DNA of 64,000 nucleotides from an uncultured delta proteobacterium (GCA_963798485.1 CAWCTR010000007.1:352001-416000), one strand, 5' to 3'; shown: positions 1 through 64,000, counted from the stretch's first letter. Notes: a model not told the origin generated them from the letters alone. Made by a program: numbers and translations.

Positions 1-492
1 GATACGATCATCCGTAGGCCTTTCTACGCGGAGAAGCTTTGAAAGGAGGTCCTTGACCGCATCTTCGGTGGTCTCAGACCCAAGCTTTGTGATGATGAGG
101 TCTGCAAGGTTCTCGCGAACGCCCTTTTTCATGAGCTTCTCCCGCATGGGGCTCTCTGGGACTACATTGCTCTGGTTCATGAGCTGCTTGAGCATTTTTT
201 TCAGCTCAATAATCTCGTCGCCCATATGATTCGGGGTCTGCATAATGGGTGAGGTGTGGTTAGGCGCAACAGGTTTTCCCGGGTGAGCCTTATAGGTCTG
301 CACTTTATTAATAAGGGTGTCCCCATCATAGTCAACTGCGGCAACCACCTCGATCAATGGTTTGCTCATAAGGCCATAACCGCTCTCTTTGATCTCGCGG
401 GTTGAGATAATGACCGCATTGGAGCCAAGTTCAGTCTTGATCTGCGAGAGCGCATCCTTCATGGAGGCTGCCATATAGGTTTTAATTTGCAT
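1..492 (-). CDS. flhF: Flagellar biosynthesis GTPase FlhF, N-terminal part (runs off the window)
   Basis: Manual translation from ATG at 492: MQIKTYMAASMKDALSQIKTELGSNAVIISTRE, a typical FlhF N-terminus; overlaps the flhA stop. Confidence 0.9.
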   Translation of the reverse strand, partial: MQIKTYMAASMKDALSQIKTELGSNAVIISTREIKESGYGLMSKPLIEVVAAVDYDGDTLINKVQTYKAHPGKPVAPNHTSPIMQTPNHMGDEIIELKKMLKQLMNQSNVVPESPMREKLMKKGVRENLADLIITKLGSETTEDAVKDLLSKLLRVERPTDDRI

Positions 493-2554
493 CGATCCTC
501 ACCAATCCGAGATTCTTAATGGTCACATCGGGAGGTATCTCATTGTGGGAGAGCACAACCAGGTCAGGCATGTACCGTTCTGAAAGCCGCTTCACATACG
601 CCCTGCTGATGGGAGATGTAAGCAGGATCGGTACGAGCCCCTGTTTACCCACATTGTTTACCTCCTTGTTCAACGTCATCAGTATCTTCTGCGATTTCTC
701 CGGATCTAATGCAAGATACGAACCATGTTCCGTGTGCTGGATGGAGCTTGAGATCATCCCGTCTATATTGGGGTCCAGAGCCAGTACGCTGATGGTATTG
801 CCCAGGATGTAGGGAACGCTGATAGTCCGCATGAGGGCTTGTCTGACATACTCTGTCAAAATATCGGGGTCCTTGGATATATGTCCAAAGTCTGCCAATG
901 TCTCCAGGATAGTCAGGATATTCTTTACAGAGACCTTCTCTTTGAGGAGGTTACGAAGCACCCTAAGAACGATTCCGGCGGGCATCGTGCCTGGGATGAG
1001 GTCCTCGATCACCTTGGGGTGGGTCCTCGATATCGAATCCAGGATAGACTGCAACTCCTGCCTTCCTAATAGGTCATGGGCATTGCCCTTGATGGCCTCG
1101 GTCAGATGGGTGGCCACAACCGTGGCTGCATCGACTACCGTGAGCCCGGCCACCTGGGCGCGTTCACTGTCGGCCTTTTTAATCCAGAGGCCGGGCAGCC
1201 CGAAGGCAGGTTCTTTGACGGGGATGCCTGGGATGTCGATATCCACTTTTTCGGGATTCAGGACCATAAGCCTGTCGGAAATGGCCTCAGCCCGGGCGAT
1301 CTCAATGCCCTTGAGCAGCAGCCTGTATTCGTTGGGTTTGAGCTCGAGATTGTCCCGCACATGGATGGGGGGGACCACGACACCAAGCTCGCCTGCAACG
1401 GTCTTGCGCATGGCCTTAATACGCGCAAGCAGCTCCCCGCCCTGGGAGGTATCCACCAGGGGTACAAGGCCATATCCCACCTCGAACTCGATGAGGTCCA
1501 AGGGAAGCAGAGCCTCGGCCGAGGCCTCTTCGCCTTGAGGCGGGGGAAGTTCTCCTTTTTCCTTTTCTTCAGTCTTAAACCTAAGGCTTACCCATCCGAT
1601 CCCGCCCATAACCGAGGCCATGGTAAGGAAGGCCAAGTGGGGCATGCCCGGGACCAGCCCGAAGATGAAGATGATTCCTGCAGAAGTAAGGAGTGCCATT
1701 GGCTGGAAGGCTAGCTGCTCGGAGAGCTGTTTGCCGACCGATTTGTCTGCTCCGGATTGTGTTACCACGATACCGGCGGCCGATGAGATGATGAGCGCCG
1801 GGATCTGGGCAACCAGTCCGTCGCCGATCGTAAGAAGAGTATAGGTCTTGAGAGCATCCTGGAATGGCATGCCGTTTTGCAGCATTCCTATGATAATGCC
1901 GCCTAAAATATTGATGAATGTAATGACAATGCCTGCAATAGCGTCGCCGCGGACAAACTTGGTGGCACCGTCCATGGCCCCGTAAAATTCGGCTTCCCTG
2001 GCAATGCGTTCCCTCCGGCGCCGGGCCTCGTTCTCGGTGATCATCCCTGCATTCAGGTCAGCGTCAATGGCCATCTGCTTGCCGGGCATGGCATCCAAGG
2101 TGAACCGTGCCGTGACTTCGCCGATGCGGGTTGCGCCCTTGGTGATGACCACGAAATTTATAAGGACGAAGATAGAAAAGACTACGATTCCCACAACGTA
2201 GCTGCCACCCACCACGAACTGGCCGAAGGTATGGATAACGCGGCCTGCGGCCAGGTCACCCTCAGAGCCATGCAGGAGGATGATTCGGGTGGATGCGATG
2301 TTCAGCGCCAGCCTGTAGAGTGTCACGATAAGCAACATTGAGGGGAACACGGAAAAATTCAGCGGGCTTGTGGTGTACATGCTCACCATGAGAATGATGA
2401 TGCCCAGCGTTATGCTGAAGGTGAGCAGGATATCCAGTATGAAGGTAGGCAATGGCATCAAGACGATTGCGAGAATGATAAGGACACCGACTGCCATGAA
2501 AATGTCGCTGGTAATCTTTTCCGGGAACTTGATGGGAAGACTCTCTGCTGCCAT
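482..2554 (-). CDS. flhA: Flagellar export gate protein FlhA
   Basis: FHIPEP signature RFTLDAMPGKQMAIDADL and GAMDGATKFVRGDAIAG; 690 aa; lies between flhB and flhF. Confidence 0.97.
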   Translation of the reverse strand: MAAESLPIKFPEKITSDIFMAVGVLIILAIVLMPLPTFILDILLTFSITLGIIILMVSMYTTSPLNFSVFPSMLLIVTLYRLALNIASTRIILLHGSEGDLAAGRVIHTFGQFVVGGSYVVGIVVFSIFVLINFVVITKGATRIGEVTARFTLDAMPGKQMAIDADLNAGMITENEARRRRERIAREAEFYGAMDGATKFVRGDAIAGIVITFINILGGIIIGMLQNGMPFQDALKTYTLLTIGDGLVAQIPALIISSAAGIVVTQSGADKSVGKQLSEQLAFQPMALLTSAGIIFIFGLVPGMPHLAFLTMASVMGGIGWVSLRFKTEEKEKGELPPPQGEEASAEALLPLDLIEFEVGYGLVPLVDTSQGGELLARIKAMRKTVAGELGVVVPPIHVRDNLELKPNEYRLLLKGIEIARAEAISDRLMVLNPEKVDIDIPGIPVKEPAFGLPGLWIKKADSERAQVAGLTVVDAATVVATHLTEAIKGNAHDLLGRQELQSILDSISRTHPKVIEDLIPGTMPAGIVLRVLRNLLKEKVSVKNILTILETLADFGHISKDPDILTEYVRQALMRTISVPYILGNTISVLALDPNIDGMISSSIQHTEHGSYLALDPEKSQKILMTLNKEVNNVGKQGLVPILLTSPISRAYVKRLSERYMPDLVVLSHNEIPPDVTIKNLGLVRIDAN

Positions 2555-3631
2555 TTATCTAACCCCTGCCTTCAGGCGGTAAACATATGCCAGGATCTCG
2601 GCCACCGCCTTGTAGAGTGTTTCCGGGATGGTTTCCCCGATATCCACTGACTTATTGAGCGCCTGGGCCAGCGGCTTGTTTTCAATAATGGGAACCGATG
2701 CCTTTCTCGCCACTTCCCTGATCTTTTCCGCCACGATTCCTGCCCCTTTGGCAATCACCGTGGGTGCTATCATCTTACCGCGATCATATTGCAAGGCTAT
2801 TGCCAAGTGCGTGGGGTTGGTAATGACCACATCCGCCTTGGGCACGTCCCGCATCATCCGTCTCCTGGCCATATGGATCTGTATGGAGCGTATCCTGCTC
2901 TTGATGATTGGATTTCCATCCGACTGCTTGAATTCATCCTTGACCTCCTGCTTGGTCATCATAAGATCCTGGGTGTGCTGCCATTTCTGGAATCCGTAAT
3001 CAAAAGCCGCGATAATAATGAAGATCCACAGGACATCCCACAGGAGGCGTATTGATGAGTGGTAAAACGTCAATACAATGACACTTACATCGGCCTCAAT
3101 AAGAGGCGGGTAGACCGGGAGTTCACGCATGATGGACCGATATGAAACCCAGATGATGATTCCCATGATTGCCAGTGTCTTGACAAGCAGCTCGAGGCTC
3201 CTCATGGACATGAATTTGTTCTTGAATCCGGTTATAGGATTGATCTTGGAGAGCTTTGGGGTGATGGTCTCGGAGCTGAAGAGGAAGCCGACCTGCATGA
3301 TATTTGACGCTAATCCGATAGCGAGGAAGAGCAAAAGCAGGGGCATTACTACCATAGCGAGTTCAAAGACGCCGTGTCTTACGATGGCAATAATGCTTAT
3401 GTTTGATCCATCCCACATGGAAAGGTCAGAGATGTATGCTCTGACGATTGTCATGAGCTTAGATGCAATAGTCGGAATATAAAAATAAAATGCTAATATT
3501 GTTGCAAGAAAGAGCATTGATGTGGATACCTCAACGCTCTTGCATACCTGTCCCTTCTCGCGGGACTCATCTATACGCTTACTGGAAGGTTGCTCGGTTC
3601 GCTCTTGACCGTTATCGTTTTCTTTGGCCAT
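2555..3631 (-). CDS. flhB: Flagellar export switch protein FlhB
   Basis: ERTEQPS N-terminal motif, four hydrophobic segments, NPTH autocleavage motif; start taken at MAKEND. Confidence 0.96.
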   Translation of the reverse strand: MAKENDNGQERTEQPSSKRIDESREKGQVCKSVEVSTSMLFLATILAFYFYIPTIASKLMTIVRAYISDLSMWDGSNISIIAIVRHGVFELAMVVMPLLLLFLAIGLASNIMQVGFLFSSETITPKLSKINPITGFKNKFMSMRSLELLVKTLAIMGIIIWVSYRSIMRELPVYPPLIEADVSVIVLTFYHSSIRLLWDVLWIFIIIAAFDYGFQKWQHTQDLMMTKQEVKDEFKQSDGNPIIKSRIRSIQIHMARRRMMRDVPKADVVITNPTHLAIALQYDRGKMIAPTVIAKGAGIVAEKIREVARKASVPIIENKPLAQALNKSVDIGETIPETLYKAVAEILAYVYRLKAGVR

Positions 3632-3846
3632 ACGATGGTGGAATGCGAAAAACATACCAGGTTAGGAATTCTGTCGGATATTGGTTTTGAGTGTTCCCCT
3701 AATTCTATGGTATTCTTGATTTGTGTAGTGCTATGCGATAGTGTGGTATAGAGCAGCAATGCGGCGCCCATTCTTTTGTGCTTTTAAAACAGGCTATTCA
3801 CCCCGAAAAGCGGAGCATTGTTTAATTTGCAGGAGATTATTTATAT

Positions 3847-5004
3847 ATGCAATTCATTGACCTGAATTACCAGCAGAAGTTGATCCATGGGAAGATCATG
3901 GAGAACATCACGACTGTTCTCACACATGGACAGTACATCATGGGACCGGAGATCAGAGCGCTTGAAAAAAAACTCAGCGAATTTGTGGGGACAAAGCATG
4001 CCGTTGCATGTGCTTCGGGTACGGATGCCCTTCTGATGGCCCTTATGGCGTATGGTGTCGGGCCCGGTGATGCCGTTTTCACAACGCCGTTCACCTTTGT
4101 TGCAACGGCAGAGGTCATTTCTCTGCTGGGGGCAACACCCGTATTCGTGGATATCCAGCCGGATACCTTCAATATCGATCCTGAAAGGCTTGAAGAAGCA
4201 ATATCAGCCCTTGAGGGGCGCAACCCCAAGAGACATCCATTGCCTAATGGGTATGAAAAGCTTGATCCAAAAGGGATCATTGCAGTGGACCTTTTTGGTC
4301 AGAGCGCAGACTACAAACGCATCAATGGCATAGCCAAAAACAAAGGCATGTTTGTCATTGAGGATGCGGCGCAGTCTTTTGGAGCTGAATATAATGGCGC
4401 CAAGGCATGCTCCTTGGCTGATATTGCCGCCACTTCATTTTTTCCGGCAAAACCCCTGGGATGCTATGGAGACGGTGGAATGGTCTTCACCGGTAATGAC
4501 GAACTCGCATCAAAGCTTGATTCCATTCGAGTTCATGGCAAGGGATCTGACAAGTATGATAACATCCGTATAGGGATCAATGGCAGGTGTGACACCCTAC
4601 AGGCAGCTATCCTGCTGGCGAAGTTCGAGATCTTCGAGGAGGAGATCGAACTCAGACAGAAGGTGGCGTGGCAGTATAACCTGTTGCTCGGCGTTTCTGA
4701 TAAGCTCACGTGCCCAACTGTCAAACCGGGTCATAAGAGCGTATGGGCACAGTATTCCGTGCTCTGTAACAACAGGGAGGTCATCCTGGATGAACTCAGG
4801 GACGCTAAGATCCCGAGCGCCATCTACTACCCGAAACCTCTCCATGTACAGACCGCCTATGCCTACCTCGGGTACGAACCCGGCGCCTTTCCTGTCTCGG
4901 AAAAGGCTGCTGAAACGATCTTCTCCCTGCCCATGCACCCTTATCTTACAGCGCAGGACCAGGAACAGATCTCGCAGGTGATAATCAAGACGTTAGAAAT
5001 TTAG
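3847..5004 (+). CDS. DegT/DnrJ/EryC1/StrS PLP aminotransferase (WbpE-like)
   Basis: SGTDAL, IEDAAQSFGA and SFFPAKPLGCYGDGG motifs. Confidence 0.93.
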   Translation: MQFIDLNYQQKLIHGKIMENITTVLTHGQYIMGPEIRALEKKLSEFVGTKHAVACASGTDALLMALMAYGVGPGDAVFTTPFTFVATAEVISLLGATPVFVDIQPDTFNIDPERLEEAISALEGRNPKRHPLPNGYEKLDPKGIIAVDLFGQSADYKRINGIAKNKGMFVIEDAAQSFGAEYNGAKACSLADIAATSFFPAKPLGCYGDGGMVFTGNDELASKLDSIRVHGKGSDKYDNIRIGINGRCDTLQAAILLAKFEIFEEEIELRQKVAWQYNLLLGVSDKLTCPTVKPGHKSVWAQYSVLCNNREVILDELRDAKIPSAIYYPKPLHVQTAYAYLGYEPGAFPVSEKAAETIFSLPMHPYLTAQDQEQISQVIIKTLEI

Positions 5005-5033
5005 TTTAATAGTTTAAAGTGTTAAGTTTTAAG
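5003..5033 (+). repeat. Degenerate AGTTTTA heptamer tandem upstream of the four-helix-bundle gene
   Basis: AGTTTAA(T) AGTTTAA AGTGTTA AGTTTTA AG; inverted relative to 5410-5444. Confidence 0.7.
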
Positions 5034-5044
5034 AAAACTTAATA

Positions 5045-5440
5045 ATGGCATACCATTCTTTTGAAGATTTGGAGGTATGGAAAAGAAGTTGCAGGCTGAC
5101 TGTGAAAGTATATGAGTTGTTCAAGAACTCAAAAGAATATGTACTACGGGATCAGATGACCCGCTCTGCCCTCTCGATTCCTAGCAATATTGCAGAGGGT
5201 GCTGAGAGGAGCTCATCTCTGGAGTTTATTCGTTTTCTAAACATTGCAAAAGGTTCTGCCGCTGAATTGAGAACACAATTGTATATAGCATCAGAAGTTG
5301 GAGCTATTCCTGGTTCTAAGAGAGATGAACTGAAAAAAGAGCTCATTGAGATCTCTTCCATGTTGCAATCACTCATAAGATCCTTAAAGAGCAGCACCAG
5401 CGGGAGACCAAAGACTTCAAACTTAAAACCTAAAACTTAA
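5045..5440 (+). CDS. Four-helix-bundle protein (23S rRNA IVS protein family)
   Basis: FEDLEVW, DQMTRSALSIPSNIAEG and FLNIAKGSAAELRTQL motifs. Confidence 0.92.
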   Translation: MAYHSFEDLEVWKRSCRLTVKVYELFKNSKEYVLRDQMTRSALSIPSNIAEGAERSSSLEFIRFLNIAKGSAAELRTQLYIASEVGAIPGSKRDELKKELIEISSMLQSLIRSLKSSTSGRPKTSNLKPKT

Positions 5441-5444
5441 AACT
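5410..5444 (+). repeat. TAAAACT heptamer tandem at the end of the four-helix-bundle gene
   Basis: AAAGACT TCAAACT TAAAACC TAAAACT TAAAACT. Confidence 0.75.
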
Positions 5445-5449
5445 GTATA

Positions 5450-7042
5450 ATGAACAAGGAGATTCAATTGAAGAGCACAGATGTAAAAGTTGCAGTCATC
5501 GGTTCAGGATACTGGGGTAAGAATCTGGTGAGAAACTATGCCGAGCTTGGAGCTCTCTATGGTGTCTGTGACAGCAGCGATTCTGCCCTCGATTCATTCA
5601 GACAGAAGTATCCAATGATGAAATTCACCACAAATTACTTAGATCTTCTCAATGATGATGCCTTGAAGGGCATCGTTATTGCCACACCGGCAGAAACACA
5701 CTTTACCCTTGCGCGGGAAGCGCTTCTATCAGGCAAGGATGTCTTTGTGGAGAAGCCCTTATCGCTCAATGTAGATGAGGCGGGGGAGCTTAAAGAGATC
5801 GCTGAGAAGAATTCACTGATCCTTATGGTTGGCCATCTGCTTCAGTATCACAGCGCCTTCATCAAGTTGAAGGAACTTACAAGGGATGGCCAGCTTGGAA
5901 GGATTCATTACATCTATTCCAACCGACTCAGCTTCGGCAAGATCCGCAGGGAAGAGGATATTCTGTGGAGCTTTGCACCGCACGATATCTCCATGATACT
6001 CACCTTAGCCCAGGAAGAGCCGGAATATGTAATGGCAACCGGCGGCAATTACCTTCACAAGAAGATTGCCGATGTTACCACCACCCATCTAGAATTCGCC
6101 AGCGGGCTCAAGGCACATGTATTCGTATCATGGCTCCATCCCTTCAAGGAACAGATGCTCGTTGTTGTTGGAGAGAAGAACATGGCAGTATTCAGGGACA
6201 CTGTCCCATGGGGTGATAAGCTGCTCCTGTACCCGCATAATATCCAATGGCACGACGGCATCCCCATCCCTGACAAGAAAGACGAGATAAAGATACCCGT
6301 TGAACAGAGCGAGCCGCTGAAGGCAGAGTGCCTCCACTTCATTGAATGTATCAGTCAAAGGAAGGCCCCGGTAACCGATGCCCGGGAAGGTATCAAGGTA
6401 CTTAAAATCCTCAAGGCAAGCCAGGATTCGTTAAACAACAATGGCAGGAAGATCATGCTGAAGGAAGACCTCAAGAAGCCGCATGAGTATTCCGTGCATG
6501 AATCAAGCTATGTAGATGATGGTGTTGTTATTGGGGCAGGGACTAAGATCTGGCATTTCAGCCATATCCTGAAAGGGTCACGCATCGGCAACGGGTGCAG
6601 TATCGGCCAGAATGTGGTCATCGGGCCTGATGTGAATATCGGGAACGGTTGCAAGATTCAGAACAACGTCTCTATCTACAAGGGCGTCAACCTTGAAGAC
6701 AATGTCTTCTGTGGGCCATCCATGGTCTTCACCAATGTCTTCAACCCCAGGGCCCATATCCCCAGGATGGACGAGCTGAGGCCCACCCTGGTGAAGAAGG
6801 GTGCCACCATCGGCGCGAATGCCACCATTGTGTGCGGTTATACCATCGGTGAGTATGCATTCATCGGCGCAGGTGCTACGGTAGCCCGCGGTGCCCCTGA
6901 CCATGCCCTCATGGTGGGCAACCCTGCCAAACAAATAGGGTGGATGTGCGAGTGCGGTAATAGGCTTGATGATAATTTAGAATGTTCCCACTGCGCAAAG
7001 GCATATCAGCGAAGGGAAAAGGGATTGACATTGAGGGGGTAG
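5450..7042 (+). CDS. Gfo/Idh/MocA oxidoreductase fused to a hexapeptide N-acetyltransferase (WbpB-WbpD-like fusion)
   Basis: N-terminal GSGYWG and VEKPL; C-terminal [23 protein letters not shown] and [14 protein letters not shown]. Confidence 0.9.
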
Positions 7043-7111
7043 ATGTTTTTTAAGTTATCTTACTATTATTCCCGTAGTATAATCATTTGAATATAAGTTA
7101 AGGAAAATATA

Positions 7112-8275
7112 ATGAATGAAAGACAAGATAAAGAAATTTATAATGATGAGATAGATCTAAGAGAGTTTTTTTTAACTCTCTGGCGCTCCAAGTGGCCCAT
7201 CATGGGGATAACTTTTTCATTCATACTTATAGCTGCGCTCTATTCTTTTTATGCCCCTAAAGTTTATAGAGTATTTATGGTTGTCGAACCGGGAATCATC
7301 GATGTAACTGCTGATGGAAAGTACATTTATCTGGATACTCCTGATAATATCAAAGGTAAGATAGAAAGTGATGCCTACCTTCCCCGAATCTTGAAGTCAT
7401 TGCACATGCACCCTGATGGAATGGATTTAGATTTCAAGGTAACTGTACCAAGAAACGCCAACGTCCTCATCGTTTCTACTGAGTTTCCTAAAAATAAGAC
7501 AAATTTTGGGATGCAGATTCTCAGACAACTCCTTGTGGAGATGCAAAGTGATTATGCCCAGGAATTGCGGAAAAAAAAGGATGAGTATCAGAAACAGATC
7601 CTGATGAAACAAAATCAATTCAACGATATTGAAACACTGCGAAAAGATCTGGATCAACAGATCGGTATCAAGCAAGGTCTTGTGAAAGAGAAGAGGGGGC
7701 AGATCAAGTTATTAAGTTCTATGATTTCAATCGGTAAGCAAAGGGAAGCCGATCTCCTCAGTGATCTGAAAGATGTTAAGGGCAACACACAGAGAATGGC
7801 CGTGCAGCGCGATCAGATGTTAAGGCAGGGAGTTGCTAATAAAGAGAGTGGGATGACAGACCTACTATATTCAACAACCATTCAACAGAATGTGGTCTTT
7901 TTCAATGAATTGAAAAATCAGGTCAATCAAACCAGGATAGAAAGAGAAACCCATGAATCAGATATCAAAAAGTTGGAGGATGAGTTAAATGAAAATGAGC
8001 GGGAGATTGAGCGCCTGAGGTTGAAACAAAAGGAAGAACTCAAGTCAAAGGGCGATGCCCTTGGTATTGAGATTGCTGATTTCCAGAACAAGATCACCCA
8101 GATTCAAAATATTAAAACCATCAGTGAACCTACCGTATCCCATCGTCCTATTAAACCAAGACCTGTTCGTAATGTGGGCATTGCCCTCATCAGCGGTTTG
8201 TTTATCGGGCTAATTGTTGCATTTGTGTTGGAATATATTTCTTCTGGCAGCAGACAAGTGGACCAACGCACCTGA
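7112..8275 (+). CDS. wzz: Wzz-type polysaccharide chain-length determinant
   Basis: DEIDLREFF N-terminus, two terminal TM helices, coiled-coil middle, PIKP motif before the Gly-rich last helix. Confidence 0.85.
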   Translation: MNERQDKEIYNDEIDLREFFLTLWRSKWPIMGITFSFILIAALYSFYAPKVYRVFMVVEPGIIDVTADGKYIYLDTPDNIKGKIESDAYLPRILKSLHMHPDGMDLDFKVTVPRNANVLIVSTEFPKNKTNFGMQILRQLLVEMQSDYAQELRKKKDEYQKQILMKQNQFNDIETLRKDLDQQIGIKQGLVKEKRGQIKLLSSMISIGKQREADLLSDLKDVKGNTQRMAVQRDQMLRQGVANKESGMTDLLYSTTIQQNVVFFNELKNQVNQTRIERETHESDIKKLEDELNENEREIERLRLKQKEELKSKGDALGIEIADFQNKITQIQNIKTISEPTVSHRPIKPRPVRNVGIALISGLFIGLIVAFVLEYISSGSRQVDQRT

Positions 8276-8379
8276 TGGAGGGGTTTTTTATTGATCCAAG
8301 CTTCCTCTACTCCTTGGTCAATTAGGCGTAAGATCGGCTCTGTAAGTGTTATTGCGTTCTAGATCAAGAGATCATACCT

Positions 8380-8390
8380 GGGGGGGGGGG
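8380..8390 (+). repeat. G11 homopolymer tract, intergenic
   Basis: 11 consecutive G between wzz and the GT4 gene. Confidence 0.9.
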
Positions 8391-8579
8391 CAGGAAGACG
8401 GTTCCTGTTCCAGCTACCTAAGGATAGGTATGTCTGGAGCATGGGAACTGCCATAAGGCAGAGGAGTAATGGGGAAGATCAAGCGTCAGATTAGGTGTGC
8501 CTATCCATTGGTTTTGAATGAAAAATAAACAGAAAAGAATTGATTCAACCCTAAATGTTGAATATGTAAAGGTCTCTTT

Positions 8580-9707
8580 ATGCGGATTCTTCTTGTATCC
8601 ATAGCGTATCTTACACACGTAAACCAAAGAAAGTTGGAGATGTTGGCTGCAATGCCGGATGTTGAATTACAGGTAATTGTCCCAACGGTGTGGCATGAAA
8701 CGCTCCATCCCATACTGACAGCTCAGATTCCACCTAACCCCCGTTATTCATTTTTGCCAACACCTACATTCTTCACCGGACGAGCAGGGCGGTATTTCTA
8801 TCTAACGTTGGATCTTACGATGCGACAATTTCGCCCGGATATTATAGAGATAGAAGATGGATGGAGAAGTCTCCCAACCTTTCAAGCTGCTTTGTACAAG
8901 CGTATATGGGCACCTCATGCTCGGTTCGTCATATTTTCATGGGAGAACCTTGTTCGTCCTTTACCTATGCATAGATTTGTATTTCAAAGGTTCAATCTCA
9001 AACATACCGATTGTGTGATTTGTGGAAATCGAGATGGTGTGACAAGTGTCAAATCTACTGGTTATAAAGGGCCTGTAGTAGTAGTCCCACAACTCGGAGT
9101 CGATACAGAGGTGTTTCATAAGCTTGATAGTAATGAAATACGTCGTCAGTTGAACATTTTTCCCGAGACATTTGTGATCGGTTTTGCAGCACGTCTTGTT
9201 CCGGAAAAAGGCCTCTTATATCTCTTAGAAGCTGCAGCTCAATTACAGGGTGATTGGACGCTTCTTCTTATCGGCGATGGGCCCGATCGTGATAGGGCAT
9301 TAAAGCGCGCCCAAGAGCTTGGCATTGTACCTCGTATACGAATGATCGGGTCAGTACCACACTTTGATCTCGCCAAGTATTACAATGCAATGGATGTCTT
9401 AGTTTCTCCGTCGGTTTCCACCCCTGTATGGAAAGAACAGTATGGTTTGGTAGTGCTTCAAGTGATGAATTCTCAAGTACCAGTGGTGGGCTCAACATGT
9501 GGAGAAACCCCCCACGTGATAGGGGATGCTGGATTAATCTTTAAAGAAGGCGATGTGACAAAACTTGTTGAACATCTGCGTCTCTTGCAGTCCAATCCGG
9601 TTTTGCGAGTAGATCTGGGCAAGCGGGGATATGAGCGGGTTCAAAAACATTTCACATTCCATAGCATTGCACAACAAACATATAAGGTCTGGGAAGGGTT
9701 AATGTAA
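8580..9707 (+). CDS. Glycosyltransferase family 4
   Basis: ARLVPEKG, WKEQYGLV and PVVGSTCGETP GT-B motifs. Confidence 0.9.
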   Translation: MRILLVSIAYLTHVNQRKLEMLAAMPDVELQVIVPTVWHETLHPILTAQIPPNPRYSFLPTPTFFTGRAGRYFYLTLDLTMRQFRPDIIEIEDGWRSLPTFQAALYKRIWAPHARFVIFSWENLVRPLPMHRFVFQRFNLKHTDCVICGNRDGVTSVKSTGYKGPVVVVPQLGVDTEVFHKLDSNEIRRQLNIFPETFVIGFAARLVPEKGLLYLLEAAAQLQGDWTLLLIGDGPDRDRALKRAQELGIVPRIRMIGSVPHFDLAKYYNAMDVLVSPSVSTPVWKEQYGLVVLQVMNSQVPVVGSTCGETPHVIGDAGLIFKEGDVTKLVEHLRLLQSNPVLRVDLGKRGYERVQKHFTFHSIAQQTYKVWEGLM

Positions 9708-10633
9708 TGATAGGGGAAAAGATTCTGATTCTTGGTGGAACGGGCCTTTTGGGGAAAGCCATTATGGAGTCTTGTCCTAAAGGTATCAAGCTTTTTACAA
9801 CACATTTGCGAGATCTGCCCACAGGGCTTCAATGCAATGGTTTAAGACAGTTGGATGTTTCTAATAGGGAAGAAACACAAAAGTTATTACAAGAGATCCA
9901 ACCCTATGCCGTGGTACATATGGCGGGGCTAGGTAGTGTTGATTTTGCAGAGAAAAACCAGCATGAGGCTTGGGTTATCAATGTTCAGGGCACTCAAAAT
10001 GTAATTGATGCTTGCCGCAGTTTAAGCACAAAATTGATTTATATATCTTCTAATGCGGTTTTTGATGGCAATCACCCTCCTTATCACGAAAACTCAGTGA
10101 GGCAACCAGTGAATTACTATGGTCAACTGAAAGTTGAATCCGAAGATAAAGTGCAGTCGAGTGGTTTGGAACATGCTATAGTCCGTCCCATTCTCATGTA
10201 TGGTTGGCATTATTTGCATGCTAGAGAAAATCCTGTCACTATGTGGCTTCGCTTGCTCGGTGAGGGGAAACCACTGAAAGTAGTTAATGATAGGTATTGG
10301 CAGCCGCTTTATGTGGAAGATTGTGCAGATCTGATTTGGACAATCTTAGAGAAGGGAAAAACAGGATTATTCAACATTTCTGGCCCGGATAGGATAAGCT
10401 TATATGAGTTTGCTCTTAAGGCCTCGAAAGCATTTGGACTTGATTCAACTTTAATCGAACCTGTTTCAAGCAGTTTTTTCCCAACCATTGCCCCACGACC
10501 GTTTGACACATCCTTCATATTAGACAAGATCCAGACAGAATTAGGGATGAAGCCTGTAAGTGTAGATGTTGGTTTAAAAAGGATGAAATTAGCCAGGACA
10601 TGGAAAGGAGTGGTTTCCGATGAAGCCCATTGA
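9707..10633 (+). CDS. RmlD-like SDR (NDP-4-keto sugar reductase)
   Basis: GGTGLLG, YISSNAVFDG and YYGQLK motifs. Confidence 0.85.
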   Translation: MIGEKILILGGTGLLGKAIMESCPKGIKLFTTHLRDLPTGLQCNGLRQLDVSNREETQKLLQEIQPYAVVHMAGLGSVDFAEKNQHEAWVINVQGTQNVIDACRSLSTKLIYISSNAVFDGNHPPYHENSVRQPVNYYGQLKVESEDKVQSSGLEHAIVRPILMYGWHYLHARENPVTMWLRLLGEGKPLKVVNDRYWQPLYVEDCADLIWTILEKGKTGLFNISGPDRISLYEFALKASKAFGLDSTLIEPVSSSFFPTIAPRPFDTSFILDKIQTELGMKPVSVDVGLKRMKLARTWKGVVSDEAH

Positions 10634-11081
10634 TGGTGTCAGAACTAAGCAGCTAAGGGTTATTCCTGATGAGCGTGGTTTCTTAATGGAAATGTTAAGA
10701 TGTGATGATGATCTGTTTCAAAAATTTGGACAAGTATACCTCACTGTTGTTTATCCAGGTGTTGTAAAAGGTTGGCATTATCATAAGAAGCAAGATGATA
10801 TCTTTGTTGCGATTAAGGGTATGCTTAAATTAGTATTATACGACAAACGTGATGACTCATCGACTTCAGGAATGGTCAACGAGTTTTTTGTCGGAGAGAA
10901 AAATCCTATGCTAGTGACCATACCGGCCGGTGTTGTCCATGGTTTCAAGGGCACTGGTGTTGAACCGGCGTATGTAGTGAATGTTCCAACAGAAGCTTAT
11001 AATTACAATGATCCAGATGAATTCCGGATTCCACCATATGATCCCTCTATTCCATATGATTGGGATCTCAAAGAAGGCTGA
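10620..11081 (+). CDS. RmlC-family cupin (dTDP-4-dehydrorhamnose 3,5-epimerase-like)
   Basis: DERGFLME, KGWHYH and IPAGVVHGFK motifs. Confidence 0.88.
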   Translation: MKPIDGVRTKQLRVIPDERGFLMEMLRCDDDLFQKFGQVYLTVVYPGVVKGWHYHKKQDDIFVAIKGMLKLVLYDKRDDSSTSGMVNEFFVGEKNPMLVTIPAGVVHGFKGTGVEPAYVVNVPTEAYNYNDPDEFRIPPYDPSIPYDWDLKEG

Positions 11082-11251
11082 AGAGAAACCAGCTTAAAGG
11101 TAAGAATTGGATTACTGGACCTTGCACGAATAGTTACTGGCTGGGCAGTTGTAAACTCGCCAAGCGGTTATCATATAATCCAATTCCTGAGCCACCTGTA
11201 TCCCAGCCTATCTTGGTGCACAAAAGTCCTATAATATAAAGGTAATAATGC

Positions 11252-12556
11252 ATGAGGACACCATTTATTCGTTCTCTATTACATCGTATTAGCGATGGTA
11301 TCCCGAACACGCTCCTTATGAACGGTGTGATTGCATGCGCCGGTCTTTGCTCAGGAGTAGTCTTAGCACGGTCACTAGGCCCTGGAGGAAGAGGTGAATT
11401 TGCAACAATACTGCTTTGGACAATGGCCTTACTGACCTTTGGTGATCTTGGGCTCGGATTCGCATTTTCTTATTACATTGGCAAAGAGAGAGCATCGCTG
11501 GATGGAGTATGGACCATGTCATGGCTGGCAAGCCTTGTTTGGGGTTTTTTCATAGCCACGGTTGGAGCCTTAGTGATACCTTGGGCTTTACATTTGACTC
11601 CTAATCACCGCGTATTGATGTGTTTAGGGATTTCGAGTGTCCCCTTCGGCCTTATGACTGGATACCAGTCATATCTCCTGTTAGGTGGCGGCTTCATAAA
11701 ACAGAGCAACATCGTGCGGACACTCGGTACCCTGAGTTATGCTGCTGGAGTATGCAGCTTTGCTGTTCTCGGGTTAAGTAGTATTAAAAATTATATACTT
11801 GCCTATGTTGCATCCCAGATTATTGTATCCATAGTAGGTGTGGGATTGGTAAAAAAATATCTCAGACCGCAATGGCATTTCCAGTTAAGTCTGATAAAAC
11901 CTGTTATGTTATATGGATTGAAGTCCTATATCAGTACTCTCATGGCCCCTGCTAATTTGCACCTTGATCAGATAATAATGACAGTATGGGTATCAAAGGA
12001 ACAGTTGGGGATATATGTAGTTGCGGTAAGCATCTCTGCAATGGTGAATCCACTCTATGGGGCATTGGCTGTTGTTGTCCTTCCCCGTGTTACCCTTGCA
12101 AAGGATCTTGTCTCAGCAGGAAGACAGGCTTTGCGCCATATGAGAATTGCTCTTATTGCGGGTATCCCTTTGAGCGTGCTTGTAATTATTGCAATGCCAA
12201 CCATCCTACCTCTACTTTTTAGTCATCGATTTGTCCAATCTGTTCCTGCTGCACAGATCCTCATGATTGCGGCAGTAAGCCAAGGTGCAGTCATTATACT
12301 AGGGAACAGCCTGCGAGGTCTTGGACATCCTGGTAAAACTGCGCTTTCAGAAGGATCTGGCTTGATCTTGACGGTTGCTCTTCTAGCGGCTCTTTTGCCT
12401 GCATATGGCTCCTTGGGTGCAGCTGTTTCCTGTTTGTGTTCTTCTTCCCTGGTCATGATACTACAGGTGGTTTTTATTATGTGTATATCAAACCTGTCCT
12501 GGAAAGAATTGTTCTGCCAGGAATGCAGCAGTTGTTCTTTTAACGAGACCTCCTGA
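11252..12556 (+). CDS. wzx: Wzx oligosaccharide flippase
   Basis: LARSLGPGGRGEF and LGIYVVAVS motifs; about 12 hydrophobic segments. Confidence 0.85.
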   Translation: MRTPFIRSLLHRISDGIPNTLLMNGVIACAGLCSGVVLARSLGPGGRGEFATILLWTMALLTFGDLGLGFAFSYYIGKERASLDGVWTMSWLASLVWGFFIATVGALVIPWALHLTPNHRVLMCLGISSVPFGLMTGYQSYLLLGGGFIKQSNIVRTLGTLSYAAGVCSFAVLGLSSIKNYILAYVASQIIVSIVGVGLVKKYLRPQWHFQLSLIKPVMLYGLKSYISTLMAPANLHLDQIIMTVWVSKEQLGIYVVAVSISAMVNPLYGALAVVVLPRVTLAKDLVSAGRQALRHMRIALIAGIPLSVLVIIAMPTILPLLFSHRFVQSVPAAQILMIAAVSQGAVIILGNSLRGLGHPGKTALSEGSGLILTVALLAALLPAYGSLGAAVSCLCSSSLVMILQVVFIMCISNLSWKELFCQECSSCSFNETS

Positions 12557-12592
12557 AAATGTTAGTACGGGAGATATTATTATCAATTATAT

Positions 12593-14029
12593 ATGCTTAG
12601 AATTAAAGGTTATCGTCTAAGATTTAAGAAAACCGATTATCTATTTATTGGATTGCTGTGTTATCTTTCGTATCCTCTCCTGTGTGAACTTTTCTTTGTC
12701 AATACCACCACAGATATGTTTTTCTGTAGCATCATCCATGCATTTGCTGCATCGATCGTCATGTATCTTGTTGTATCAAGGTCGTTGATTAAGAATAGTT
12801 GCGGGGCCAATATGGCTGTCATATTTATCCTTATCAACCTGCTCTATTTCGGTGCCAGCTGTGTTAAATATTTCGAGCCTGAGTTATACCCGGGATTCAT
12901 CAACGGTAATTATCTTCGTTTGATTTATTCCTTATTGGGTCTGTTCGTGCTCTGGGTGTCATTTGAAATCGTTTCAAGGGTGGGGCCAAGGTATGTAATC
13001 ACAGAGTTTATGATTAGTCATGAATATCTCCTCCGATTATTGATCATACTCTTGTTGGGTATTATTTGTTTCAGTGTATTCGACCTTTATCAGAAAGGAT
13101 TCGGCTACAATTACTTCAGTGACATAAATCCTGTTGAGGCTGCAATTGAACGTACCAATCTGCCCACAATTCAGAAGATCTACTTATGGCTGATCAGTTC
13201 GATCGAAGCCTTTCTTGTATTATTGCTTTCAATTGAATTTATGAGAAAAAGGAAGTGGACATTATTGATTGTCCCCTTTGTTTTGGTAGCTATGGAATCA
13301 ATGTTTTCAGGATCGCGGGTAATTCTCTTCTACTTCTTCTTGGGCATGATTTATTCATTGGTCCGTCTCTACAACATTGGCAGGGCGATTTTTGTAAAGA
13401 TATTCTTGGCAGCCCCTTTGGTGATTTGCATTGGGTCGATCATCATTCTATCCTTCTCAGGAAGGATTGATAATAGTTTTGAAGAACTGAGATATCATCT
13501 CACCTATCGCTTTGACCTCACGGATTATGCCGCAACAATAATCCAGGGAAACAGTCCTGTTATGTTCAATCCACAAATCATAAAAGACGCTATATACTAC
13601 TCGGTGCCCAAGATACTCTATGAGGATAAATATTATAGAGATACTAAGTATGTGCAGAGATTATTGTCTAATGCCGGTCTTGATCCCAACACCGATTACA
13701 CTGACACCTTTTTCAGCATTGGCGCACAGATCGGAGGACTCATCGGATTTGTTGCCATACCAATGATTATGGTACTATTCCTTCATACTCTTGAATGGCT
13801 ACTCTATGCCCTTTTCAGGAATTCAGCCAATATCATTGTAGTAGCGATGTACCCATTATATCTCATGGTGGAAACGGATCTGAACGGACTCATTGCGGCT
13901 TGGCGTATGATGCCAATCTATGCCTTGATAGGGTTGGCTGCATATAATTTGTTTATTAAACAGAAGCAGAAAAATACGGTTATCACGGACAAAGCCAAGG
14001 TCTTTAGTAATGAAGTAATGATGGAATAG
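12593..14029 (+). CDS. Polytopic membrane protein, probable Wzy polymerase
   Basis: Many TM segments, GSR motif and a late periplasmic loop; follows wzx. Confidence 0.65.
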   Translation: MLRIKGYRLRFKKTDYLFIGLLCYLSYPLLCELFFVNTTTDMFFCSIIHAFAASIVMYLVVSRSLIKNSCGANMAVIFILINLLYFGASCVKYFEPELYPGFINGNYLRLIYSLLGLFVLWVSFEIVSRVGPRYVITEFMISHEYLLRLLIILLLGIICFSVFDLYQKGFGYNYFSDINPVEAAIERTNLPTIQKIYLWLISSIEAFLVLLLSIEFMRKRKWTLLIVPFVLVAMESMFSGSRVILFYFFLGMIYSLVRLYNIGRAIFVKIFLAAPLVICIGSIIILSFSGRIDNSFEELRYHLTYRFDLTDYAATIIQGNSPVMFNPQIIKDAIYYSVPKILYEDKYYRDTKYVQRLLSNAGLDPNTDYTDTFFSIGAQIGGLIGFVAIPMIMVLFLHTLEWLLYALFRNSANIIVVAMYPLYLMVETDLNGLIAAWRMMPIYALIGLAAYNLFIKQKQKNTVITDKAKVFSNEVMME

Positions 14030-14038
14030 AAGTGCGTC

Positions 14039-14267
14039 GTGATATTCTGCCTGATATGTGACCATAACTTTTCTTTAAGATTGTATCAAAGGCCAGAGTT
14101 AAGCATTGTTGAATGTTCCTCTTGTGGATTTATCGGTGCCGACTTGGATGAATGGGAATATCCCTAAAGGTATATGGTGGCGTGACCTTGTGCGTTACAT
14201 GGATAGTATATTCGGTCTAAACGATGTCGGTATGATTTGTTGGCTTAAGATGAACTCAAATGGTTAG
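14039..14267 (+). pseudogene. Internally deleted gene remnant, probably a zinc-ribbon SAM methyltransferase
   Basis: 14039-14167 reads MIFCLICDHN...VECSSCGFIG (two CxxC); a short out-of-frame tail overlaps the next start. Confidence 0.45.
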
Positions 14268-15372
14268 TTATAATAGGGTATTAGTATATCAGATTGGTAC
14301 ATTGGGCGATACGGTAATCACTGTCCCGGCGCTCAAGGCTGTACGCCGATATTTTGGTTCTCGGGCACATATCGTACTCATGCACGATAAACCTCAAGAA
14401 GGGATCAATAGTGCTCCGGTAGATGTGTTGGAGGGGCTTGGCTTAGTTGATGACTACATGTCATACGAGATACCCAAAAGACATTTTCTTAGCCTCTTCT
14501 CAACGATTGTTCTCGCAATTAAGATACGATCAGGGCAATTCCAAAAGGTAATCTATCTTGCTCCAAGCGAGCGTTCCAAGGCTAGGGTAAAGCGAGATGC
14601 CCTATTTTTTCACCTTTGCGGCATTCATAAGCTGATCGGCTTCCATACCTTCCCTGATGACTCGCTCTATCCGGTTGATGAGCAGGGCTTGCCGGCCTGT
14701 GTCCAGCATGAGGCGATGTTCCGTCTGGAGCGGATACGTCTTGATGGTATCGATGGTTCTCTTGAGAGTAATTTGAGTAAACCATTTCTCACATTACCTA
14801 TGAGTGCTATTGGAGAGGCTAAAGAATGGTTGAATCATAATCAAATTGACCCGGGGGAACCCCTCGTGGCTCTCTGCCCAGGATGCAAGCAACCTGCAAA
14901 CGCCTGGCCGACTGATCGTTTTATTGAAATAGGACAACGCCTCATCCAACAAGGAAAGTCCGAGGTCTTGATTGTGGGTGGGCCTGCAGAATATGAAGTT
15001 GGAGAACAGATGGTAAAGACCTGGGGCACAGGAATGAATGCAGCAGGGAAGTTTTCTGTGCTCATCTCTTCCGCCCTTCTTTCTCAATGCAAGTTTATTG
15101 TTGGTCTTGATACAGGGACTACTCATCTCGCTGCGGCACAGGGTGTACCCTGTGTGGCATTATATGGCTGCCGGGAAGAGCCGGGCCGCTTTTATCCACT
15201 TGGTGGAAGGCATATTGTATTGCGCAATCCCGTGCCTTGCGCTGGCTGCAGATTAATAGGAAGACCTTGTCAAGAAATTGGCCATCCTTGTATGACAGGC
15301 ATTACTGTTGACAAGGTTTGGGAGGCTATCCAAAGGATGCAGGCCGATTTGAGCAATACTGTCAATTTATGA
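14260..15372 (+). CDS. Glycosyltransferase family 9 (heptosyltransferase-like)
   Basis: GTLGDTV, WPTDRF and GLDTGTTHLAAA motifs. Confidence 0.9.
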   Translation: MVSYNRVLVYQIGTLGDTVITVPALKAVRRYFGSRAHIVLMHDKPQEGINSAPVDVLEGLGLVDDYMSYEIPKRHFLSLFSTIVLAIKIRSGQFQKVIYLAPSERSKARVKRDALFFHLCGIHKLIGFHTFPDDSLYPVDEQGLPACVQHEAMFRLERIRLDGIDGSLESNLSKPFLTLPMSAIGEAKEWLNHNQIDPGEPLVALCPGCKQPANAWPTDRFIEIGQRLIQQGKSEVLIVGGPAEYEVGEQMVKTWGTGMNAAGKFSVLISSALLSQCKFIVGLDTGTTHLAAAQGVPCVALYGCREEPGRFYPLGGRHIVLRNPVPCAGCRLIGRPCQEIGHPCMTGITVDKVWEAIQRMQADLSNTVNL

Positions 15373-16325
15373 GAAGGCCATTTTTCGAAAGTGTATTTTT
15401 TGAGCCATGGGGAATGGGGGATGCTTTAATAGCTGCATCAATACTCAGAGAACAGCCAGAAAGAAGGGCAATAGCCTGTTCTACCCGATGGCATCCAATC
15501 CTCTTATCTTTATTTGGAGATCCAATTATACCTTATTTAATCCCGGTCGATCTTCAATACACTCAAAAGTCTAAGAAGCACCCATTTGATGGATTGTTGG
15601 TTAAAAAAAAGTTGTCTGTAAAAGCTGAAAAGGTACTAAGTATAAGGGGCGACTTACGAGATTATTTTGTTGCAAGACAATTGTTTCCACATTCTCAAGT
15701 TAGTATGTCCGGCTGGTTGCCGTTCTTTGCTGGTCATTCGTCATTACTTAATTTGCCCTACAAATCAAAATACTTACCAATAAAGAATAGATACCAGTCG
15801 TGGTGTAAAATGGCAGGTATTCCTTATTCTCAGGTTATAACCTCATATAAAAAAAACATGACCAACCCTCTAAATAAGAACTGTGTAGCAATCCACATAG
15901 GAGCATACTGGAAATCAAGACAATACCCATTTGTCATAGAGCTTAAAACGAAGTTGATTAAACTCGGTTATGAGGTTAGTATCCTATCAGGTCCATTTGA
16001 TGCTCTTCCACGTGGGCTCAACGAAAAGGACGTATCGCGTATATCAGATATGGAGATTGTGAAAGAATTTAGAAAAGCAGAATTTGCTGTTACAAATGAC
16101 TCAGGGCCGATGCATTTGGCTGCAATAATTGGGTGTAAAACAATTGCTATTGCAAGAATATCTGATATAAACCAATGGTTACCACCAGAAGGCAGAGCCG
16201 TTGTAAGCCCAAAGATGCCCTATGGATTCTGTCCTGATCCCGACTATGCATCGGATGTAGTTCTTGATGATTGGCCCATACCAGATAATGTAATTGAAGT
16301 GTTGATTGAGTGGAAAGTGAACTAA
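15369..16325 (+). CDS. Glycosyltransferase family 9
   Basis: GMGDAL and TNDSGPMHLAA motifs; start moved to MRRPFF (ATGA overlap). Confidence 0.8.
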   Translation: MRRPFFESVFFEPWGMGDALIAASILREQPERRAIACSTRWHPILLSLFGDPIIPYLIPVDLQYTQKSKKHPFDGLLVKKKLSVKAEKVLSIRGDLRDYFVARQLFPHSQVSMSGWLPFFAGHSSLLNLPYKSKYLPIKNRYQSWCKMAGIPYSQVITSYKKNMTNPLNKNCVAIHIGAYWKSRQYPFVIELKTKLIKLGYEVSILSGPFDALPRGLNEKDVSRISDMEIVKEFRKAEFAVTNDSGPMHLAAIIGCKTIAIARISDINQWLPPEGRAVVSPKMPYGFCPDPDYASDVVLDDWPIPDNVIEVLIEWKVN

Positions 16326-16340
16326 TACCCAAACAATTTC

Positions 16341-17099
16341 TTGAAAGTCTCTATTATCACAGTAGTTTTAAATAATGTTGAATATATTGATGCCTGTATT
16401 CAGAGTGTTATCAACCAGGACTACGAGAACATTGAATACATTGTAATTGATGGGGGATCAACGGACGGCACGGTCGATCTCATTAAGAAATATGAAGATA
16501 AAATTAACGTATGGATCAGCGAACCAGATGAGGGAATGTATGATGCTATAAACAAAGGTATCGGTATGTCAAGCGGTGACATTATTGGAATCTTACATTC
16601 TGATGATCTATATATTGATGAACATGTTATAGGTAACGTTGTTCAAGCGTTTCGCAATAATATTGATTCGGTTTATGCTGACTTGGTATATGTAGAAAGA
16701 AACAACCTGAAAAATGTTGTCAGGTACTATGATTCTTCTGTCTTCCAGATTTCAAAATTTGCCTATGGCTGGATGCCGGCTCATCCGGCATGTTTTATAA
16801 AAAAAAATGTTTATGAAAAATATGGTTTGTATAAGACTGACTATATCATTGCCGCTGATTACGAATTGCTTGTACGATTCTATGCAAAGCACAGGGTAAG
16901 CTATAGTTATTTGCCAAAAGTTATTGTTAAAATGCGGAGTGGTGGTTTAAGTACCAGGAATTTCAAAAGCAATGTTATTCTAAATAGTGAGATTGTGCGT
17001 GCCTGCAGAGAGAATGGCATAGAAACAAATATATTCAAAGTTTACTTGAAATATTTTGTAAAATTATCTCAATTGCGCAAAAGACCTCACCAAATTTAA
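16341..17099 (+). CDS. Glycosyltransferase family 2
   Basis: VSIITV, IDGGSTDGT, EPDEGMYDAINKG and HSDD motifs; TTG start. Confidence 0.93.
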   Translation: MKVSIITVVLNNVEYIDACIQSVINQDYENIEYIVIDGGSTDGTVDLIKKYEDKINVWISEPDEGMYDAINKGIGMSSGDIIGILHSDDLYIDEHVIGNVVQAFRNNIDSVYADLVYVERNNLKNVVRYYDSSVFQISKFAYGWMPAHPACFIKKNVYEKYGLYKTDYIIAADYELLVRFYAKHRVSYSYLPKVIVKMRSGGLSTRNFKSNVILNSEIVRACRENGIETNIFKVYLKYFVKLSQLRKRPHQI

Positions 17100-17103
17100 C
17101 CCC

Positions 17104-18112
17104 ATGTCTCATATAGCCGACTTAAACAAACCACTTGTTCTTATTACAGGCGCCACTGGAGCCATTGGTCCGCGTGTTGTTCACGCTCTGCATCAAGCAA
17201 GTTATCAGATTCGCGCCTTTTCGGTTGACGCTCCCACGGCGTCCATGTTCCCTGAGCAGGTAGAGGTTGTTATCGGCGATATCACGGATAAGGTGGCTGT
17301 CCAATCTGCGATGCAAGATGTGGATGCAGTCGTTCATCTGGCGGCTCTCCTGCACATTGTCAATCCCCCGCCTGAGATGCGGGAAAAATACGAGCGCGTC
17401 AATATTGGCGGTACATCGACGGTAGTTGAGGTTGCAATTAAGGCGGGTGTGAAGCGCGTTGTCTTGTTCAGTACGATTGCGGTGTACGGGCCTTCAGATG
17501 GTTGCGTGCTCAATGAGATATCGCCAACTCATCCTGATACTTTTTATGCTCAGACCAAACGTGCTGCCGAACATATTGTCTTGAATGCGAAGGGTGCCGA
17601 CGGGCAGTCTTTGGGCACCGTATTACGTTTGGGTGCGGTTTATGGTTCCCGCATCAAGGGAAACTACGAACGGCTGACACATGCCCTGGCACGCAATCGC
17701 TTTATCCCCATCGGAAATGGTCTCAATCGACGGACACTGGTTTATGATAAGGACGTTGGTAGTGCGGTGGTTTTGGCTGTTTCTCATCCCGCTGCGCTCA
17801 GGTCGGATATTCAACATAACTGATGGTGGGTTTCATACCTTGAATGAAATTATTGAATCCATTTGCGCTGCCCTCGGTCGTAAGCCGCCGCGGTTGTCAC
17901 TGCCCGTGGGTCTAACGCGGACATTGGTTAGTATAGTTGCAAATGGAAGCCGGTCCATTGGTTTAAGGCCACCAGTTACACGGGAGATGATTGATAAATA
18001 TACCGAGGATATTGCCGTTGACGGCAGCCTCATTCAGAAAGAACTCGGTTTTGTGCCTCAATATGATCTCAAGGCCGGTTGGGAAGAGACGATCCGAGAG
18101 ATGTTGCTATGA
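17104..18112 (+). pseudogene. NAD-dependent epimerase/dehydratase with one frameshift (or sequencing error)
   Basis: TGATGAIG and YAQTK in 17104-17823; removing one C near 17797 gives HPAASGRIFNITDG and continues to 18112. Confidence 0.8.
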
Positions 18113-18669
18113 AAAGAATGTTTGATTTATTTTTTTCTCTTTGTTTGTTTCCGGTCCTGGTGTTTCCCATACTGGTTATTGCTGCGCTGGTCAAAGTTAC
18201 TTCCAAAGGGCCTGTGTTGTACTGGTCCGATCGTATCGGTGTGAACAATACGATTTTCAAAATGCCCAAGTTCAGAACCATGAGTTTGGATACCCCCCCT
18301 GTTGCAACCCATCTCTTGGAAAATCCTGAAAAATACCTCACCTCCATCGGTCCTTTTCTGCGCAAGCTGAGCCTGGATGAACTCCCGCAGCTCTGGAGCG
18401 TCCTCAAGGGTGACATGAGTTTTGTCGGGCCGCGGCCTGCACTTTTCAACCAGTATGATCTTATTGAATTGCGAACTCTGAAGGGTGTTCATAAGCTTAT
18501 CCCTGGGATTACAGGATGTGCCCAGATTAAAGGAAGGGATGATATTCCAATCCCCATTAAGGTAGAGTACGATGAATATTATCTTAAGAACAAATCCCTT
18601 ATGCTTGATCTTAAGATTCTGTTCATAACGGTCTTTAAGGTGTTAAGGAGTGAAGGGGTAGATCATTAA
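18109..18669 (+). CDS. Monotopic phosphoglycosyl (priming) sugar transferase
   Basis: MKRMFD, KFRTM, LDELPQLW, GDMSFVGPRP and PGITG motifs. Confidence 0.93.
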   Translation: MKRMFDLFFSLCLFPVLVFPILVIAALVKVTSKGPVLYWSDRIGVNNTIFKMPKFRTMSLDTPPVATHLLENPEKYLTSIGPFLRKLSLDELPQLWSVLKGDMSFVGPRPALFNQYDLIELRTLKGVHKLIPGITGCAQIKGRDDIPIPIKVEYDEYYLKNKSLMLDLKILFITVFKVLRSEGVDH

Positions 18670-18955
18670 GACCCACAATATGCCATTAGGATGCACATGT
18701 TCTATCCTTAAGCCATAGTCTCCCCTCTTTGTGAATCAGCCGCCACCAAGGAAGAGATGCATGAGATAACCCCGCAGCAACCTGTTGAAAATCATCTGAT
18801 AAAAGCCTCGACCTTAACTTGCGATATTGCATAAGAAGGAGCAAGCAAAACTCATAGTGGAAACAAGGGTGAAGTATGATAGAATGCACTCGTTGCAATG
18901 TGATGCGTTACCATGCACAAATGAGCATATTGAAAAATTGCTAGGTTGGATCATA

Positions 18956-20902
18956 ATGCCATTGTTTTTGAGAAAAAACTTATGGGTAATTCTCATTGCA
19001 GATATAGTTCTCCTTGTCTTTTGCTATATCTGCGCCTATTGCCTCCGATTTGAAGGAAGTATCCCACCAGACTATCAATATCAGATTTTAACTACGCTCC
19101 TGCCGCTGCTGTCCTTGAAGATCTGCTCTTTTTTTGCTTTTGATCTTTATAGAGGAATGTGGAGGTATGCAGGTATTCGTGACCTGATAAATGTTATAAA
19201 AGCTTCACTTTCAGGGGCCTTGCTATTTATTATTTATCTGGCGATGTTTCACCATTTCGAAGCTGTTTCCCGAGGGGTCATAATAATTGATTTTCTCTTG
19301 ACAATCATAAGCATCGGTGGATTGCGTCTGATGATTCGTCTTTACTACCAGAGAGATAGCGCATTTGTCGATGATCTAGTGTTTTGGAGAAAATCAATGA
19401 GAAACAGAAAGAAAATCCTGATTGTAGGTACAGGCCAACGAGCGGAAAAGCTGATGAGAGAAATTCATGAGAACAGCAAGATCAATTTCCAGGTGATCGG
19501 ATTCGTTGATGTGGCTAATGCGCATAAGGGAATGAAAATTCATGGTGTTCCCATTCTCGGGGCCGTTATGGATCTCCCTCGCCTGATTTCTTATTATGGA
19601 ATTGAAAATATTCTCATCGCAGATTCTGATCTGAAGGCAAAAGATATCGCTACTATTGTGGAGATGTGCGGAGATTGCGGAGTGCAGTTCAAGGTTATCC
19701 CTTCCCTCTCGGAGAGGATGAGCAAAGGGAAAACCGACACCCTCCGGGATATTAAACTCGAAGACCTCATGGAAAGGGAGCCTATTCAGCTTGATATGGA
19801 GATCATGAGGGCTGAGATTGAGGGAAAAACAGTCTTCGTTACGGGTGCGGGTGGCTCTATAGGATCTGAGCTTTCCAGGCAGATAATCAGATACAATCCC
19901 CGGAGACTTGTCCTCATTGATAATGCCGAAACACCACTTTATCAGATTGATATGGAACTGAAATCTCTGAACACACCTGATTCCAACACAGAAATTATTC
20001 CCTGTATCGGTGATGTGCGGAGCAGAAAGAGTCTTGAAAGAATATTCCGTAAGTACAAACCGGAGTATGTATATCATGCAGCAGCGTACAAGCATGTACC
20101 CATGATGGAGCTATCACCTATTGATGCCATTAATAATAATATTATAGGGACATTCAAGCTCGCTACCCTGTCCTGTAAATATCATGTGAATAAATTTGTC
20201 ATGATTTCAACTGACAAGGCTGTTCGCCCTACCTCTATCATGGGTGCCACCAAGAGGGTTGCAGAGCTTGTGGTGCAGTCGATCAACGGAAACAGCACCA
20301 AATTCGTTGTGGTACGGTTCGGCAATGTCCTGGGAAGCAATGGGAGCGTTGTCCCTCTGTTTCAAAAGCAGATAGCGTCCGGTGGTCCGGTGACGGTTAC
20401 TCATCCTGAGGTCACCCGCTATTTCATGACAATCCCTGAGGCAGTCATGCTGGTCCTCCAGGCAGGTGCCATTGGGAAAGGTGGGGAGTTGTTCTTGTTG
20501 GATATGGGCAGGCCAGTGAAGATTGATGATTTGGCAAGGAACATGATTCGCCTTTCAGGACTTGTGCCGGATAGAGATATCAAGGTGGAATATATCGGAC
20601 TCAGGCCCGGAGAGAAGCTCTACGAAGAACTTCTCATTGATGGAGAAGGCATCATCGATACTTCCTATGAAAAGATCAAGGTGTGCAATACCTGCAGCAG
20701 GATTGATGAGAGGGATCTCTTCGGGGGGATCGAGCATTTCAGTCTGCTCGTGAAGAACTCAGGTGATTCAAAGACCGCACTGAAAATCCTTGAAAGACTC
20801 ATACCGGACTTCAAGAGAGAAAATATTCCAAATTCAAGGACATCTTCAAACAAACCATATTCTCCTGAAGATAAAGATACGACCTCATTCAGAGAAATCT
20901 AA
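18956..20902 (+). CDS. Membrane-bound nucleotide-sugar 4,6-dehydratase (CapD/WbpM/PglF family)
   Basis: Four N-terminal TMs; TGAGGSIGSEL, HAAAYKHVP, STDKAV, MGATKR and RFGNVLGSNGSV motifs. Confidence 0.95.
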   Translation: MPLFLRKNLWVILIADIVLLVFCYICAYCLRFEGSIPPDYQYQILTTLLPLLSLKICSFFAFDLYRGMWRYAGIRDLINVIKASLSGALLFIIYLAMFHHFEAVSRGVIIIDFLLTIISIGGLRLMIRLYYQRDSAFVDDLVFWRKSMRNRKKILIVGTGQRAEKLMREIHENSKINFQVIGFVDVANAHKGMKIHGVPILGAVMDLPRLISYYGIENILIADSDLKAKDIATIVEMCGDCGVQFKVIPSLSERMSKGKTDTLRDIKLEDLMEREPIQLDMEIMRAEIEGKTVFVTGAGGSIGSELSRQIIRYNPRRLVLIDNAETPLYQIDMELKSLNTPDSNTEIIPCIGDVRSRKSLERIFRKYKPEYVYHAAAYKHVPMMELSPIDAINNNIIGTFKLATLSCKYHVNKFVMISTDKAVRPTSIMGATKRVAELVVQSINGNSTKFVVVRFGNVLGSNGSVVPLFQKQIASGGPVTVTHPEVTRYFMTIPEAVMLVLQAGAIGKGGELFLLDMGRPVKIDDLARNMIRLSGLVPDRDIKVEYIGLRPGEKLYEELLIDGEGIIDTSYEKIKVCNTCSRIDERDLFGGIEHFSLLVKNSGDSKTALKILERLIPDFKRENIPNSRTSSNKPYSPEDKDTTSFREI

Positions 20903-21035
20903 GCTGGTCTTTCAGGTAGTAAATTCCCCGGACGTGCATAGAACCTATGCAGAATATACCACCTAGCATATGTTATCGAGATTATTGCATTCAGCATCTC
21001 CCAAACCCTTGACGAATAAGGTTAGAGGATGATAC

Positions 21036-21485
21036 ATGCTTGATCTTGATGATTGCTCTTTGATGAAGATGGCATTGGAAGAGGCACGAAAGGCTGACGA
21101 GATCGGAGAAGTGCCGGTCGGCGCAGTGCTTGTGGTCAATGATCATTTGGTCAGAGGCCACAATAGGATGATCATAGATAATGATCCTACGTCGCATGCC
21201 GAGATAGTGGTTATCCGTGAAGCTGCACGGCTGGTTAATAATTACAGGCTCGCGCATTCGAGGCTCTATGTCACTGTTGAGCCGTGCATTATGTGTGTGG
21301 GCGCGATTATCCTGGCACGCATTGAATGCCTCTTTTATGGTGCGAGAGATAGACGGTATGGAGCCGTGGAATCCATGATCGAAGGATTCAGGCTTGGTGT
21401 AAACCACAAACCTGTTATTCATGCCGGTCTAATGGAGGATCAGGCGGGCTCTTTGATGAAGGCCTTTTTCAAGGCAAAAAGGTAA
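21036..21485 (+). CDS. tadA: tRNA adenosine(34) deaminase
   Basis: EVPVGAV, HAE and EPCIMC motifs. Confidence 0.93.
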   Translation: MLDLDDCSLMKMALEEARKADEIGEVPVGAVLVVNDHLVRGHNRMIIDNDPTSHAEIVVIREAARLVNNYRLAHSRLYVTVEPCIMCVGAIILARIECLFYGARDRRYGAVESMIEGFRLGVNHKPVIHAGLMEDQAGSLMKAFFKAKR

Positions 21486-21576
21486 GGAGAGGTACCGAAG
21501 TGGTCATAACGGGGCCGACTCGAAATCGGCTGTCCTTTTTCAAGGACCGGGGGTTCGAATCCCTCCCTCTCCGCCA
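21486..21576 (+). tRNA. tRNA-Ser(CGA)
   Basis: GGAGAGG/CCTCTCC acceptor, anticodon arm GCCGA-CTCGAAA-TCGGC, long variable arm, GTTCGAATC, CCA. Confidence 0.96.
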
Positions 21577-21597
21577 ACACGAATACGTCACGCATGA

Positions 21598-21690
21598 GGA
21601 GAGATGCCCGAGAGGCCGAAGGGGCACGATTGGAAATCGTGTGTGCCGCTAATAACGGTACCGAGGGTTCGAATCCCTCTCTCTCCGCCA
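21598..21690 (+). tRNA. tRNA-Ser(GGA)
   Basis: GGAGAGA/TCTCTCC acceptor, anticodon arm CACGA-TTGGAAA-TCGTG, long variable arm, CCA. Confidence 0.96.
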
Positions 21691-21697
21691 TATGAAC

Positions 21698-21821
21698 AAG
21701 GCCTTGCAGGAGGCCGGGTCTCATACAATACAGCACTGCGAACCCCGTCAGGCCCGGAAGGGAGCAGCGGTAAGCAAGATGCTGTGTGTGTATGGTAAGG
21801 CCCGGTCTCTTGCAAGGCCTT
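21698..21821 (+). ncRNA. ffs: Signal recognition particle RNA (4.5S)
   Basis: TCAGGCCCGGAAGGGAGCAGC domain IV motif within a long hairpin closed by AAGGCCTTGCA/TGCAAGGCCTT; upstream of dnaX. Confidence 0.93.
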
Positions 21822-21887
21822 AGTGTTCTTCGTAAATGCTTCATTAGTCCACTTGAATAATCTTGGTTTCAATACTAGGATAATTTT

Positions 21888-23435
21888 ATGTATCAGGTTA
21901 TTGCCCGTAAGTTCAGACCCCAGAGGTTCGAAGATGTTGTGGGGCAGGAGCATGTGACGAGAGTGCTCTGTAATGCCATAGAGCTAAACAGGCTTCCCCA
22001 TGCATTTATCTTTTCCGGTCCTCGAGGGGTGGGTAAGACTTCTGTAGCCCGGATTCTTGCCAAGGCGATTAATTGCGAGAAGGGCCTATCCTGCAATCCA
22101 TGTAATACATGCCCCTTATGTATGGATATTACTGCATCGCGTGCAGTCGATGTGTTTGAGATAGATGCAGCCACCCATACCCAGGTGGAAAAGATTCGCG
22201 ACCTCATTGAAAATTCCAGGTACACACCCACGGTTGCACGATATAAGACCTTTATCATCGATGAAGTACATATGCTTTCCCGGAGCGCCTTTAATGCCCT
22301 TCTGAAGACATTAGAGGAGCCACCCCCGCATGTGATATTTATTCTCGCCACAACTGAGCTTGCAAAAGTCCCTGTTACCGTGCTCTCCCGCTGCCAGCGT
22401 TACGACTTCAGGCGAATCCCGGTGGATGATATTGTGCGTCGTCTCGCGACAGTAGCCCAAAAGGAGCAGATTGCCATCACTGATGATGCCCTGGTCGTAA
22501 TAGCGCTCCAGGCCGATGGCAGTATGAGGGATGCACAGGGCATGCTTGAACATATTTCTGCCACAGGCAAGGACCTTATTGAAGTTGATGCCGTAGAAGA
22601 TGCGTTAGGGCTTGTCGGTAGATCGACCATGCGCGATTTGGTCTCGGCAATTGTGAAAAAGGATGCGCCTAGCACCCTCGATGTAGTGGAAAGGGTTTAC
22701 CGATACGGGCAGGATTTAAATCTGCTCTATCGGTCGCTCCTCGAACAGTTCAGGAATATGATGGTTCTCAAGGCCGGTTATATGAATGTAATGTTGCCGG
22801 AAGAAGAGATGACCTTCCTGAAAGATCTTATGTCTGAAATATCCTTAGAAGAGATCCATAGGTATTTGAGCGTCCTCATTCGTTCTGAAGAGGACATGAA
22901 GTTTTCCAGCGTTACCAGGATAACCCTTGAGACGATCCTTCTCCGAATCATATCAGCCCCACGTATATTAGATCTGCAGAACCTCATACAAGCAGTTTCC
23001 TCCAGGGCGGGTGTATTACCGTCAGGTCATACTCAGCAGATTTCATCTGTAGAAATATACAAAAGGCCTCCTTCTTCGCTGCCGCTTTCATGGGAAGGCT
23101 TCCTTTCATATCTAAAGGATCATGACCAGCCTCTCTATGCTATTGTATCGAGCGTTGCGGTTGAGCAAGATAATGGCGATCAGGTTGTACTGTCTTGTGC
23201 GAACCAATTTCTCTCAGAGCAACTCAAAAAAGCACTTCCGGATTTAACAGCCAGGGCCAAGGCCTTTCTTCAGAAGGATATCGTGTTGATTGTTGAAGGA
23301 AGAGATACGAACACGATCGAGAATAAGAAACTAAAACCCTCTGAGATAAGGACTCAGGCGCTCAAATCACCGCTGGTAAAAGATATCATGGCTGAATTTA
23401 ATGGCGTTGTAAAGAATGTCAAACCTAAAGAATAA
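21888..23435 (+). CDS. dnaX: DNA polymerase III subunit gamma/tau
   Basis: ARKFRPQRF, GPRGVGKT, Zn cysteines, DEVHML, LKTLEEPP and SRCQ motifs. Confidence 0.96.
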   Translation: MYQVIARKFRPQRFEDVVGQEHVTRVLCNAIELNRLPHAFIFSGPRGVGKTSVARILAKAINCEKGLSCNPCNTCPLCMDITASRAVDVFEIDAATHTQVEKIRDLIENSRYTPTVARYKTFIIDEVHMLSRSAFNALLKTLEEPPPHVIFILATTELAKVPVTVLSRCQRYDFRRIPVDDIVRRLATVAQKEQIAITDDALVVIALQADGSMRDAQGMLEHISATGKDLIEVDAVEDALGLVGRSTMRDLVSAIVKKDAPSTLDVVERVYRYGQDLNLLYRSLLEQFRNMMVLKAGYMNVMLPEEEMTFLKDLMSEISLEEIHRYLSVLIRSEEDMKFSSVTRITLETILLRIISAPRILDLQNLIQAVSSRAGVLPSGHTQQISSVEIYKRPPSSLPLSWEGFLSYLKDHDQPLYAIVSSVAVEQDNGDQVVLSCANQFLSEQLKKALPDLTARAKAFLQKDIVLIVEGRDTNTIENKKLKPSEIRTQALKSPLVKDIMAEFNGVVKNVKPKE

Positions 23436-24384
23436 TACAATTACTGCAATTGATGGCGTGCGCGTCGGTCATTGCTCTGATCTTGTGGGAGGCACCGGAG
23501 TTACGGTAATCCTGTTTGATAAGCCGGCGCTCGGTGCTGTTGATATTACAGGAATGGCGACATCCACCAGACAAATCGATTCCCTCGATATGTTACATCC
23601 CGGCAATGCACTTCACGGTCTCTGCCTGGCCGGAGGTTCTGCCTTTGGCCTCGACGCCGCATCTGGTGTCGTGAGCTATCTTAGTGAGCAAGGCATAGGG
23701 CTTGATCTTGTTGTAGCAAAAGTTCCCGTTGTTCCAACGGCTGTCATATTCGATCTGTCCTTTATGGATGCTCATGCCAAGCCGACACCTTCCATGGCAT
23801 ATGAGGCATGCCGGGCAGCGTCATCCTCTCCGGTTGAACAGGGATGCATCGGTGCAGGCACAGGGGCAACCTGTGGCAAGCTCAGGGGCGTGGTTCATGG
23901 TACAAAGGCCGGGCTCGGCTCCAGCATGGTCCAAGGCACTGATGGAGTCCTCATGGGCGCCTTGGTCGTTGCAAACCCTTTCGGGGATATAATTGATGAG
24001 CAGGGCAGGATCATTGCAGGCTCGCGTGATGATCACGGATTTCTCAACATGCAGGAGGCCATTACGCAAGGTGAGGTTAGAGAGCGTTTCGGTGCACCCG
24101 GCAACACAACGCTCTGTGTCCTTGTGACAGATGCCAATATGGACAAAATCATGGCAATGCAGGTGGCACGCATGGCAGGCCAGGGTCTTGCCAGACATAT
24201 CTCTCCCTTCAACACCCCCTTTGATGGTGATATGGTCTTCTGTCTTTCCGTGGGTGACAAACAGGCGCATCCTCTCCATCTCGGCGTCATAGCTGCCCAG
24301 AGCGCGAGCAAGGCCTTGTTGAATGCCGTACGGCATGCCCGGGGCATGGGCGGGGTTCCTGCCTCAAATGATATCATGAGCTGA
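23416..24384 (+). CDS. P1/S58 (DmpA-like) peptidase
   Basis: GVRVGH, GGSAFGL, GAGTGA, GNTT cleavage motif and DGD. Confidence 0.88.
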   Translation: MSNLKNNTITAIDGVRVGHCSDLVGGTGVTVILFDKPALGAVDITGMATSTRQIDSLDMLHPGNALHGLCLAGGSAFGLDAASGVVSYLSEQGIGLDLVVAKVPVVPTAVIFDLSFMDAHAKPTPSMAYEACRAASSSPVEQGCIGAGTGATCGKLRGVVHGTKAGLGSSMVQGTDGVLMGALVVANPFGDIIDEQGRIIAGSRDDHGFLNMQEAITQGEVRERFGAPGNTTLCVLVTDANMDKIMAMQVARMAGQGLARHISPFNTPFDGDMVFCLSVGDKQAHPLHLGVIAAQSASKALLNAVRHARGMGGVPASNDIMS

Positions 24385-24472
24385 TATTCATTGATTCTAG
24401 AGCCTCCGAAGAGTTTCCGGTCCCGCGAGGAGAAACCGTGGTCATGTGCGGGTTCATGGGGGTGCAAAACCG

Positions 24473-24501
24473 TTGACAAAGCCAGGGCAGTTGGGTAGAA
24501 G
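24473..24501 (+). promoter_or_regulatory. Sigma70-type promoter of tRNA-Met
   Basis: TTGACA-17 bp-TAGAAG, 9 bp before the tRNA. Confidence 0.6.
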
Positions 24502-24510
24502 TGTTGCCGT

Positions 24511-24587
24511 GGCGGAGTAGCTCAGGTGGTCAGAGCATGCGGCTCATATCCGCAGTGTCGGGGGTTCAAATCCCTCCTCCGCTACCA
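24511..24587 (+). tRNA. tRNA-Met(CAT), elongator type; integration target
   Basis: GGCGGAG/CTCCGCT acceptor, TGCGG-CTCATAT-CCGCA anticodon arm, GTTCAAATC, CCA. Confidence 0.93.
24565..24587 (+). repeat. att core copy 1 (tRNA 3' end)
   Basis: 23 bp identical at 33819-33841 and 44209-44231. Confidence 0.95.
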
Positions 24588-24665
24588 TTATCTATTGATA
24601 TTATTGTTAATTTTGCCACAAAGACAGCAAAAACTTGGTAGCGGATTGGTAGCGCCGAACATTGG

Positions 24666-25847
24666 TCATTCAGCCTTGCGAATGAGCGGTATTACCTCGC
24701 CCATCTTACGCTTCCTGATCTCAGTCACAACCTCGAAAGCATCATTGTTTTCCACCTGACAGTACCGTTCAAATGCCTTGTTTGTCAGGCCGGATGCATT
24801 CAAGGCTCTTTCCGATCCGAGCATCTTTGCCGTCTCTGTAGCAGTGGTGTGCTTGGTGCCGGGGTAAAGCGGAACTCCTTCAAGTCCGATCTCCTTGCAA
24901 GCCTTCTTCCACCAGAGATAAAGCATATTTTCCCCGAATACGATATTTTCCTTGGTGGTCCCCCTAACCTTTCCGTGATGCCGGAAGAATGGCATATCGG
25001 GCATGGCGGGGAAAGTTCGCTGAAGCTCTCGCCATTGGTCAAGGTGGTCCTGGTGCAGTCTGATGGTCTTGAAGTTGTTCTTCTTCTTTGTGGGGTTGTG
25101 AATCACCAGCCATCCGCTATCATCCAGACTATTTTCCTTCACCCGTCTGAGGTCATCGGGCCTCAGTGCCGTATAGGTTGCAAGGAGGTCACACCCAAAA
25201 CATATCTTGGGATTGATGTGGTGCGATATTTCCTTGAGCTTCGATAATACCTGCCCCTGCATTTCCCAATCAATAATCTTGCGGTACTTCAATTCATATT
25301 CGACCTTGGGGAATGTCGGGAATTCGGCCAAGGTTATGATACCACCACGGGAAAGGCACCACTTCCAGAAGTCATGAAGTTGGGCGCAATGGTTCGCCCT
25401 CGTCTTCTCACTCTTGCATGGCAGAAGGTAGATGTAGTCGTCTATCATCCCACCAGTGATATCCCTGATGTTCGTGTGACCGAAGTACCTCTCTGCGGTG
25501 TTGATGTAGTAGGAAATCTTTGTAAGGCTCTTCTTCCCCTGTTGTTTCTTGCGCTCAAGATATTTCGGTGCAAGGGCTGTAAAGGAGTTGGGCCGAAGAC
25601 TACGGTAATCATTGGGATCAAAACCGCCCTTTCGGACACCCTTCTCATAGCGCAGGTAATTCAGGCGTTGCGTGGCAGCATCGTAAGACTGATATCTCTG
25701 GTAGATGCCTCCAGGAAACTTCACAGCAAAGCTGTGCGCCCTAACATCTGGATGATCTGGGCAGAAGCATCCTTTACGCCCTCCATCATGCTTCAATGCC
25801 TTTCCGCAAATATAACACTTCTCCCGTGTGTATATCCCACCATCCAT
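24666..25847 (-). CDS. Tyrosine integrase of element 1
   Basis: ALRPDDL, LYPGTKH and AFERY boxes; start at MDGGIY has a GAGGAGG RBS (ORF track extends to 25967). Confidence 0.9.
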   Translation of the reverse strand: MDGGIYTREKCYICGKALKHDGGRKGCFCPDHPDVRAHSFAVKFPGGIYQRYQSYDAATQRLNYLRYEKGVRKGGFDPNDYRSLRPNSFTALAPKYLERKKQQGKKSLTKISYYINTAERYFGHTNIRDITGGMIDDYIYLLPCKSEKTRANHCAQLHDFWKWCLSRGGIITLAEFPTFPKVEYELKYRKIIDWEMQGQVLSKLKEISHHINPKICFGCDLLATYTALRPDDLRRVKENSLDDSGWLVIHNPTKKKNNFKTIRLHQDHLDQWRELQRTFPAMPDMPFFRHHGKVRGTTKENIVFGENMLYLWWKKACKEIGLEGVPLYPGTKHTTATETAKMLGSERALNASGLTNKAFERYCQVENNDAFEVVTEIRKRKMGEVIPLIRKAE

Positions 25848-25875
25848 ACAAACCTCCTCACGTGTATTGGCGGGA

Positions 25876-25904
25876 AGGGTACACTTTACCTGCGGATACA
25901 TCAA
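25876..25904 (-). promoter_or_regulatory. Putative sigma70 promoter of integrase 1
   Basis: TTGATG-17 bp-TACCCT; same hexamers and spacing upstream of integrase 2. Confidence 0.6.
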
Positions 25905-26039
25905 CGCTGGTATAGCATCGATGTACCTAAACGCAGGTATAGTGCTGGTCTGTATGGCTGTTTCCATTTTTCTCCTAGAGGGAAGTAAAGCCTTATGGGA
26001 CCATCACAAGGATAGTCCCGATCACAGTAAATGGAGTTT

Positions 26040-26681
26040 CTATGAAGCTGTTACGGCCTGATGGCCTACAGAATGACTTGAAGCCAGACTACTGACACAT
26101 TCCATCTGCTGATAAACTTCCTGTTGTGGCGTGAAGCTATTCCTCAACACGGAGGTCTTATCCGCATAATCGTAGATGATCGGTGTTTCTTTTCCTGCAC
26201 CCATCCCAGTATCTATCATCTGCTTAGCCCAAGATGATTGACGAATGGGTGTTAACAGGAATATTTTGTTAAACCCTCTTACGCTGAAGTTTTGAGGTAT
26301 TGTACTTCCATTGATAACCAGTACGAGGAATTCCCCGTCCTCAAATTCCTTCAATGTTCTCTTCATATCTTCATAAGGGGTAGAGATTGCAATCAATCTA
26401 GCGCTAATCCCCCATCGTCGGATTTCGTCGAATAAGAAACAGCAACTATTTTCATCTTCATGAACAAACACAATTCCATCGTTCACACTGGGCAAAATGT
26501 CTTCGACGACCTTTGTTAGCCACGGCTTACTTGATAATTTTTTAAGCAGCTTGAGATATTCCTTTATCTCTGCCGGTCTGTCGCAGGAATCTTTATGTGA
26601 AAGCAACTGCCACTCAAGCAGCCTAGGTTCATGCTTCGCCTTTGCAGCAGTTTTGTCTTTGCTTGCAAAATATTTATCCAT
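26040..26681 (-). CDS. Stand-alone degenerate SF2 helicase C-terminal-like domain
   Basis: LKEFEDGEFLVLV, IFLLTP and GKETPIIYDYADK resemble the helicase C domain; motif VI arginines absent. Confidence 0.55.
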   Translation of the reverse strand: MDKYFASKDKTAAKAKHEPRLLEWQLLSHKDSCDRPAEIKEYLKLLKKLSSKPWLTKVVEDILPSVNDGIVFVHEDENSCCFLFDEIRRWGISARLIAISTPYEDMKRTLKEFEDGEFLVLVINGSTIPQNFSVRGFNKIFLLTPIRQSSWAKQMIDTGMGAGKETPIIYDYADKTSVLRNSFTPQQEVYQQMECVSSLASSHSVGHQAVTAS

Positions 26682-26765
26682 CGATCTTCCTTTCATAATT
26701 GAGTTTAGGTTGTGTTGATCATTATGCCTGCACCCCCCTTGCTGACTGTTGAAAGAGCAGGACTT

Positions 26766-26815
26766 CGGGCCGCACCAAGACGGCCCGGAGCTACCTGATC
26801 TATGCCAGCAGTGGG
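26766..26815. repeat. CGGGCCG-N8-CGGCCCG hairpin module, copy 1
   Basis: Also at 26945-26993 and 35881-35932, each followed by CAGCAGTGG. Confidence 0.85.
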
Positions 26816-26944
26816 AGGAGGGATAGCCTTTCTGTATACGAGCAGTCATGATCGACGCAGATCAGGGCTAGAGCCATACCAACATTCTACCAACGATTTA
26901 CCAACTTTTCCCAACCCTGCTGCCCTATAGATCTCGTGATACAA

Positions 26945-26993
26945 CGGGCCGCAACCAAACGGCCCGGCAGTGAATAATGTATTGCAGCAGTGG
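26945..26993. repeat. CGGGCCG-N8-CGGCCCG hairpin module, copy 2
   Basis: CGGGCCG caaccaaa CGGCCCG ... ATTGCAGCAGTGG. Confidence 0.85.
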
Positions 26994-27095
26994 AGAACGG
27001 TGATGCCAGTTACAGATTCCGTGAGTAGCCATTTTTGGCTAGCTAGGTATATTCTATGTATATTCTTTTGTTGTTTAAAGATTATAACTAGGTAG

Positions 27096-27796
27096 TCATC
27101 CTTGGCTACCACTATGGCCATCTATGGCCACCCAACTTTTATAGTCATTGCTCATCATATACAACGACCAGCGACCATTTTCACGTAACTGGCTACCTTC
27201 TCGTACCTTCTTGATGAATCCCTTCTCTTCCAGTTCATCCATTCCCCTGCTGTAGGATCTGTCACTAATTCCGAGGACGATGTTAGCCTTGGCCATGGGA
27301 AGCGCATAGGGGCCATCCTTGTAAATTCTATTACCATCTTCATAATAAAACTCTCTCTCTTTTAGAAAATGGATAAGCAGCTTCACGGCAGTAAAGGTCA
27401 GTGATATGAACGCAACTGAGTAGAGTAATTCGGCTTCTAAAACGGCATATCGATTAGTCATCCACTTCGGATCTATGTTGCTTGATTCTGCACCAATTGC
27501 CTCCCCCCCTGCTGCCCCGAGGGTCTCCATTGACACAGGTGGAACTGTCTCCACTGCTGTAGTAGAGATACAAGACTCCTCTGGTGCTTTGCCGTAAACC
27601 TGCTTGATGGCAGATGATATTTGCTCATCAGTGCAGGGTCTCAGGGTTTCCCCTTTCCATTTGGGATAGAAAGATCTCCCCATGCTCTGTACCATGTACT
27701 GCTTTGCCTCATCTTCGGAGCACCCATTTTCCTTAAGCTGGCATGTGCATAATCTGAAGTGCTGGATCTTTCTGGGCTTGTGTCTTCATTCTTCAT
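27096..27796 (-). CDS. Winged-helix protein (replication-initiator-like), 5' end frameshifted
   Basis: ORF 27096-27695 has LGISDRSYSRGMDELEEKGFI and aligns by eye with 36038-36406; the ATG with an RBS at 27796 is out of frame. Confidence 0.6.
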
Positions 27797-28066
27797 TATT
27801 TCCCCTCCATTTGATGTAACAGTTCATCAAGTTTCGCTTCGATCTCTTCTGGCATTGGTCGTGTTGCCTCCGCTCATGAGGTAGTCATCTACAATCGTGA
27901 GAGCGATTCTTCTTCTGGCAGCATCATTGCTCTTCCTTGCTACGACTATCTCAAGCCTGTTCTTTGACTCATGAACCCGTGATAAAAACTCTTCGATTCT
28001 CACTCATGTCCCCCTTGGCTTGTAGGTAACATTTTAAATATATGTTACCGTTAAGAATAAAAAAAA

Positions 28067-28773
28067 TCACTCTCCCTTTTTTCTCGTTAAGTTAATGAAG
28101 TTCTTCATTGTCCTTATCGCATAGCTGATCACCTCCTTATCAAGATCTCCCAATGAGATCTTCTTCATCCTTTCTTGGCTTACATCAATCATGAACTCCA
28201 CATATTCCTTGGTAAGGCGTTGGGGATCTCTCAATAGATTTCCCAAAGAGCAGCTTATCAAGAGCAAGTATAAGCTCTTCTCTTTGCTGTCTCGTTGTTC
28301 CGAGTCATCTGATCTATTGCCCAGATCATGAGCATTCCCCTGACCTTCATTCCTATGCCGTTGAAGTCCTGTATGATGAAGTTATCAACTAAGCGTTTAA
28401 CAAGGGCTGGGCCAACAACTTCTTCGTAATTATCTTCATTAACATTCGGATCACGATTCCTTGATTCCTCCACAATGAACTTTACCAAGTCCATCCTGAA
28501 ATCATCTATCCTCTTCATGAAGTTCTGATCTACTCGCCATTTCCGAATCACCTTGTAAGAATTCTCTGTGATCTCAGCAATTGTCATCAGATCCAGATCA
28601 GTGACCATCAGAAGGTTCGCCCTTTGCTTCTTGAACGGGTAACCAATAGGATCTCCCCTCGTAACCCCTTTACGCTCCGGTTCTACAAACGTATCCGAGT
28701 TGATGGTGAAGAACTCTTTAAGCAATGGGCCAATCAGATAGCCAGGTTCTACATCTGGTTTTAATTGTTTCAT
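28067..28773 (-). CDS. HTH-containing protein, probably one gene split by a frameshift near 28265
   Basis: LMTIAEITENSYKVIRKWR HTH-like segment; overlapping ORFs 28258-28773 and 28067-28267. Confidence 0.5.
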
Positions 28774-28822
28774 CTTTAGTCACCTCATAAGTAACATATA
28801 TCATATTGCTACCCAGATGATA

Positions 28823-28838
28823 TGCAAGACATGTGCCA
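28823..28838 (-). promoter_or_regulatory. Sigma54 (-24/-12) promoter
   Basis: TGGCAC-ATGTC-TTGCA, full consensus, about 50 bp upstream of the 28773 start. Confidence 0.65.
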
Positions 28839-29004
28839 AGTGATCTAGCCTAGTAATATTGGTAGGTTATAAAATGAAAGATGAAGAATCTGGAAAAAAA
28901 CGTACATGTATGATTACGAAATCATACACCTCATATCATTATGTGCAGAAAGAATAACTACCTCTACCTCAAGATATTTACATTTGGGGCTTGGATGTTA
29001 GAAC

Positions 29005-29040
29005 AAAATAAAGAGCAGGGGCCTTAGCCCCCATTCTTTT
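29005..29040. terminator. Probable intrinsic terminator
   Basis: GGGGC-CTTA-GCCCC hairpin with T-rich runs on both strands, downstream of 29077-29235. Confidence 0.45.
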
Positions 29041-29076
29041 CAAGCTGAACTGATCTGCCTGTGCTTAAATAAAAAC

Positions 29077-29235
29077 TCAGTTGATGCCCTTCAGGATGTG
29101 ATCAATCAAGGTGACAAGGTTCGTGTATCTCTCTGTCCCCTCACAGCACTGCATCTCCATGTCATCCTTATGGTCTTGAAGAAGATCCAATAAGACTTCA
29201 ACCTGCTTGCCCATAAATGTAATACCGTTTCCCAT
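29077..29235 (-). CDS. Small hypothetical protein (52 aa)
   Basis: MGNGITFMGKQVEVLLDLLQDHKDDMEMQCCEGTERYTNLVTLIDHILKGIN with AAGGAG RBS; below the ORF-track cutoff. Confidence 0.5.
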   Translation of the reverse strand: MGNGITFMGKQVEVLLDLLQDHKDDMEMQCCEGTERYTNLVTLIDHILKGIN

Positions 29236-29289
29236 AGCATTTCTCCTTGTGTGTTTTAATCCAGCAGGGTTGCTGCTGGGTTGTGTACT

Positions 29290-30268
29290 ACTGATCCGCT
29301 ATTGGTAATACCCAAGACAGACCCGAACGGTCTTGTGACCACTTAGGGCCATGGTGTCACCCAAGGATTTGCCTTGTCTTCCTGCTTCAGTGACAAAGCC
29401 ACTTCTCAGGGAATGCGCTGCAAACATAGAGGCATCAAGCCCTGCCAGTTCAGCAGCGCCTCTTGACAATCCGTGTAACTGTCATATCAGTAAGGCTCGT
29501 TCCTATCTTGTGGCCTTTTGTGATACTCCTGAATATGTAGCCCTCAGAGATGCCACTTGCCTTGAGCCATGCTTCAAGGGCGAACCCTGCACGGCCAAGA
29601 ACTAGGCAAGTCAACTATCCCTGGCCTTCTTGGTCAGATCTTCGAATATGGCAAGATGATATACGTAAGCCGCCATCAATGCTGGTGAGATGTTCAAGCC
29701 TTGCCATGTGCTACTTCGGATCGTCTTCTACCACCAGAGCCGAAGGCAAATAAGATGAAGAGCTTTATCCCGAATGTCTATCAAGGATCTGGTCTGCATG
29801 GGAACAATGGCTTCCAGGAGATCACGTGTAAGAGCCTTTACCTTGCGGGGCATCTGTCCTCTCTTCACTGCTGCCTTACGAGCTTTTGACAGCAGGGTGG
29901 ATATTTCCTTCTCCCTGCAAGGATTGTGTACCTTCATGGCTTCATGAGCTGCGGAAAGAGCAAGCGATACGCCTACAGATAGTATTAAGGCTGTGCGTTC
30001 CAGTCTTCGCTTTGATGCCGATAGATACAAGGTGCCCGTCAAGGGCATCACTCATGCCATACAGATGGTCTGTGATGAAGCGTACGAGAAGGCCAAGAGG
30101 TACAGGGTATTCCATATCGAACCCTGCTGCAATCTTTGACCACGCTTTAAAGTATTCAATGTCAGACCTGTAAGCCTTGCGGGTGTTATCTGCGGTACCT
30201 TCGTCCAGGATGGTCTTCACCCTTGATGCAACTTCAATGGAGATTGTTGTTCTCTGCATGGTGCTCAA
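29290..30268 (-). pseudogene. Cre/TnpS-like tyrosine recombinase with multiple frameshifts
   Basis: Fragments NTRKAYRSD, DIRDKAL, FGSGGRRRSEV, SK-DQEGQG, AHSLRSGFVTEAGRQG and SGHKTVRVCLGYY across frames; 3' end approximate. Confidence 0.85.
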
Positions 30269-30316
30269 TCAGCATGTTTTCAGTCATGTTGTACCCTCTC
30301 TTTTTACGTTCGATAA

Positions 30317-30336
30317 TGTGATCGTTAACGATCACA
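30317..30336. promoter_or_regulatory. Perfect 20-bp palindrome upstream of the recombinase (candidate res site or operator)
   Basis: TGTGATCGTTAACGATCACA. Confidence 0.5.
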
Positions 30337-30664
30337 ATAATCTAATTTACGAAGATATAGCAGTAACGTAATGACATGATATGTCAATGCGAAGATCTTG
30401 ACTAACAGATGGATCATCATTATATTGAGAGGTATGGAAAGGAGACTGAAGATAGATCTATTGCCTAAGTCATGAACGGGGATGCTAGGGGAGATTTTGA
30501 GAGGCTCTGTAGATAACCATGCATGGTGAGGATGATAAGCATGGCATGAACGAGATCGTATGAAGTACCAAGCTGGACAGAACTTCTTAAGAGATTGAAG
30601 AACTTGACTGTAGACGTATATCAGAAGCTTGATGATATGATCGATGATGCTTTGCTGAGATTAT

Positions 30665-31057
30665 CTTAAGAAGCACGAACCTCATGCAAAGAAGTGATCA
30701 TGTATGTAGCTTGATAGAGCGATGATAATGAGTTGAGATGATGTCCTTGGTGAGGGTAGGGAGTGCAGCGAAGGCTTACCATCGAGCTATTAACGAGCTG
30801 GAATATGTGTTGTAAGGACTGTGATGTTCCTTCGGAGTGAACTTGATGAACTTCTTACCAGCAGGGGAGGAGCATCCCGGACAACCAGGGAGAAAAGGAC
30901 GATTCTCTGACACTATGGCCTATTAGATCAGTACCCCCCCCCATGACCGTCGCAGAAAGGGGGGTAATGCATGAGTCTCCTATTATGTATCCCTATGCAC
31001 ACGCTCGCCTGTCTGAGATCAATCCAAAAAAAATTTCAATCCCTATCGCATTTAAAA
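30665..31057. repeat. About 400-bp non-coding module, copy 1
   Basis: Collinear blocks shared with 39115-39417 and 41254-41950. Confidence 0.85.
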
Positions 31058-31170
31058 CCCTGTCAGTGCTGTAATGATACCGTAGCTCTAGTTTTCAAAG
31101 CTATGAATGGGCTTCCGAAATAGGGACGGTTAACACCCGTGATGAGTCGCAGCGGTTTTCGGAAGGGCTT

Positions 31171-31401
31171 CTATCTCTCGATGGACAACGGGCATAGCTC
31201 AGCCACACCTACAGTTATTGCCGCTTCGCTGCCAGCGCAGTTGTAATAACAGATCTTGTTCATGCCCGATATCTGCTCTCCGGTTTTAAAGCAAAGAATG
31301 CCCGTGGGCCTATCGTTGGAATCCAACCGATTAAGGCTCGCAGGTGAGCTAAGGACAGTAAACATTATGAGTGCTACCAAAACCATTCTGATGATTTTCA
31401 T
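31171..31401 (-). CDS. Small secreted protein with four Cys
   Basis: Signal peptide, CFKTGEQISGMNKICYYNC...CPLSI, GGAGG RBS. Confidence 0.7.
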   Translation of the reverse strand: MKIIRMVLVALIMFTVLSSPASLNRLDSNDRPTGILCFKTGEQISGMNKICYYNCAGSEAAITVGVAELCPLSIER

Positions 31402-31441
31402 TTGTCCTCCTCTATTGACCTATATGCAAGATGTTCATGAA

Positions 31442-31954
31442 TTAAATTGAATCCTTGTGCTTGATTGTCACAGTGAGCATACGAACTTCTATATTCATAT
31501 CCATTTCTAATAACTTGTTTCCTATGATTTTTTGCTCTTTCTGTCCTGTTGAAGTCACACGTTTAAAAGCATTTGTAAACCAATCTGAATCTGAATCATC
31601 CTCCAATTCAGGTGCAACATTCTTAACAAACCTCATCATCTTAGCTAAGTTTTCAAGTCTAACATGAGCATCATCTGGAAGACCGATGGCAAGTGATGCT
31701 CTTGAAACATTATCCCTATTCCCTGTTATTTCCAACCTCGCATGATCACCTGGTGCATTTCCACCGTAACAAGGCAGACCACGAACATCATCCAATTTAA
31801 CCATGGGGAAATCCTGGCCGATATATCTCATTATCTGATCATATGAAATTCCAATGGGTAATAATTTTTTTGTTTGAGCATTGGCATTTGAAGATGTCAA
31901 TGCTGTGAGCAAAAAGCAAGTTATTCCAAATATCAAAATGACTCTATTCCGCAC
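31442..31954 (-). CDS. Exported hypothetical protein
   Basis: Signal peptide ending ANA; AAGGAG RBS. Confidence 0.7.
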   Translation of the reverse strand: MRNRVILIFGITCFLLTALTSSNANAQTKKLLPIGISYDQIMRYIGQDFPMVKLDDVRGLPCYGGNAPGDHARLEITGNRDNVSRASLAIGLPDDAHVRLENLAKMMRFVKNVAPELEDDSDSDWFTNAFKRVTSTGQKEQKIIGNKLLEMDMNIEVRMLTVTIKHKDSI

Positions 31955-32088
31955 GACAGACTCTCCTTACATAACTTATTTGTGTTTACATTTAACACAT
32001 TGTGCCAGTTAATAGCACTCAAAAAACATATGCTGCTCTGAGCAGGTAGATGATGGATAATGCCGCACCTTACGTAATCTGTTGAGCA

Positions 32089-32698
32089 TCATTTCAACTG
32101 ACTGACGCCCACTGATTTATCAACTCCATCAACCTTCATTTTAAATCCACCGCCATACCGGAAGATTATTACTCCCGGCATGAAAGCGTAATGGTAGCAG
32201 TAGTAATATTCGCTCTGCTGCCATATCTGCCCATTGGTCAGCTTCACGATAGTCTCTCCTTCCCATCCTTTGAAATCACCGTCTATTTTGCATTCGATTA
32301 CTTCCGAAGAAGGTTCTTTTTGTGATTCAGATTTTGCTGATTCCAAAGACCTAGCCTGCTGAAGAAAGCCGAAGAGTTGTAGCGTTTGATCGGGACTTAA
32401 TCTACGGTTCTGAGATATATTTACAATATCCTGAGAAGTGACTCCGTAAGCCCCTTCACTCTTAATCATAACAAAGAGATCGTTCATTGCAGCTTTTAAT
32501 CTCTGTTTATTCAGAGTCGCAGAAAGATCATCCATTGATTTGGTGAAAGAATCAGTCTCCTCTCTTAATCTGCCGATTGGCTTCTTCACTTCCCACAAGC
32601 CTTCCCATAGCCCACCTCCGGCATGAATGACTCGATGACCAGAACCATACGGTGGCTGATGCCAATATGAGCAGTACAATGATTTGTGCCTTCTTCAC
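32089..32698 (-). CDS. Exported hypothetical protein; signal peptide separated by a +1 frameshift
   Basis: GTG at 32698 gives MKKAQIIVLLILASATVWFWSS; removing one base joins it to VIHAGGGLW...; C-terminal IDGDFKGWEGETIVKLTNGQIWQQ domain. Confidence 0.6.
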
Positions 32699-32817
32699 GA
32701 CTTACATGCCCCCTCATAAGGAAGATGGACTTAACCATTAGAGATGTTGTTTGCCTAATTATATAAGATTATGATCTATTTAATGGATTATGGCAACAAT
32801 AACACATACCATTATTT

Positions 32818-33366
32818 TCACTTGCCAGTATACCTCTCCGAATGCCCCTTATGCTCGTTGAAGTTCTGGATATACCTGTCCACCAAAGGCTTGTTCCCTT
32901 TCATGATCAAGAGGTTCTCTGCATTGTTCTCCTCTGCTGCCTTGGTGAAGTTGAATGACCCCGTGATCAAGGTGACCCGGTCTATCACCATGATCTTGTT
33001 ATGAGCTATCGCATGGGCTGAGTCGATATAAGTTGGTATCCCAGCATGAGCGACAAAGTCAGCAGATGAATACTTCTGAGAGCGTTGCCCTTTATCCAAG
33101 ATCACCTCTATCTTGATTCCTCTCTTCCAGGCATCGACAAGGGCCTTGGCTATGGGCTTGCTTGTGAAGGAATATGCCTGAACAAGGATCTCTGATCTTG
33201 CCCCGTTGATCTCTTGCACAATGGCTTCTGTAGCACCACCACGAGGGGAGAAGTAGGCATCTATAGTGCCGATTGCCTTGAACTGCTCAGCATGGGCCGA
33301 TATAGGTAGGATCGAAATAATCAGACAGCAGGTGAGGAGAATGAGTCTGGGTGCAATGTATTTCAT
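32818..33366 (-). CDS. Phospholipase D family Nuc-like endonuclease, exported
   Basis: FSPRGGA, AYSFTS, single HKD motif HNKIMVID, TGSFNFT and NAEN; signal peptide. Confidence 0.9.
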   Translation of the reverse strand: MKYIAPRLILLTCCLIISILPISAHAEQFKAIGTIDAYFSPRGGATEAIVQEINGARSEILVQAYSFTSKPIAKALVDAWKRGIKIEVILDKGQRSQKYSSADFVAHAGIPTYIDSAHAIAHNKIMVIDRVTLITGSFNFTKAAEENNAENLLIMKGNKPLVDRYIQNFNEHKGHSERYTGK

Positions 33367-33445
33367 GATGTGCCTCTCTTAAGATGTATGTGTCTATGGG
33401 ATATACGATTTTACCACGGGAAGGAATAGGCTGTTTCAGGCCTTC

Positions 33446-33718
33446 GCCTCTGTTTCTGTCTGTAGTAACATATAATATTCCAAGCATGTCCATGAACTGG
33501 CTTCCCTGCTGATGATGTAGCAATCCACATATCACAATATTGCCTTGCCCAAACATGCGTATAACTAGTTTTCATACCGTCAAGCGGTGATGAACAGGAT
33601 GGAATAAATAATACTGAGTTTATTCGTAATATTAGAGATAATCCCAGTATCAATCCACCGATGTCTTCCTTATGGCTCATGCTCTTGAGCGTAGATTGAA
33701 ATATGGTGCCGATGTGCG
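33446..33718. repeat. About 270-bp right-end conserved segment, copy 1
   Basis: Collinear diverged copy at 43846-44117. Confidence 0.92.
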
Positions 33719-33818
33719 CTTAATGTGAACACCATTATTTTGAATCATCCAATCTTGCGGAGTAGCGCAACGGTAGCACCCTACCTGCAAAGCATGGCTG
33801 TGACTTATTGGTCGAGGG

Positions 33819-33841
33819 TTCAAATCCCTCCTCCGCTACCA
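33819..33841 (+). repeat. att core copy 2, followed by an IHF-consensus site
   Basis: 23-bp core, then TAACTTATTGATA matching YAANNNNTTGATW. Confidence 0.93.
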
Positions 33842-33858
33842 TTAACTTATTGATATTA

Positions 33859-35022
33859 TTAATGGTTAGTATTTGTTTTGGCTCCCCGTGTCTTCCCCGT
33901 AATCGGTATTACATTCCGTTCAAGCAGTTCACGCTTCTTCGCAATACTTGCCCTTGCATAAGCCTCCGTTGAAGAGTAGCTAGCCCAATCTCCGGCCACC
34001 TGGAGATCACTCCTTGACATCCCTTCCTCGTTGTACATTTGTGAAGCCCTGCTGGTCTTGGTGCCACGATATACATCTATGTTTTCACCAGCCTTCTCAC
34101 AGGCCTCTTTCCATATCTTTCTATATTGCCTCTCTGTGTACCGTTTACCCTCAAGCCTTGATTCGGCGCATGTGAAGAAGTAAGGCCCGAATGATTTTGG
34201 CATGGAGTCCATATATGGCTTGAACTCAGAGTGACAGGGTATCACATGGATATCACCTGTCTTGGTTCGATCAACCACCTTGCTATCACTTACCCCTCTG
34301 CGTATGATGAATGCGTCTTGAGCTTGGTCATAGTCAATCTTCTGTAATGCCATGGCTTCACCCGGTCGTCTGAGGTGCAGATATAACCACATGAAGAAGG
34401 GTTTGTGCTCTGTGGGGATCTCCTTTATCACGGCGTAGTATCTATCACTTGGCAGCCATTCGATAGGCTTTTGTCTGATATCGTATAGACTCTTTTCAGG
34501 GAAAGGCGGAACAGCAAGAATACGCTCAGACTTCCATGCATACCTGAGGCAGCATCGAAGCGTATCGACTACGTTCTTTTTGTTATTCCCTGATCCTGGC
34601 ACCCAGTTGAGAAGCTTAACGAGGGTATCATATCGAATCTCATGAAGCATGATAGGGTTCTCCTTGAAGAATGGAATCAGGTGAACATTGACAGCAGTCT
34701 TATACTTCTTGTAACCACCAGGGGTCAACGTAGGCCGTCTATCCTCAAGCCACTGCTCCATATATGGGATGATGTCAGCAAGGTGTTCACCGAGATACTT
34801 CTCGATGCGTAGGATTCCCCGCTCTTCATCTCCCTGTATAAGGGCAAGGAGCTTCTCGGCCTTCTTGTAACCTATATCGCTCTTCTTGTCTGGGTGCCTC
34901 TGGTACATTGGATCTGATTCCCCAAGATATTTCGATATCTTATACACTCTGCCCTGCTGAGACCAGTTGACAATCCAGTATGGTATCCGCACATCCTTCC
35001 GAAGCGTAATAGAGCCCTTCAT
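33859..35022 (-). CDS. Tyrosine integrase of element 2
   Basis: LRRPGEAMAL, RTKTG, VYRGTKTS and GDWASYSSTEAY boxes; start MKGSITL with GGAGG RBS. Confidence 0.9.
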   Translation of the reverse strand: MKGSITLRKDVRIPYWIVNWSQQGRVYKISKYLGESDPMYQRHPDKKSDIGYKKAEKLLALIQGDEERGILRIEKYLGEHLADIIPYMEQWLEDRRPTLTPGGYKKYKTAVNVHLIPFFKENPIMLHEIRYDTLVKLLNWVPGSGNNKKNVVDTLRCCLRYAWKSERILAVPPFPEKSLYDIRQKPIEWLPSDRYYAVIKEIPTEHKPFFMWLYLHLRRPGEAMALQKIDYDQAQDAFIIRRGVSDSKVVDRTKTGDIHVIPCHSEFKPYMDSMPKSFGPYFFTCAESRLEGKRYTERQYRKIWKEACEKAGENIDVYRGTKTSRASQMYNEEGMSRSDLQVAGDWASYSSTEAYARASIAKKRELLERNVIPITGKTRGAKTNTNH

Positions 35023-35053
35023 GCATACCCCTCCCTCGAATTTATGTGAGGGA

Positions 35054-35082
35054 AGGGTATACTCTGTCTGGGAAAACATCAA
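35054..35082 (-). promoter_or_regulatory. Putative sigma70 promoter of integrase 2
   Basis: TTGATG-17 bp-TACCCT, with palindrome AGCATCGATGCT at 35092-35103. Confidence 0.6.
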
Positions 35083-35269
35083 TGCTTGTGCAGCATCGAT
35101 GCTCCCAGATCTGCATGTGGACTCAGTCTGCAAAGTTAGTAATACCTCCGTCTATGGCAGCAGGGGGCTGCGCTGGGTGAAGTTTCCGTTTCAACTCGAA
35201 TCAGTGCTTCATCGATTTCCATCAAGGAATGATGGAACTTTAAGAACTACTTGAAATTATAAGGTGAAT

Positions 35270-35830
35270 CTCATAACCTATTGGAATATAATGATTTATA
35301 TGCGTTCCCAACAAAATCCTAACAAGTTCCCAACAAATCCTAACAGACCCAACAAATCCTAACATTGTCGTATTAAACATCATAATACATTGGATTCAAT
35401 ATAACTTAGTGCGTTCCGAACAAAATCCGAACACGTTCCGAACAAATCCGAGCAATCCGAACATTTCCGAACATTCCCATCATGGTTACGGGATGAAACA
35501 CTTAACTATATGAAATATAATACCTTTCTGTCACTCTCAACAAAGTCTCAACAAACTTTCAACAACTCTCAACACTCTCAACAACTTTCAACAATCCCAT
35601 CATGGTTACAGGATTAACCCACTTAACCTATTGGAATATATTGATTATATGTGTTCTGAACAAAATGTGAACACGTTCTGAACAAATCCAAACAATGTGA
35701 ACAAATCCAAACAATCCCATCAAGGATACCGGATGATTCCACTAAACCGATGGAAATATAATGTCTTTCTGAGCAACCTCACAGATTCCTCACAAATTCT
35801 GACAAACCTCACAGATCCTCACATTGTCAT
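35270..35830. repeat. Hierarchical array: five units of about 120 bp, each with 5-6 phased 9-11 bp repeats
   Basis: Repeat ends at 35313-35364, 35422-35473, 35542-35593 and 35662-35713 (spacing 11,11,10,9,10) and 35783-35823 (11,10,9,10). Confidence 0.95.
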
Positions 35831-35880
35831 AAGTATGACCCTCACGCTCTCCCCTGCTGGTGACAAAGCCAGTAGTAGAG

Positions 35881-35932
35881 CGGGCCGCAACAAGACGGCC
35901 CGAAAGTATATAGAGTCTATTGCAGCAGTGGG
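35881..35932. repeat. CGGGCCG-N8-CGGCCCG hairpin module, copy 3
   Basis: CGGGCCG caacaaga CGGCCCG ... ATTGCAGCAGTGG. Confidence 0.85.
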
Positions 35933-36037
35933 TGGGGAAGTGTAGTGTCTCTGTGTAGCATTTCGGTACTAATCATTCCTGATGACCTACATAATATAAT
36001 TTTTAAATCATTATTTTATGTAGGTGCTCAATATTGA

Positions 36038-36406
36038 TTACCTATACTCTTTCCAGCTATCGACAAGCCTGTATGTTGCCAATGTATTCCTCTTTTTTCC
36101 CATTACTCCTTTTCGTGCTCTCCGTAGGAAGCCTTTTTCAATCAGATCTGCAATATGCCTAGTGAACGAGGCGCTGCTTATCCCCAACCCTTTCGCTCTT
36201 GCAGCAGGGAAGGGATAAGGCCCCTCGTCATAGACAGGCTTTCCTTCTGAGTCAGCCGTAAATGTCCTCCAGTGAAGGAATTCCATAAGCACATACCGGG
36301 CATCCCCACTAAGAGCCCTGAACGCCCTTGAATGGAACATATCCCTTTCTATGAAGAGGCGAGGAGCTTTGCCCTTCCATTCGTCAGCAATGTCTATCAG
36401 TTTCAT
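36038..36406 (-). CDS. Winged-helix protein (replication-initiator-like)
   Basis: AFRALSGDARYVL and LGISSASFTRHIADLIEKGFL; AAGGAG RBS before MKLIDI. Confidence 0.7.
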   Translation of the reverse strand: MKLIDIADEWKGKAPRLFIERDMFHSRAFRALSGDARYVLMEFLHWRTFTADSEGKPVYDEGPYPFPAARAKGLGISSASFTRHIADLIEKGFLRRARKGVMGKKRNTLATYRLVDSWKEYR

Positions 36407-36966
36407 ACTCCTTGCCTCTCTCTCCCTGCTGTCGTAGTAGCCCCGTGGCCTAGTATTCCAGAGCTGCTCCAACTAAGTTTGTATTCTCCATAGCCCTGAC
36501 ATACACCTCGGCAAGCAATATTCACAAGGGCGATATTACATGATGGCAAATATACTGATAAAAAAGGGGCTCCGATGATAGTCGTCACTCCTTCTACACG
36601 CTCCTCCACTAGCAAGCATGTATCGCTGGTAAGCACGAGTCTTGCGGTACTTGACGACTTTTTTCATGTATGACCCCCTTTCTGGCCTAAACATACACCT
36701 TGGCAATCAATATCATAAGCACAAAAAGACTATAATGGAAAATAATTTGCAATGGTGTTGCCATGATCGCCGTGACCTCCTTTTTGGCTTAACCATACAT
36801 CTTGGCAAAGAAAGTTGTGAACACAAAGTGATCACTGTTGAAAATGTATTTTACTCTCTAGCCTGACAATACACCTTGGAAATTAAATTGGTTCGTGCAA
36901 ACTGATACAGTATTAATTTCCTTGCTGTATTTCGAGTTAATGGTTGGTGAGCTCTGGCTTGTCCGG

Positions 36967-37365
36967 CTACTTCTCCAAGCTTGCAAGAATGCCTTGTAAT
37001 ACAGGTGTCAGGTTATAACCACGCTTAAGGATTTGGTCGATCAGTTCATTAACCTTCGTGTTGGAGAGAACCCTTGCAACCCTCCAGAATCCCTTTTCCC
37101 TCGGATCATCATAGCCCTGTCCGTCATAGATGTCAGTTGCTGTTATGACACCACCTTCAATAAAGCTTATGAGGTAATAAGCCGTTAAAGGCTTCCTGTA
37201 CTTGGATGTCTGAGCATTCTTCGATAACAGATCTGATAACCTGGAGTTGGGGAACCCCAGCTTAATCGATAGTTCCAACTGGTTCATATTGTTCTTATGC
37301 AGATAGTCACGAACCAGAATGCCAAACTTCTCTTGTAATCTTGATAGATTAACCTTGTTCAACAT
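36967..37365 (-). CDS. XRE/Cro-like HTH regulator
   Basis: MNQLELSIKLGFPNSRLSDLL; GGAGG RBS. Confidence 0.7.
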   Translation of the reverse strand: MLNKVNLSRLQEKFGILVRDYLHKNNMNQLELSIKLGFPNSRLSDLLSKNAQTSKYRKPLTAYYLISFIEGGVITATDIYDGQGYDDPREKGFWRVARVLSNTKVNELIDQILKRGYNLTPVLQGILASLEK

Positions 37366-37736
37366 AGCGACCTCCGGTGTAAGTATGATCTATATGAAGA
37401 GCTGCAAGCAGTCAATGCATGAGATTGCCACTGTGTAAATATGATCATATTTGGAGGTCGTGGAGAGTAGGTATAGTTTGCCATGATGTAATCCATCAAC
37501 CTTGGCAAAGAATCCTCACCACCGAGCTATTACGAGCCTGGAATAGGCCTGTGATTTGTGGAGGTCTTGCATATAGATCACCATTTATTTTATGTGCAAA
37601 GCTGATCACGTATCATAGGTATCTATTATTTCTTCAATGGAAGTGCATTATTTTGAATGCCTAATTGATTTTTATACGGTAAGATATCATCATTGTATCT
37701 TTTTGACAGCTGGTGGCTACTTTCAAGGGGGGCAAG

Positions 37737-38258
37737 ATGAAGCATCCACTAACCCTTATTGTCGGTTGCGCTTTTCTCTTTTTTGTTGCTGGCTGCGCTA
37801 CGCCATACCAACCCGTTGGTCTCGGAGGAGGGTATTCCGAAACGCAGCTAGCTCCTGATGTTTTTCGTGTCAACGTGAGGGGCAATGGATACACCTCAAA
37901 CGAACGTGCACAAGACTTCGCTCTTCTACGGGCAGCTGAACTGACCTTGCAGCATGGATTCAAGTATTTTGCCATAATCGATGAATCTTCATCCACCGAT
38001 GTCAGTACATATTCGACACCAGGCTCATCCCAGACCACTGGATCTTCCACCGGCACAGCAAATGTGTATGGAAACTATGGAACCTACCAAGGCACTTACT
38101 CAGGAACTACCACTTACAATCCACCTCAGACCTACAATATCCACAAGCCACGAAGCTCTATCTCTGTCCGATGCTTTGCTGACAAACCAGACTCAACTTA
38201 CACTTTTGACGCAGTATTCTTGCAACAATCAATAAGTCAGAAATATGGAATCAAGTAA
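37737..38258 (+). CDS. Lipoprotein (CC0125/CC1285-like)
   Basis: Lipobox VAGC, ATPYQP, GYSETQL and ALLRAAELTLQHGFKYF. Confidence 0.8.
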   Translation: MKHPLTLIVGCAFLFFVAGCATPYQPVGLGGGYSETQLAPDVFRVNVRGNGYTSNERAQDFALLRAAELTLQHGFKYFAIIDESSSTDVSTYSTPGSSQTTGSSTGTANVYGNYGTYQGTYSGTTTYNPPQTYNIHKPRSSISVRCFADKPDSTYTFDAVFLQQSISQKYGIK

Positions 38259-38341
38259 CTGGCTTTCAGTCGATAACGTGTCACAGCAAATGTTTTGCAT
38301 ATACTGAAGGTTATGAGAGAAGATCTCTATGGGCTACGTGA

Positions 38342-38956
38342 TTAATTGCTTGAGTCCAATGCCTTGGCATTTCTCTTCGCCCTGACAAGCGTTGACACAC
38401 TCAGACCAGTCTCTAAGGCAACATCATTGTAGCTCTTCCCCTGCTGGAGTAGGGCAAGACCATTCCCCACCTTGTCAGCTTCTCTCCTTGGTCTTCCACC
38501 AATTCTTCCCTTTGCCCTTGCATTGGCAAGCCCTGACTTGACACGCTCACGAATAAGCTCAAGCTCGAACTCAGCTATCAAGGATAGCATTCCTGCCATC
38601 ATTCTCCCTGCTGGTGTGGTCATGTCTACTTGACCAGGTGCCACGAAAGCTACTCCCAGGTGTTTCAATTCATCAACTGTATTCACAAGGTCTTTAGTAG
38701 ATCGACTCCACCTATCCAAGGATAAGACCAGGATAGCATCAATCTCCCTCTTGCGTGCCATGTTGAGGATCTTCTCACGTTCTGGTTTCTTCTCTGCTGC
38801 ACCACTTATCTTTTCCTCGAACTCTATGACTATCTCCCAGCCTCTTGCCTCTGCATGTGCTCGAAGGTCTTTGAGTTGTCTATCCACTGATTGATCCTTT
38901 GTCGATACCCTGGTGTAAATCGCCACTCGCTCCACTTTCCCTACTTTCTTGGGCAT
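38342..38956 (-). CDS. Serine resolvase/invertase
   Basis: YTRVST, LDRWSRS, ERVKSGL and GGRPR motifs; C-terminal HTH. Confidence 0.93.
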   Translation of the reverse strand: MPKKVGKVERVAIYTRVSTKDQSVDRQLKDLRAHAEARGWEIVIEFEEKISGAAEKKPEREKILNMARKREIDAILVLSLDRWSRSTKDLVNTVDELKHLGVAFVAPGQVDMTTPAGRMMAGMLSLIAEFELELIRERVKSGLANARAKGRIGGRPRREADKVGNGLALLQQGKSYNDVALETGLSVSTLVRAKRNAKALDSSN

Positions 38957-39114
38957 GGTCAAAAACCTCCTTAAAATGATGTCTGGAAATCAAGCACTGA
39001 TGCAGAGGGTATCACACAAATCACTGATGGTCAAATACAATTGATTATGACCAATCAAGGAGACAGCCCCAGCAGGGTATCAAGAAGACTGATTGTATTG
39101 AAATGATATAGGTC

Positions 39115-39417
39115 GATAGAGCGATGACAACAATCGGGATGATGTCCTTGGTAGGGCTGATACAACTAAGGCTTACCACCGAGCGGCTACGAGCTGGGAA
39201 TTGTGATGCAAGGACTGGGAAGATACCATTGCCAAGAAGGAAGGATTGTACAGACAGAATGAATTCCTTGGATTCCTGGCCCTTAGTTTGACCCCCCCTG
39301 GCACCCCCTGGCAGAAAAGGCCCACCCCATAGAGTCTCCTTCTATGTATCCCTATGTGCTTGTGTGCCTGTCTGGAGGTAACCCCAATATTTTCCAAAAT
39401 CTAATCGCATTAAAAAA
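39115..39417. repeat. Non-coding module, copy 2
   Basis: GATAGAGCGATGA..GATGATGTCCTTGGT..AAGGCTTACCA..poly-C..TATGTATCCCTATG..ATCGCATT. Confidence 0.85.
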
Positions 39418-39453
39418 GCAGGGACTGAGATTTACCGTGCTTTTACAAGCTTA

Positions 39454-40239
39454 TTAACAGCAATGATATTTATTGAGCTTCTTCCTGAATCCAATAAGCC
39501 CGAGCAACCCTGACCCGAAGAGACGTATGCTTGCCGGTATCGGGGTAGCTGTTGCCTCGGCGACTGTGCTGCCGTTGGCATAGAGGGTGAGAATGGCGGA
39601 GTAAGGGGTGCCGTTTGCACCCGGTGCAACCGTGGCAATATTGAAATGGTAGAGGTACATGGTCACGGAAGCGCCAGTATCGAGGGCTGCAAGGTTGGCC
39701 TCGCCAATCTGACTGACCCTATTCAATCCTCCAAAAGCGCCGGGAGCAGTTCCATTCTGATCCATTTTCGCCCTGTATGAATCTGAGTTGCCTGGGTCTG
39801 CATCTACGATCTGGTTTGTGACCCCATTGAGGTTTGTGCGGTAGTAGGTGTTGGCAACAAAGTTATAAGCATTACTAAAGGCAATCAAGAAAGTATTATT
39901 GATTGACGGCCTTACATTCTGCGTGGTTGCAAAATATTCTTGATGGGGAGTAGAACCACTACTACCGCTGTAGGCAAAGAACCCAACACTCAGATTCGAC
40001 CAGCTGGATGCCTGGAGTGCGCTGAGATTGATGCTGTTCGCCCCGGCAAGAGTCAATGGGTTACTACTGAGTGTGTCAAGTCCTAAGGTGGTTAGATCGC
40101 CGAGATCAATAGCACGTTCTGCCGTAGTTCCATTGTACACTACCTCTATAAGATGGTTGTTCTCGAAATAGGCAAATGCCTGAGAGGAAATGGCTGTCAT
40201 GAGCACGATGGTTGGCACTATTATAAATAATAATTTCAT
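39454..40239 (-). CDS. PEP-CTERM (VPLPA-type) sorted surface protein
   Basis: Signal peptide; C-terminal TPIPASIRLFGSGLLGLIGFRKK. Confidence 0.85.
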   Translation of the reverse strand: MKLLFIIVPTIVLMTAISSQAFAYFENNHLIEVVYNGTTAERAIDLGDLTTLGLDTLSSNPLTLAGANSINLSALQASSWSNLSVGFFAYSGSSGSTPHQEYFATTQNVRPSINNTFLIAFSNAYNFVANTYYRTNLNGVTNQIVDADPGNSDSYRAKMDQNGTAPGAFGGLNRVSQIGEANLAALDTGASVTMYLYHFNIATVAPGANGTPYSAILTLYANGSTVAEATATPIPASIRLFGSGLLGLIGFRKKLNKYHCC

Positions 40240-40274
40240 ATTGTTAACCTCCATGGACACCCTTTGTTGTGATG

Positions 40275-40940
40275 TCAGATGCTTCTCTTCTTCCTGGTTG
40301 CTGCCAATCCTGCCAAACCGGAACCGAATAATAGGAAGGTTGCTGGCAGTGGTGTAGTCACAGGCGTGCGAGTCCAAGTGCCTGTGCCGAAAGAGGCAGC
40401 TAAAGTTATAAACTGTGGATTTTGAGGTGTACCACTTAAATACCAAACATCGTCACATATACTACCGGGATACTGATCGGTTTGGATATAATAGTAGCCA
40501 TGTAGTGTGGAAGATGAAGCGCTAGAGGTATAGAGATCAGTATACCACTCCGTTGGAAGACCTGATGAACCCACAGCCATTACACGAAGTGCAAGATCTT
40601 GAAATGCCGACCCAGATGGTATGACAAGGGCACCAGAAGATAGGGTATATTGGGTCGTTAGTAAAAAGCCCCCGTAGGCTTGAGGATCAGATGCGCCTGG
40701 CTCAGCAGCTGCTGCTGCCAGTGCGGCTGGTGTACATATGAATTGTAGCGTCATATGATCACCGATGATAGGAGTGGATGGGAATGAGGGGCCTGTGAAA
40801 TAAGTGAAATTAGCGCTAGTGTATGTGTAAAGATACTCTTGGTCGGCGTGGACTGAAAAGGGTACCATCAACATCAGGATGAGAAGCGGTAGAGTCATGG
40901 GTTTGAATGTGTGGATACGTTGGGCTTTGGGTAAGTTCAT
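40275..40940 (-). CDS. PEP-CTERM (VPLPA-type) sorted surface protein
   Basis: Signal peptide ending VHA; C-terminal TPLPATFLLFGSGLAGLAATRKKR. Confidence 0.85.
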   Translation of the reverse strand: MNLPKAQRIHTFKPMTLPLLILMLMVPFSVHADQEYLYTYTSANFTYFTGPSFPSTPIIGDHMTLQFICTPAALAAAAAEPGASDPQAYGGFLLTTQYTLSSGALVIPSGSAFQDLALRVMAVGSSGLPTEWYTDLYTSSASSSTLHGYYYIQTDQYPGSICDDVWYLSGTPQNPQFITLAASFGTGTWTRTPVTTPLPATFLLFGSGLAGLAATRKKRSI

Positions 40941-41253
40941 AAATAATCTCCTCACAAAAGATTTACCGTTCTTATTGCCACGGGACATGCTTCACCCGCA
41001 TTGCACTCTAAGTCTTATATCTTGTGAGGGCTTTCTGGTTCTTCGGTTAACTACTGTTTGTCCCTAGGAAAGGATCACTTGTAAGCCAGCAAAGTACCCT
41101 TAACGGATACTATTAACATGGTTCTGTTAATATCGTATGAATGAATTGTTAAGTCTTGGTGAATGTATGAGAATGTTTGAGGGGTTATTTAGTGTTAGCT
41201 ACAACTCGATCTTACAAATAGAGAACTGACACTGAAGATGCTCTACGGGATTA

Positions 41254-41950
41254 CCTAAAGAAGCACGAACCTCATTCCAAAAAGTAACCTTCATGAAATA
41301 AGGTCTTAGGGCTTCGTGATTAACGAGATGGTATGCCTTGGCAGTGTTGAGGTCTTGAAGGCTCATCAGAGAGCTGTAACGAGCTCGGAATGCAACTCCT
41401 AACCCATATATAGATTGTATGCAGCACCAAGGAAGCATATTGCTTTTTAAAAAGATATGGTGTCTTGTTATCTGAGATACTTCCAGCAAGGCACACTATA
41501 ATGTTTGGTAAAAATGATTACAAAGACATAGCTGACAAAGATCAAACGGAGAAGCCTGTAAGGTTAAAAGGCTCTTTTACTTGTTACAAATGTGGGCAGA
41601 GATATGACAATAAGTTTAAGAATCGACATGAAGTCCAAACGGGATGGAGTATTGGTCGAAGCTTAAGATTATATCGTCACCCTGTTAGCCTATGTCTTAC
41701 CTGTTATAAGAAGCAGATTAAGCAGGAGCGAGTCGTGAGCTTGATTATAGTTGCTGTTATAGCCTCTTTGGCCTTTGCTGCTTTACATTACCATTGGTTT
41801 TAAAAAAGACTGATTCCTAGCACTCAGATTGACCCCCCCCCCCGGTATACCCGCTGTAGAAAGGGTGGTATAGGTAGAGACTCCTTTTATGTATCCCTAT
41901 GCACACGCTCGCCTGTCTGAGATCAATCCAAATAAAATTTCCAACCCATA
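41254..41950. repeat. Non-coding module, copy 3, interrupted by a small gene
   Basis: 41254-41392 aligns to 30665-30805; 41887-41932 is identical (46 bp) to 30983-31028. Confidence 0.85.
41501..41803 (+). CDS. Small protein with two CxxC motifs and a C-terminal TM helix
   Basis: CYKC...CLTC followed by a hydrophobic tail. Confidence 0.5.
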   Translation: MFGKNDYKDIADKDQTEKPVRLKGSFTCYKCGQRYDNKFKNRHEVQTGWSIGRSLRLYRHPVSLCLTCYKKQIKQERVVSLIIVAVIASLAFAALHYHWF

Positions 41951-41999
41951 TTAAATAAACAACTCCAGTCCTAGCTCTACGACCAACCAACATTCAAAC

Positions 42000-42362
42000 T
42001 TATTTATCTTCAAACCTGACGGCTATCCCATAAACTTCGGTGGTTTGGTAACAAAAGATATTATAAATCGGGATGAACCCATACATACTATTGGTTACGG
42101 TGACATTAATCAAAGCGTCTCCTCCCTTTTTTGCAAGGGCATCATTCACTGCGGTTGAGAATGTTCCATCTCCCCATGGGATTATTGCTAAGAGGAAGAA
42201 CCGACTAGACTCGCCTTGCACTGCACCCAACTCCTTGTAGGATTTACCATTTCTCAAGAGTGCACCAGGATCACCCATACTCCTGGCAACTATACCAAGT
42301 GTTCCTGTAGACGAACAACCAAACAATAACACTGCCACTAATAGTACAACAATTTTTTTCAT
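42000..42362 (-). CDS. Small lipoprotein
   Basis: MKKIVVLLVAVLLFGC lipobox, GGDALINV; GAGGAG RBS. Confidence 0.8.
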   Translation of the reverse strand: MKKIVVLLVAVLLFGCSSTGTLGIVARSMGDPGALLRNGKSYKELGAVQGESSRFFLLAIIPWGDGTFSTAVNDALAKKGGDALINVTVTNSMYGFIPIYNIFCYQTTEVYGIAVRFEDK

Positions 42363-42510
42363 ATTATCTCCTCAAATTTAATGTAATAAATTCAGGCGTT
42401 ATTCCAACATGTTATATTTCTACAACTTTAGTGTCTTAGAGGAAACCACAAATGAAATATTGTCATGACAGTGGGATATAATATCATATTATTCTTAAAA
42501 AATATACTAT

Positions 42511-43805
42511 GGATCTGTAAATTAATTACATGCTCAATTTACCTTTGCAGGTATAATTGAGTAGTTCCACTCACCATGGAATTCATCACGCGAAATGCGT
42601 ATCGCGGCAAATTCTTCGTTAGTCACCCGGATGCCTTTCGGATAAGGTTTTGAGTCGAGTTCTGCTCGCACTTTCAATCCTTTTCGTGTGGTGGTTGACG
42701 CAATCAGATTCACTATTACTTCATGACTAACTAATGGCTGCCCACGCCAATTCATGCTAATATGCGAAAACAATCGATGTTCAATTTTATTCCATTTGCT
42801 TGTTCCCGGTGGGAAGTGACTGACACGGATAGGAATACCAAGCTCATCGGACAACAACTGCAACTCAAGTTTCCATAGCCGAACCCGAGAACCATTGCTG
42901 CCACCACCATCCGCTGTGATTATCAACTCTTTGGCATTGGGATAGAGCGGTCTCCCCATTGAAAACCACCATCGGCGAATTGTGGACACGGCAAAGCTTG
43001 CCGTGTCATGATCCGTACCTACGCTAACCCAGCCAGTATTGTTTGCCAGATCATAGACACCATATGGGTTGGCGCGGCCCAGATCTTTATCAACAAAGTC
43101 ATATACATTAACTTGTTCTGGTTCTCCCTGTGGCCGCCATTCCTTTCCTCCGTTCTTAAACTGACCAACGAGTTCTTTCTTCTTGGTGTCAACCGAAATT
43201 ACCGGTTGCCCTTTACGCAACGCTTCTTCTGTCCGGGTGTTTATATATTTAAACTGCGCATCGCGGTCGGGATGGCTAGACCCTTCCATGGTTTTGCGGT
43301 TTCCTTGCAGGCTATATCCAAGCTTTTTAAGTAGTCCTCCTATAGACGTGTGGCTAACAATATACCCCTCCACGCCCAACTCAGTTTCCAGCTGCCTCAG
43401 GCTCTTGCAGGTCCAGCGTAAGGGTGATTCTGGATCTCCCAGGGTTACCGGCTCTACCAAGCTCTCCAATGCTGTCAGCAATTTCGCGTCGCCTTTAACA
43501 GAAGCTTTTCTCCCGGCGCCTACTCGGCGTATTCGCCGCGAACTGCTTCCCAGTTCCTCAGGCCTTTGAGCAAGATCTTTTAACCCTTGCTGAATCGAGC
43601 CACGCGCCACCCCTGTTGCTTTCCATACAAGCGTTATGCCGCCATGACCAACTACTTTTGCCTCGGATGCGGCTACCAAACGCCTCAATCGTTCATCTAA
43701 CGCCCATTCAATACTCTGATAGCGCTCTTTGATTGCTGACTCATTATCCATGCATTAAATCTAACACACAGTGTTAATATAGTCATGTTATTTATTTACA
43801 GTTCC
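42511..43805 (-). mobile_element. ISAzo13-family insertion sequence, apparently complete
   Basis: Imperfect ~22-bp IRs (GGATCTGTAAATTAATTACATG / GGAACTGTAAATAAATAACATG) and a 3-bp TAT target duplication. Confidence 0.9.
42534..43751 (-). CDS. ISAzo13-family DDE transposase
   Basis: ISVDTKKKELVG, ITADGGGSNG, PPGTSKWNKIEHRLF and FHGEWNY motifs. Confidence 0.95.
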   Translation of the reverse strand: MDNESAIKERYQSIEWALDERLRRLVAASEAKVVGHGGITLVWKATGVARGSIQQGLKDLAQRPEELGSSSRRIRRVGAGRKASVKGDAKLLTALESLVEPVTLGDPESPLRWTCKSLRQLETELGVEGYIVSHTSIGGLLKKLGYSLQGNRKTMEGSSHPDRDAQFKYINTRTEEALRKGQPVISVDTKKKELVGQFKNGGKEWRPQGEPEQVNVYDFVDKDLGRANPYGVYDLANNTGWVSVGTDHDTASFAVSTIRRWWFSMGRPLYPNAKELIITADGGGSNGSRVRLWKLELQLLSDELGIPIRVSHFPPGTSKWNKIEHRLFSHISMNWRGQPLVSHEVIVNLIASTTTRKGLKVRAELDSKPYPKGIRVTNEEFAAIRISRDEFHGEWNYSIIPAKVN

Positions 43806-43845
43806 TATGCCTGATCTGATTATTGATCTAACGATCATAGATTAT

Positions 43846-44117
43846 GCCTCTGTTTCTGTCCGTAGTAACATATAATATATCAAGCATGCCCTTGAACCGG
43901 CTCCCCTGCTGATAATGTAGCAATTCACGTATCACAACATTGCCTTGCTCAAAACATGCGTAGAACTAGTCTTCATGCCGTCAAGCGGTGATGAATTAGA
44001 TGGAATTATCAATACTGAGTTTATTCAAAATATTCAAGATAACCCCAGTATGCACACCCAAGTCATTCACATGGCTCATGCTCTTGAGCGTAGATCCAGA
44101 TATGGTGCCGATCTGCG
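43846..44117. repeat. About 270-bp right-end conserved segment, copy 2
   Basis: Collinear with 33446-33718. Confidence 0.92.
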
Positions 44118-44208
44118 TAGAAGGGGGTCACTATCGCAATACATTCACCTTCCCCGTATCTTCCCCGTAGTGCCTGGAGAGCTAGGCTAGGGCAGTAACT
44201 GTGGAGTA

Positions 44209-44231
44209 TTCAAATCCCTCCTCCGCTACCA
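44209..44231 (+). repeat. att core copy 3 (right boundary)
   Basis: TTCAAATCCCTCCTCCGCTACCA. Confidence 0.93.
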
Positions 44232-44300
44232 AGATATAAAAACTTAAATGAATTATTAATGACAAGCAAGTGTGCATGGCACTGAAGCTTCTCATTAATT

Positions 44301-44696
44301 TTATTTATTATGAAAAAACTTTCGAAATGTTGCAATACCCATCATGCCGCTTCCGACAAGAAGCATTGTAGCTGGTTCAGGAACAGGTGATGGATGGGTC
44401 GTTGGCCGATCAGGATTGAAATTGCAAGAGACATTGATACTCACCGGGTTGGATGGTGGCTGAGGTAAATTGCATTTAAGAATATCGGGGCAGGGGCTCG
44501 TGATGGCGCTTCTGCTTAGCAAGCATGTATCATTAGAAATAATGTTCAATAATATACTTGAATTTGAATAGATTGTATTGAAAAAGAATAACGGTATGTT
44601 GGAGTCTGTGTTAGGCATATTACTTATTGGAAGTGCATAAGCTGTTAGCGGTATAAACAGAAAAAGTAATGCTACTAATGTTCTTTTTATAGCCAT
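44301..44696 (-). CDS. Small PEP-CTERM protein
   Basis: Signal peptide; PVPEPATMLLVGSGMMGIATFRK. Confidence 0.85.
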   Translation of the reverse strand: MAIKRTLVALLFLFIPLTAYALPISNMPNTDSNIPLFFFNTIYSNSSILLNIISNDTCLLSRSAITSPCPDILKCNLPQPPSNPVSINVSCNFNPDRPTTHPSPVPEPATMLLVGSGMMGIATFRKFFHNK

Positions 44697-44741
44697 TTGT
44701 TACCTCCTGGTGTCTTTCCGATGATGTTTTGTTAGGTAAAA

Positions 44742-44757
44742 TGCATTATTGATGCCA
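44742..44757 (-). promoter_or_regulatory. Sigma54 promoter of the PEP-CTERM gene
   Basis: TGGCATCAATAATGCA (GG-N10-GC); PEP-CTERM genes commonly have sigma54 sites. Confidence 0.55.
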
Positions 44758-44988
44758 AAGAAAGAGATTCAAAACAGTTATTAAATTCAAGTAATTATCA
44801 GAAAAGGAATTTAAAAAAAACGATGCAAACACTATAATAAGAAATGATTAGCCACATTGTCCCAAATATTTTCTCTTTTGTGGAAAAACTGTGATTGCCT
44901 AATTATGAGATGGAAGTTGAAAGACATCTGGGATCTGGTTTATTATCCTTAACAATTTCCGATAAAAGTTTTGAAAGGGTGATGTAGC

Positions 44989-47040
44989 ATGTCTAATAAA
45001 ATCATGCTTGCTTTATGTATTCATTCCCACCAGCCTGTGGGTAATTACGCGAGTGTTTTCGAGCAGGGAGCAAGGGAATGCTATCTGCCTTTTCTGAGAC
45101 TCTTACAGGAGTACCCTGATATTCGTGCAACACTCCATTATACAGGGCCGTTACTTGAATGGTTCGATCAGAATTCACCGGAATTTTTCGAGCTGCTTAC
45201 CATGCTGGTAGAAAGGTCCCAGGTGGAACTTATGGGGGGCGGATTTTATGAGCCCATTCTCCCCGTTATCCCAAAGAGAGATGTTCAAAAACAGATTGAA
45301 TATACGAAAAATTATTTGAAAAACAGGTTCGGTGTGGTCCCCGGCGGTATGTGGTGTACGGAGAGGATTTGGGACCCAAGCCTCCCGAAAAAGATCAACT
45401 CTGGTGCAAAGGTTGAATATACACTCCTTGACGACAGCCATTTTCTCTCTGCCGGTCTTTGCCCGGATGATGTCCATGGATATTACATAACCGAAAGGGA
45501 GGGATATGCCCTTAAAGTGTTTCCCATTGACATGCACCTGCGCTATCTTATCCCTTTCAAAGAGCCCAATGAAATTATTGACTATATCCTCCATCTGAAG
45601 GCGAGGGGAGTGAATATCATCACCTACGGAGATGATGGGGAAAAATTCGGCATGTGGCCGGGGACGTTCAAATGGGTGATAGAGCAGGGATGGCTTCGGC
45701 GTTTCTTTGATGCCATGCTGAAGGTCTCAAACGATATTGAGATCGTTCCCTTGTCTTACGCCCTTGAGCGTTATCCCCCCAACGGACTCGTCTACCTGCC
45801 TACGGCAACCTATCAGGAAATGATGGAGTGGAGCCTCCTTGCTCCCCAGGGCAGATACTATGAAGAACTTGTAAAGAAGGCAAAAACAGAGCACGACTGG
45901 GATCGTAAGCGCGCATTTTTAAGAGGGGGCATGTGGGACAATTTCCTCTCCAAGTATCGCGAATCTAATTTGATGCATAAAAAGATGCTGAAGGTAAGCT
46001 CACTGGTGCAGACATATGGTCAAGGGTCTGATGATGCCATGAAGCATCTTCTTATGGGTCAATGTAATTGCCCCTACTGGCATGGTCTTTTCGGTGGAAT
46101 CTATATCGGGGCTCTTAGGCATGCGATCTATGAGAATCTTCTGAAGGCCGAACAGATCATCGATGAAAGCCGTATGGGCGATTGCCCCTGGATCGTTGAA
46201 CAGGTAGACCACGATGTTGATGGTTACGAAGAGGTCCTCATTTCGGGGAGGATACTCAATTGCTATATCTCACCACAAGACAATGCCTCGGTCTTCGCAC
46301 TTGAATACAAGCCGAAGCATTATAGTCTCTCCAATATCCTGATGCGTAACCCTGAAATTTATCACAAGGATGTCCTGAATCCCCAGGTGCACAAAAAGAA
46401 AAAGTCAGCTGAAGAGCCGCTGTCTATTCATGATATTCCCCATGAAACCCCCGAAGAGTTCAAAGAACTTCTGGTGTATGATACCTACCGGAAGGATTCC
46501 TTCATTACCCATTATCTTGAGGCACCTGCGTCAGTTGAGAAGATCCTCAAAGAAAACCGGATCGGTACCTCCCTGACTGCTCATCTCCCGTTCCAGCTTG
46601 TGTCGAAGGTTGACAATGAAGACAGTGTTTCCCTTACATTTACCGGCACACAGGGCATTCTGGAGATAAGCAAAACATATCGGTATGATCCTTTAGGATC
46701 TATTACTTTATCTCATGTAATATCCCCCTTAAGTGAAAATACATGGATCGTCATTGAATGGAATATATTCACCCTCACCGGTGAGAGGCCATTTGTTGAT
46801 ACGCAGGCCATGGAGAATGACCGTGGTGTTTACAGGGCTCACTGTGTTGAGATCAAGGATAGCTATAGCGGGCTCACCGTTCGGATTGAATCCGGATCTT
46901 ACTGGGTTGTCTGCATCGTGCCCATTGAATGTGTATCACAAAGTGAGGATGGCTTTGAAAAGACATTCCAGGGGTGGAGTGTATATTTCATGCAGCAGTG
47001 CCAGAAAAATGTTCCTGATGTAACACTGAAGGTGTCTTAG
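44989..47040 (+). CDS. GH57 alpha-amylase/4-alpha-glucanotransferase
   Basis: HSHQPVGN, GGFYEPIL, WCTERIW, GDDGEKFG and YWHGLFGG motifs. Confidence 0.92.
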   Translation: MSNKIMLALCIHSHQPVGNYASVFEQGARECYLPFLRLLQEYPDIRATLHYTGPLLEWFDQNSPEFFELLTMLVERSQVELMGGGFYEPILPVIPKRDVQKQIEYTKNYLKNRFGVVPGGMWCTERIWDPSLPKKINSGAKVEYTLLDDSHFLSAGLCPDDVHGYYITEREGYALKVFPIDMHLRYLIPFKEPNEIIDYILHLKARGVNIITYGDDGEKFGMWPGTFKWVIEQGWLRRFFDAMLKVSNDIEIVPLSYALERYPPNGLVYLPTATYQEMMEWSLLAPQGRYYEELVKKAKTEHDWDRKRAFLRGGMWDNFLSKYRESNLMHKKMLKVSSLVQTYGQGSDDAMKHLLMGQCNCPYWHGLFGGIYIGALRHAIYENLLKAEQIIDESRMGDCPWIVEQVDHDVDGYEEVLISGRILNCYISPQDNASVFALEYKPKHYSLSNILMRNPEIYHKDVLNPQVHKKKKSAEEPLSIHDIPHETPEEFKELLVYDTYRKDSFITHYLEAPASVEKILKENRIGTSLTAHLPFQLVSKVDNEDSVSLTFTGTQGILEISKTYRYDPLGSITLSHVISPLSENTWIVIEWNIFTLTGERPFVDTQAMENDRGVYRAHCVEIKDSYSGLTVRIESGSYWVVCIVPIECVSQSEDGFEKTFQGWSVYFMQQCQKNVPDVTLKVS

Positions 47041-47115
47041 GGATGTCATAGATGAGGATGCAGCGAAGATAATGCGATCACCTGTAGTTTCATTATAAGG
47101 TATCGGAAAGAAGAG

Positions 47116-47808
47116 ATGCCGAGGTTTTTTGCTGAGATCACCCGGTTCCCTATAGCCATAATTGTCGGAAAGGGGGCTGTCCGTCATATCACTGGTCCCT
47201 TAAGGAAGAGGAAGGGTGACGAGATTGCTATCCGCGTGGGGGACCAAGGCTTCCAGGCAAGGATCTCAGCCATTGGTTCAGAAGAGATCCTGCTTGATAT
47301 AATTGACGAAGAGCCCCTTCAAGATAGAAGCATTGCACGAGTGCACCTGGCCATATGTCTCTTCGACCTAAAGGATCTCGATAATGCCATCCGGTGTACA
47401 TCGGAACTCGGTGTTTCAAGTATCCACCCGGTCATATCATCAAGGTCGAACATCCGATCCATAACTGAGGCTCGATTTGCACGTTGGGAGGCTATAATCC
47501 TTGAGGCGGTCAAGCAATGTGACAGGATGACAACCCCCATTATCCATTGGCCGGTGTCTCTGGATGCATTCATATGTGAAGTATCTCACCTGTGGAGCAC
47601 CAGGCTTGTGGCCCATAAAGAAGCTCGATATTCCATACTCGAATATCGGGGAAACGATTGTTGTATACTTATAGGTCCTGAAGGAGGATTTTCTTCAGAA
47701 GAGCTTCGGGCGATTACTCAGGGCGGGTTCATTCCTGTGAGCTTGGGGAATACGATCTTGAGGTCTACCACGGCAGCAATATGCGCTATAAGTATTCTTG
47801 GTTTGTAA
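47116..47808 (+). CDS. rsmE: 16S rRNA m3U1498 methyltransferase
   Basis: ELGV, EAVKQC, IGPEGGFS and LGNTILRSTTA motifs. Confidence 0.9.
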   Translation: MPRFFAEITRFPIAIIVGKGAVRHITGPLRKRKGDEIAIRVGDQGFQARISAIGSEEILLDIIDEEPLQDRSIARVHLAICLFDLKDLDNAIRCTSELGVSSIHPVISSRSNIRSITEARFARWEAIILEAVKQCDRMTTPIIHWPVSLDAFICEVSHLWSTRLVAHKEARYSILEYRGNDCCILIGPEGGFSSEELRAITQGGFIPVSLGNTILRSTTAAICAISILGL

Positions 47809-47826
47809 AAATAATCTTCGCGAACC

Positions 47827-47937
47827 AATTGCAAAACTACCAGAATGTCATTCCCGCGGAAGCGGGAATCCAGTCTTCTCAAGGACTTCTGGACCCCCGC
47901 TTTCGCGGGGGTGACACCTTTTTTTAGTTTTGCAATT
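47827..47937. repeat. REP-like palindromic doublet nested in a 13-bp inverted repeat; possible terminator between convergent genes
   Basis: TGTCATTCCCGCGGAAGCGGGAATCCAG...CTGGACCCCCGCTTTCGCGGGGGTGACA flanked by AATTGCAAAACTA/TAGTTTTGCAATT. Confidence 0.85.
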
Positions 47938-47944
47938 AGCTAAT

Positions 47945-50233
47945 TTACTTGGGTTTTTGCGATTGGAGACGTGTGAGCTGTGCCTGGGCCTGTTGTTTTT
48001 CCGGGAATTGTTTGGTGCTGATCAGTGATTTTTTTAGGTATGAAACAGCCTCAGTGTTTCTCTTGAGATCCATAAGGGCCAGCGCCATGTGATAGAGTAC
48101 TGTCGGCTCATCTCCCAGTTTCTCGGAAGCTAGTTGGAACTGACCCAGGGCGTTATCGGGTAGACCCTCTTTCAGATAAACATAACCGAGGGTATCTGCA
48201 ACCCTTGGATCATCAGGGTACATATCCTTGGCTGTTTGTGCTAATTTGAGTGCCTCACCAAGATCGCTCTTCTTTCCTTTCTCAGCGAGAACCCAGGCCA
48301 GGTTGTTTGCTGCAAGGCCATTTTTCGGATTCTTATCGAGGATATACTTATATACCTTTTGAGCATCATCCAGATTCCCCGCGCTCTGATGGAGCAGGGC
48401 GAGCATGGTTGCTGCATTTATATCATTGGGGTTCTTGTTCAGGATAGCCTCATACTCCTCCAAGGCATTCTTCACCATGTTGTTCCGTGCATAGTATTGG
48501 GCCAAGACATGGTAGGAGGCGTCTTTTTTGGGATCGAGCCCTATCGCTGTTTTTATCTCTGAGAGTGCCTCATCTTTCTTCCCTGACCCTTCCAGGAGCG
48601 CTGATAGTATCATATGGCAACTTGCCGTACCTTTTGCGGCGCAGATGCCTTTTATCTTTGTAATTGCCTCCTGCCATCCGATTACTCCAGGGGCTGTATA
48701 GGCAAAGAACGATAAGGCTTCGTCATTGTGAGGGTAGAGGGTAATTGCGCGTTCAGCTATAAGGTAAGCATTCTTTTTATCATTTTGGTCCAGGTAGTAG
48801 CGGATTTGTGCATGGAGTGTGATCCAATCATTAGGTGAGAGGGTTTTCAGGGTTTGGATGTATGGTAAGGCAGCTTGGGGGCCTGAAGTTCTGAGTGCAG
48901 AGAGTGCGCCAATATAGAGGATGTCAGGGGTATTCACCGAATGTTTGACAAGGAGCTCGGTTTCAGTAACTGCGTCCTTGAATTCGCCCTGGAGGAAGTG
49001 GATCTTTGCCATTATCCTGTGGAGCTGTATATTCTGGACATGTTCCTTAAGAGAATTCTCAACGAGTTCCCTCGCCTTTTTCATATCACCTTTGATAATG
49101 TAGGCCTGTGCTGCCGTTGACGCAACATCCGGGTTTTGGGGAGCCATTTTCAGGGGTTCACTGAGCATCTCTATGGCCTTGGTGCCGTCTTTTTCTTCGA
49201 TGTATACCCGGGCAAGCATGATTTTTGATACTATATCACCGGGATACTTCTCCACTGTCTCGATAAGCAATTTCTTTGCCTGAGCACCATCTTTTTTCTC
49301 CAAGAGGATCTGGGCGATGAGGGTGCGGATCTGAGTTGAATCTTTCAACTCGCGTGCTTTTTGTGCTGTTTTCAATGCCCCATCCAGGTCATGCTTCTGG
49401 TGGAGTATGGAGGATTCCAGGAGATAAGGCTCGGGGTTTTGCGGATAGTCCTTTTTCAAAGCTGCAAGCCGGCCCTGATAAAGGGCATCCATGTTATGGC
49501 GAGCATAGAACATAGCCAAAGCAACCCCGGCAGAGACATTGCCGCCTGAAACACGATATGCCTCTTCGGCCCACCTTCTGGCAGTGGCAAGATCATTCTT
49601 GAGCGCATAAATATCGCTTGCAACAAAACGCAATTTTGTTGACTTTGGGAACAAGGTAGTTCCCTTGTTTACCAAGGCTTTTGCATCATCCACCCTTCCC
49701 ACAGGCATATACATTTGAATGGTAGTTATATACATGTCCTCTGTGGGATTCTGTGCGCCGATAAGCCCTTCCATGACCTTGATCCCTTGCTCCCGCTTCC
49801 CGTTCATGAAGAGGGATTGAGCCAACACCTCTTTTGCGAGAATATTCTTTGAGTCGGTTTGAAGGAGCGTAGAAGCTTGCTGTTCTGCCAGATCATATCT
49901 TTTCGCGAGTAGGAGCATGGAAGCGAGGTATTCTCTGGACTTTACATTCTTTGGATCGGCTTGGGAGGCCTTCGTGAAGGCTGCGTATGCTTCCTGCGGT
50001 CGGCTCAGTTTGAGCTGGGCCTCGCCAAGGCTGATAAGTGTTTTGACATCATCCGGGGTTATCTGCAAGGCGTTCTGATATTGGATCGCGGCCTCGGCAT
50101 ATTTCCCATGGCTTAAGTATTTCTGGGCGCTTGAGAGGTAGTCCTGCCGTTTTTCTTGCGGACTTTTGCTGCACCCGACAAGGACAACCATAGAAATAAA
50201 TATAAGTACTAAGAGCAGAGCGACCCTCTTCAT
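47945..50233 (-). CDS. TPR-repeat lipoprotein, PrsT-like (PEP-CTERM system)
   Basis: Lipobox LVGC, many TPRs, C-terminal AANNLAW, DTLGYVY and YHMALAL. Confidence 0.8.
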   Translation of the reverse strand: MKRVALLLVLIFISMVVLVGCSKSPQEKRQDYLSSAQKYLSHGKYAEAAIQYQNALQITPDDVKTLISLGEAQLKLSRPQEAYAAFTKASQADPKNVKSREYLASMLLLAKRYDLAEQQASTLLQTDSKNILAKEVLAQSLFMNGKREQGIKVMEGLIGAQNPTEDMYITTIQMYMPVGRVDDAKALVNKGTTLFPKSTKLRFVASDIYALKNDLATARRWAEEAYRVSGGNVSAGVALAMFYARHNMDALYQGRLAALKKDYPQNPEPYLLESSILHQKHDLDGALKTAQKARELKDSTQIRTLIAQILLEKKDGAQAKKLLIETVEKYPGDIVSKIMLARVYIEEKDGTKAIEMLSEPLKMAPQNPDVASTAAQAYIIKGDMKKARELVENSLKEHVQNIQLHRIMAKIHFLQGEFKDAVTETELLVKHSVNTPDILYIGALSALRTSGPQAALPYIQTLKTLSPNDWITLHAQIRYYLDQNDKKNAYLIAERAITLYPHNDEALSFFAYTAPGVIGWQEAITKIKGICAAKGTASCHMILSALLEGSGKKDEALSEIKTAIGLDPKKDASYHVLAQYYARNNMVKNALEEYEAILNKNPNDINAATMLALLHQSAGNLDDAQKVYKYILDKNPKNGLAANNLAWVLAEKGKKSDLGEALKLAQTAKDMYPDDPRVADTLGYVYLKEGLPDNALGQFQLASEKLGDEPTVLYHMALALMDLKRNTEAVSYLKKSLISTKQFPEKQQAQAQLTRLQSQKPK

Positions 50234-50454
50234 AATCCCCCCTTGTAGCAAATGGGCTCACGATAACACAGTTGGCAGCATAGGAAAAGGAACAAGAAGC
50301 TTCTATGGATGAAACCATTCGGATTATCTCCATATAGGCTATCTCAGATGTAGGCATAAGGGCAGGCCCAAAGTTGATTGATCATGGGGCTTATGTTGAC
50401 TTCCCTTTTCCAAGATACTATTAAAAGGACGGAATCTATTCAAGGAGTAAAAAT

Positions 50455-51147
50455 ATGTTTTTTGATCCCCTCTATCTCATTATGATTGTTCCAACATTTT
50501 TACTGAGCCTTTTTGCGCAGTTTAAAGTACGTTCATCCTATAAAAAGTATTCAAAGATACCTACATCTCGCGGAATAACAGGGGCAAAGGCTGCCCGTAT
50601 CATCCTTGATGCACAGGGTATACGGGATGTATCTATTGAGCTTGGCAAAGGGTTTCTCTCGGATCATTACGATCCCAGGAGCAAGGTTCTCAGGCTCTCT
50701 GAATCGGTTTATGCAGGAGATTCATTGGCAAGTGTCGGTGTTGCAGCGCATGAGGCAGGCCATGCCATTCAGCATGCACGAGGCTATGTCCCTCTCCAGC
50801 TGAGAAGCGCCCTTGTTCCAATTTCTTCCCTTGGTTCGAACCTCGCATGGCCACTGCTTTTCATAGGGTTCATCTTCATGGCCAAGTCACTCATTATGGC
50901 TGGGATCGTATTCTTTAGCTTGGCGGTTCTCTTTCAGCTGGTCACTCTTCCTGTGGAGTTCAATGCCTCTTCCAGGGCCTTGCAGGCGCTGCCTGCAACA
51001 GGAATCCTTTCTGATACGGAGCTGGCCGGCGCAAGGAAGGTTTTAACAGCAGCTGCACTCACCTATGTTGCAGCAGCAGCAACTGCTATTATTCAGCTTT
51101 TGTATTTTATTCTGCGGTCAGGCCTATTGGGGGGTAGTGATGAATGA
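50455..51147 (+). CDS. Membrane zinc metallopeptidase (YugP-like)
   Basis: DHYDP, AAHEAGHAIQ, LPVEFNASSRA and AALTYVA motifs. Confidence 0.92.
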   Translation: MFFDPLYLIMIVPTFLLSLFAQFKVRSSYKKYSKIPTSRGITGAKAARIILDAQGIRDVSIELGKGFLSDHYDPRSKVLRLSESVYAGDSLASVGVAAHEAGHAIQHARGYVPLQLRSALVPISSLGSNLAWPLLFIGFIFMAKSLIMAGIVFFSLAVLFQLVTLPVEFNASSRALQALPATGILSDTELAGARKVLTAAALTYVAAAATAIIQLLYFILRSGLLGGSDE

Positions 51148-51281
51148 AGCTTCTTATATGTAACGGGGATCTTTATTTCATGCCTTAATAGGTGATCTCC
51201 TGTGCTGGAATTATAAACAATTGAACAATGGGCTTTTTGAACTATTTAAATTTAGAATCTGTTTTTCCGATGTAGGGTAAG

Positions 51282-52634
51282 ATGAGAAGGTTTGTTTCAG
51301 CAGCTATTCTATTTATTCTTGATATTATTATTGCCGGTGGTTCTGTGTTCCTTGCGAAGTATATCCAGAGGTTTCTTCCCGAGGTAAGCCTTCCGGATGA
51401 ATTCTTGTTGATTAAGGCGGGTGTATACACCTTTATCACTCTTATTTGTTTCTATTTCCAAGAACTCTATGACTGGAAATACTGGAAAAAGCCCTCAGAG
51501 CTCATTTCTTCCATCCTTCTTGGTGAAGGCCTGACGCTGATCATTCTTGCATTCATATATTATATTCTCCCCATCAGTAGTCTTGAAAGGGATGTGCTTC
51601 TCATGGCCATTGCCATAACATCAGGATTTTCATTTATGCTCCGCCTGCTCTACCTTAAATTGCGATTCACCCATTATGCCGGCATGAAGGTAGTGGTTTT
51701 AGGTGATGGAGAGAATGCCAAGTTTCTGTTTCGAGAAATACGCTCCGGTGGCTATCCCGTAATTTTTGAAGGTTATATCGGCCGCAGCAACTGGGATTTG
51801 CCGTTGCGTTGCCTGGGTGAAGCCTCTTCGCTCGTAGATATTATACATAAAATTGATCCCGATGTCCTCGTAGTTGCCCCGGATGGCTGGCGGGGAACCC
51901 TGCCCATCGAGGATTTGCTCAGGGTAAAGTTCACCTTATGTGATGTCATTGACAGCCCCACCTTCTATGAGCAGGTTACCGGCAGAATTCTTGTTGAAGA
52001 AATTCGCCCAAGCTCCATAATATTCACAAGGGGTTTTCAGAGCGCACGAATTGAAGACCTCATAAAACGCCTGTTTGACCTGGTCTTCGCTCTGTTCGGG
52101 CTCATCATTACATCACCTATTATGCTGCTTACCGCTCTTGCCATCCGCATCGAATCTCCAGGTCCCATCTTATATCTCCAGCACAGGGTTGGTGTGGATG
52201 GTAAGGATTTCAAGGTAATCAAATTCAGGTCCATGCGTCAGGATGCAGAGAAGGACGGTCCCAAGTGGGCCAGTCAGAACGATCCTCGTATCACCCGTGT
52301 GGGCAGGATCATCAGGAAGCTGAGGTTGGACGAACTGCCCCAGTTTATCAATGTGATTAAAAACGATATGAGCTTTGTCGGCCCGAGGCCCGAGAGGCGC
52401 TATTTCGTGGACCAACTCGAAAAGGCCATACCCTTCTATGCCTTGCGGATGCATGCTAAACCGGGGATTACTGGATGGGCCCAGATCAATTACCAATATG
52501 GTGATACCTTTGAAGATGCCAAGGAGAAGCTTAAATTTGAGCTCTATTACATGAAGCATCGCTCCATGTGGCTCGATCTTGTAATCATCTTCCAGACCAT
52601 CAAGGTGGCGGTCAAAGGGAGAGGGTCGCAATAA
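51282..52634 (+). CDS. Polyprenyl glycosylphosphotransferase, probably PEP-CTERM/EPS associated
   Basis: N-terminal TMs, FYEQVTGRI, KFRSMRQDAE, DELPQ, GPRPER and KPGITGWAQ. Confidence 0.88.
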   Translation: MRRFVSAAILFILDIIIAGGSVFLAKYIQRFLPEVSLPDEFLLIKAGVYTFITLICFYFQELYDWKYWKKPSELISSILLGEGLTLIILAFIYYILPISSLERDVLLMAIAITSGFSFMLRLLYLKLRFTHYAGMKVVVLGDGENAKFLFREIRSGGYPVIFEGYIGRSNWDLPLRCLGEASSLVDIIHKIDPDVLVVAPDGWRGTLPIEDLLRVKFTLCDVIDSPTFYEQVTGRILVEEIRPSSIIFTRGFQSARIEDLIKRLFDLVFALFGLIITSPIMLLTALAIRIESPGPILYLQHRVGVDGKDFKVIKFRSMRQDAEKDGPKWASQNDPRITRVGRIIRKLRLDELPQFINVIKNDMSFVGPRPERRYFVDQLEKAIPFYALRMHAKPGITGWAQINYQYGDTFEDAKEKLKFELYYMKHRSMWLDLVIIFQTIKVAVKGRGSQ

Positions 52635-52656
52635 TTGAATAATTGTATTGAATAAT

Positions 52657-52710
52657 TGTAGGAGCGGCTTCAGCCGCGAAATACTCTTCGCGATTGAAAT
52701 CGCTCCTACA
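52657..52710. repeat. GTAG-family REP doublet
   Basis: TGTAGGAGCGGCTTCAGCCGCGA...TCGCGATTGAAATCGCTCCTACA between convergent genes. Confidence 0.85.
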
Positions 52711-53452
52711 GCACGCTCAGAATCACCGGCCCGTTCGCAGTAATAGCGATGCTGTGTTCGAAATGCGCAGACAAGGATCCGTCGGCGGTAACGGCAGTCC
52801 ACCCGTCATTACGTATGGCAACCTTCCATGTACCCTCATTGACCATGGGTTCAATGGCGAACGTCATGCCCTCTTGAAGCATAGGGCCGGCCCCCTTTTT
52901 GCCGAAATTGGGGATCTGAGGGTCTTCATGGAGGCTTCTGCCGATGCCGTGGCCAACAAATTCTCTCACGACAAAAAATCCTGCTGATTCAACAACCTTC
53001 TGGATCGCTTCTGAAATGTCGTAAAGGTGATTTCCCGCACGAGCCTTGCTGATGCCCTCATAAAGGGATTTCTCCGTTACCTCCATCAGATGACTGGCCT
53101 TCTTCGATATAATGCCCACGGCATAGGTCTTGGATGCATCCGAGTAGAAATTATTGTGTATCGCACCCACATCAATGCTTATGATATCACCGGGCAAAAG
53201 CTTGCGAGGCCCTGGTATCCCATGGATAACTTCTTCGTTTATTGAGGTGCACAGCGTTGCAGGGTAGCCGCTGTACCCTTTGAATGCAGGAATTGCACTG
53301 TGTGAGCGAATGAAGAGCTCAGCCTCTTTGTCGAGTTCGGCTGTGGTGATTCCCGGCTTGATCATGGGCCCTATGTGCTCGAACAGGAGGGCCAGGATCC
53401 TGTTCCCCTCCCGCATTATTGCAATTTCCTGGGGGGTCTTGAGGATGATCAT
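52706..53452 (-). CDS. map: Methionine aminopeptidase type I
   Basis: VIHGIP, IDVG, GHGIG, HEDP, AIEPM and SAHFEH motifs. Confidence 0.96.
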   Translation of the reverse strand: MIILKTPQEIAIMREGNRILALLFEHIGPMIKPGITTAELDKEAELFIRSHSAIPAFKGYSGYPATLCTSINEEVIHGIPGPRKLLPGDIISIDVGAIHNNFYSDASKTYAVGIISKKASHLMEVTEKSLYEGISKARAGNHLYDISEAIQKVVESAGFFVVREFVGHGIGRSLHEDPQIPNFGKKGAGPMLQEGMTFAIEPMVNEGTWKVAIRNDGWTAVTADGSLSAHFEHSIAITANGPVILSVL

Positions 53453-54327
53453 CCATCCAGAACCTTTTTCAGGGGATACTCGATAATGCCCCGCGCACCG
53501 GCCTTTAGGAGCTCCGGCATCAATGAGCGCGACTGCGATTCATTGATGATGATCTCGAGCGAATACCAGTTCGGGTCATGCAGCGGCGAGACCGTGGGTG
53601 AGGTGATGGCCGGCAGCATGTTGATAACAGCTTCAAGCTTATCCTTGGGTGCATTCATCTTCAGGCCCACCATGCCGGTGGCCTGCAGGGCCGCCTTGAG
53701 CATGAGGGAGATCTGCTCGATCTTGGTACGTTTTTGAGCATCCTTCCAGGTTTCTTTGTTGGCAATGAGCTTCGTATTGGTTACGAGCAGGACATCTATG
53801 ATCTTCAGGTTGTGCGCCTTAATGGTGGAGCCGGTCTCGGTCACCTCCACGATGGCATCCGCCAGGCCTTCCACCACCTTTGCCTCGGTGGCGCCCCAGG
53901 AGAATTCAACCTCCACGTTGATGTTTCTCTCCTTGAAGAACTTTTTGGTGAAGTTCACCAGCTCCGTGGCGATCTTCTTGCCTTCAAGGTCTTCAAGTTT
54001 CTTGATAGAGGATTTATCGTCCACGGCCAGGACCCACCTGGCAGGTTTGTAGGTGGCCTTTGAGTAGATGAGGTCAGCCACCTCAACCACATCGGATTCA
54101 TTCTCCAGGATCCAGTCTTTGCCCGTGAGTGCAAGATCGAACAGGCCTGATTCAACGTACCGCGAGACCTCCTGGGCCCTCACCAGGGCACATTCGATGT
54201 CCGCGTCATCAATAGAGGGAAAATAGCTGCGGGATGATGTGCCGATTATCCAGCCTGCATCCTTAAACAGCTCAACGGTGGAAGCCTGCAGGCTTCCCTT
54301 GGGTATTGCCAACCGGATCAAGCTCAT
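53449..54327 (-). CDS. hisG: ATP phosphoribosyltransferase (long form)
   Basis: [17 protein letters not shown] and ETGSTIKA motifs; PTVSPL C-terminal domain. Confidence 0.95.
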
Positions 54328-54704
54328 TTCTTGTATACCTCTTTCGGGTCAAAGACCCTGATACCATCTTCGAGAAGCATTCCTTTCTCAACCTTTCTGA
54401 AGAAGCACGAGCGGTAGCCGGTGTGGCAGGCAGCACCTCCGACCTGATTCACCTTGAGCAGAATGGTATCCTGGTCACAGTCGATACGGATCTCCACAAC
54501 CTCCTGAACATTACCGGATTCCTCACCCTTTCTCCAGAGCTTGTTTCGGGAACGGCTGAAGTAGCATGCCCTATTGGTGCGGAGAGTTTCATCGAATGAT
54601 TCCTGATTCATATAGGCGAGCATTAAGATCTCGCCGGTGGCTGCATCCTGTGCGATTGCGGGGACAAGCCCTTCTGACTTTGCGAAATCGACCAGTTTCT
54701 CCAT
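54324..54704 (-). CDS. hisI: Phosphoribosyl-AMP cyclohydrolase
   Basis: [19 protein letters not shown] and [10 protein letters not shown] motifs. Confidence 0.95.
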
Positions 54705-54789
54705 CAAATGCCTCCTGAATGCTGAGCCTTAACAGGTTTTTACAAAGCGTGTCAAGGGGGCAAGGCCTGGTTCTGCGTGGCTTTGCCGG

Positions 54790-56142
54790 TTATGGCTTGT
54801 TGACGCTCAAGCCGAGACAATCTTCAGCCGCCTCCTTGAGCAGCTCTGCCATGGTGGGGTGGGGGTAATGGGGCTTGATGAAGTCCTCGATATGGAGTCC
54901 TTTCTCAATGGCCAGTGTTGCCCATGAGATGAGTTCTGTCGCATGAGGGGCCATTATGGTCACCCGCTCCATCTTCCCTTCAGGGCTGCAATACACGGTT
55001 GCGAATCCCTCTGAGGCCTCCATGGTCCGTGCCCTGCCTAGGGCGGATACCGGGAAGGTGCCCATTTTCACGAGCACAGGATTCACCTGTTTACCTACTG
55101 AGGCTATCTCGGGATTTGTAAAGACAATCGATGGTATGGCTGAATAGTCCATGGTCCGGGACCCGCCGGTAATGCTGTCCACAGCAATGAAAGCCTCTTT
55201 TGATGCGACATAGGCATACATCTGTGAGCCGGTCACATCCCCGATGGCATATATGCCCGGGATGTTTGTGCGCATGGAGCTGTCTACCCGGATGCCTCTT
55301 GATGGTGTGAGCATAAGGCCTTTTGCTTGCAGTCCTTCCGGGATAACCGGCTCTCTGCCTATGCAGAGCAAAAGACCTTCTCCTGTTACGGTTTCCATCC
55401 CGGCCGGTGTTTCTATGAATAATTTGAATGCGCAAGGCCTTTCTACGGCTGTTATTCTCGCTGATGGAATGAACCGCACATCCTTGTAGTGTGATACCAG
55501 CCCTCTGGAAACCTCTTCATCTTCGGTGGCAAGGACCCTCTCAAGGGCCTCGATAACCGTAACCTCAGAACCAAGGTTCGAAAATACATGGGCCATCTCC
55601 ATGCCGATCACGCCGGCGCCCACAATGAGGAGAGAGGATGGGAGCTGCCTGATATCAAAGATCTCATCGCTAGTCAGGACCCCTTCGAGATTGAACAGGT
55701 CGGGTCTTTTCGGGCGGGAGCCGGTGGCAATAATGATTGAGGTGGATATAATATGTTCATCTACGATCTGGATGGAATTCTCTGTTAAGAACTTGGCATA
55801 TCCCCGATAGATATCGACCCCGGCTTGGTTCAGCAGGTACTCAATGCCCTTTGCCAGCCTTGTTACGATCCTGGTCTTGCGCTTATAAAGGCCCTCGAGG
55901 GTCAGCGTTGCATCTCCTGCAATGATACCAAACCGCCGGGCATTTTTTATGTGATCATAGAGGTTGATGCTTTCAATGTAGGTCTTGGCAGGGATGCACC
56001 CCTTGTTCGTACAGGTGCCCCCGAAGTTCGAGCCTTCAGCGATACCAACCCGCAGGCCCTTTTTTGCACCGAGCAGTGCGGCAGTATACCCGCCCGGCCC
56101 TGTGCCTATGACAAAAAGATCATATCGTTTCTGCGTGTCCAT
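54790..56142 (-). CDS. lpdA: Dihydrolipoamide dehydrogenase family flavoprotein
   Basis: GTGPGGY, GGTCTNKGCIP, GAGVIGME, YAIGD and HPTMAE motifs. Confidence 0.85.
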   Translation of the reverse strand: MDTQKRYDLFVIGTGPGGYTAALLGAKKGLRVGIAEGSNFGGTCTNKGCIPAKTYIESINLYDHIKNARRFGIIAGDATLTLEGLYKRKTRIVTRLAKGIEYLLNQAGVDIYRGYAKFLTENSIQIVDEHIISTSIIIATGSRPKRPDLFNLEGVLTSDEIFDIRQLPSSLLIVGAGVIGMEMAHVFSNLGSEVTVIEALERVLATEDEEVSRGLVSHYKDVRFIPSARITAVERPCAFKLFIETPAGMETVTGEGLLLCIGREPVIPEGLQAKGLMLTPSRGIRVDSSMRTNIPGIYAIGDVTGSQMYAYVASKEAFIAVDSITGGSRTMDYSAIPSIVFTNPEIASVGKQVNPVLVKMGTFPVSALGRARTMEASEGFATVYCSPEGKMERVTIMAPHATELISWATLAIEKGLHIEDFIKPHYPHPTMAELLKEAAEDCLGLSVNKP

Positions 56143-56145
56143 TTT

Positions 56146-56472
56146 TCAGGTCTTTTTCCTCTTCTTCTTAGGGATCGGATAGAATATATCTATGTATGTA
56201 TGTTTGAACACCCTTAAGGCCTCACGGTGAATCATCAGCATCTCCCTGCGGGTATGGGCGAGTTTGTGAAGCTCATTAAATTTTCCCACGAGTATGTTGT
56301 ATTCCTCGATGCCTTGGGTCTTATCCATAAGGGCATCCAGCTCTTTAAGCTGCTCCAGGATCGACTCGAGCTGATGGCCGGAGTGGCCCAGGGCCTTGGC
56401 CATCTCCTCCATGAGTTCTTGCTGTGTCTTTTCAATACTATCTTTCACCACGCCACGTGCTATAGCACACAA
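56146..56472 (-). CDS. Hypothetical helical protein
   Basis: Co-oriented and abutting lpdA; MIHREAL...YPIP C-terminus; start uncertain. Confidence 0.65.
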   Translation of the reverse strand: MCAIARGVVKDSIEKTQQELMEEMAKALGHSGHQLESILEQLKELDALMDKTQGIEEYNILVGKFNELHKLAHTRREMLMIHREALRVFKHTYIDIFYPIPKKKRKKT

Positions 56473-56636
56473 GGCCCATGCCTATAAAGGGCCTGACACA
56501 TCCCCCTGGCCGGAAAGTAATATTTCGAACAGGTAGCCATATTCTCTGAAACAATTCTATGATAGGATACCTTCATCTTGGCGGATAAAGAATCACATCC
56601 TGACATCCGATAAAAAGGCGTATACGGAGGGTTATT

Positions 56637-57953
56637 GTGGATTTTGATATATTCTCAGAACAAGTCGACACCACGATACAGTCCTTGGGGAAGGCTACAA
56701 TCGAATCCCCGGTGAGGGGAAGTGCCATCTTTGTGGAAGAGAGCGAGCGGGTCATCATAGATACCTCTCTGGCCTTCTTCAACAGGTGCACGCAGGGCGG
56801 TCCCGCGCCAACATCATTTGAGCTCTCCGGGCCACGCCGGAAGATCTTCTTCGATCCTTCCAAGACAAAGTGCGGTATTGTAACGTGTGGAGGGCTCTGT
56901 CCTGGGATCAATGACGTTATCCGGGGCATTGTCCTAGAGTTGTACTATGTCTACAGTGTGGAGAATATCTACGGCATCACCTATGGTCTCCAGGGTTTTG
57001 TCCCCAAGTACAAGCATCCCCTCATCGAACTCACGCCTTCATATGTCGAGCACATCCATGGAATAGGCGGCACCGTGCTCGGGTCCTCGAGGGGGTCTGA
57101 AGATATCTCGGAGATCGTGGATGCCATCGAGCGGCTGAATATGAATATCGTGTTCTTCATCGGAGGAGACGGTACCTTGAAGGCGTCTTCTGCCGTGGCC
57201 AGGGAGGCCGTGGCCAGGGGGTTCAGGTGCTCTATCATTGCGGTCCCTAAGACGATCGATAACGATATCCTCTTTGTTTCCAAGACCTTTGGCTTCGATA
57301 CTGCCGTGGAGGAGGCAAGGAGGGTCATCCAGAGCGCTCATGCGGAGGCCAAGGGGGCGCCTTTCGGCATCGGGCTCGTTAAGGTGATGGGCCGGGACTC
57401 CGGATTCATAGCAGCGAATGCCGCCCTTGCTTCCCGGGACGTCAATTTCGTGCTCGTCCCTGAGGAGGACTTTGACCTTGAGGGTGAGAATGGCTTTCTG
57501 GCGACACTCGAAAAAAGGGTCAGGTCTCGGGGGCATGCCGTGGTTGTGGCGGCTGAAGGCGCCGGCCAGAAGTTCTTCAAGGATCTCCCCGAAGAAAAGG
57601 ATGCCTCCGGCAATGTAAAGAAGCACGATATAGGCCTTTTCCTTAAGGAACAAATCGAGCGTTATTTCCTGGCCCATGGTATGCCCACCAATCTCAAGTA
57701 CCTCGACCCGAGTTATGTGATCAGGAGTGTGGTTGCCAATGCATCCGATTCGATCTTTTGCGGGTTCCTCGCCCAGATGGCGGTTCATGCAGGTATGAGC
57801 GGTAAAACCGATATGTTGATTGGTTTGTGGAATAATGTATATGTACATATACCCAATGCAATATGTATGAGGGGGAGGAAGAAGATCGATACGAGCGGGC
57901 CTTTGTGGATGAGCGTCAGGGAATCAACCGGACAGCCCGAAATGAAGAATTGA
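56637..57953 (+). CDS. pfkA: ATP-dependent 6-phosphofructokinase
   Basis: TCGGLCPG, GGDGT, PKTIDND, MGRDSG and AEGAGQ motifs. Confidence 0.92.
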   Translation: MDFDIFSEQVDTTIQSLGKATIESPVRGSAIFVEESERVIIDTSLAFFNRCTQGGPAPTSFELSGPRRKIFFDPSKTKCGIVTCGGLCPGINDVIRGIVLELYYVYSVENIYGITYGLQGFVPKYKHPLIELTPSYVEHIHGIGGTVLGSSRGSEDISEIVDAIERLNMNIVFFIGGDGTLKASSAVAREAVARGFRCSIIAVPKTIDNDILFVSKTFGFDTAVEEARRVIQSAHAEAKGAPFGIGLVKVMGRDSGFIAANAALASRDVNFVLVPEEDFDLEGENGFLATLEKRVRSRGHAVVVAAEGAGQKFFKDLPEEKDASGNVKKHDIGLFLKEQIERYFLAHGMPTNLKYLDPSYVIRSVVANASDSIFCGFLAQMAVHAGMSGKTDMLIGLWNNVYVHIPNAICMRGRKKIDTSGPLWMSVRESTGQPEMKN

Positions 57954-58000
57954 AGCGTGGCTGCACAAAGGCCCAAAGTACGGATCGAAAAGGAGCGGCT

Positions 58001-58762
58001 ATGGATGACAAGATTTTATTAGAAGATGATATTATTGATCTTACCGACCTTCTGGAGGAAGGCAGCCCGCCAAAGAAGCCCCAGCAAGCCGACATACGAA
58101 AGAAGGTTGTGAATGAGCCCGATTCCTTTGACCTCGGCAAGGAGATCTCTATGGACTATGATGTCTCCATTGAAGAGATCGAAAATAACAGCACGGTGCG
58201 TGCCCATGATACCCCTTTGGATTTTGATAAGAAGCCCGGCAAGCAACCCAAAACTGATGATATTTTGGATGATCTCCTCAAGGAGCCCCTGGGCGGCATC
58301 GAGTCTGAGATCGATCTTGCAATGAAGGACAAGTTAGAGGAAGTGAGCCTTACGGCCAAAGAAGAGGAAGTGCTTCTCAGTGAAGGTTTGGTAGAAGAGA
58401 TACCCTCAATAAAGAAAGAAGAGGCTGCTGCCCTCAATGAAGAGTTTCCGGCCCCACCGATAGAGCCTGTGAGGCTTCAGGAGGTTCCCATCCCTATGTC
58501 CATGCCGTCACCAATGCAGGAACCACCCAGTGCCTATGAGGAAATGCCCAAGATCGGCATCCCGGCAGATATGCCCACCGAGGCCATTTTAGATGCCGTT
58601 ATCACTGAATTCAGGAAAGAAATGCCTGCCCTCCTGGAAGGCATCCTCAGGCCGGTTGTGAAGGAACTCTTCAAGGAGATTATCTCCTCAACCCGTGAAG
58701 TGATCCCCGGGATTGTAGAGAAGGTGATACATGAGGAGATTGAAAAGCTCAAGAAACTCTGA
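58001..58762 (+). CDS. Acidic Pro-rich protein with PopZ-like C-terminal helices
   Basis: DDIIDLTD motif, P/E/D-rich middle, LRPVVKE...IPGIVEKVIHEEIEKL; AAGGAG RBS. Confidence 0.6.
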   Translation: MDDKILLEDDIIDLTDLLEEGSPPKKPQQADIRKKVVNEPDSFDLGKEISMDYDVSIEEIENNSTVRAHDTPLDFDKKPGKQPKTDDILDDLLKEPLGGIESEIDLAMKDKLEEVSLTAKEEEVLLSEGLVEEIPSIKKEEAAALNEEFPAPPIEPVRLQEVPIPMSMPSPMQEPPSAYEEMPKIGIPADMPTEAILDAVITEFRKEMPALLEGILRPVVKELFKEIISSTREVIPGIVEKVIHEEIEKLKKL

Positions 58763-58843
58763 TCAGATAACCCCTGGGAGCCTTTTGCCTTTCCGTCCTG
58801 TTCATGTTATGAGATTTTGCACAACCTTCATCAGGAGTGCAAG

Positions 58844-61480
58844 ATGCTCGATAAAGACTACGACCCGAAGGATATTGAACAGAGATGGTACGATACCTGG
58901 CTTGAGAAGAAGTATTTCCATGCCCGTGAAGATGATGAGACAAGACCCTGCTATGCAATCGTAATCCCTCCCCCCAATGTCACCGGCGTGCTCCACATGG
59001 GGCATGCATTGAATAACACCCTTCAGGATATCATGATCCGTTATAAAAGGATGGATGGATATAATTCCTTATGGATGCCCGGCACCGACCATGCGGGTAT
59101 AGCCACACAGAACGTAGTGGAAAAGTATCTTGCCGAAAAGGCCACCTCCCGGCATGAACTGGGAAGGGACGCCTTCATAAAAGAGGTATGGAAATGGCGA
59201 GAGAAGCATGGAGGGCTTATCATCAGTCAGCTCAAAAGGCTCGGCGCCTCCTGTGACTGGGACCGCATCAGGTTCACCATGGACGAGGGGCTCTCCAATG
59301 CGGTCAGGAAGGTCTTTGTAACACTGTATCAGGAAGGCCTGATCTATAGGGGCGACTACATCGTAAACTGGTGTCCGAGGTGCCACAGCGCCCTGTCCGA
59401 CCTGGAGGTGGAGCACGAGGAAGAAGACGGCCATCTCTGGCATATAAGGTATCCACTCGCCGATGGATCTGGTGAGGTTGTAGTGGCTACCACCAGGCCC
59501 GAGACCATGCTCGGCGATACTGCCGTGGCCGTCAACCCCGATGATGAGCGGTATGCTTCCATGATCGGCAAGGACCTTATCCTGCCTGTCATGAACCGCC
59601 GTATCCCTATTATTGCCGATGCCCTGGTGGATAAGGAATTCGGCACCGGCGCCGTCAAGGTCACCCCCGCCCATGATCTCAACGACTACGAGATGAGCCT
59701 GCGGCATGGTCTGGAAGTTATCGTCATCATAGATGAATCGGGATTCATGAATGCCAATGCCGGGAAGTATAACGGGCTTGAGAGGTTTGAATGCAGGAAA
59801 CAACTCGAGAATGACCTGGCGGACCTTGGCTTCCTCGTGGACAAGACCGCCTACCGGGTTCCGGTCGGCAAGTGCTACCGGTGCAAGACCACCATCGAGC
59901 CGTATCTCTCCAAGCAGTGGTTCGTCAAGACCAGGCCATTGGCGGATGAGGCCATCAAGGCAGTCCAAGACGGCCGGACGCGGATCATCCCCAAGCAGTG
60001 GGAGAAGGTCTATTACGAGTGGATGAACAACATCCGTGACTGGTGTATCTCGCGGCAGATCTGGTGGGGGCACCGGATCCCTGCATGGTATTGCGATGCA
60101 TGCGAAGAGGTCATGGTAAGCGAGATAGAACCCAAGCAGTGCCCCAAATGTAAATCCGCCTCACTCAGACAGGAGACCGATGTGCTCGATACCTGGTTCT
60201 CCTCGGGGTTGTGGCCCTTTTCCACCATGGGCTGGCCGGAGCAGGGCGCCACATTGAAGAAGTTTTACCCCACCGATGTCCTTATCACCGGGTTTGATAT
60301 CCTCTTCTTCTGGGTGGCCAGGATGATGATGCTGGGCCTGAAGTTCATGGATGATGTGCCTTTCAGGGATGTCTACCTCCATGCCCTGGTGCGTGACGAG
60401 CAGGGCCAGAAGATGAGCAAGTCCAAGGGCAACATCGTTGACCCCATCATAGAGATGGACAAGTATGGGGCGGATGCCTTCCGCTTTGCACTCACCGCCT
60501 TCGCCGCCATGGGGCGGGATGTGCGCGTCAGCGACAAGCGCATCCAGGGGTACCGCTTTTTCATCAACAAGATCTGGAACGCAGGCAGGTTCGTCCTGGC
60601 CAATATCAAAGGGTTCGAGCCGGAAGCAGTTACCCTTGATCTGGCGAAACTCGGGTTGGCGGAAAAATGGATACTGACCGAGCTGAATAGGACCATCCGG
60701 GATGCAAGGCGCGCCCTTGATGAATACCGCTACAACGACACGGCGGACATCCTCTATCAGTTCACCTGGCATACCTACTGTGATTGGTACATCGAGCTGT
60801 CCAAGTCCAGGCTGAACACCGAAGATGCGCAGTACACCAGGTGGGTGCTGCATTATGTATTGAAGTCCATCCTCGAACTCCTGCACCCCATCATCCCCTT
60901 TGTGACCGAGGAGATCTGGCAGTGTCTGCCGGCCAGGGTCGGGGAGTCCATAGTGATCGCCTCCTATCCAAAGGAGAGACCGGAGTTGGACTTTACCGAC
61001 GATGCCGAACTCATGGGCTATATCATCGAGGTTATCTCCGGTGTACGCAGCATCAGGGGTGAGACAGGCATATCCCCTGCCGTGGTGCTTGATGTGGCCA
61101 TCAGGGTGCCTGACGCAAAGCTGCAATCCTTGCTGGCTGCCAACAGCATCCATATCAAAGACCTTGCAAGGGTGGGTAAGGTGAAGTTCATCGCCCATGA
61201 ATCCGAGCGCCCGAAGAAGTGCGCCCTTGCCGTGAGGAAGGGCCTCGAGGTCTATGTGCCCCTTGAAGGTATAATCGACATCGACAAAGAGACTGACCGC
61301 CTGAACAAGCAGATGGGCAAGGTGAACAAGGAACTCGCAGAGAAACTCAAGAAGCTGTCAAACCCCAACTTTGTGGAAAAGGCGAAGAAGGAAGTGGTGG
61401 AAGAGCAACTCAAGATAAAGGAAGACCTTGAATTCGAACTCATAAGCCTCCAGAAGGCCTATTCGCTGCTTCAAGGGTGA
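58844..61480 (+). CDS. valS: Valine--tRNA ligase
   Basis: PPPNVTGVLHMGH, DWCISRQIWWGH, KMSKS and C-terminal coiled coil. Confidence 0.98.
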   Translation: MLDKDYDPKDIEQRWYDTWLEKKYFHAREDDETRPCYAIVIPPPNVTGVLHMGHALNNTLQDIMIRYKRMDGYNSLWMPGTDHAGIATQNVVEKYLAEKATSRHELGRDAFIKEVWKWREKHGGLIISQLKRLGASCDWDRIRFTMDEGLSNAVRKVFVTLYQEGLIYRGDYIVNWCPRCHSALSDLEVEHEEEDGHLWHIRYPLADGSGEVVVATTRPETMLGDTAVAVNPDDERYASMIGKDLILPVMNRRIPIIADALVDKEFGTGAVKVTPAHDLNDYEMSLRHGLEVIVIIDESGFMNANAGKYNGLERFECRKQLENDLADLGFLVDKTAYRVPVGKCYRCKTTIEPYLSKQWFVKTRPLADEAIKAVQDGRTRIIPKQWEKVYYEWMNNIRDWCISRQIWWGHRIPAWYCDACEEVMVSEIEPKQCPKCKSASLRQETDVLDTWFSSGLWPFSTMGWPEQGATLKKFYPTDVLITGFDILFFWVARMMMLGLKFMDDVPFRDVYLHALVRDEQGQKMSKSKGNIVDPIIEMDKYGADAFRFALTAFAAMGRDVRVSDKRIQGYRFFINKIWNAGRFVLANIKGFEPEAVTLDLAKLGLAEKWILTELNRTIRDARRALDEYRYNDTADILYQFTWHTYCDWYIELSKSRLNTEDAQYTRWVLHYVLKSILELLHPIIPFVTEEIWQCLPARVGESIVIASYPKERPELDFTDDAELMGYIIEVISGVRSIRGETGISPAVVLDVAIRVPDAKLQSLLAANSIHIKDLARVGKVKFIAHESERPKKCALAVRKGLEVYVPLEGIIDIDKETDRLNKQMGKVNKELAEKLKKLSNPNFVEKAKKEVVEEQLKIKEDLEFELISLQKAYSLLQG

Positions 61481-62199
61481 TGGCGCCACCGAAGCCAAAG
61501 GGAGTTATCACGGAGTTCATAGAGCTTAACCAGGTGGACTCCACCAATCAATATGCCCTGGACAAAAGCAGGCCGGGCCTTCTTGTCACTGCCCGCGCAC
61601 AGAATGCAGGCAGGGGAAGGCGGGGCAGGCCGTGGTTCTCGCCTGCTGGTGAGAATGTATATATGACACTCACCCTGGCGCCGCCTGAAGAACGCTACCC
61701 CATCATTGCAGGCGTTGCCGTCCGCTCCGCCATTGCCGGTCTTCTTCCGGATGAGACTGTGGCCGTTAAATGGCCCAATGACATTATCATATCAGGCAAG
61801 AAGGTGTGCGGGATCCTCTGTGAGACCAGGGGGCCTATCACCGCTATCGGCATCGGCATCAATGTGAACCAGCAGGCATGGCCCAAGGAGCTTGAGCACA
61901 GGGCTTGTTCATTGAAGCAGCACTCTGGCCATGGATTCAGCATCAATACGGTGATTGAATCGGTCTTAGAACATCTCTGCACCTGGATTGATGTGTTCCG
62001 CAGCCAGGGCTTCGGGCCGGTCAGGGAGGAGTTCCTCCGCCATGGTTTGTTGGAAAGATATGAGGTCTTTAATGAAAGGGGTCAAAGATGCACCATCGTC
62101 GACCTCACCATGGAGGGCCACCTCATTATCAGGGAAGGTGACACGGAAACAGAGCTTATTCATGAGCCTGTGTCCCTGGGATGGGATAATGAGCTGTAA
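61477..62199 (+). CDS. birA: Biotin protein ligase (no N-terminal HTH)
   Basis: DSTN, QNAGRGRRGRPW, KWPND, KVCGIL and GIGIN motifs. Confidence 0.93.
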   Translation: MMAPPKPKGVITEFIELNQVDSTNQYALDKSRPGLLVTARAQNAGRGRRGRPWFSPAGENVYMTLTLAPPEERYPIIAGVAVRSAIAGLLPDETVAVKWPNDIIISGKKVCGILCETRGPITAIGIGINVNQQAWPKELEHRACSLKQHSGHGFSINTVIESVLEHLCTWIDVFRSQGFGPVREEFLRHGLLERYEVFNERGQRCTIVDLTMEGHLIIREGDTETELIHEPVSLGWDNEL

Positions 62200-62585
62200 G
62201 GTACGAACATTTTTAACCCGTTTTTTAAAAGCAACTCCCCATCGATGTACCGGTGGATTATGCCGGAAATGAGTGTTTGATATGGGATACCCATTTCCAT
62301 CGCTTTCTTCTGGATACCCTGTTAATCATGTTCAGTAGGTTTATCATTGACGGATTATCATGATAAATCATATTCATTGCTAAATCCTTGACATACCAAA
62401 GCATGCTGGAGGTTATTCTTTCTGAAAATACATGAGGCTGCTCCGGAGTTCATCCGATATTATTTAAAGACAAGGAAGAAGTTACTTCCTGTAAAATCTC
62501 CCCGGCAAGGGCATGTGATGAGTCGTCTATGTCTGACGCCTGTAACTTTAGCTGATTCAGCTGGAGAAGGCGGGGACTAAATTTC

Positions 62586-63956
62586 ATGAAGTGGCACTGG
62601 ATAGTGCTCTTGCTCATTATAGCACTCCCGTATTTCCACCTCAATGGGTCACACTTGGTGGATCTGACCGTTGGGTCGCCACCCGCAGGGGTGGCTCTGG
62701 AATACCATCATATCAGGCTTCTCCTCGAACCCCTTGCCGGAGTTGCTGAGTATTTCTTCTCCCTCAAAGATCCCAGGGGGCAGGTGAAAGCCTGGTTTTT
62801 CTGGACAGCAGTCATACCAGGACTCATAGTTTTATGGAGGAGCAGGAGATTGCCAAGGGTACTTGGCGCGATACTGATCTCATGGCTTGCATTAATCACC
62901 CTCTTCGCCCTTCTCGTAGTCCTGCCCTTGCCTACATTGTACCTCAAAGCTCCTGCGGATTGGCTCCGGGTTGACTTCCATTCACACACCTGGCATTCTT
63001 GGGACGGCATTGCTTCCCCGAAACAAAACCTGCTTTATCACAAGAGGTTGGGTTATGATTGTTTCTTCATCACTGAACATGAGGTTACTGAAAGTTATTC
63101 TGATTTTTCTGAGGAAGTGCGGCTTCATAGTGCATTTCCCGGTGTCGAGACGGTGAGCGCAGATGGCGTTCGTTTCTTAATTCTTGCTGATCGAAAGTTT
63201 TCAATGTCTGATTTCGATCAAAAGAATGCCAAAGAAATTATCAATAAAGCACATGAAAAGGGGTTCCTTGTTGTTCATGCGCATGCTTTTACGGGGCAGG
63301 ATTGGAATTATCTTGCCAACCTAGGAGTCGATGGCTTTGAGATATACGATTCAGCTGACCGTGGAATCACTCACGAAAAACGGGGGAAGCTCATACGCCT
63401 TTGTAAAGAACGAAACCTGTTTATGGTCAGCGCCTCGGACTACCATGGATGGTCTACCTTGTCGGATGTCTGGACCCTTGTCAAAATACCGGCGAATGTG
63501 AAGCCTACCGCCAAGATGCTGCTCGACCTTTTACGCAAGCGAACCGAAATCCGTGTGGTGGTCAACCAGCCGACCGGGGAGTATTTCGGCGCCGGATCTT
63601 TTTTTGAACCTTTTACAGGAACAATCCACTACTTCGGAAGCCTGAGCCACATAAAATCATTAAGCTGGGCAGGATGGATTTTAACTTTAATGTTCTTACA
63701 CAAGATTCTGGGAAAGAGAAGGCTTTTGCAATCCATCGCGATCTCCTTGTGCTTTTGTTTCCTCTCCTATTCTTTATTCATGGCTTATTGCTGGTACTTT
63801 ATCCACCCCGGCAGTGAGATCCTCGGATACCCCCGTGCTATGGCTCTAGCAATCCTTGCCTGTATGTGGTTTGTAGTGTCGCTATTTCTGCATACTCCGG
63901 CAAAAACATCGATTTTCCAGAGGTTTTCATCCCGGAAAAGACAAACAACCGTTTAA
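62586..63956 (+). CDS. Membrane-anchored PHP-domain metallohydrolase
   Basis: DFHSHTWHSWDG, ITEH, HAH and SASDYHG motifs, flanked by TM segments. Confidence 0.8.
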   Translation: MKWHWIVLLLIIALPYFHLNGSHLVDLTVGSPPAGVALEYHHIRLLLEPLAGVAEYFFSLKDPRGQVKAWFFWTAVIPGLIVLWRSRRLPRVLGAILISWLALITLFALLVVLPLPTLYLKAPADWLRVDFHSHTWHSWDGIASPKQNLLYHKRLGYDCFFITEHEVTESYSDFSEEVRLHSAFPGVETVSADGVRFLILADRKFSMSDFDQKNAKEIINKAHEKGFLVVHAHAFTGQDWNYLANLGVDGFEIYDSADRGITHEKRGKLIRLCKERNLFMVSASDYHGWSTLSDVWTLVKIPANVKPTAKMLLDLLRKRTEIRVVVNQPTGEYFGAGSFFEPFTGTIHYFGSLSHIKSLSWAGWILTLMFLHKILGKRRLLQSIAISLCFCFLSYSLFMAYCWYFIHPGSEILGYPRAMALAILACMWFVVSLFLHTPAKTSIFQRFSSRKRQTTV

Positions 63957-64000
63957 ACTGTTTGATGAATAAAGTTAGAACATCCATTACTCGGGTCTTA

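Follow-up and report, generated by a model that had tools for sequence, protein, structure and literature searches.

Small elements that integrate into tRNA genes and encode an integrase and a replication module, without capsid or conjugation genes, are already known, and the two elements described here, E1 and E2, are probably of this kind. They lie in tandem in a 64,000-nucleotide stretch of DNA (the window) from an uncultured delta proteobacterium; all coordinates count from its first letter. In the part of the preprint drawn on here, tycheposons are described as carrying cargo genes and a tRNA-targeting tyrosine integrase, with partial tRNA copies at their flanks, and as including 'cryptic' elements with an integrase and an excisionase only (Hackl et al., bioRxiv 10.1101/2020.12.28.424599). 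E1 and E2 resemble that partial account in all of these features (tRNA-targeting tyrosine integrase, flanking partial tRNA copies, cargo, no capsid or conjugation genes) and in the piling up of several elements and degenerate fragments at one tRNA. They differ in host phylum, the records of their relatives being from Desulfomonilia, Syntrophaceae or Desulfobacteraceae, and in the replication slot, which holds a wHTH protein in E1 and E2 and a primase/polymerase in tycheposons. Tycheposon membership is defined by an integrase clade specific to their lineage and by profiles of hallmark genes, and the comparison with E1 and E2 is one of description only.

PICI and P4-like satellites are taken here as defined for SatelliteFinder, in the portion of the source available (de Sousa et al., bioRxiv 10.1101/2022.09.14.508007). 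E1 and E2 share with them a size of ~10 kb and a layout that opens with a terminal integrase and continues with regulators and then a replication module, and relatives of the wHTH islands likewise carry accessory or defence cargo. Unlike the satellites so defined, E1 and E2 have no terS, capsid-morphogenesis or packaging-interference gene, psu/delta/sid or AlpA, and no helper phage is known for them. An integrase with a Prim-Pol/DUF3987 primase, the combination found in a sibling island on contig C22, would under the same definitions be a 'Type C PICI' at most. Phage-inducible chromosomal minimalist islands (PICMI), in the part of the article used here, comprise an integrase, AlpA and a DUF3987/DUF5906 primase and integrate next to fis (Barcia-Cruz et al. 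2024, PMC10803314). On that account the minimal satellite idea (~6 genes, no packaging genes), the order integrase, small gene, HTH regulator, unknown gene, replication gene, and the pseudogenes in large non-coding regions are all shared with E1 and E2, which differ in lacking AlpA and primase and in targeting tRNA-Met. Two elements in tandem with a shared att copy between them also recall tandem accretion (ICESt1/ICESt3), and as there each element alone, or the whole array as one unit, could in principle excise. CIMEs of the ICESt1/ICESt3 system have no recombinase of their own, whereas E1 and E2 each have an apparently intact integrase, and no conjugation module lies nearby. On balance, we take E1 and E2 to be integrative elements like PICI, P4 and tycheposons, partly decayed and with a probably new initiator family; their likeness to satellites is by analogy.

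Two tandem insertions at a tRNA-Met gene

Three direct copies of the tRNA-Met 3' end bound two tandem elements of 9.25 and 10.4 kb:

24511..24587, plus strand: tRNA-Met (CAT), the integration target (ARAGORN; Rfam tRNA, 64.2 bits)
24557-24593: att copy 1 (attL), core 24565-24587, direct-repeat family D7
24588-33841: E1, first element of the array
33756..33847, plus strand: tRNA-like pseudogene at the right end of E1, containing the middle att copy (ARAGORN 'tRNA-Cys'; Rfam tRNA, 34.6 bits)
33811-33847: middle att copy, core 33819-33841, 35/37 identical to attL
33842-44231: E2, second element of the array
44201-44237, plus strand: right att copy, core 44209-44231, 30/37 identical; native flank resumes beyond

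Repeat search and alignment found the 23-nt core identical in all three copies. All 19.7 kb were inserted: the flanking genes are separated by 20.6 kb here, against 0.5-5.3 kb in 8/8 congeners, a count limited to those with both genes on a single contig. In one congener, G002, the site is empty, with the homologue of window positions 44209-44349 directly after tRNA-Met. Because the eight congeners have the site either empty or occupied by something else, the insertion is recent at the scale of the genus. E1 and E2 are tRNA islands bounded by integrases, as the preliminary description had proposed, and they represent two independent events of site-specific integration at the same tRNA-Met 3' end.

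Gene content and sibling islands

Up to and including the second recombinase, the two elements contain the following:

24666..25967, minus: E1 tyrosine integrase (phrog_1, 1.6e-13), adjoining the E1 left att
26040..26849, minus: E1 ORF with a truncated SF2 helicase remnant (26040-c.26510)
27096..27695, minus: E1 wHTH protein, 199 aa, candidate replication initiator
28258..28773, minus: E1 HTH-like protein, 171 aa
29257..30268, minus: E1 tyrosine recombinase pseudogene ('second recombinase')
33859..35133, minus: E2 tyrosine integrase (PF00589, 3e-9), adjoining the E2 left att
35290..35830: five blocks of ~six 10-11-bp repeats each, beside the E2 wHTH gene
36038..36472, minus: E2 wHTH protein, 144 aa (AF2 model, pLDDT 83)
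36967..37365, minus: E2 HTH repressor-like protein, 132 aa (phrog_1468, 2.3e-6)
38342..38962, minus: E2 serine resolvase/invertase ('second recombinase'; PF00239, 2.8e-43; phrog_125, 3.9e-53)

The integrases both appear intact and belong to unrelated lineages, with no global similarity. Translation of the E1 integrase likely starts from the methionine codon at 25847, giving 393 aa. The protein carries a CxxC..H..CxC..H motif in its N-terminal part and retains 72/72 invariant columns of its family alignment; its 272 homologues are ~390-415 aa long, and linkage of wHTH genes to integrases of this type was found at 0/26 loci. The E2 integrase shares 64.5% identity with a paralogue located next to tmRNA on contig C8, and 36% with the integrase on contig C14. 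Homology in the E1 helicase ORF is confined to residues 114-249, which match the Helicase_C half of helicases 461-483 aa long; the other half, the ResIII motor, is absent and the C-terminal third is left. It matches helicases on contigs C22 and C30 (tblastn) and at locus L015 of another genome (blastp, 2.4e-8). The N-terminal part of the ORF, which overlaps a hairpin, is probably spurious. E2 has no helicase. This remnant had been overlooked in the preliminary description.

The 171-aa protein of E1 is a short representative of a family of 231-246-aa proteins whose genes lie ahead of replication genes in other islands, and is not homologous to the 132-aa protein of E2, which is 94% identical to a copy on C14 and whose gene is flanked by repeated ACAYCTTGGCAA motifs (repeat family D10). 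The second recombinases are likewise unrelated: a serine invertase in E2 and, in E1, a tyrosine recombinase with 85% nucleotide identity to C14 and at least three frameshifts relative to the intact copies on C22 (360 aa) and C14 (296 aa; tblastn). The 'one blueprint' first claimed, with an HTH regulator and a second recombinase as common parts, thus does not extend to integrases, regulators or second recombinases. The wHTH gene is shared as described (33% identity across 104 aa), and Pfam, PHROGs and NCBIfam detect no capsid, terminase, relaxase, T4SS or primase in either element, in agreement with that description. Searches with HTH_17 and AlpA recognised no excisionase inside either element.

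Searching the genome with blastn and tblastn places E1 and E2 among at least four related islands that together form a mosaic set, the other two lying at tRNA-Val on C14 and tRNA-Glu on C22. Variation is concentrated in the left half (a tyrosine integrase and a small replication/regulation module); the right half (second recombinase, intergenic module, exported cargo, PLD nuclease and end segment) is more conserved. Between E1 and C14 the PLD nuclease is 92%, the 76-aa protein 91% and the 170-aa protein 80% identical in amino acids; between E1 and C22 the PLD nuclease is 91% identical. The C22 island, bounded by perfect 45-bp repeats of the tRNA-Glu 3' end (18.1 kb including two IS), encodes an integrase, an intact SF2 helicase (ResIII + Helicase_C), a 684-aa Prim-Pol + DUF3987 protein and the intact 360-aa recombinase. 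The helicase remnant of E1 and this primase-bearing sibling show that the islands descend from replication-competent elements.

The wHTH protein and the replication slot

The wHTH proteins belong to a large family without a name (2,062 representative clusters at E<=1e-3), found in 24/122 genomes of the class; tblastn returned no relatives from 50,697 phage records or 72,556 plasmid records. Outside this genome a tyrosine integrase adjoins the gene in 19/24 loci; a PF00589 integrase lies within ~6 kb in 8/8 loci of one set and in 11/16 of another, the latter count including one integrase fragment. Six of 11 tRNA-adjacent loci are delimited by att sites (6.4, 6.3, 7.3, 7.8, 9.9 and 12.0 kb), and 0/294 ORFs neighbouring wHTH loci belong to phage-structural or conjugation families. 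Such small islands (6.3-12 kb) with such neighbours are not remnants of large prophages or ICEs, an alternative that the preliminary description had itself raised.

By gene order, the wHTH gene occupies the primase/helicase position of related islands. After a gene of the E1 171-aa family comes a D5_N/DUF5906 primase-helicase at locus L117, a DnaB-like helicase at L119, and a wHTH gene at L116 and in E1; in the C22 island Prim-Pol takes the wHTH position. At L015 the order is wHTH, SF2 helicase, 96-aa protein, integrase, tRNA-Leu, the one locus among the 24 outside this genome at which a helicase adjoins the wHTH gene. The model of the protein (pLDDT 83) weakly matches RepA_N initiators (4pql, 5kbj, 4pt7, 4pta; Z 7.4) and phage RepA-like, replisome-organiser, DnaD and lambda-O-like proteins (E 1.5e-3 to 2e-2), although all Z scores are below 8, in the noise range, and MarR/ZitR-type regulators rank equal to or above initiators. 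In Pfam, HTH_36 is matched by 4/59 family members and DnaD_N by 1/59. The fold may thus weakly resemble the DNA-binding domains of replication initiators, and we assign the family, weakly, as a probable new family of initiators.

A MarR-like regulator, acting as master repressor or activator in islands that are non-replicative, whether IME/MGI-like and mobilisable or devoted to defence and cargo, is a doubtful alternative. The commonest weak sequence matches are indeed to MarR, MarR_2 (the commonest in Pfam, 6/59 members) and TrmB; MarR/ZitR/AdcR proteins head the Foldseek PDB list, and most wHTH islands lack a helicase or primase. Yet the gene, which follows a member of the same leader family, is equivalent in position to primases and helicases; an SF2 helicase adjoins it at L015 and also in E1, there reduced to a remnant; and the viral fold matches are replication initiators and replisome organisers, not repressors. 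Gene maps also show it co-directional with the integrase gene, whereas classical master repressors (Stl/CI layouts) are divergent from it.

The repeat blocks at 35290-35830, absent from the preliminary description, are candidate iterons or a candidate origin. The blocks are phased, sit within a 120-bp tandem repeat of 2.9 copies, and differ in the repeat variant that each contains (CCYAACA, CCGAACA, CTCAACA, GTGAACA/CCAAACA and CTCACAG). Arrays as elaborate as that of E2 are not regular in relatives, where short ones occur sporadically (L021, L022, L035, L038).

Decay and mobility

Both elements are partly decayed, E1 having a helicase remnant and a frameshifted recombinase, and E2 no helicase and an IS. 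It is possible, if rather unlikely, that they are immobile fossils, old fixed integrations kept only for their cargo (exported, PLD and PEP-CTERM proteins) while the mobility modules decay. The truncation and frameshifts in E1, the IS in E2, the lack of a recognised excisionase, the diverged right att (30/37) and ORF-poor stretches (27700-28250, 28780-29250, 30270-31170) would fit, as would an IS-rich genome in which the C14 and C22 siblings hold three and two IS copies. Against this, neither integrase ORF is shortened and both keep the family-invariant residues, attL and the middle att differ at two of 37 positions, the insertion is recent at genus scale, the ORFs of the wHTH proteins and regulators are undamaged, and the E1 integrase has a 97% identical counterpart on a contig of another assembly (L046).

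For decaying but integrative PICI/P4/tycheposon-like elements, we propose the following cycle, in which any present-day mobility is putative; the one public run containing some of this DNA yielded no contig that showed a circular form or an excision junction, and expression was likewise not observed. The integrase would excise a circle by recombination between att sites; the wHTH protein would bind the repeated sites beside its own gene and start replication of the circle, assisted in complete relatives by an element-encoded SF2 helicase or primase; and transfer to new cells would require a helper, through phage particles, conjugation or vesicles. An obvious resident helper phage was not found, as the genome (assembly 97.5% complete) gave no match to PF05065 capsid, PF03354 TerL or PF03432 relaxase. 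The elements had at first been described as lacking self-mobility genes, a view that the apparently intact integrases, the helicase remnant, the sibling with helicase and Prim-Pol/DUF3987, and the wHTH gene in the replication slot speak against.

Conserved non-coding modules

Three kinds of non-coding sequence recur:

26766-26787 and 26945-26966: two hairpin copies in E1, each followed by a conserved GCAGCAGTGG motif
35881..35902: third hairpin copy, in E2
30643..31043: E1 intergenic module, just upstream of the second-recombinase gene
39106..41947: E2 module as two partial copies (39106-39410; 41234-41285 + 41835-41947)
33446..33735: E1 end segment, upstream of the PLD gene
43846..44134: E2 end segment

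The hairpin (CGGGCCG-N8-CGGCCCG) has four copies in the 4.3-Mb genome, three of them within E1 and E2. The module, whose core reads CAGACAGGC..CATAGGGATACATA on the gene strand, is 83% identical between 30934-31043 and 41835-41947 and 75% between 30704-30824 and 39106-39220. The end segments are 85% identical across 274 nt (33446-33718 and 43846-44117), and the E1 segment has 85% identity to that of C22 as well. Hairpin and end segment are thus present in both elements as originally reported, and non-coding conservation (75-85%) beside integrases and regulators that cannot be aligned holds for E1 against E2. It does not hold against the C14 and C22 siblings, whose coding modules have 80-94% amino acid identity; this equal conservation suggests that modules were exchanged recently. 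Beyond this genome the non-coding modules are all but absent: among relatives the 400-bp module was found in 0/60, the end segment in 2/60 (weak matches) and the hairpin at 0/11 wHTH loci. The end segment also terminates the C22 island, which has a different integrase and a tRNA-Glu att, so it is neither an integrase arm nor an element-specific packaging or transfer site of one machinery.

A new minimal satellite or mobilisable class, defined mainly by cis sites that helper machinery reads and lacking replication genes of its own, as first suggested, would suit the missing capsid, terminase, relaxase, T4SS and primase genes, the E1/E2 non-coding conservation, the clustered hairpins, the small homologous islands and a VirB4-like ORF on contig C4 that could belong to a helper, but is made very improbable by the confinement of the modules, the C22 end segment, the equally conserved coding modules and the descent from replication-competent elements.

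Cargo and insertion sequences

The right halves contain cargo and one IS:

31171..33366, minus: E1 cargo (76-aa exported, 170-aa exported and 196-aa proteins, PLD nuclease)
32818-33366, minus: E1 signal-peptide PLD-family (NucT/DrmC-like) nuclease
39454-40446 and 40275-40988: E2 PEP-CTERM genes, with module copies on both sides
42534..43751, minus: ISAzo13-family transposase, an IS insertion in E2 (PF07592, 4.2e-147; NF033519, 5e-177)

Signal peptides and lipoboxes in the translations, and the PEP-CTERM matches, predict export of the cargo, in line with the initial reading. The PLD nuclease matches PLDc_2 (2.7e-27), NucT (1.2e-19) and DrmC (3.9e-13), and C14 holds a chromosomal PEP-CTERM paralogue (72% nucleotide identity). 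Islands of relatives carry defence cargo: type I R-M, SIR2-HerA, a TIR protein and AbiJ. The ISAzo13 transposase of E2 is an addition to the preliminary description, which had missed it.

Two tandem islands at a tRNA-Met gene

The tRNA-Met gene was located at 24511-24587 by both ARAGORN and Rfam, and its 3' end is repeated at 33811-33847 (35 of 37 positions identical) and again at 44201-44237 (30 of 37), with a 23-nt core common to the three att copies. As the preliminary description had proposed, these copies bound two elements, E1 of ~9.25 kb (24588-33841) and E2 of ~10.4 kb (33842-44231). That the E1 and E2 stretch is an insertion is solid. Across the genus, the flanking genes were found in 14 of 15 genomes on the left and 12 of 15 on the right, and they lie 0.5-5.3 kb apart in the eight genomes that have both on one contig, compared with 20.6 kb here. 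In one of the relatives' genomes (G002), a homologue of positions 44209-44349 directly follows tRNA-Met.

The right end of E1 (33756-33841) is itself tRNA-like, called an 86-nt 'tRNA-Cys' by ARAGORN and scoring 34.6 bits in Rfam, above the gathering score. Since the middle att copy forms the 3' end of this tRNA-like sequence, E1 seemingly carries more tRNA than the crossover core. Immediately beyond the right att, at 44301-44696, is a 131-aa PEP-CTERM gene. In one soil-metagenome study 0.23 of the sampled words were present; its contigs reach no further than the tRNA, a 256-nt part of the E2 integrase and portions of the transposase and include no junctions, and no RNA data set was listed as containing the sequence.

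Gene content of E1 and E2

Features of E1, in gene order; the genes are on the minus strand throughout
Minus strand, integrase
Minus strand, ORF matching SF2 helicases of 461-483 aa through its residues 114-249, in their Helicase_C half alone
27096-27695, minus strand, winged-helix protein (wHTH)
28258-28773, minus strand, 171-aa protein (E1_171)
Minus strand, tyrosine-recombinase pseudogene with at least three frameshifts
Intergenic module, following the recombinase pseudogene
Minus strand, three small proteins, two of the three exported
Minus strand, PLD nuclease with signal peptide

Features of E2, in order
Integrase
35290-35830, five blocks of 10-11-bp repeats inside a 120-bp tandem
Hairpin, between the repeat blocks and the wHTH gene
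36038-36472, wHTH protein
36967-37365, repressor-like HTH protein (HTH132)
Plus strand, lipoprotein
Serine invertase/resolvase
Two PEP-CTERM proteins between partial module copies
DUF6567 lipoprotein
ISAzo13 transposase
End segment

The two elements had been described as sharing one blueprint. An integrase by att, a wHTH protein, the hairpin and the end segment are indeed common to both, but the integrases can be aligned only in short patches and the regulators are unrelated. HTH132 matches phrog_1468 ('transcriptional repressor', 2.3e-6); E1_171 has weak HTH matches only. The second recombinase, also listed as shared, belongs to a different superfamily in each element. No HTH_17/AlpA excisionase was found inside E1 or E2. 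A nucleotide comparison of E1 with E2 gave nine HSPs; the end segment (274 nt, 85%) and 113 nt of the 400-bp module (83%) stand out as the strongest. The hairpin, CGGGCCG-N8-CGGCCCG, occurs in four copies in the 4.3 Mb genome, three of them in E1 and E2; it was rejected as an intrinsic terminator, as a T-run is absent after it on both strands.

Siblings in the same genome

Comparing both elements with the 32 contigs of the genome by blastn and tblastn identified two further relatives. The first, on contig C14, sits at tRNA-Val, where an 18-nt repeat with one mismatch recurs 18.5 kb away, and is interrupted by three IS copies. Its left half is E2-like (87% nucleotide identity in the region upstream of the integrase, 94% amino acid identity for HTH132) and its right half E1-like, with the recombinase at 85% nucleotide identity and a 76-aa protein, a 170-aa protein and the PLD nuclease at 91%, 80% and 92% amino acid identity. 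The second, on contig C22, is flanked by two perfectly matching 45-bp copies of the tRNA-Glu 3' end and measures 18.1 kb including two IS. After the integrase it encodes, in this order, a 109-aa protein, an intact SF2 helicase, a 684-aa Prim-Pol + DUF3987 primase, a sigma-70-like protein and a tyrosine recombinase of 360 aa, also intact; these are followed by the module, the cargo, the PLD nuclease and the end segment. The PLD nuclease is 91% identical in amino acids, and the end segment 85% in nucleotides, to those of E1.

The claim that the non-coding parts are conserved while the proteins have diverged holds for E1 against E2, whose strongest HSPs are non-coding, but not for the siblings, in which coding modules are conserved likewise. 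Judged from this comparison, the conserved stretches, coding and non-coding alike, are modules swapped among co-resident elements, and the E1 helicase remnant marks a lost replication module that the C22 sibling still keeps. E1 and E2 are ordinary tandem tRNA islands, partly decayed, in an IS-rich genome.

The C14 element is followed, directly past its distal att, by a gene for a 410-aa tyrosine integrase (C14:166183-167415; 184-1416 of the extracted locus L001), which adjoins 85 nt of end-segment sequence. This further integrase with its end-segment fragment suggests a second tandem array at the C14 site.

The non-coding modules

The elements had been thought to form a class defined mainly by cis sites, and this idea was not borne out in the genomes searched: none of 60 relatives has the module, and two have a weak match to the end segment (73%/174 nt and 82%/45 nt), one of which (G003:C6) has no element proteins and no tRNA nearby. 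The hairpin is likewise absent from the wHTH loci of 11 relatives (0 of 11).

Copies of the module are at 30643-31043, 39106-39410 and 41234-41947, at 8815-8990 of the C14 locus and at 6808-7109 of locus L002, always directly upstream of the second-recombinase gene, whether of tyrosine or serine type. The PEP-CTERM gene pair that E2 holds between two partial copies has chromosomal paralogues. Cargo may be swapped by recombination at the module. As a structured RNA or attC it was rejected, with no conserved fold across the five copies (-2.1 kcal/mol) and no Rfam match, and as a sigma-54 promoter its core has, by eye, a spacing that is one off. Integron cassette arrays combine an IntI-type recombinase with attC-like folded sites behind each cassette; such an array, brought to mind by the second recombinase and the repeated module, was dismissed, with the recombinase matching only at the generic XerC/XerD/XerA level. 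The end segment is the upstream region of the PLD gene. It is not an integrase arm site, because it ends elements with differing integrases and att sites, the C22 element among them.

An unnamed family of winged-helix proteins

The main worth of the finding is the wHTH family, which adjoins integrases in compact, att-delimited Desulfobacterota islands with defence systems and surface-protein cargo. With the E2 protein as query, homologues were found in 5 of 60 relatives; a profile of 11 sequences found them in 24 of 122 class genomes, and in a library of 1.84 billion proteins the same profile matched 2,062 representative clusters (50% identity), of which 913 reach E≤1e-10 and 52 reach E≤1e-30. 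The family is without a Pfam, NCBIfam or PHROG model and has no name in any source found. By tblastn the E2 protein was unmatched in phage and plasmid collections, and IMG/VR single-protein scans with it and with the wHTH of locus L015, a method of low sensitivity, returned no relative. PDB profile searches with the wHTH alignments gave nothing better than E≥0.07.

All eight loci scanned in full in other genomes have a PF00589 integrase no more than 3.2 kb from the wHTH gene, and three of the eight also have HTH_17. At a further 16 loci (excluding L029, with a split wHTH, and L030, at a contig end) the scan took in ORFs of 140 aa or longer up to ~6 kb away, a length above that of small genes such as excisionases; 11 have a PF00589 integrase, one of them fragmentary, and two of the five misses are at a contig edge. 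Cargo at wHTH loci includes type I R-M, SIR2-HerA, a TIR protein, AbiJ, resolvases and PEP-CTERM proteins, the last seen in island L019. Clear att repeats in 6 of the 11 tRNA-adjacent loci delimit elements of 6.4, 6.3, 7.3, 7.8, 9.9 and 12.0 kb, and capsid, terminase, portal, relaxase and T4SS families have no match among the 294 scanned ORFs. Had a larger size and phage or conjugation modules been the rule among the homologues, E1 and E2 would have been decayed remnants of these; this was checked and is not the case, so the homologous islands are truly small.

A possible replication initiator

The wHTH protein could bind an origin and initiate replication, or it could be purely a regulator, and its weak fold matches are divided between the two. 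An AlphaFold2 model from a 59-sequence alignment is a winged helix (pLDDT 83). Foldseek against the PDB returned weak and mixed matches, to MarR/ZitR regulators and to the RepA_N plasmid initiators 4pql, 5kbj, 4pt7 and 4pta; VIA-align (Z≤7.4) found 4pta, ORC/Cdc6 and the DnaD N-terminal domain, but regulators too. Matches in the viral library were to RepA-like initiators, replisome organisers, DnaD and lambda-O-like proteins (E 1.5e-3 to 2e-2).

Gene position is the better argument for an initiator. The order in locus L015 is wHTH, SF2 helicase, 96-aa protein, integrase and tRNA-Leu, and the C22 sibling has a Prim-Pol primase in the place of wHTH, beside a helicase of that kind. Within the phylum, 5 of 401 genomes have a gene of the E1_171 family; next after it comes a D5_N/DUF5906 primase-helicase (L117), a DnaB-like helicase (L119) or wHTH (L116 and E1). 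Taking gene position and fold matches together, we lean slightly towards an origin-binding initiator, and regard a purely regulatory role as rather unlikely.

The repeats at 35290-35830 form five successive blocks of about six 10-11-bp repeats each, set apart by conserved ~60-bp spacers, with one variant per block (CCYAACA, CCGAACA, CTCAACA, GTGAACA/CCAAACA and CTCACAG). Such block-wise concerted variation is unusual for iterons. The C14 element has one block in place of the five, and wHTH relatives have only short arrays, sporadically. A second motif, ACAYCTTGGCAA (36691-37512 and 39229-39244), is present in three direct copies and one inverted copy, with a palindrome at 36868-36931; the copies surround the HTH132 gene, extend upstream of the wHTH gene, and are 87% conserved with C14. 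The repeat blocks and the motifs around HTH132 are candidate binding sites, and the ACAYCTTGGCAA copies putative operators or a candidate origin.

It is a doubtful step further that wHTH marks widespread, undescribed and minimal tRNA-integrating 'hitcher' elements of 6-12 kb, whose core would be an integrase and wHTH, in some cases with an HTH_17 excisionase, and in which wHTH would be a new type of origin-binding initiator, with a multi-block origin in E2. In such elements wHTH would replace the primase/helicase of PICI, P4, PICMI and tycheposons and would draw host replication proteins to iteron arrays, and the five repeat flavours of E2 would make an origin responsive to several sibling initiators. 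If wHTH is an initiator, it would single out many small elements that both integrate and replicate and to which current satellite and ICE finders would be blind, since these are keyed on primases, terS or relaxases, and it would offer a testable case for how 'helper-dependent' islands replicate and spread in anaerobes.

Comparison with known elements

By analogy, E1 and E2 would work like the small islands that join an integrase to a replication module: tycheposons, PICI and P4-like satellites, and PICMI. Tycheposons have a site-specific integrase at a tRNA and partial tRNA repeats at both ends, and are further defined by an integrase clade of their own and by hallmark gene profiles in common (bioRxiv 10.1101/2020.12.28.424599). 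E1 and E2 have the tRNA-directed integrase and the repeats. Their gene map also matches the tycheposon layout, with wHTH in a presumed replication role and the E1 helicase truncated. For PICI, the SatelliteFinder model lists an integrase, regulation (AlpA, Stl or similar), a primase-replicase, terS and a capsid-morphogenesis/packaging-interference gene, with induction and packaging by a helper phage (bioRxiv 10.1101/2022.09.14.508007). Against that list, E1 and E2 have the integrase; neither has a primase-replicase family, E1 retaining only the C-terminal helicase remnant, unlike the C22 sibling with its Prim-Pol+DUF3987, and Pfam and PHROGs found no capsid-morphogenesis/packaging-interference gene.

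Nor did Pfam or PHROGs detect terS in E1 or E2. Feature-based look-alikes of E1_171 among small-terminase clusters score 0.88-0.91 with few shared features, and PF10668 matches one of six family members (E 0.029). The PDB profile of E1_171 lends the idea no support and a fold search found nothing (E≥0.09; AlphaFold2 model from 6 sequences, pLDDT 68.5), and the odds that E1_171 is a TerS are low.

The P4-like set, a psu-delta-sid operon, alpA, epsilon and the alpha primase (bioRxiv 10.1101/2022.09.14.508007), has no PHROG or Pfam match among the 22 ORFs, AlpA included. PICMI combine an integrase, AlpA and a DUF3987/DUF5906 primase and are inserted by fis (PMC10803314); E1 and E2 have the integrase, lack AlpA and the primase, and target tRNA-Met. 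E1 and E2 therefore fall outside PICI, P4-like satellites and PICMI as tested, having no primase, terS (Pfam/PHROGs) or AlpA. CIMEs are att-flanked elements without recombination genes, whereas E1 and E2 each encode a full-length integrase.

Capsid, TerL and MOB-P relaxase matched nothing in the whole genome. A VirB4/TrbE-like match (PF03135, 7e-9) at C4:282224-282475, in an 817-aa open frame, may point to a conjugative element away from the two islands.

Integrases

PF00589 and phrog_1 match the integrases of both elements. The E1 integrase has 272 homologues and retains all invariant columns of a nine-sequence alignment. An N-terminal CxxC..H..CxC..H is invariant in the E1-type family alignment and is probably a zinc ribbon replacing the classical arm-binding domain. 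In the GT(K/R)HTT motif, the E1 integrase and its closest relatives have Lys for Arg, and the unrelated E2 integrase has GTK at the same box.

The E1-type lineage is a generalist. Its 26 loci in named genomes are at tRNA-Met (2), tmRNA (7) and other tRNAs, and it is used by inovirus-like prophages, a Toprim-primase island and defence islands; a tie to wHTH was rejected, with co-occurrence in 0 of the 26. Integrases of this lineage end inovirus-like modules in L070 (Rep_trans, Zot-family ATPase and secretin) and L081 (Zot), by tRNA-Ser and tRNA-Leu. The E2 integrase has a 64.5%-identical paralogue adjoining the tmRNA gene on contig C8.
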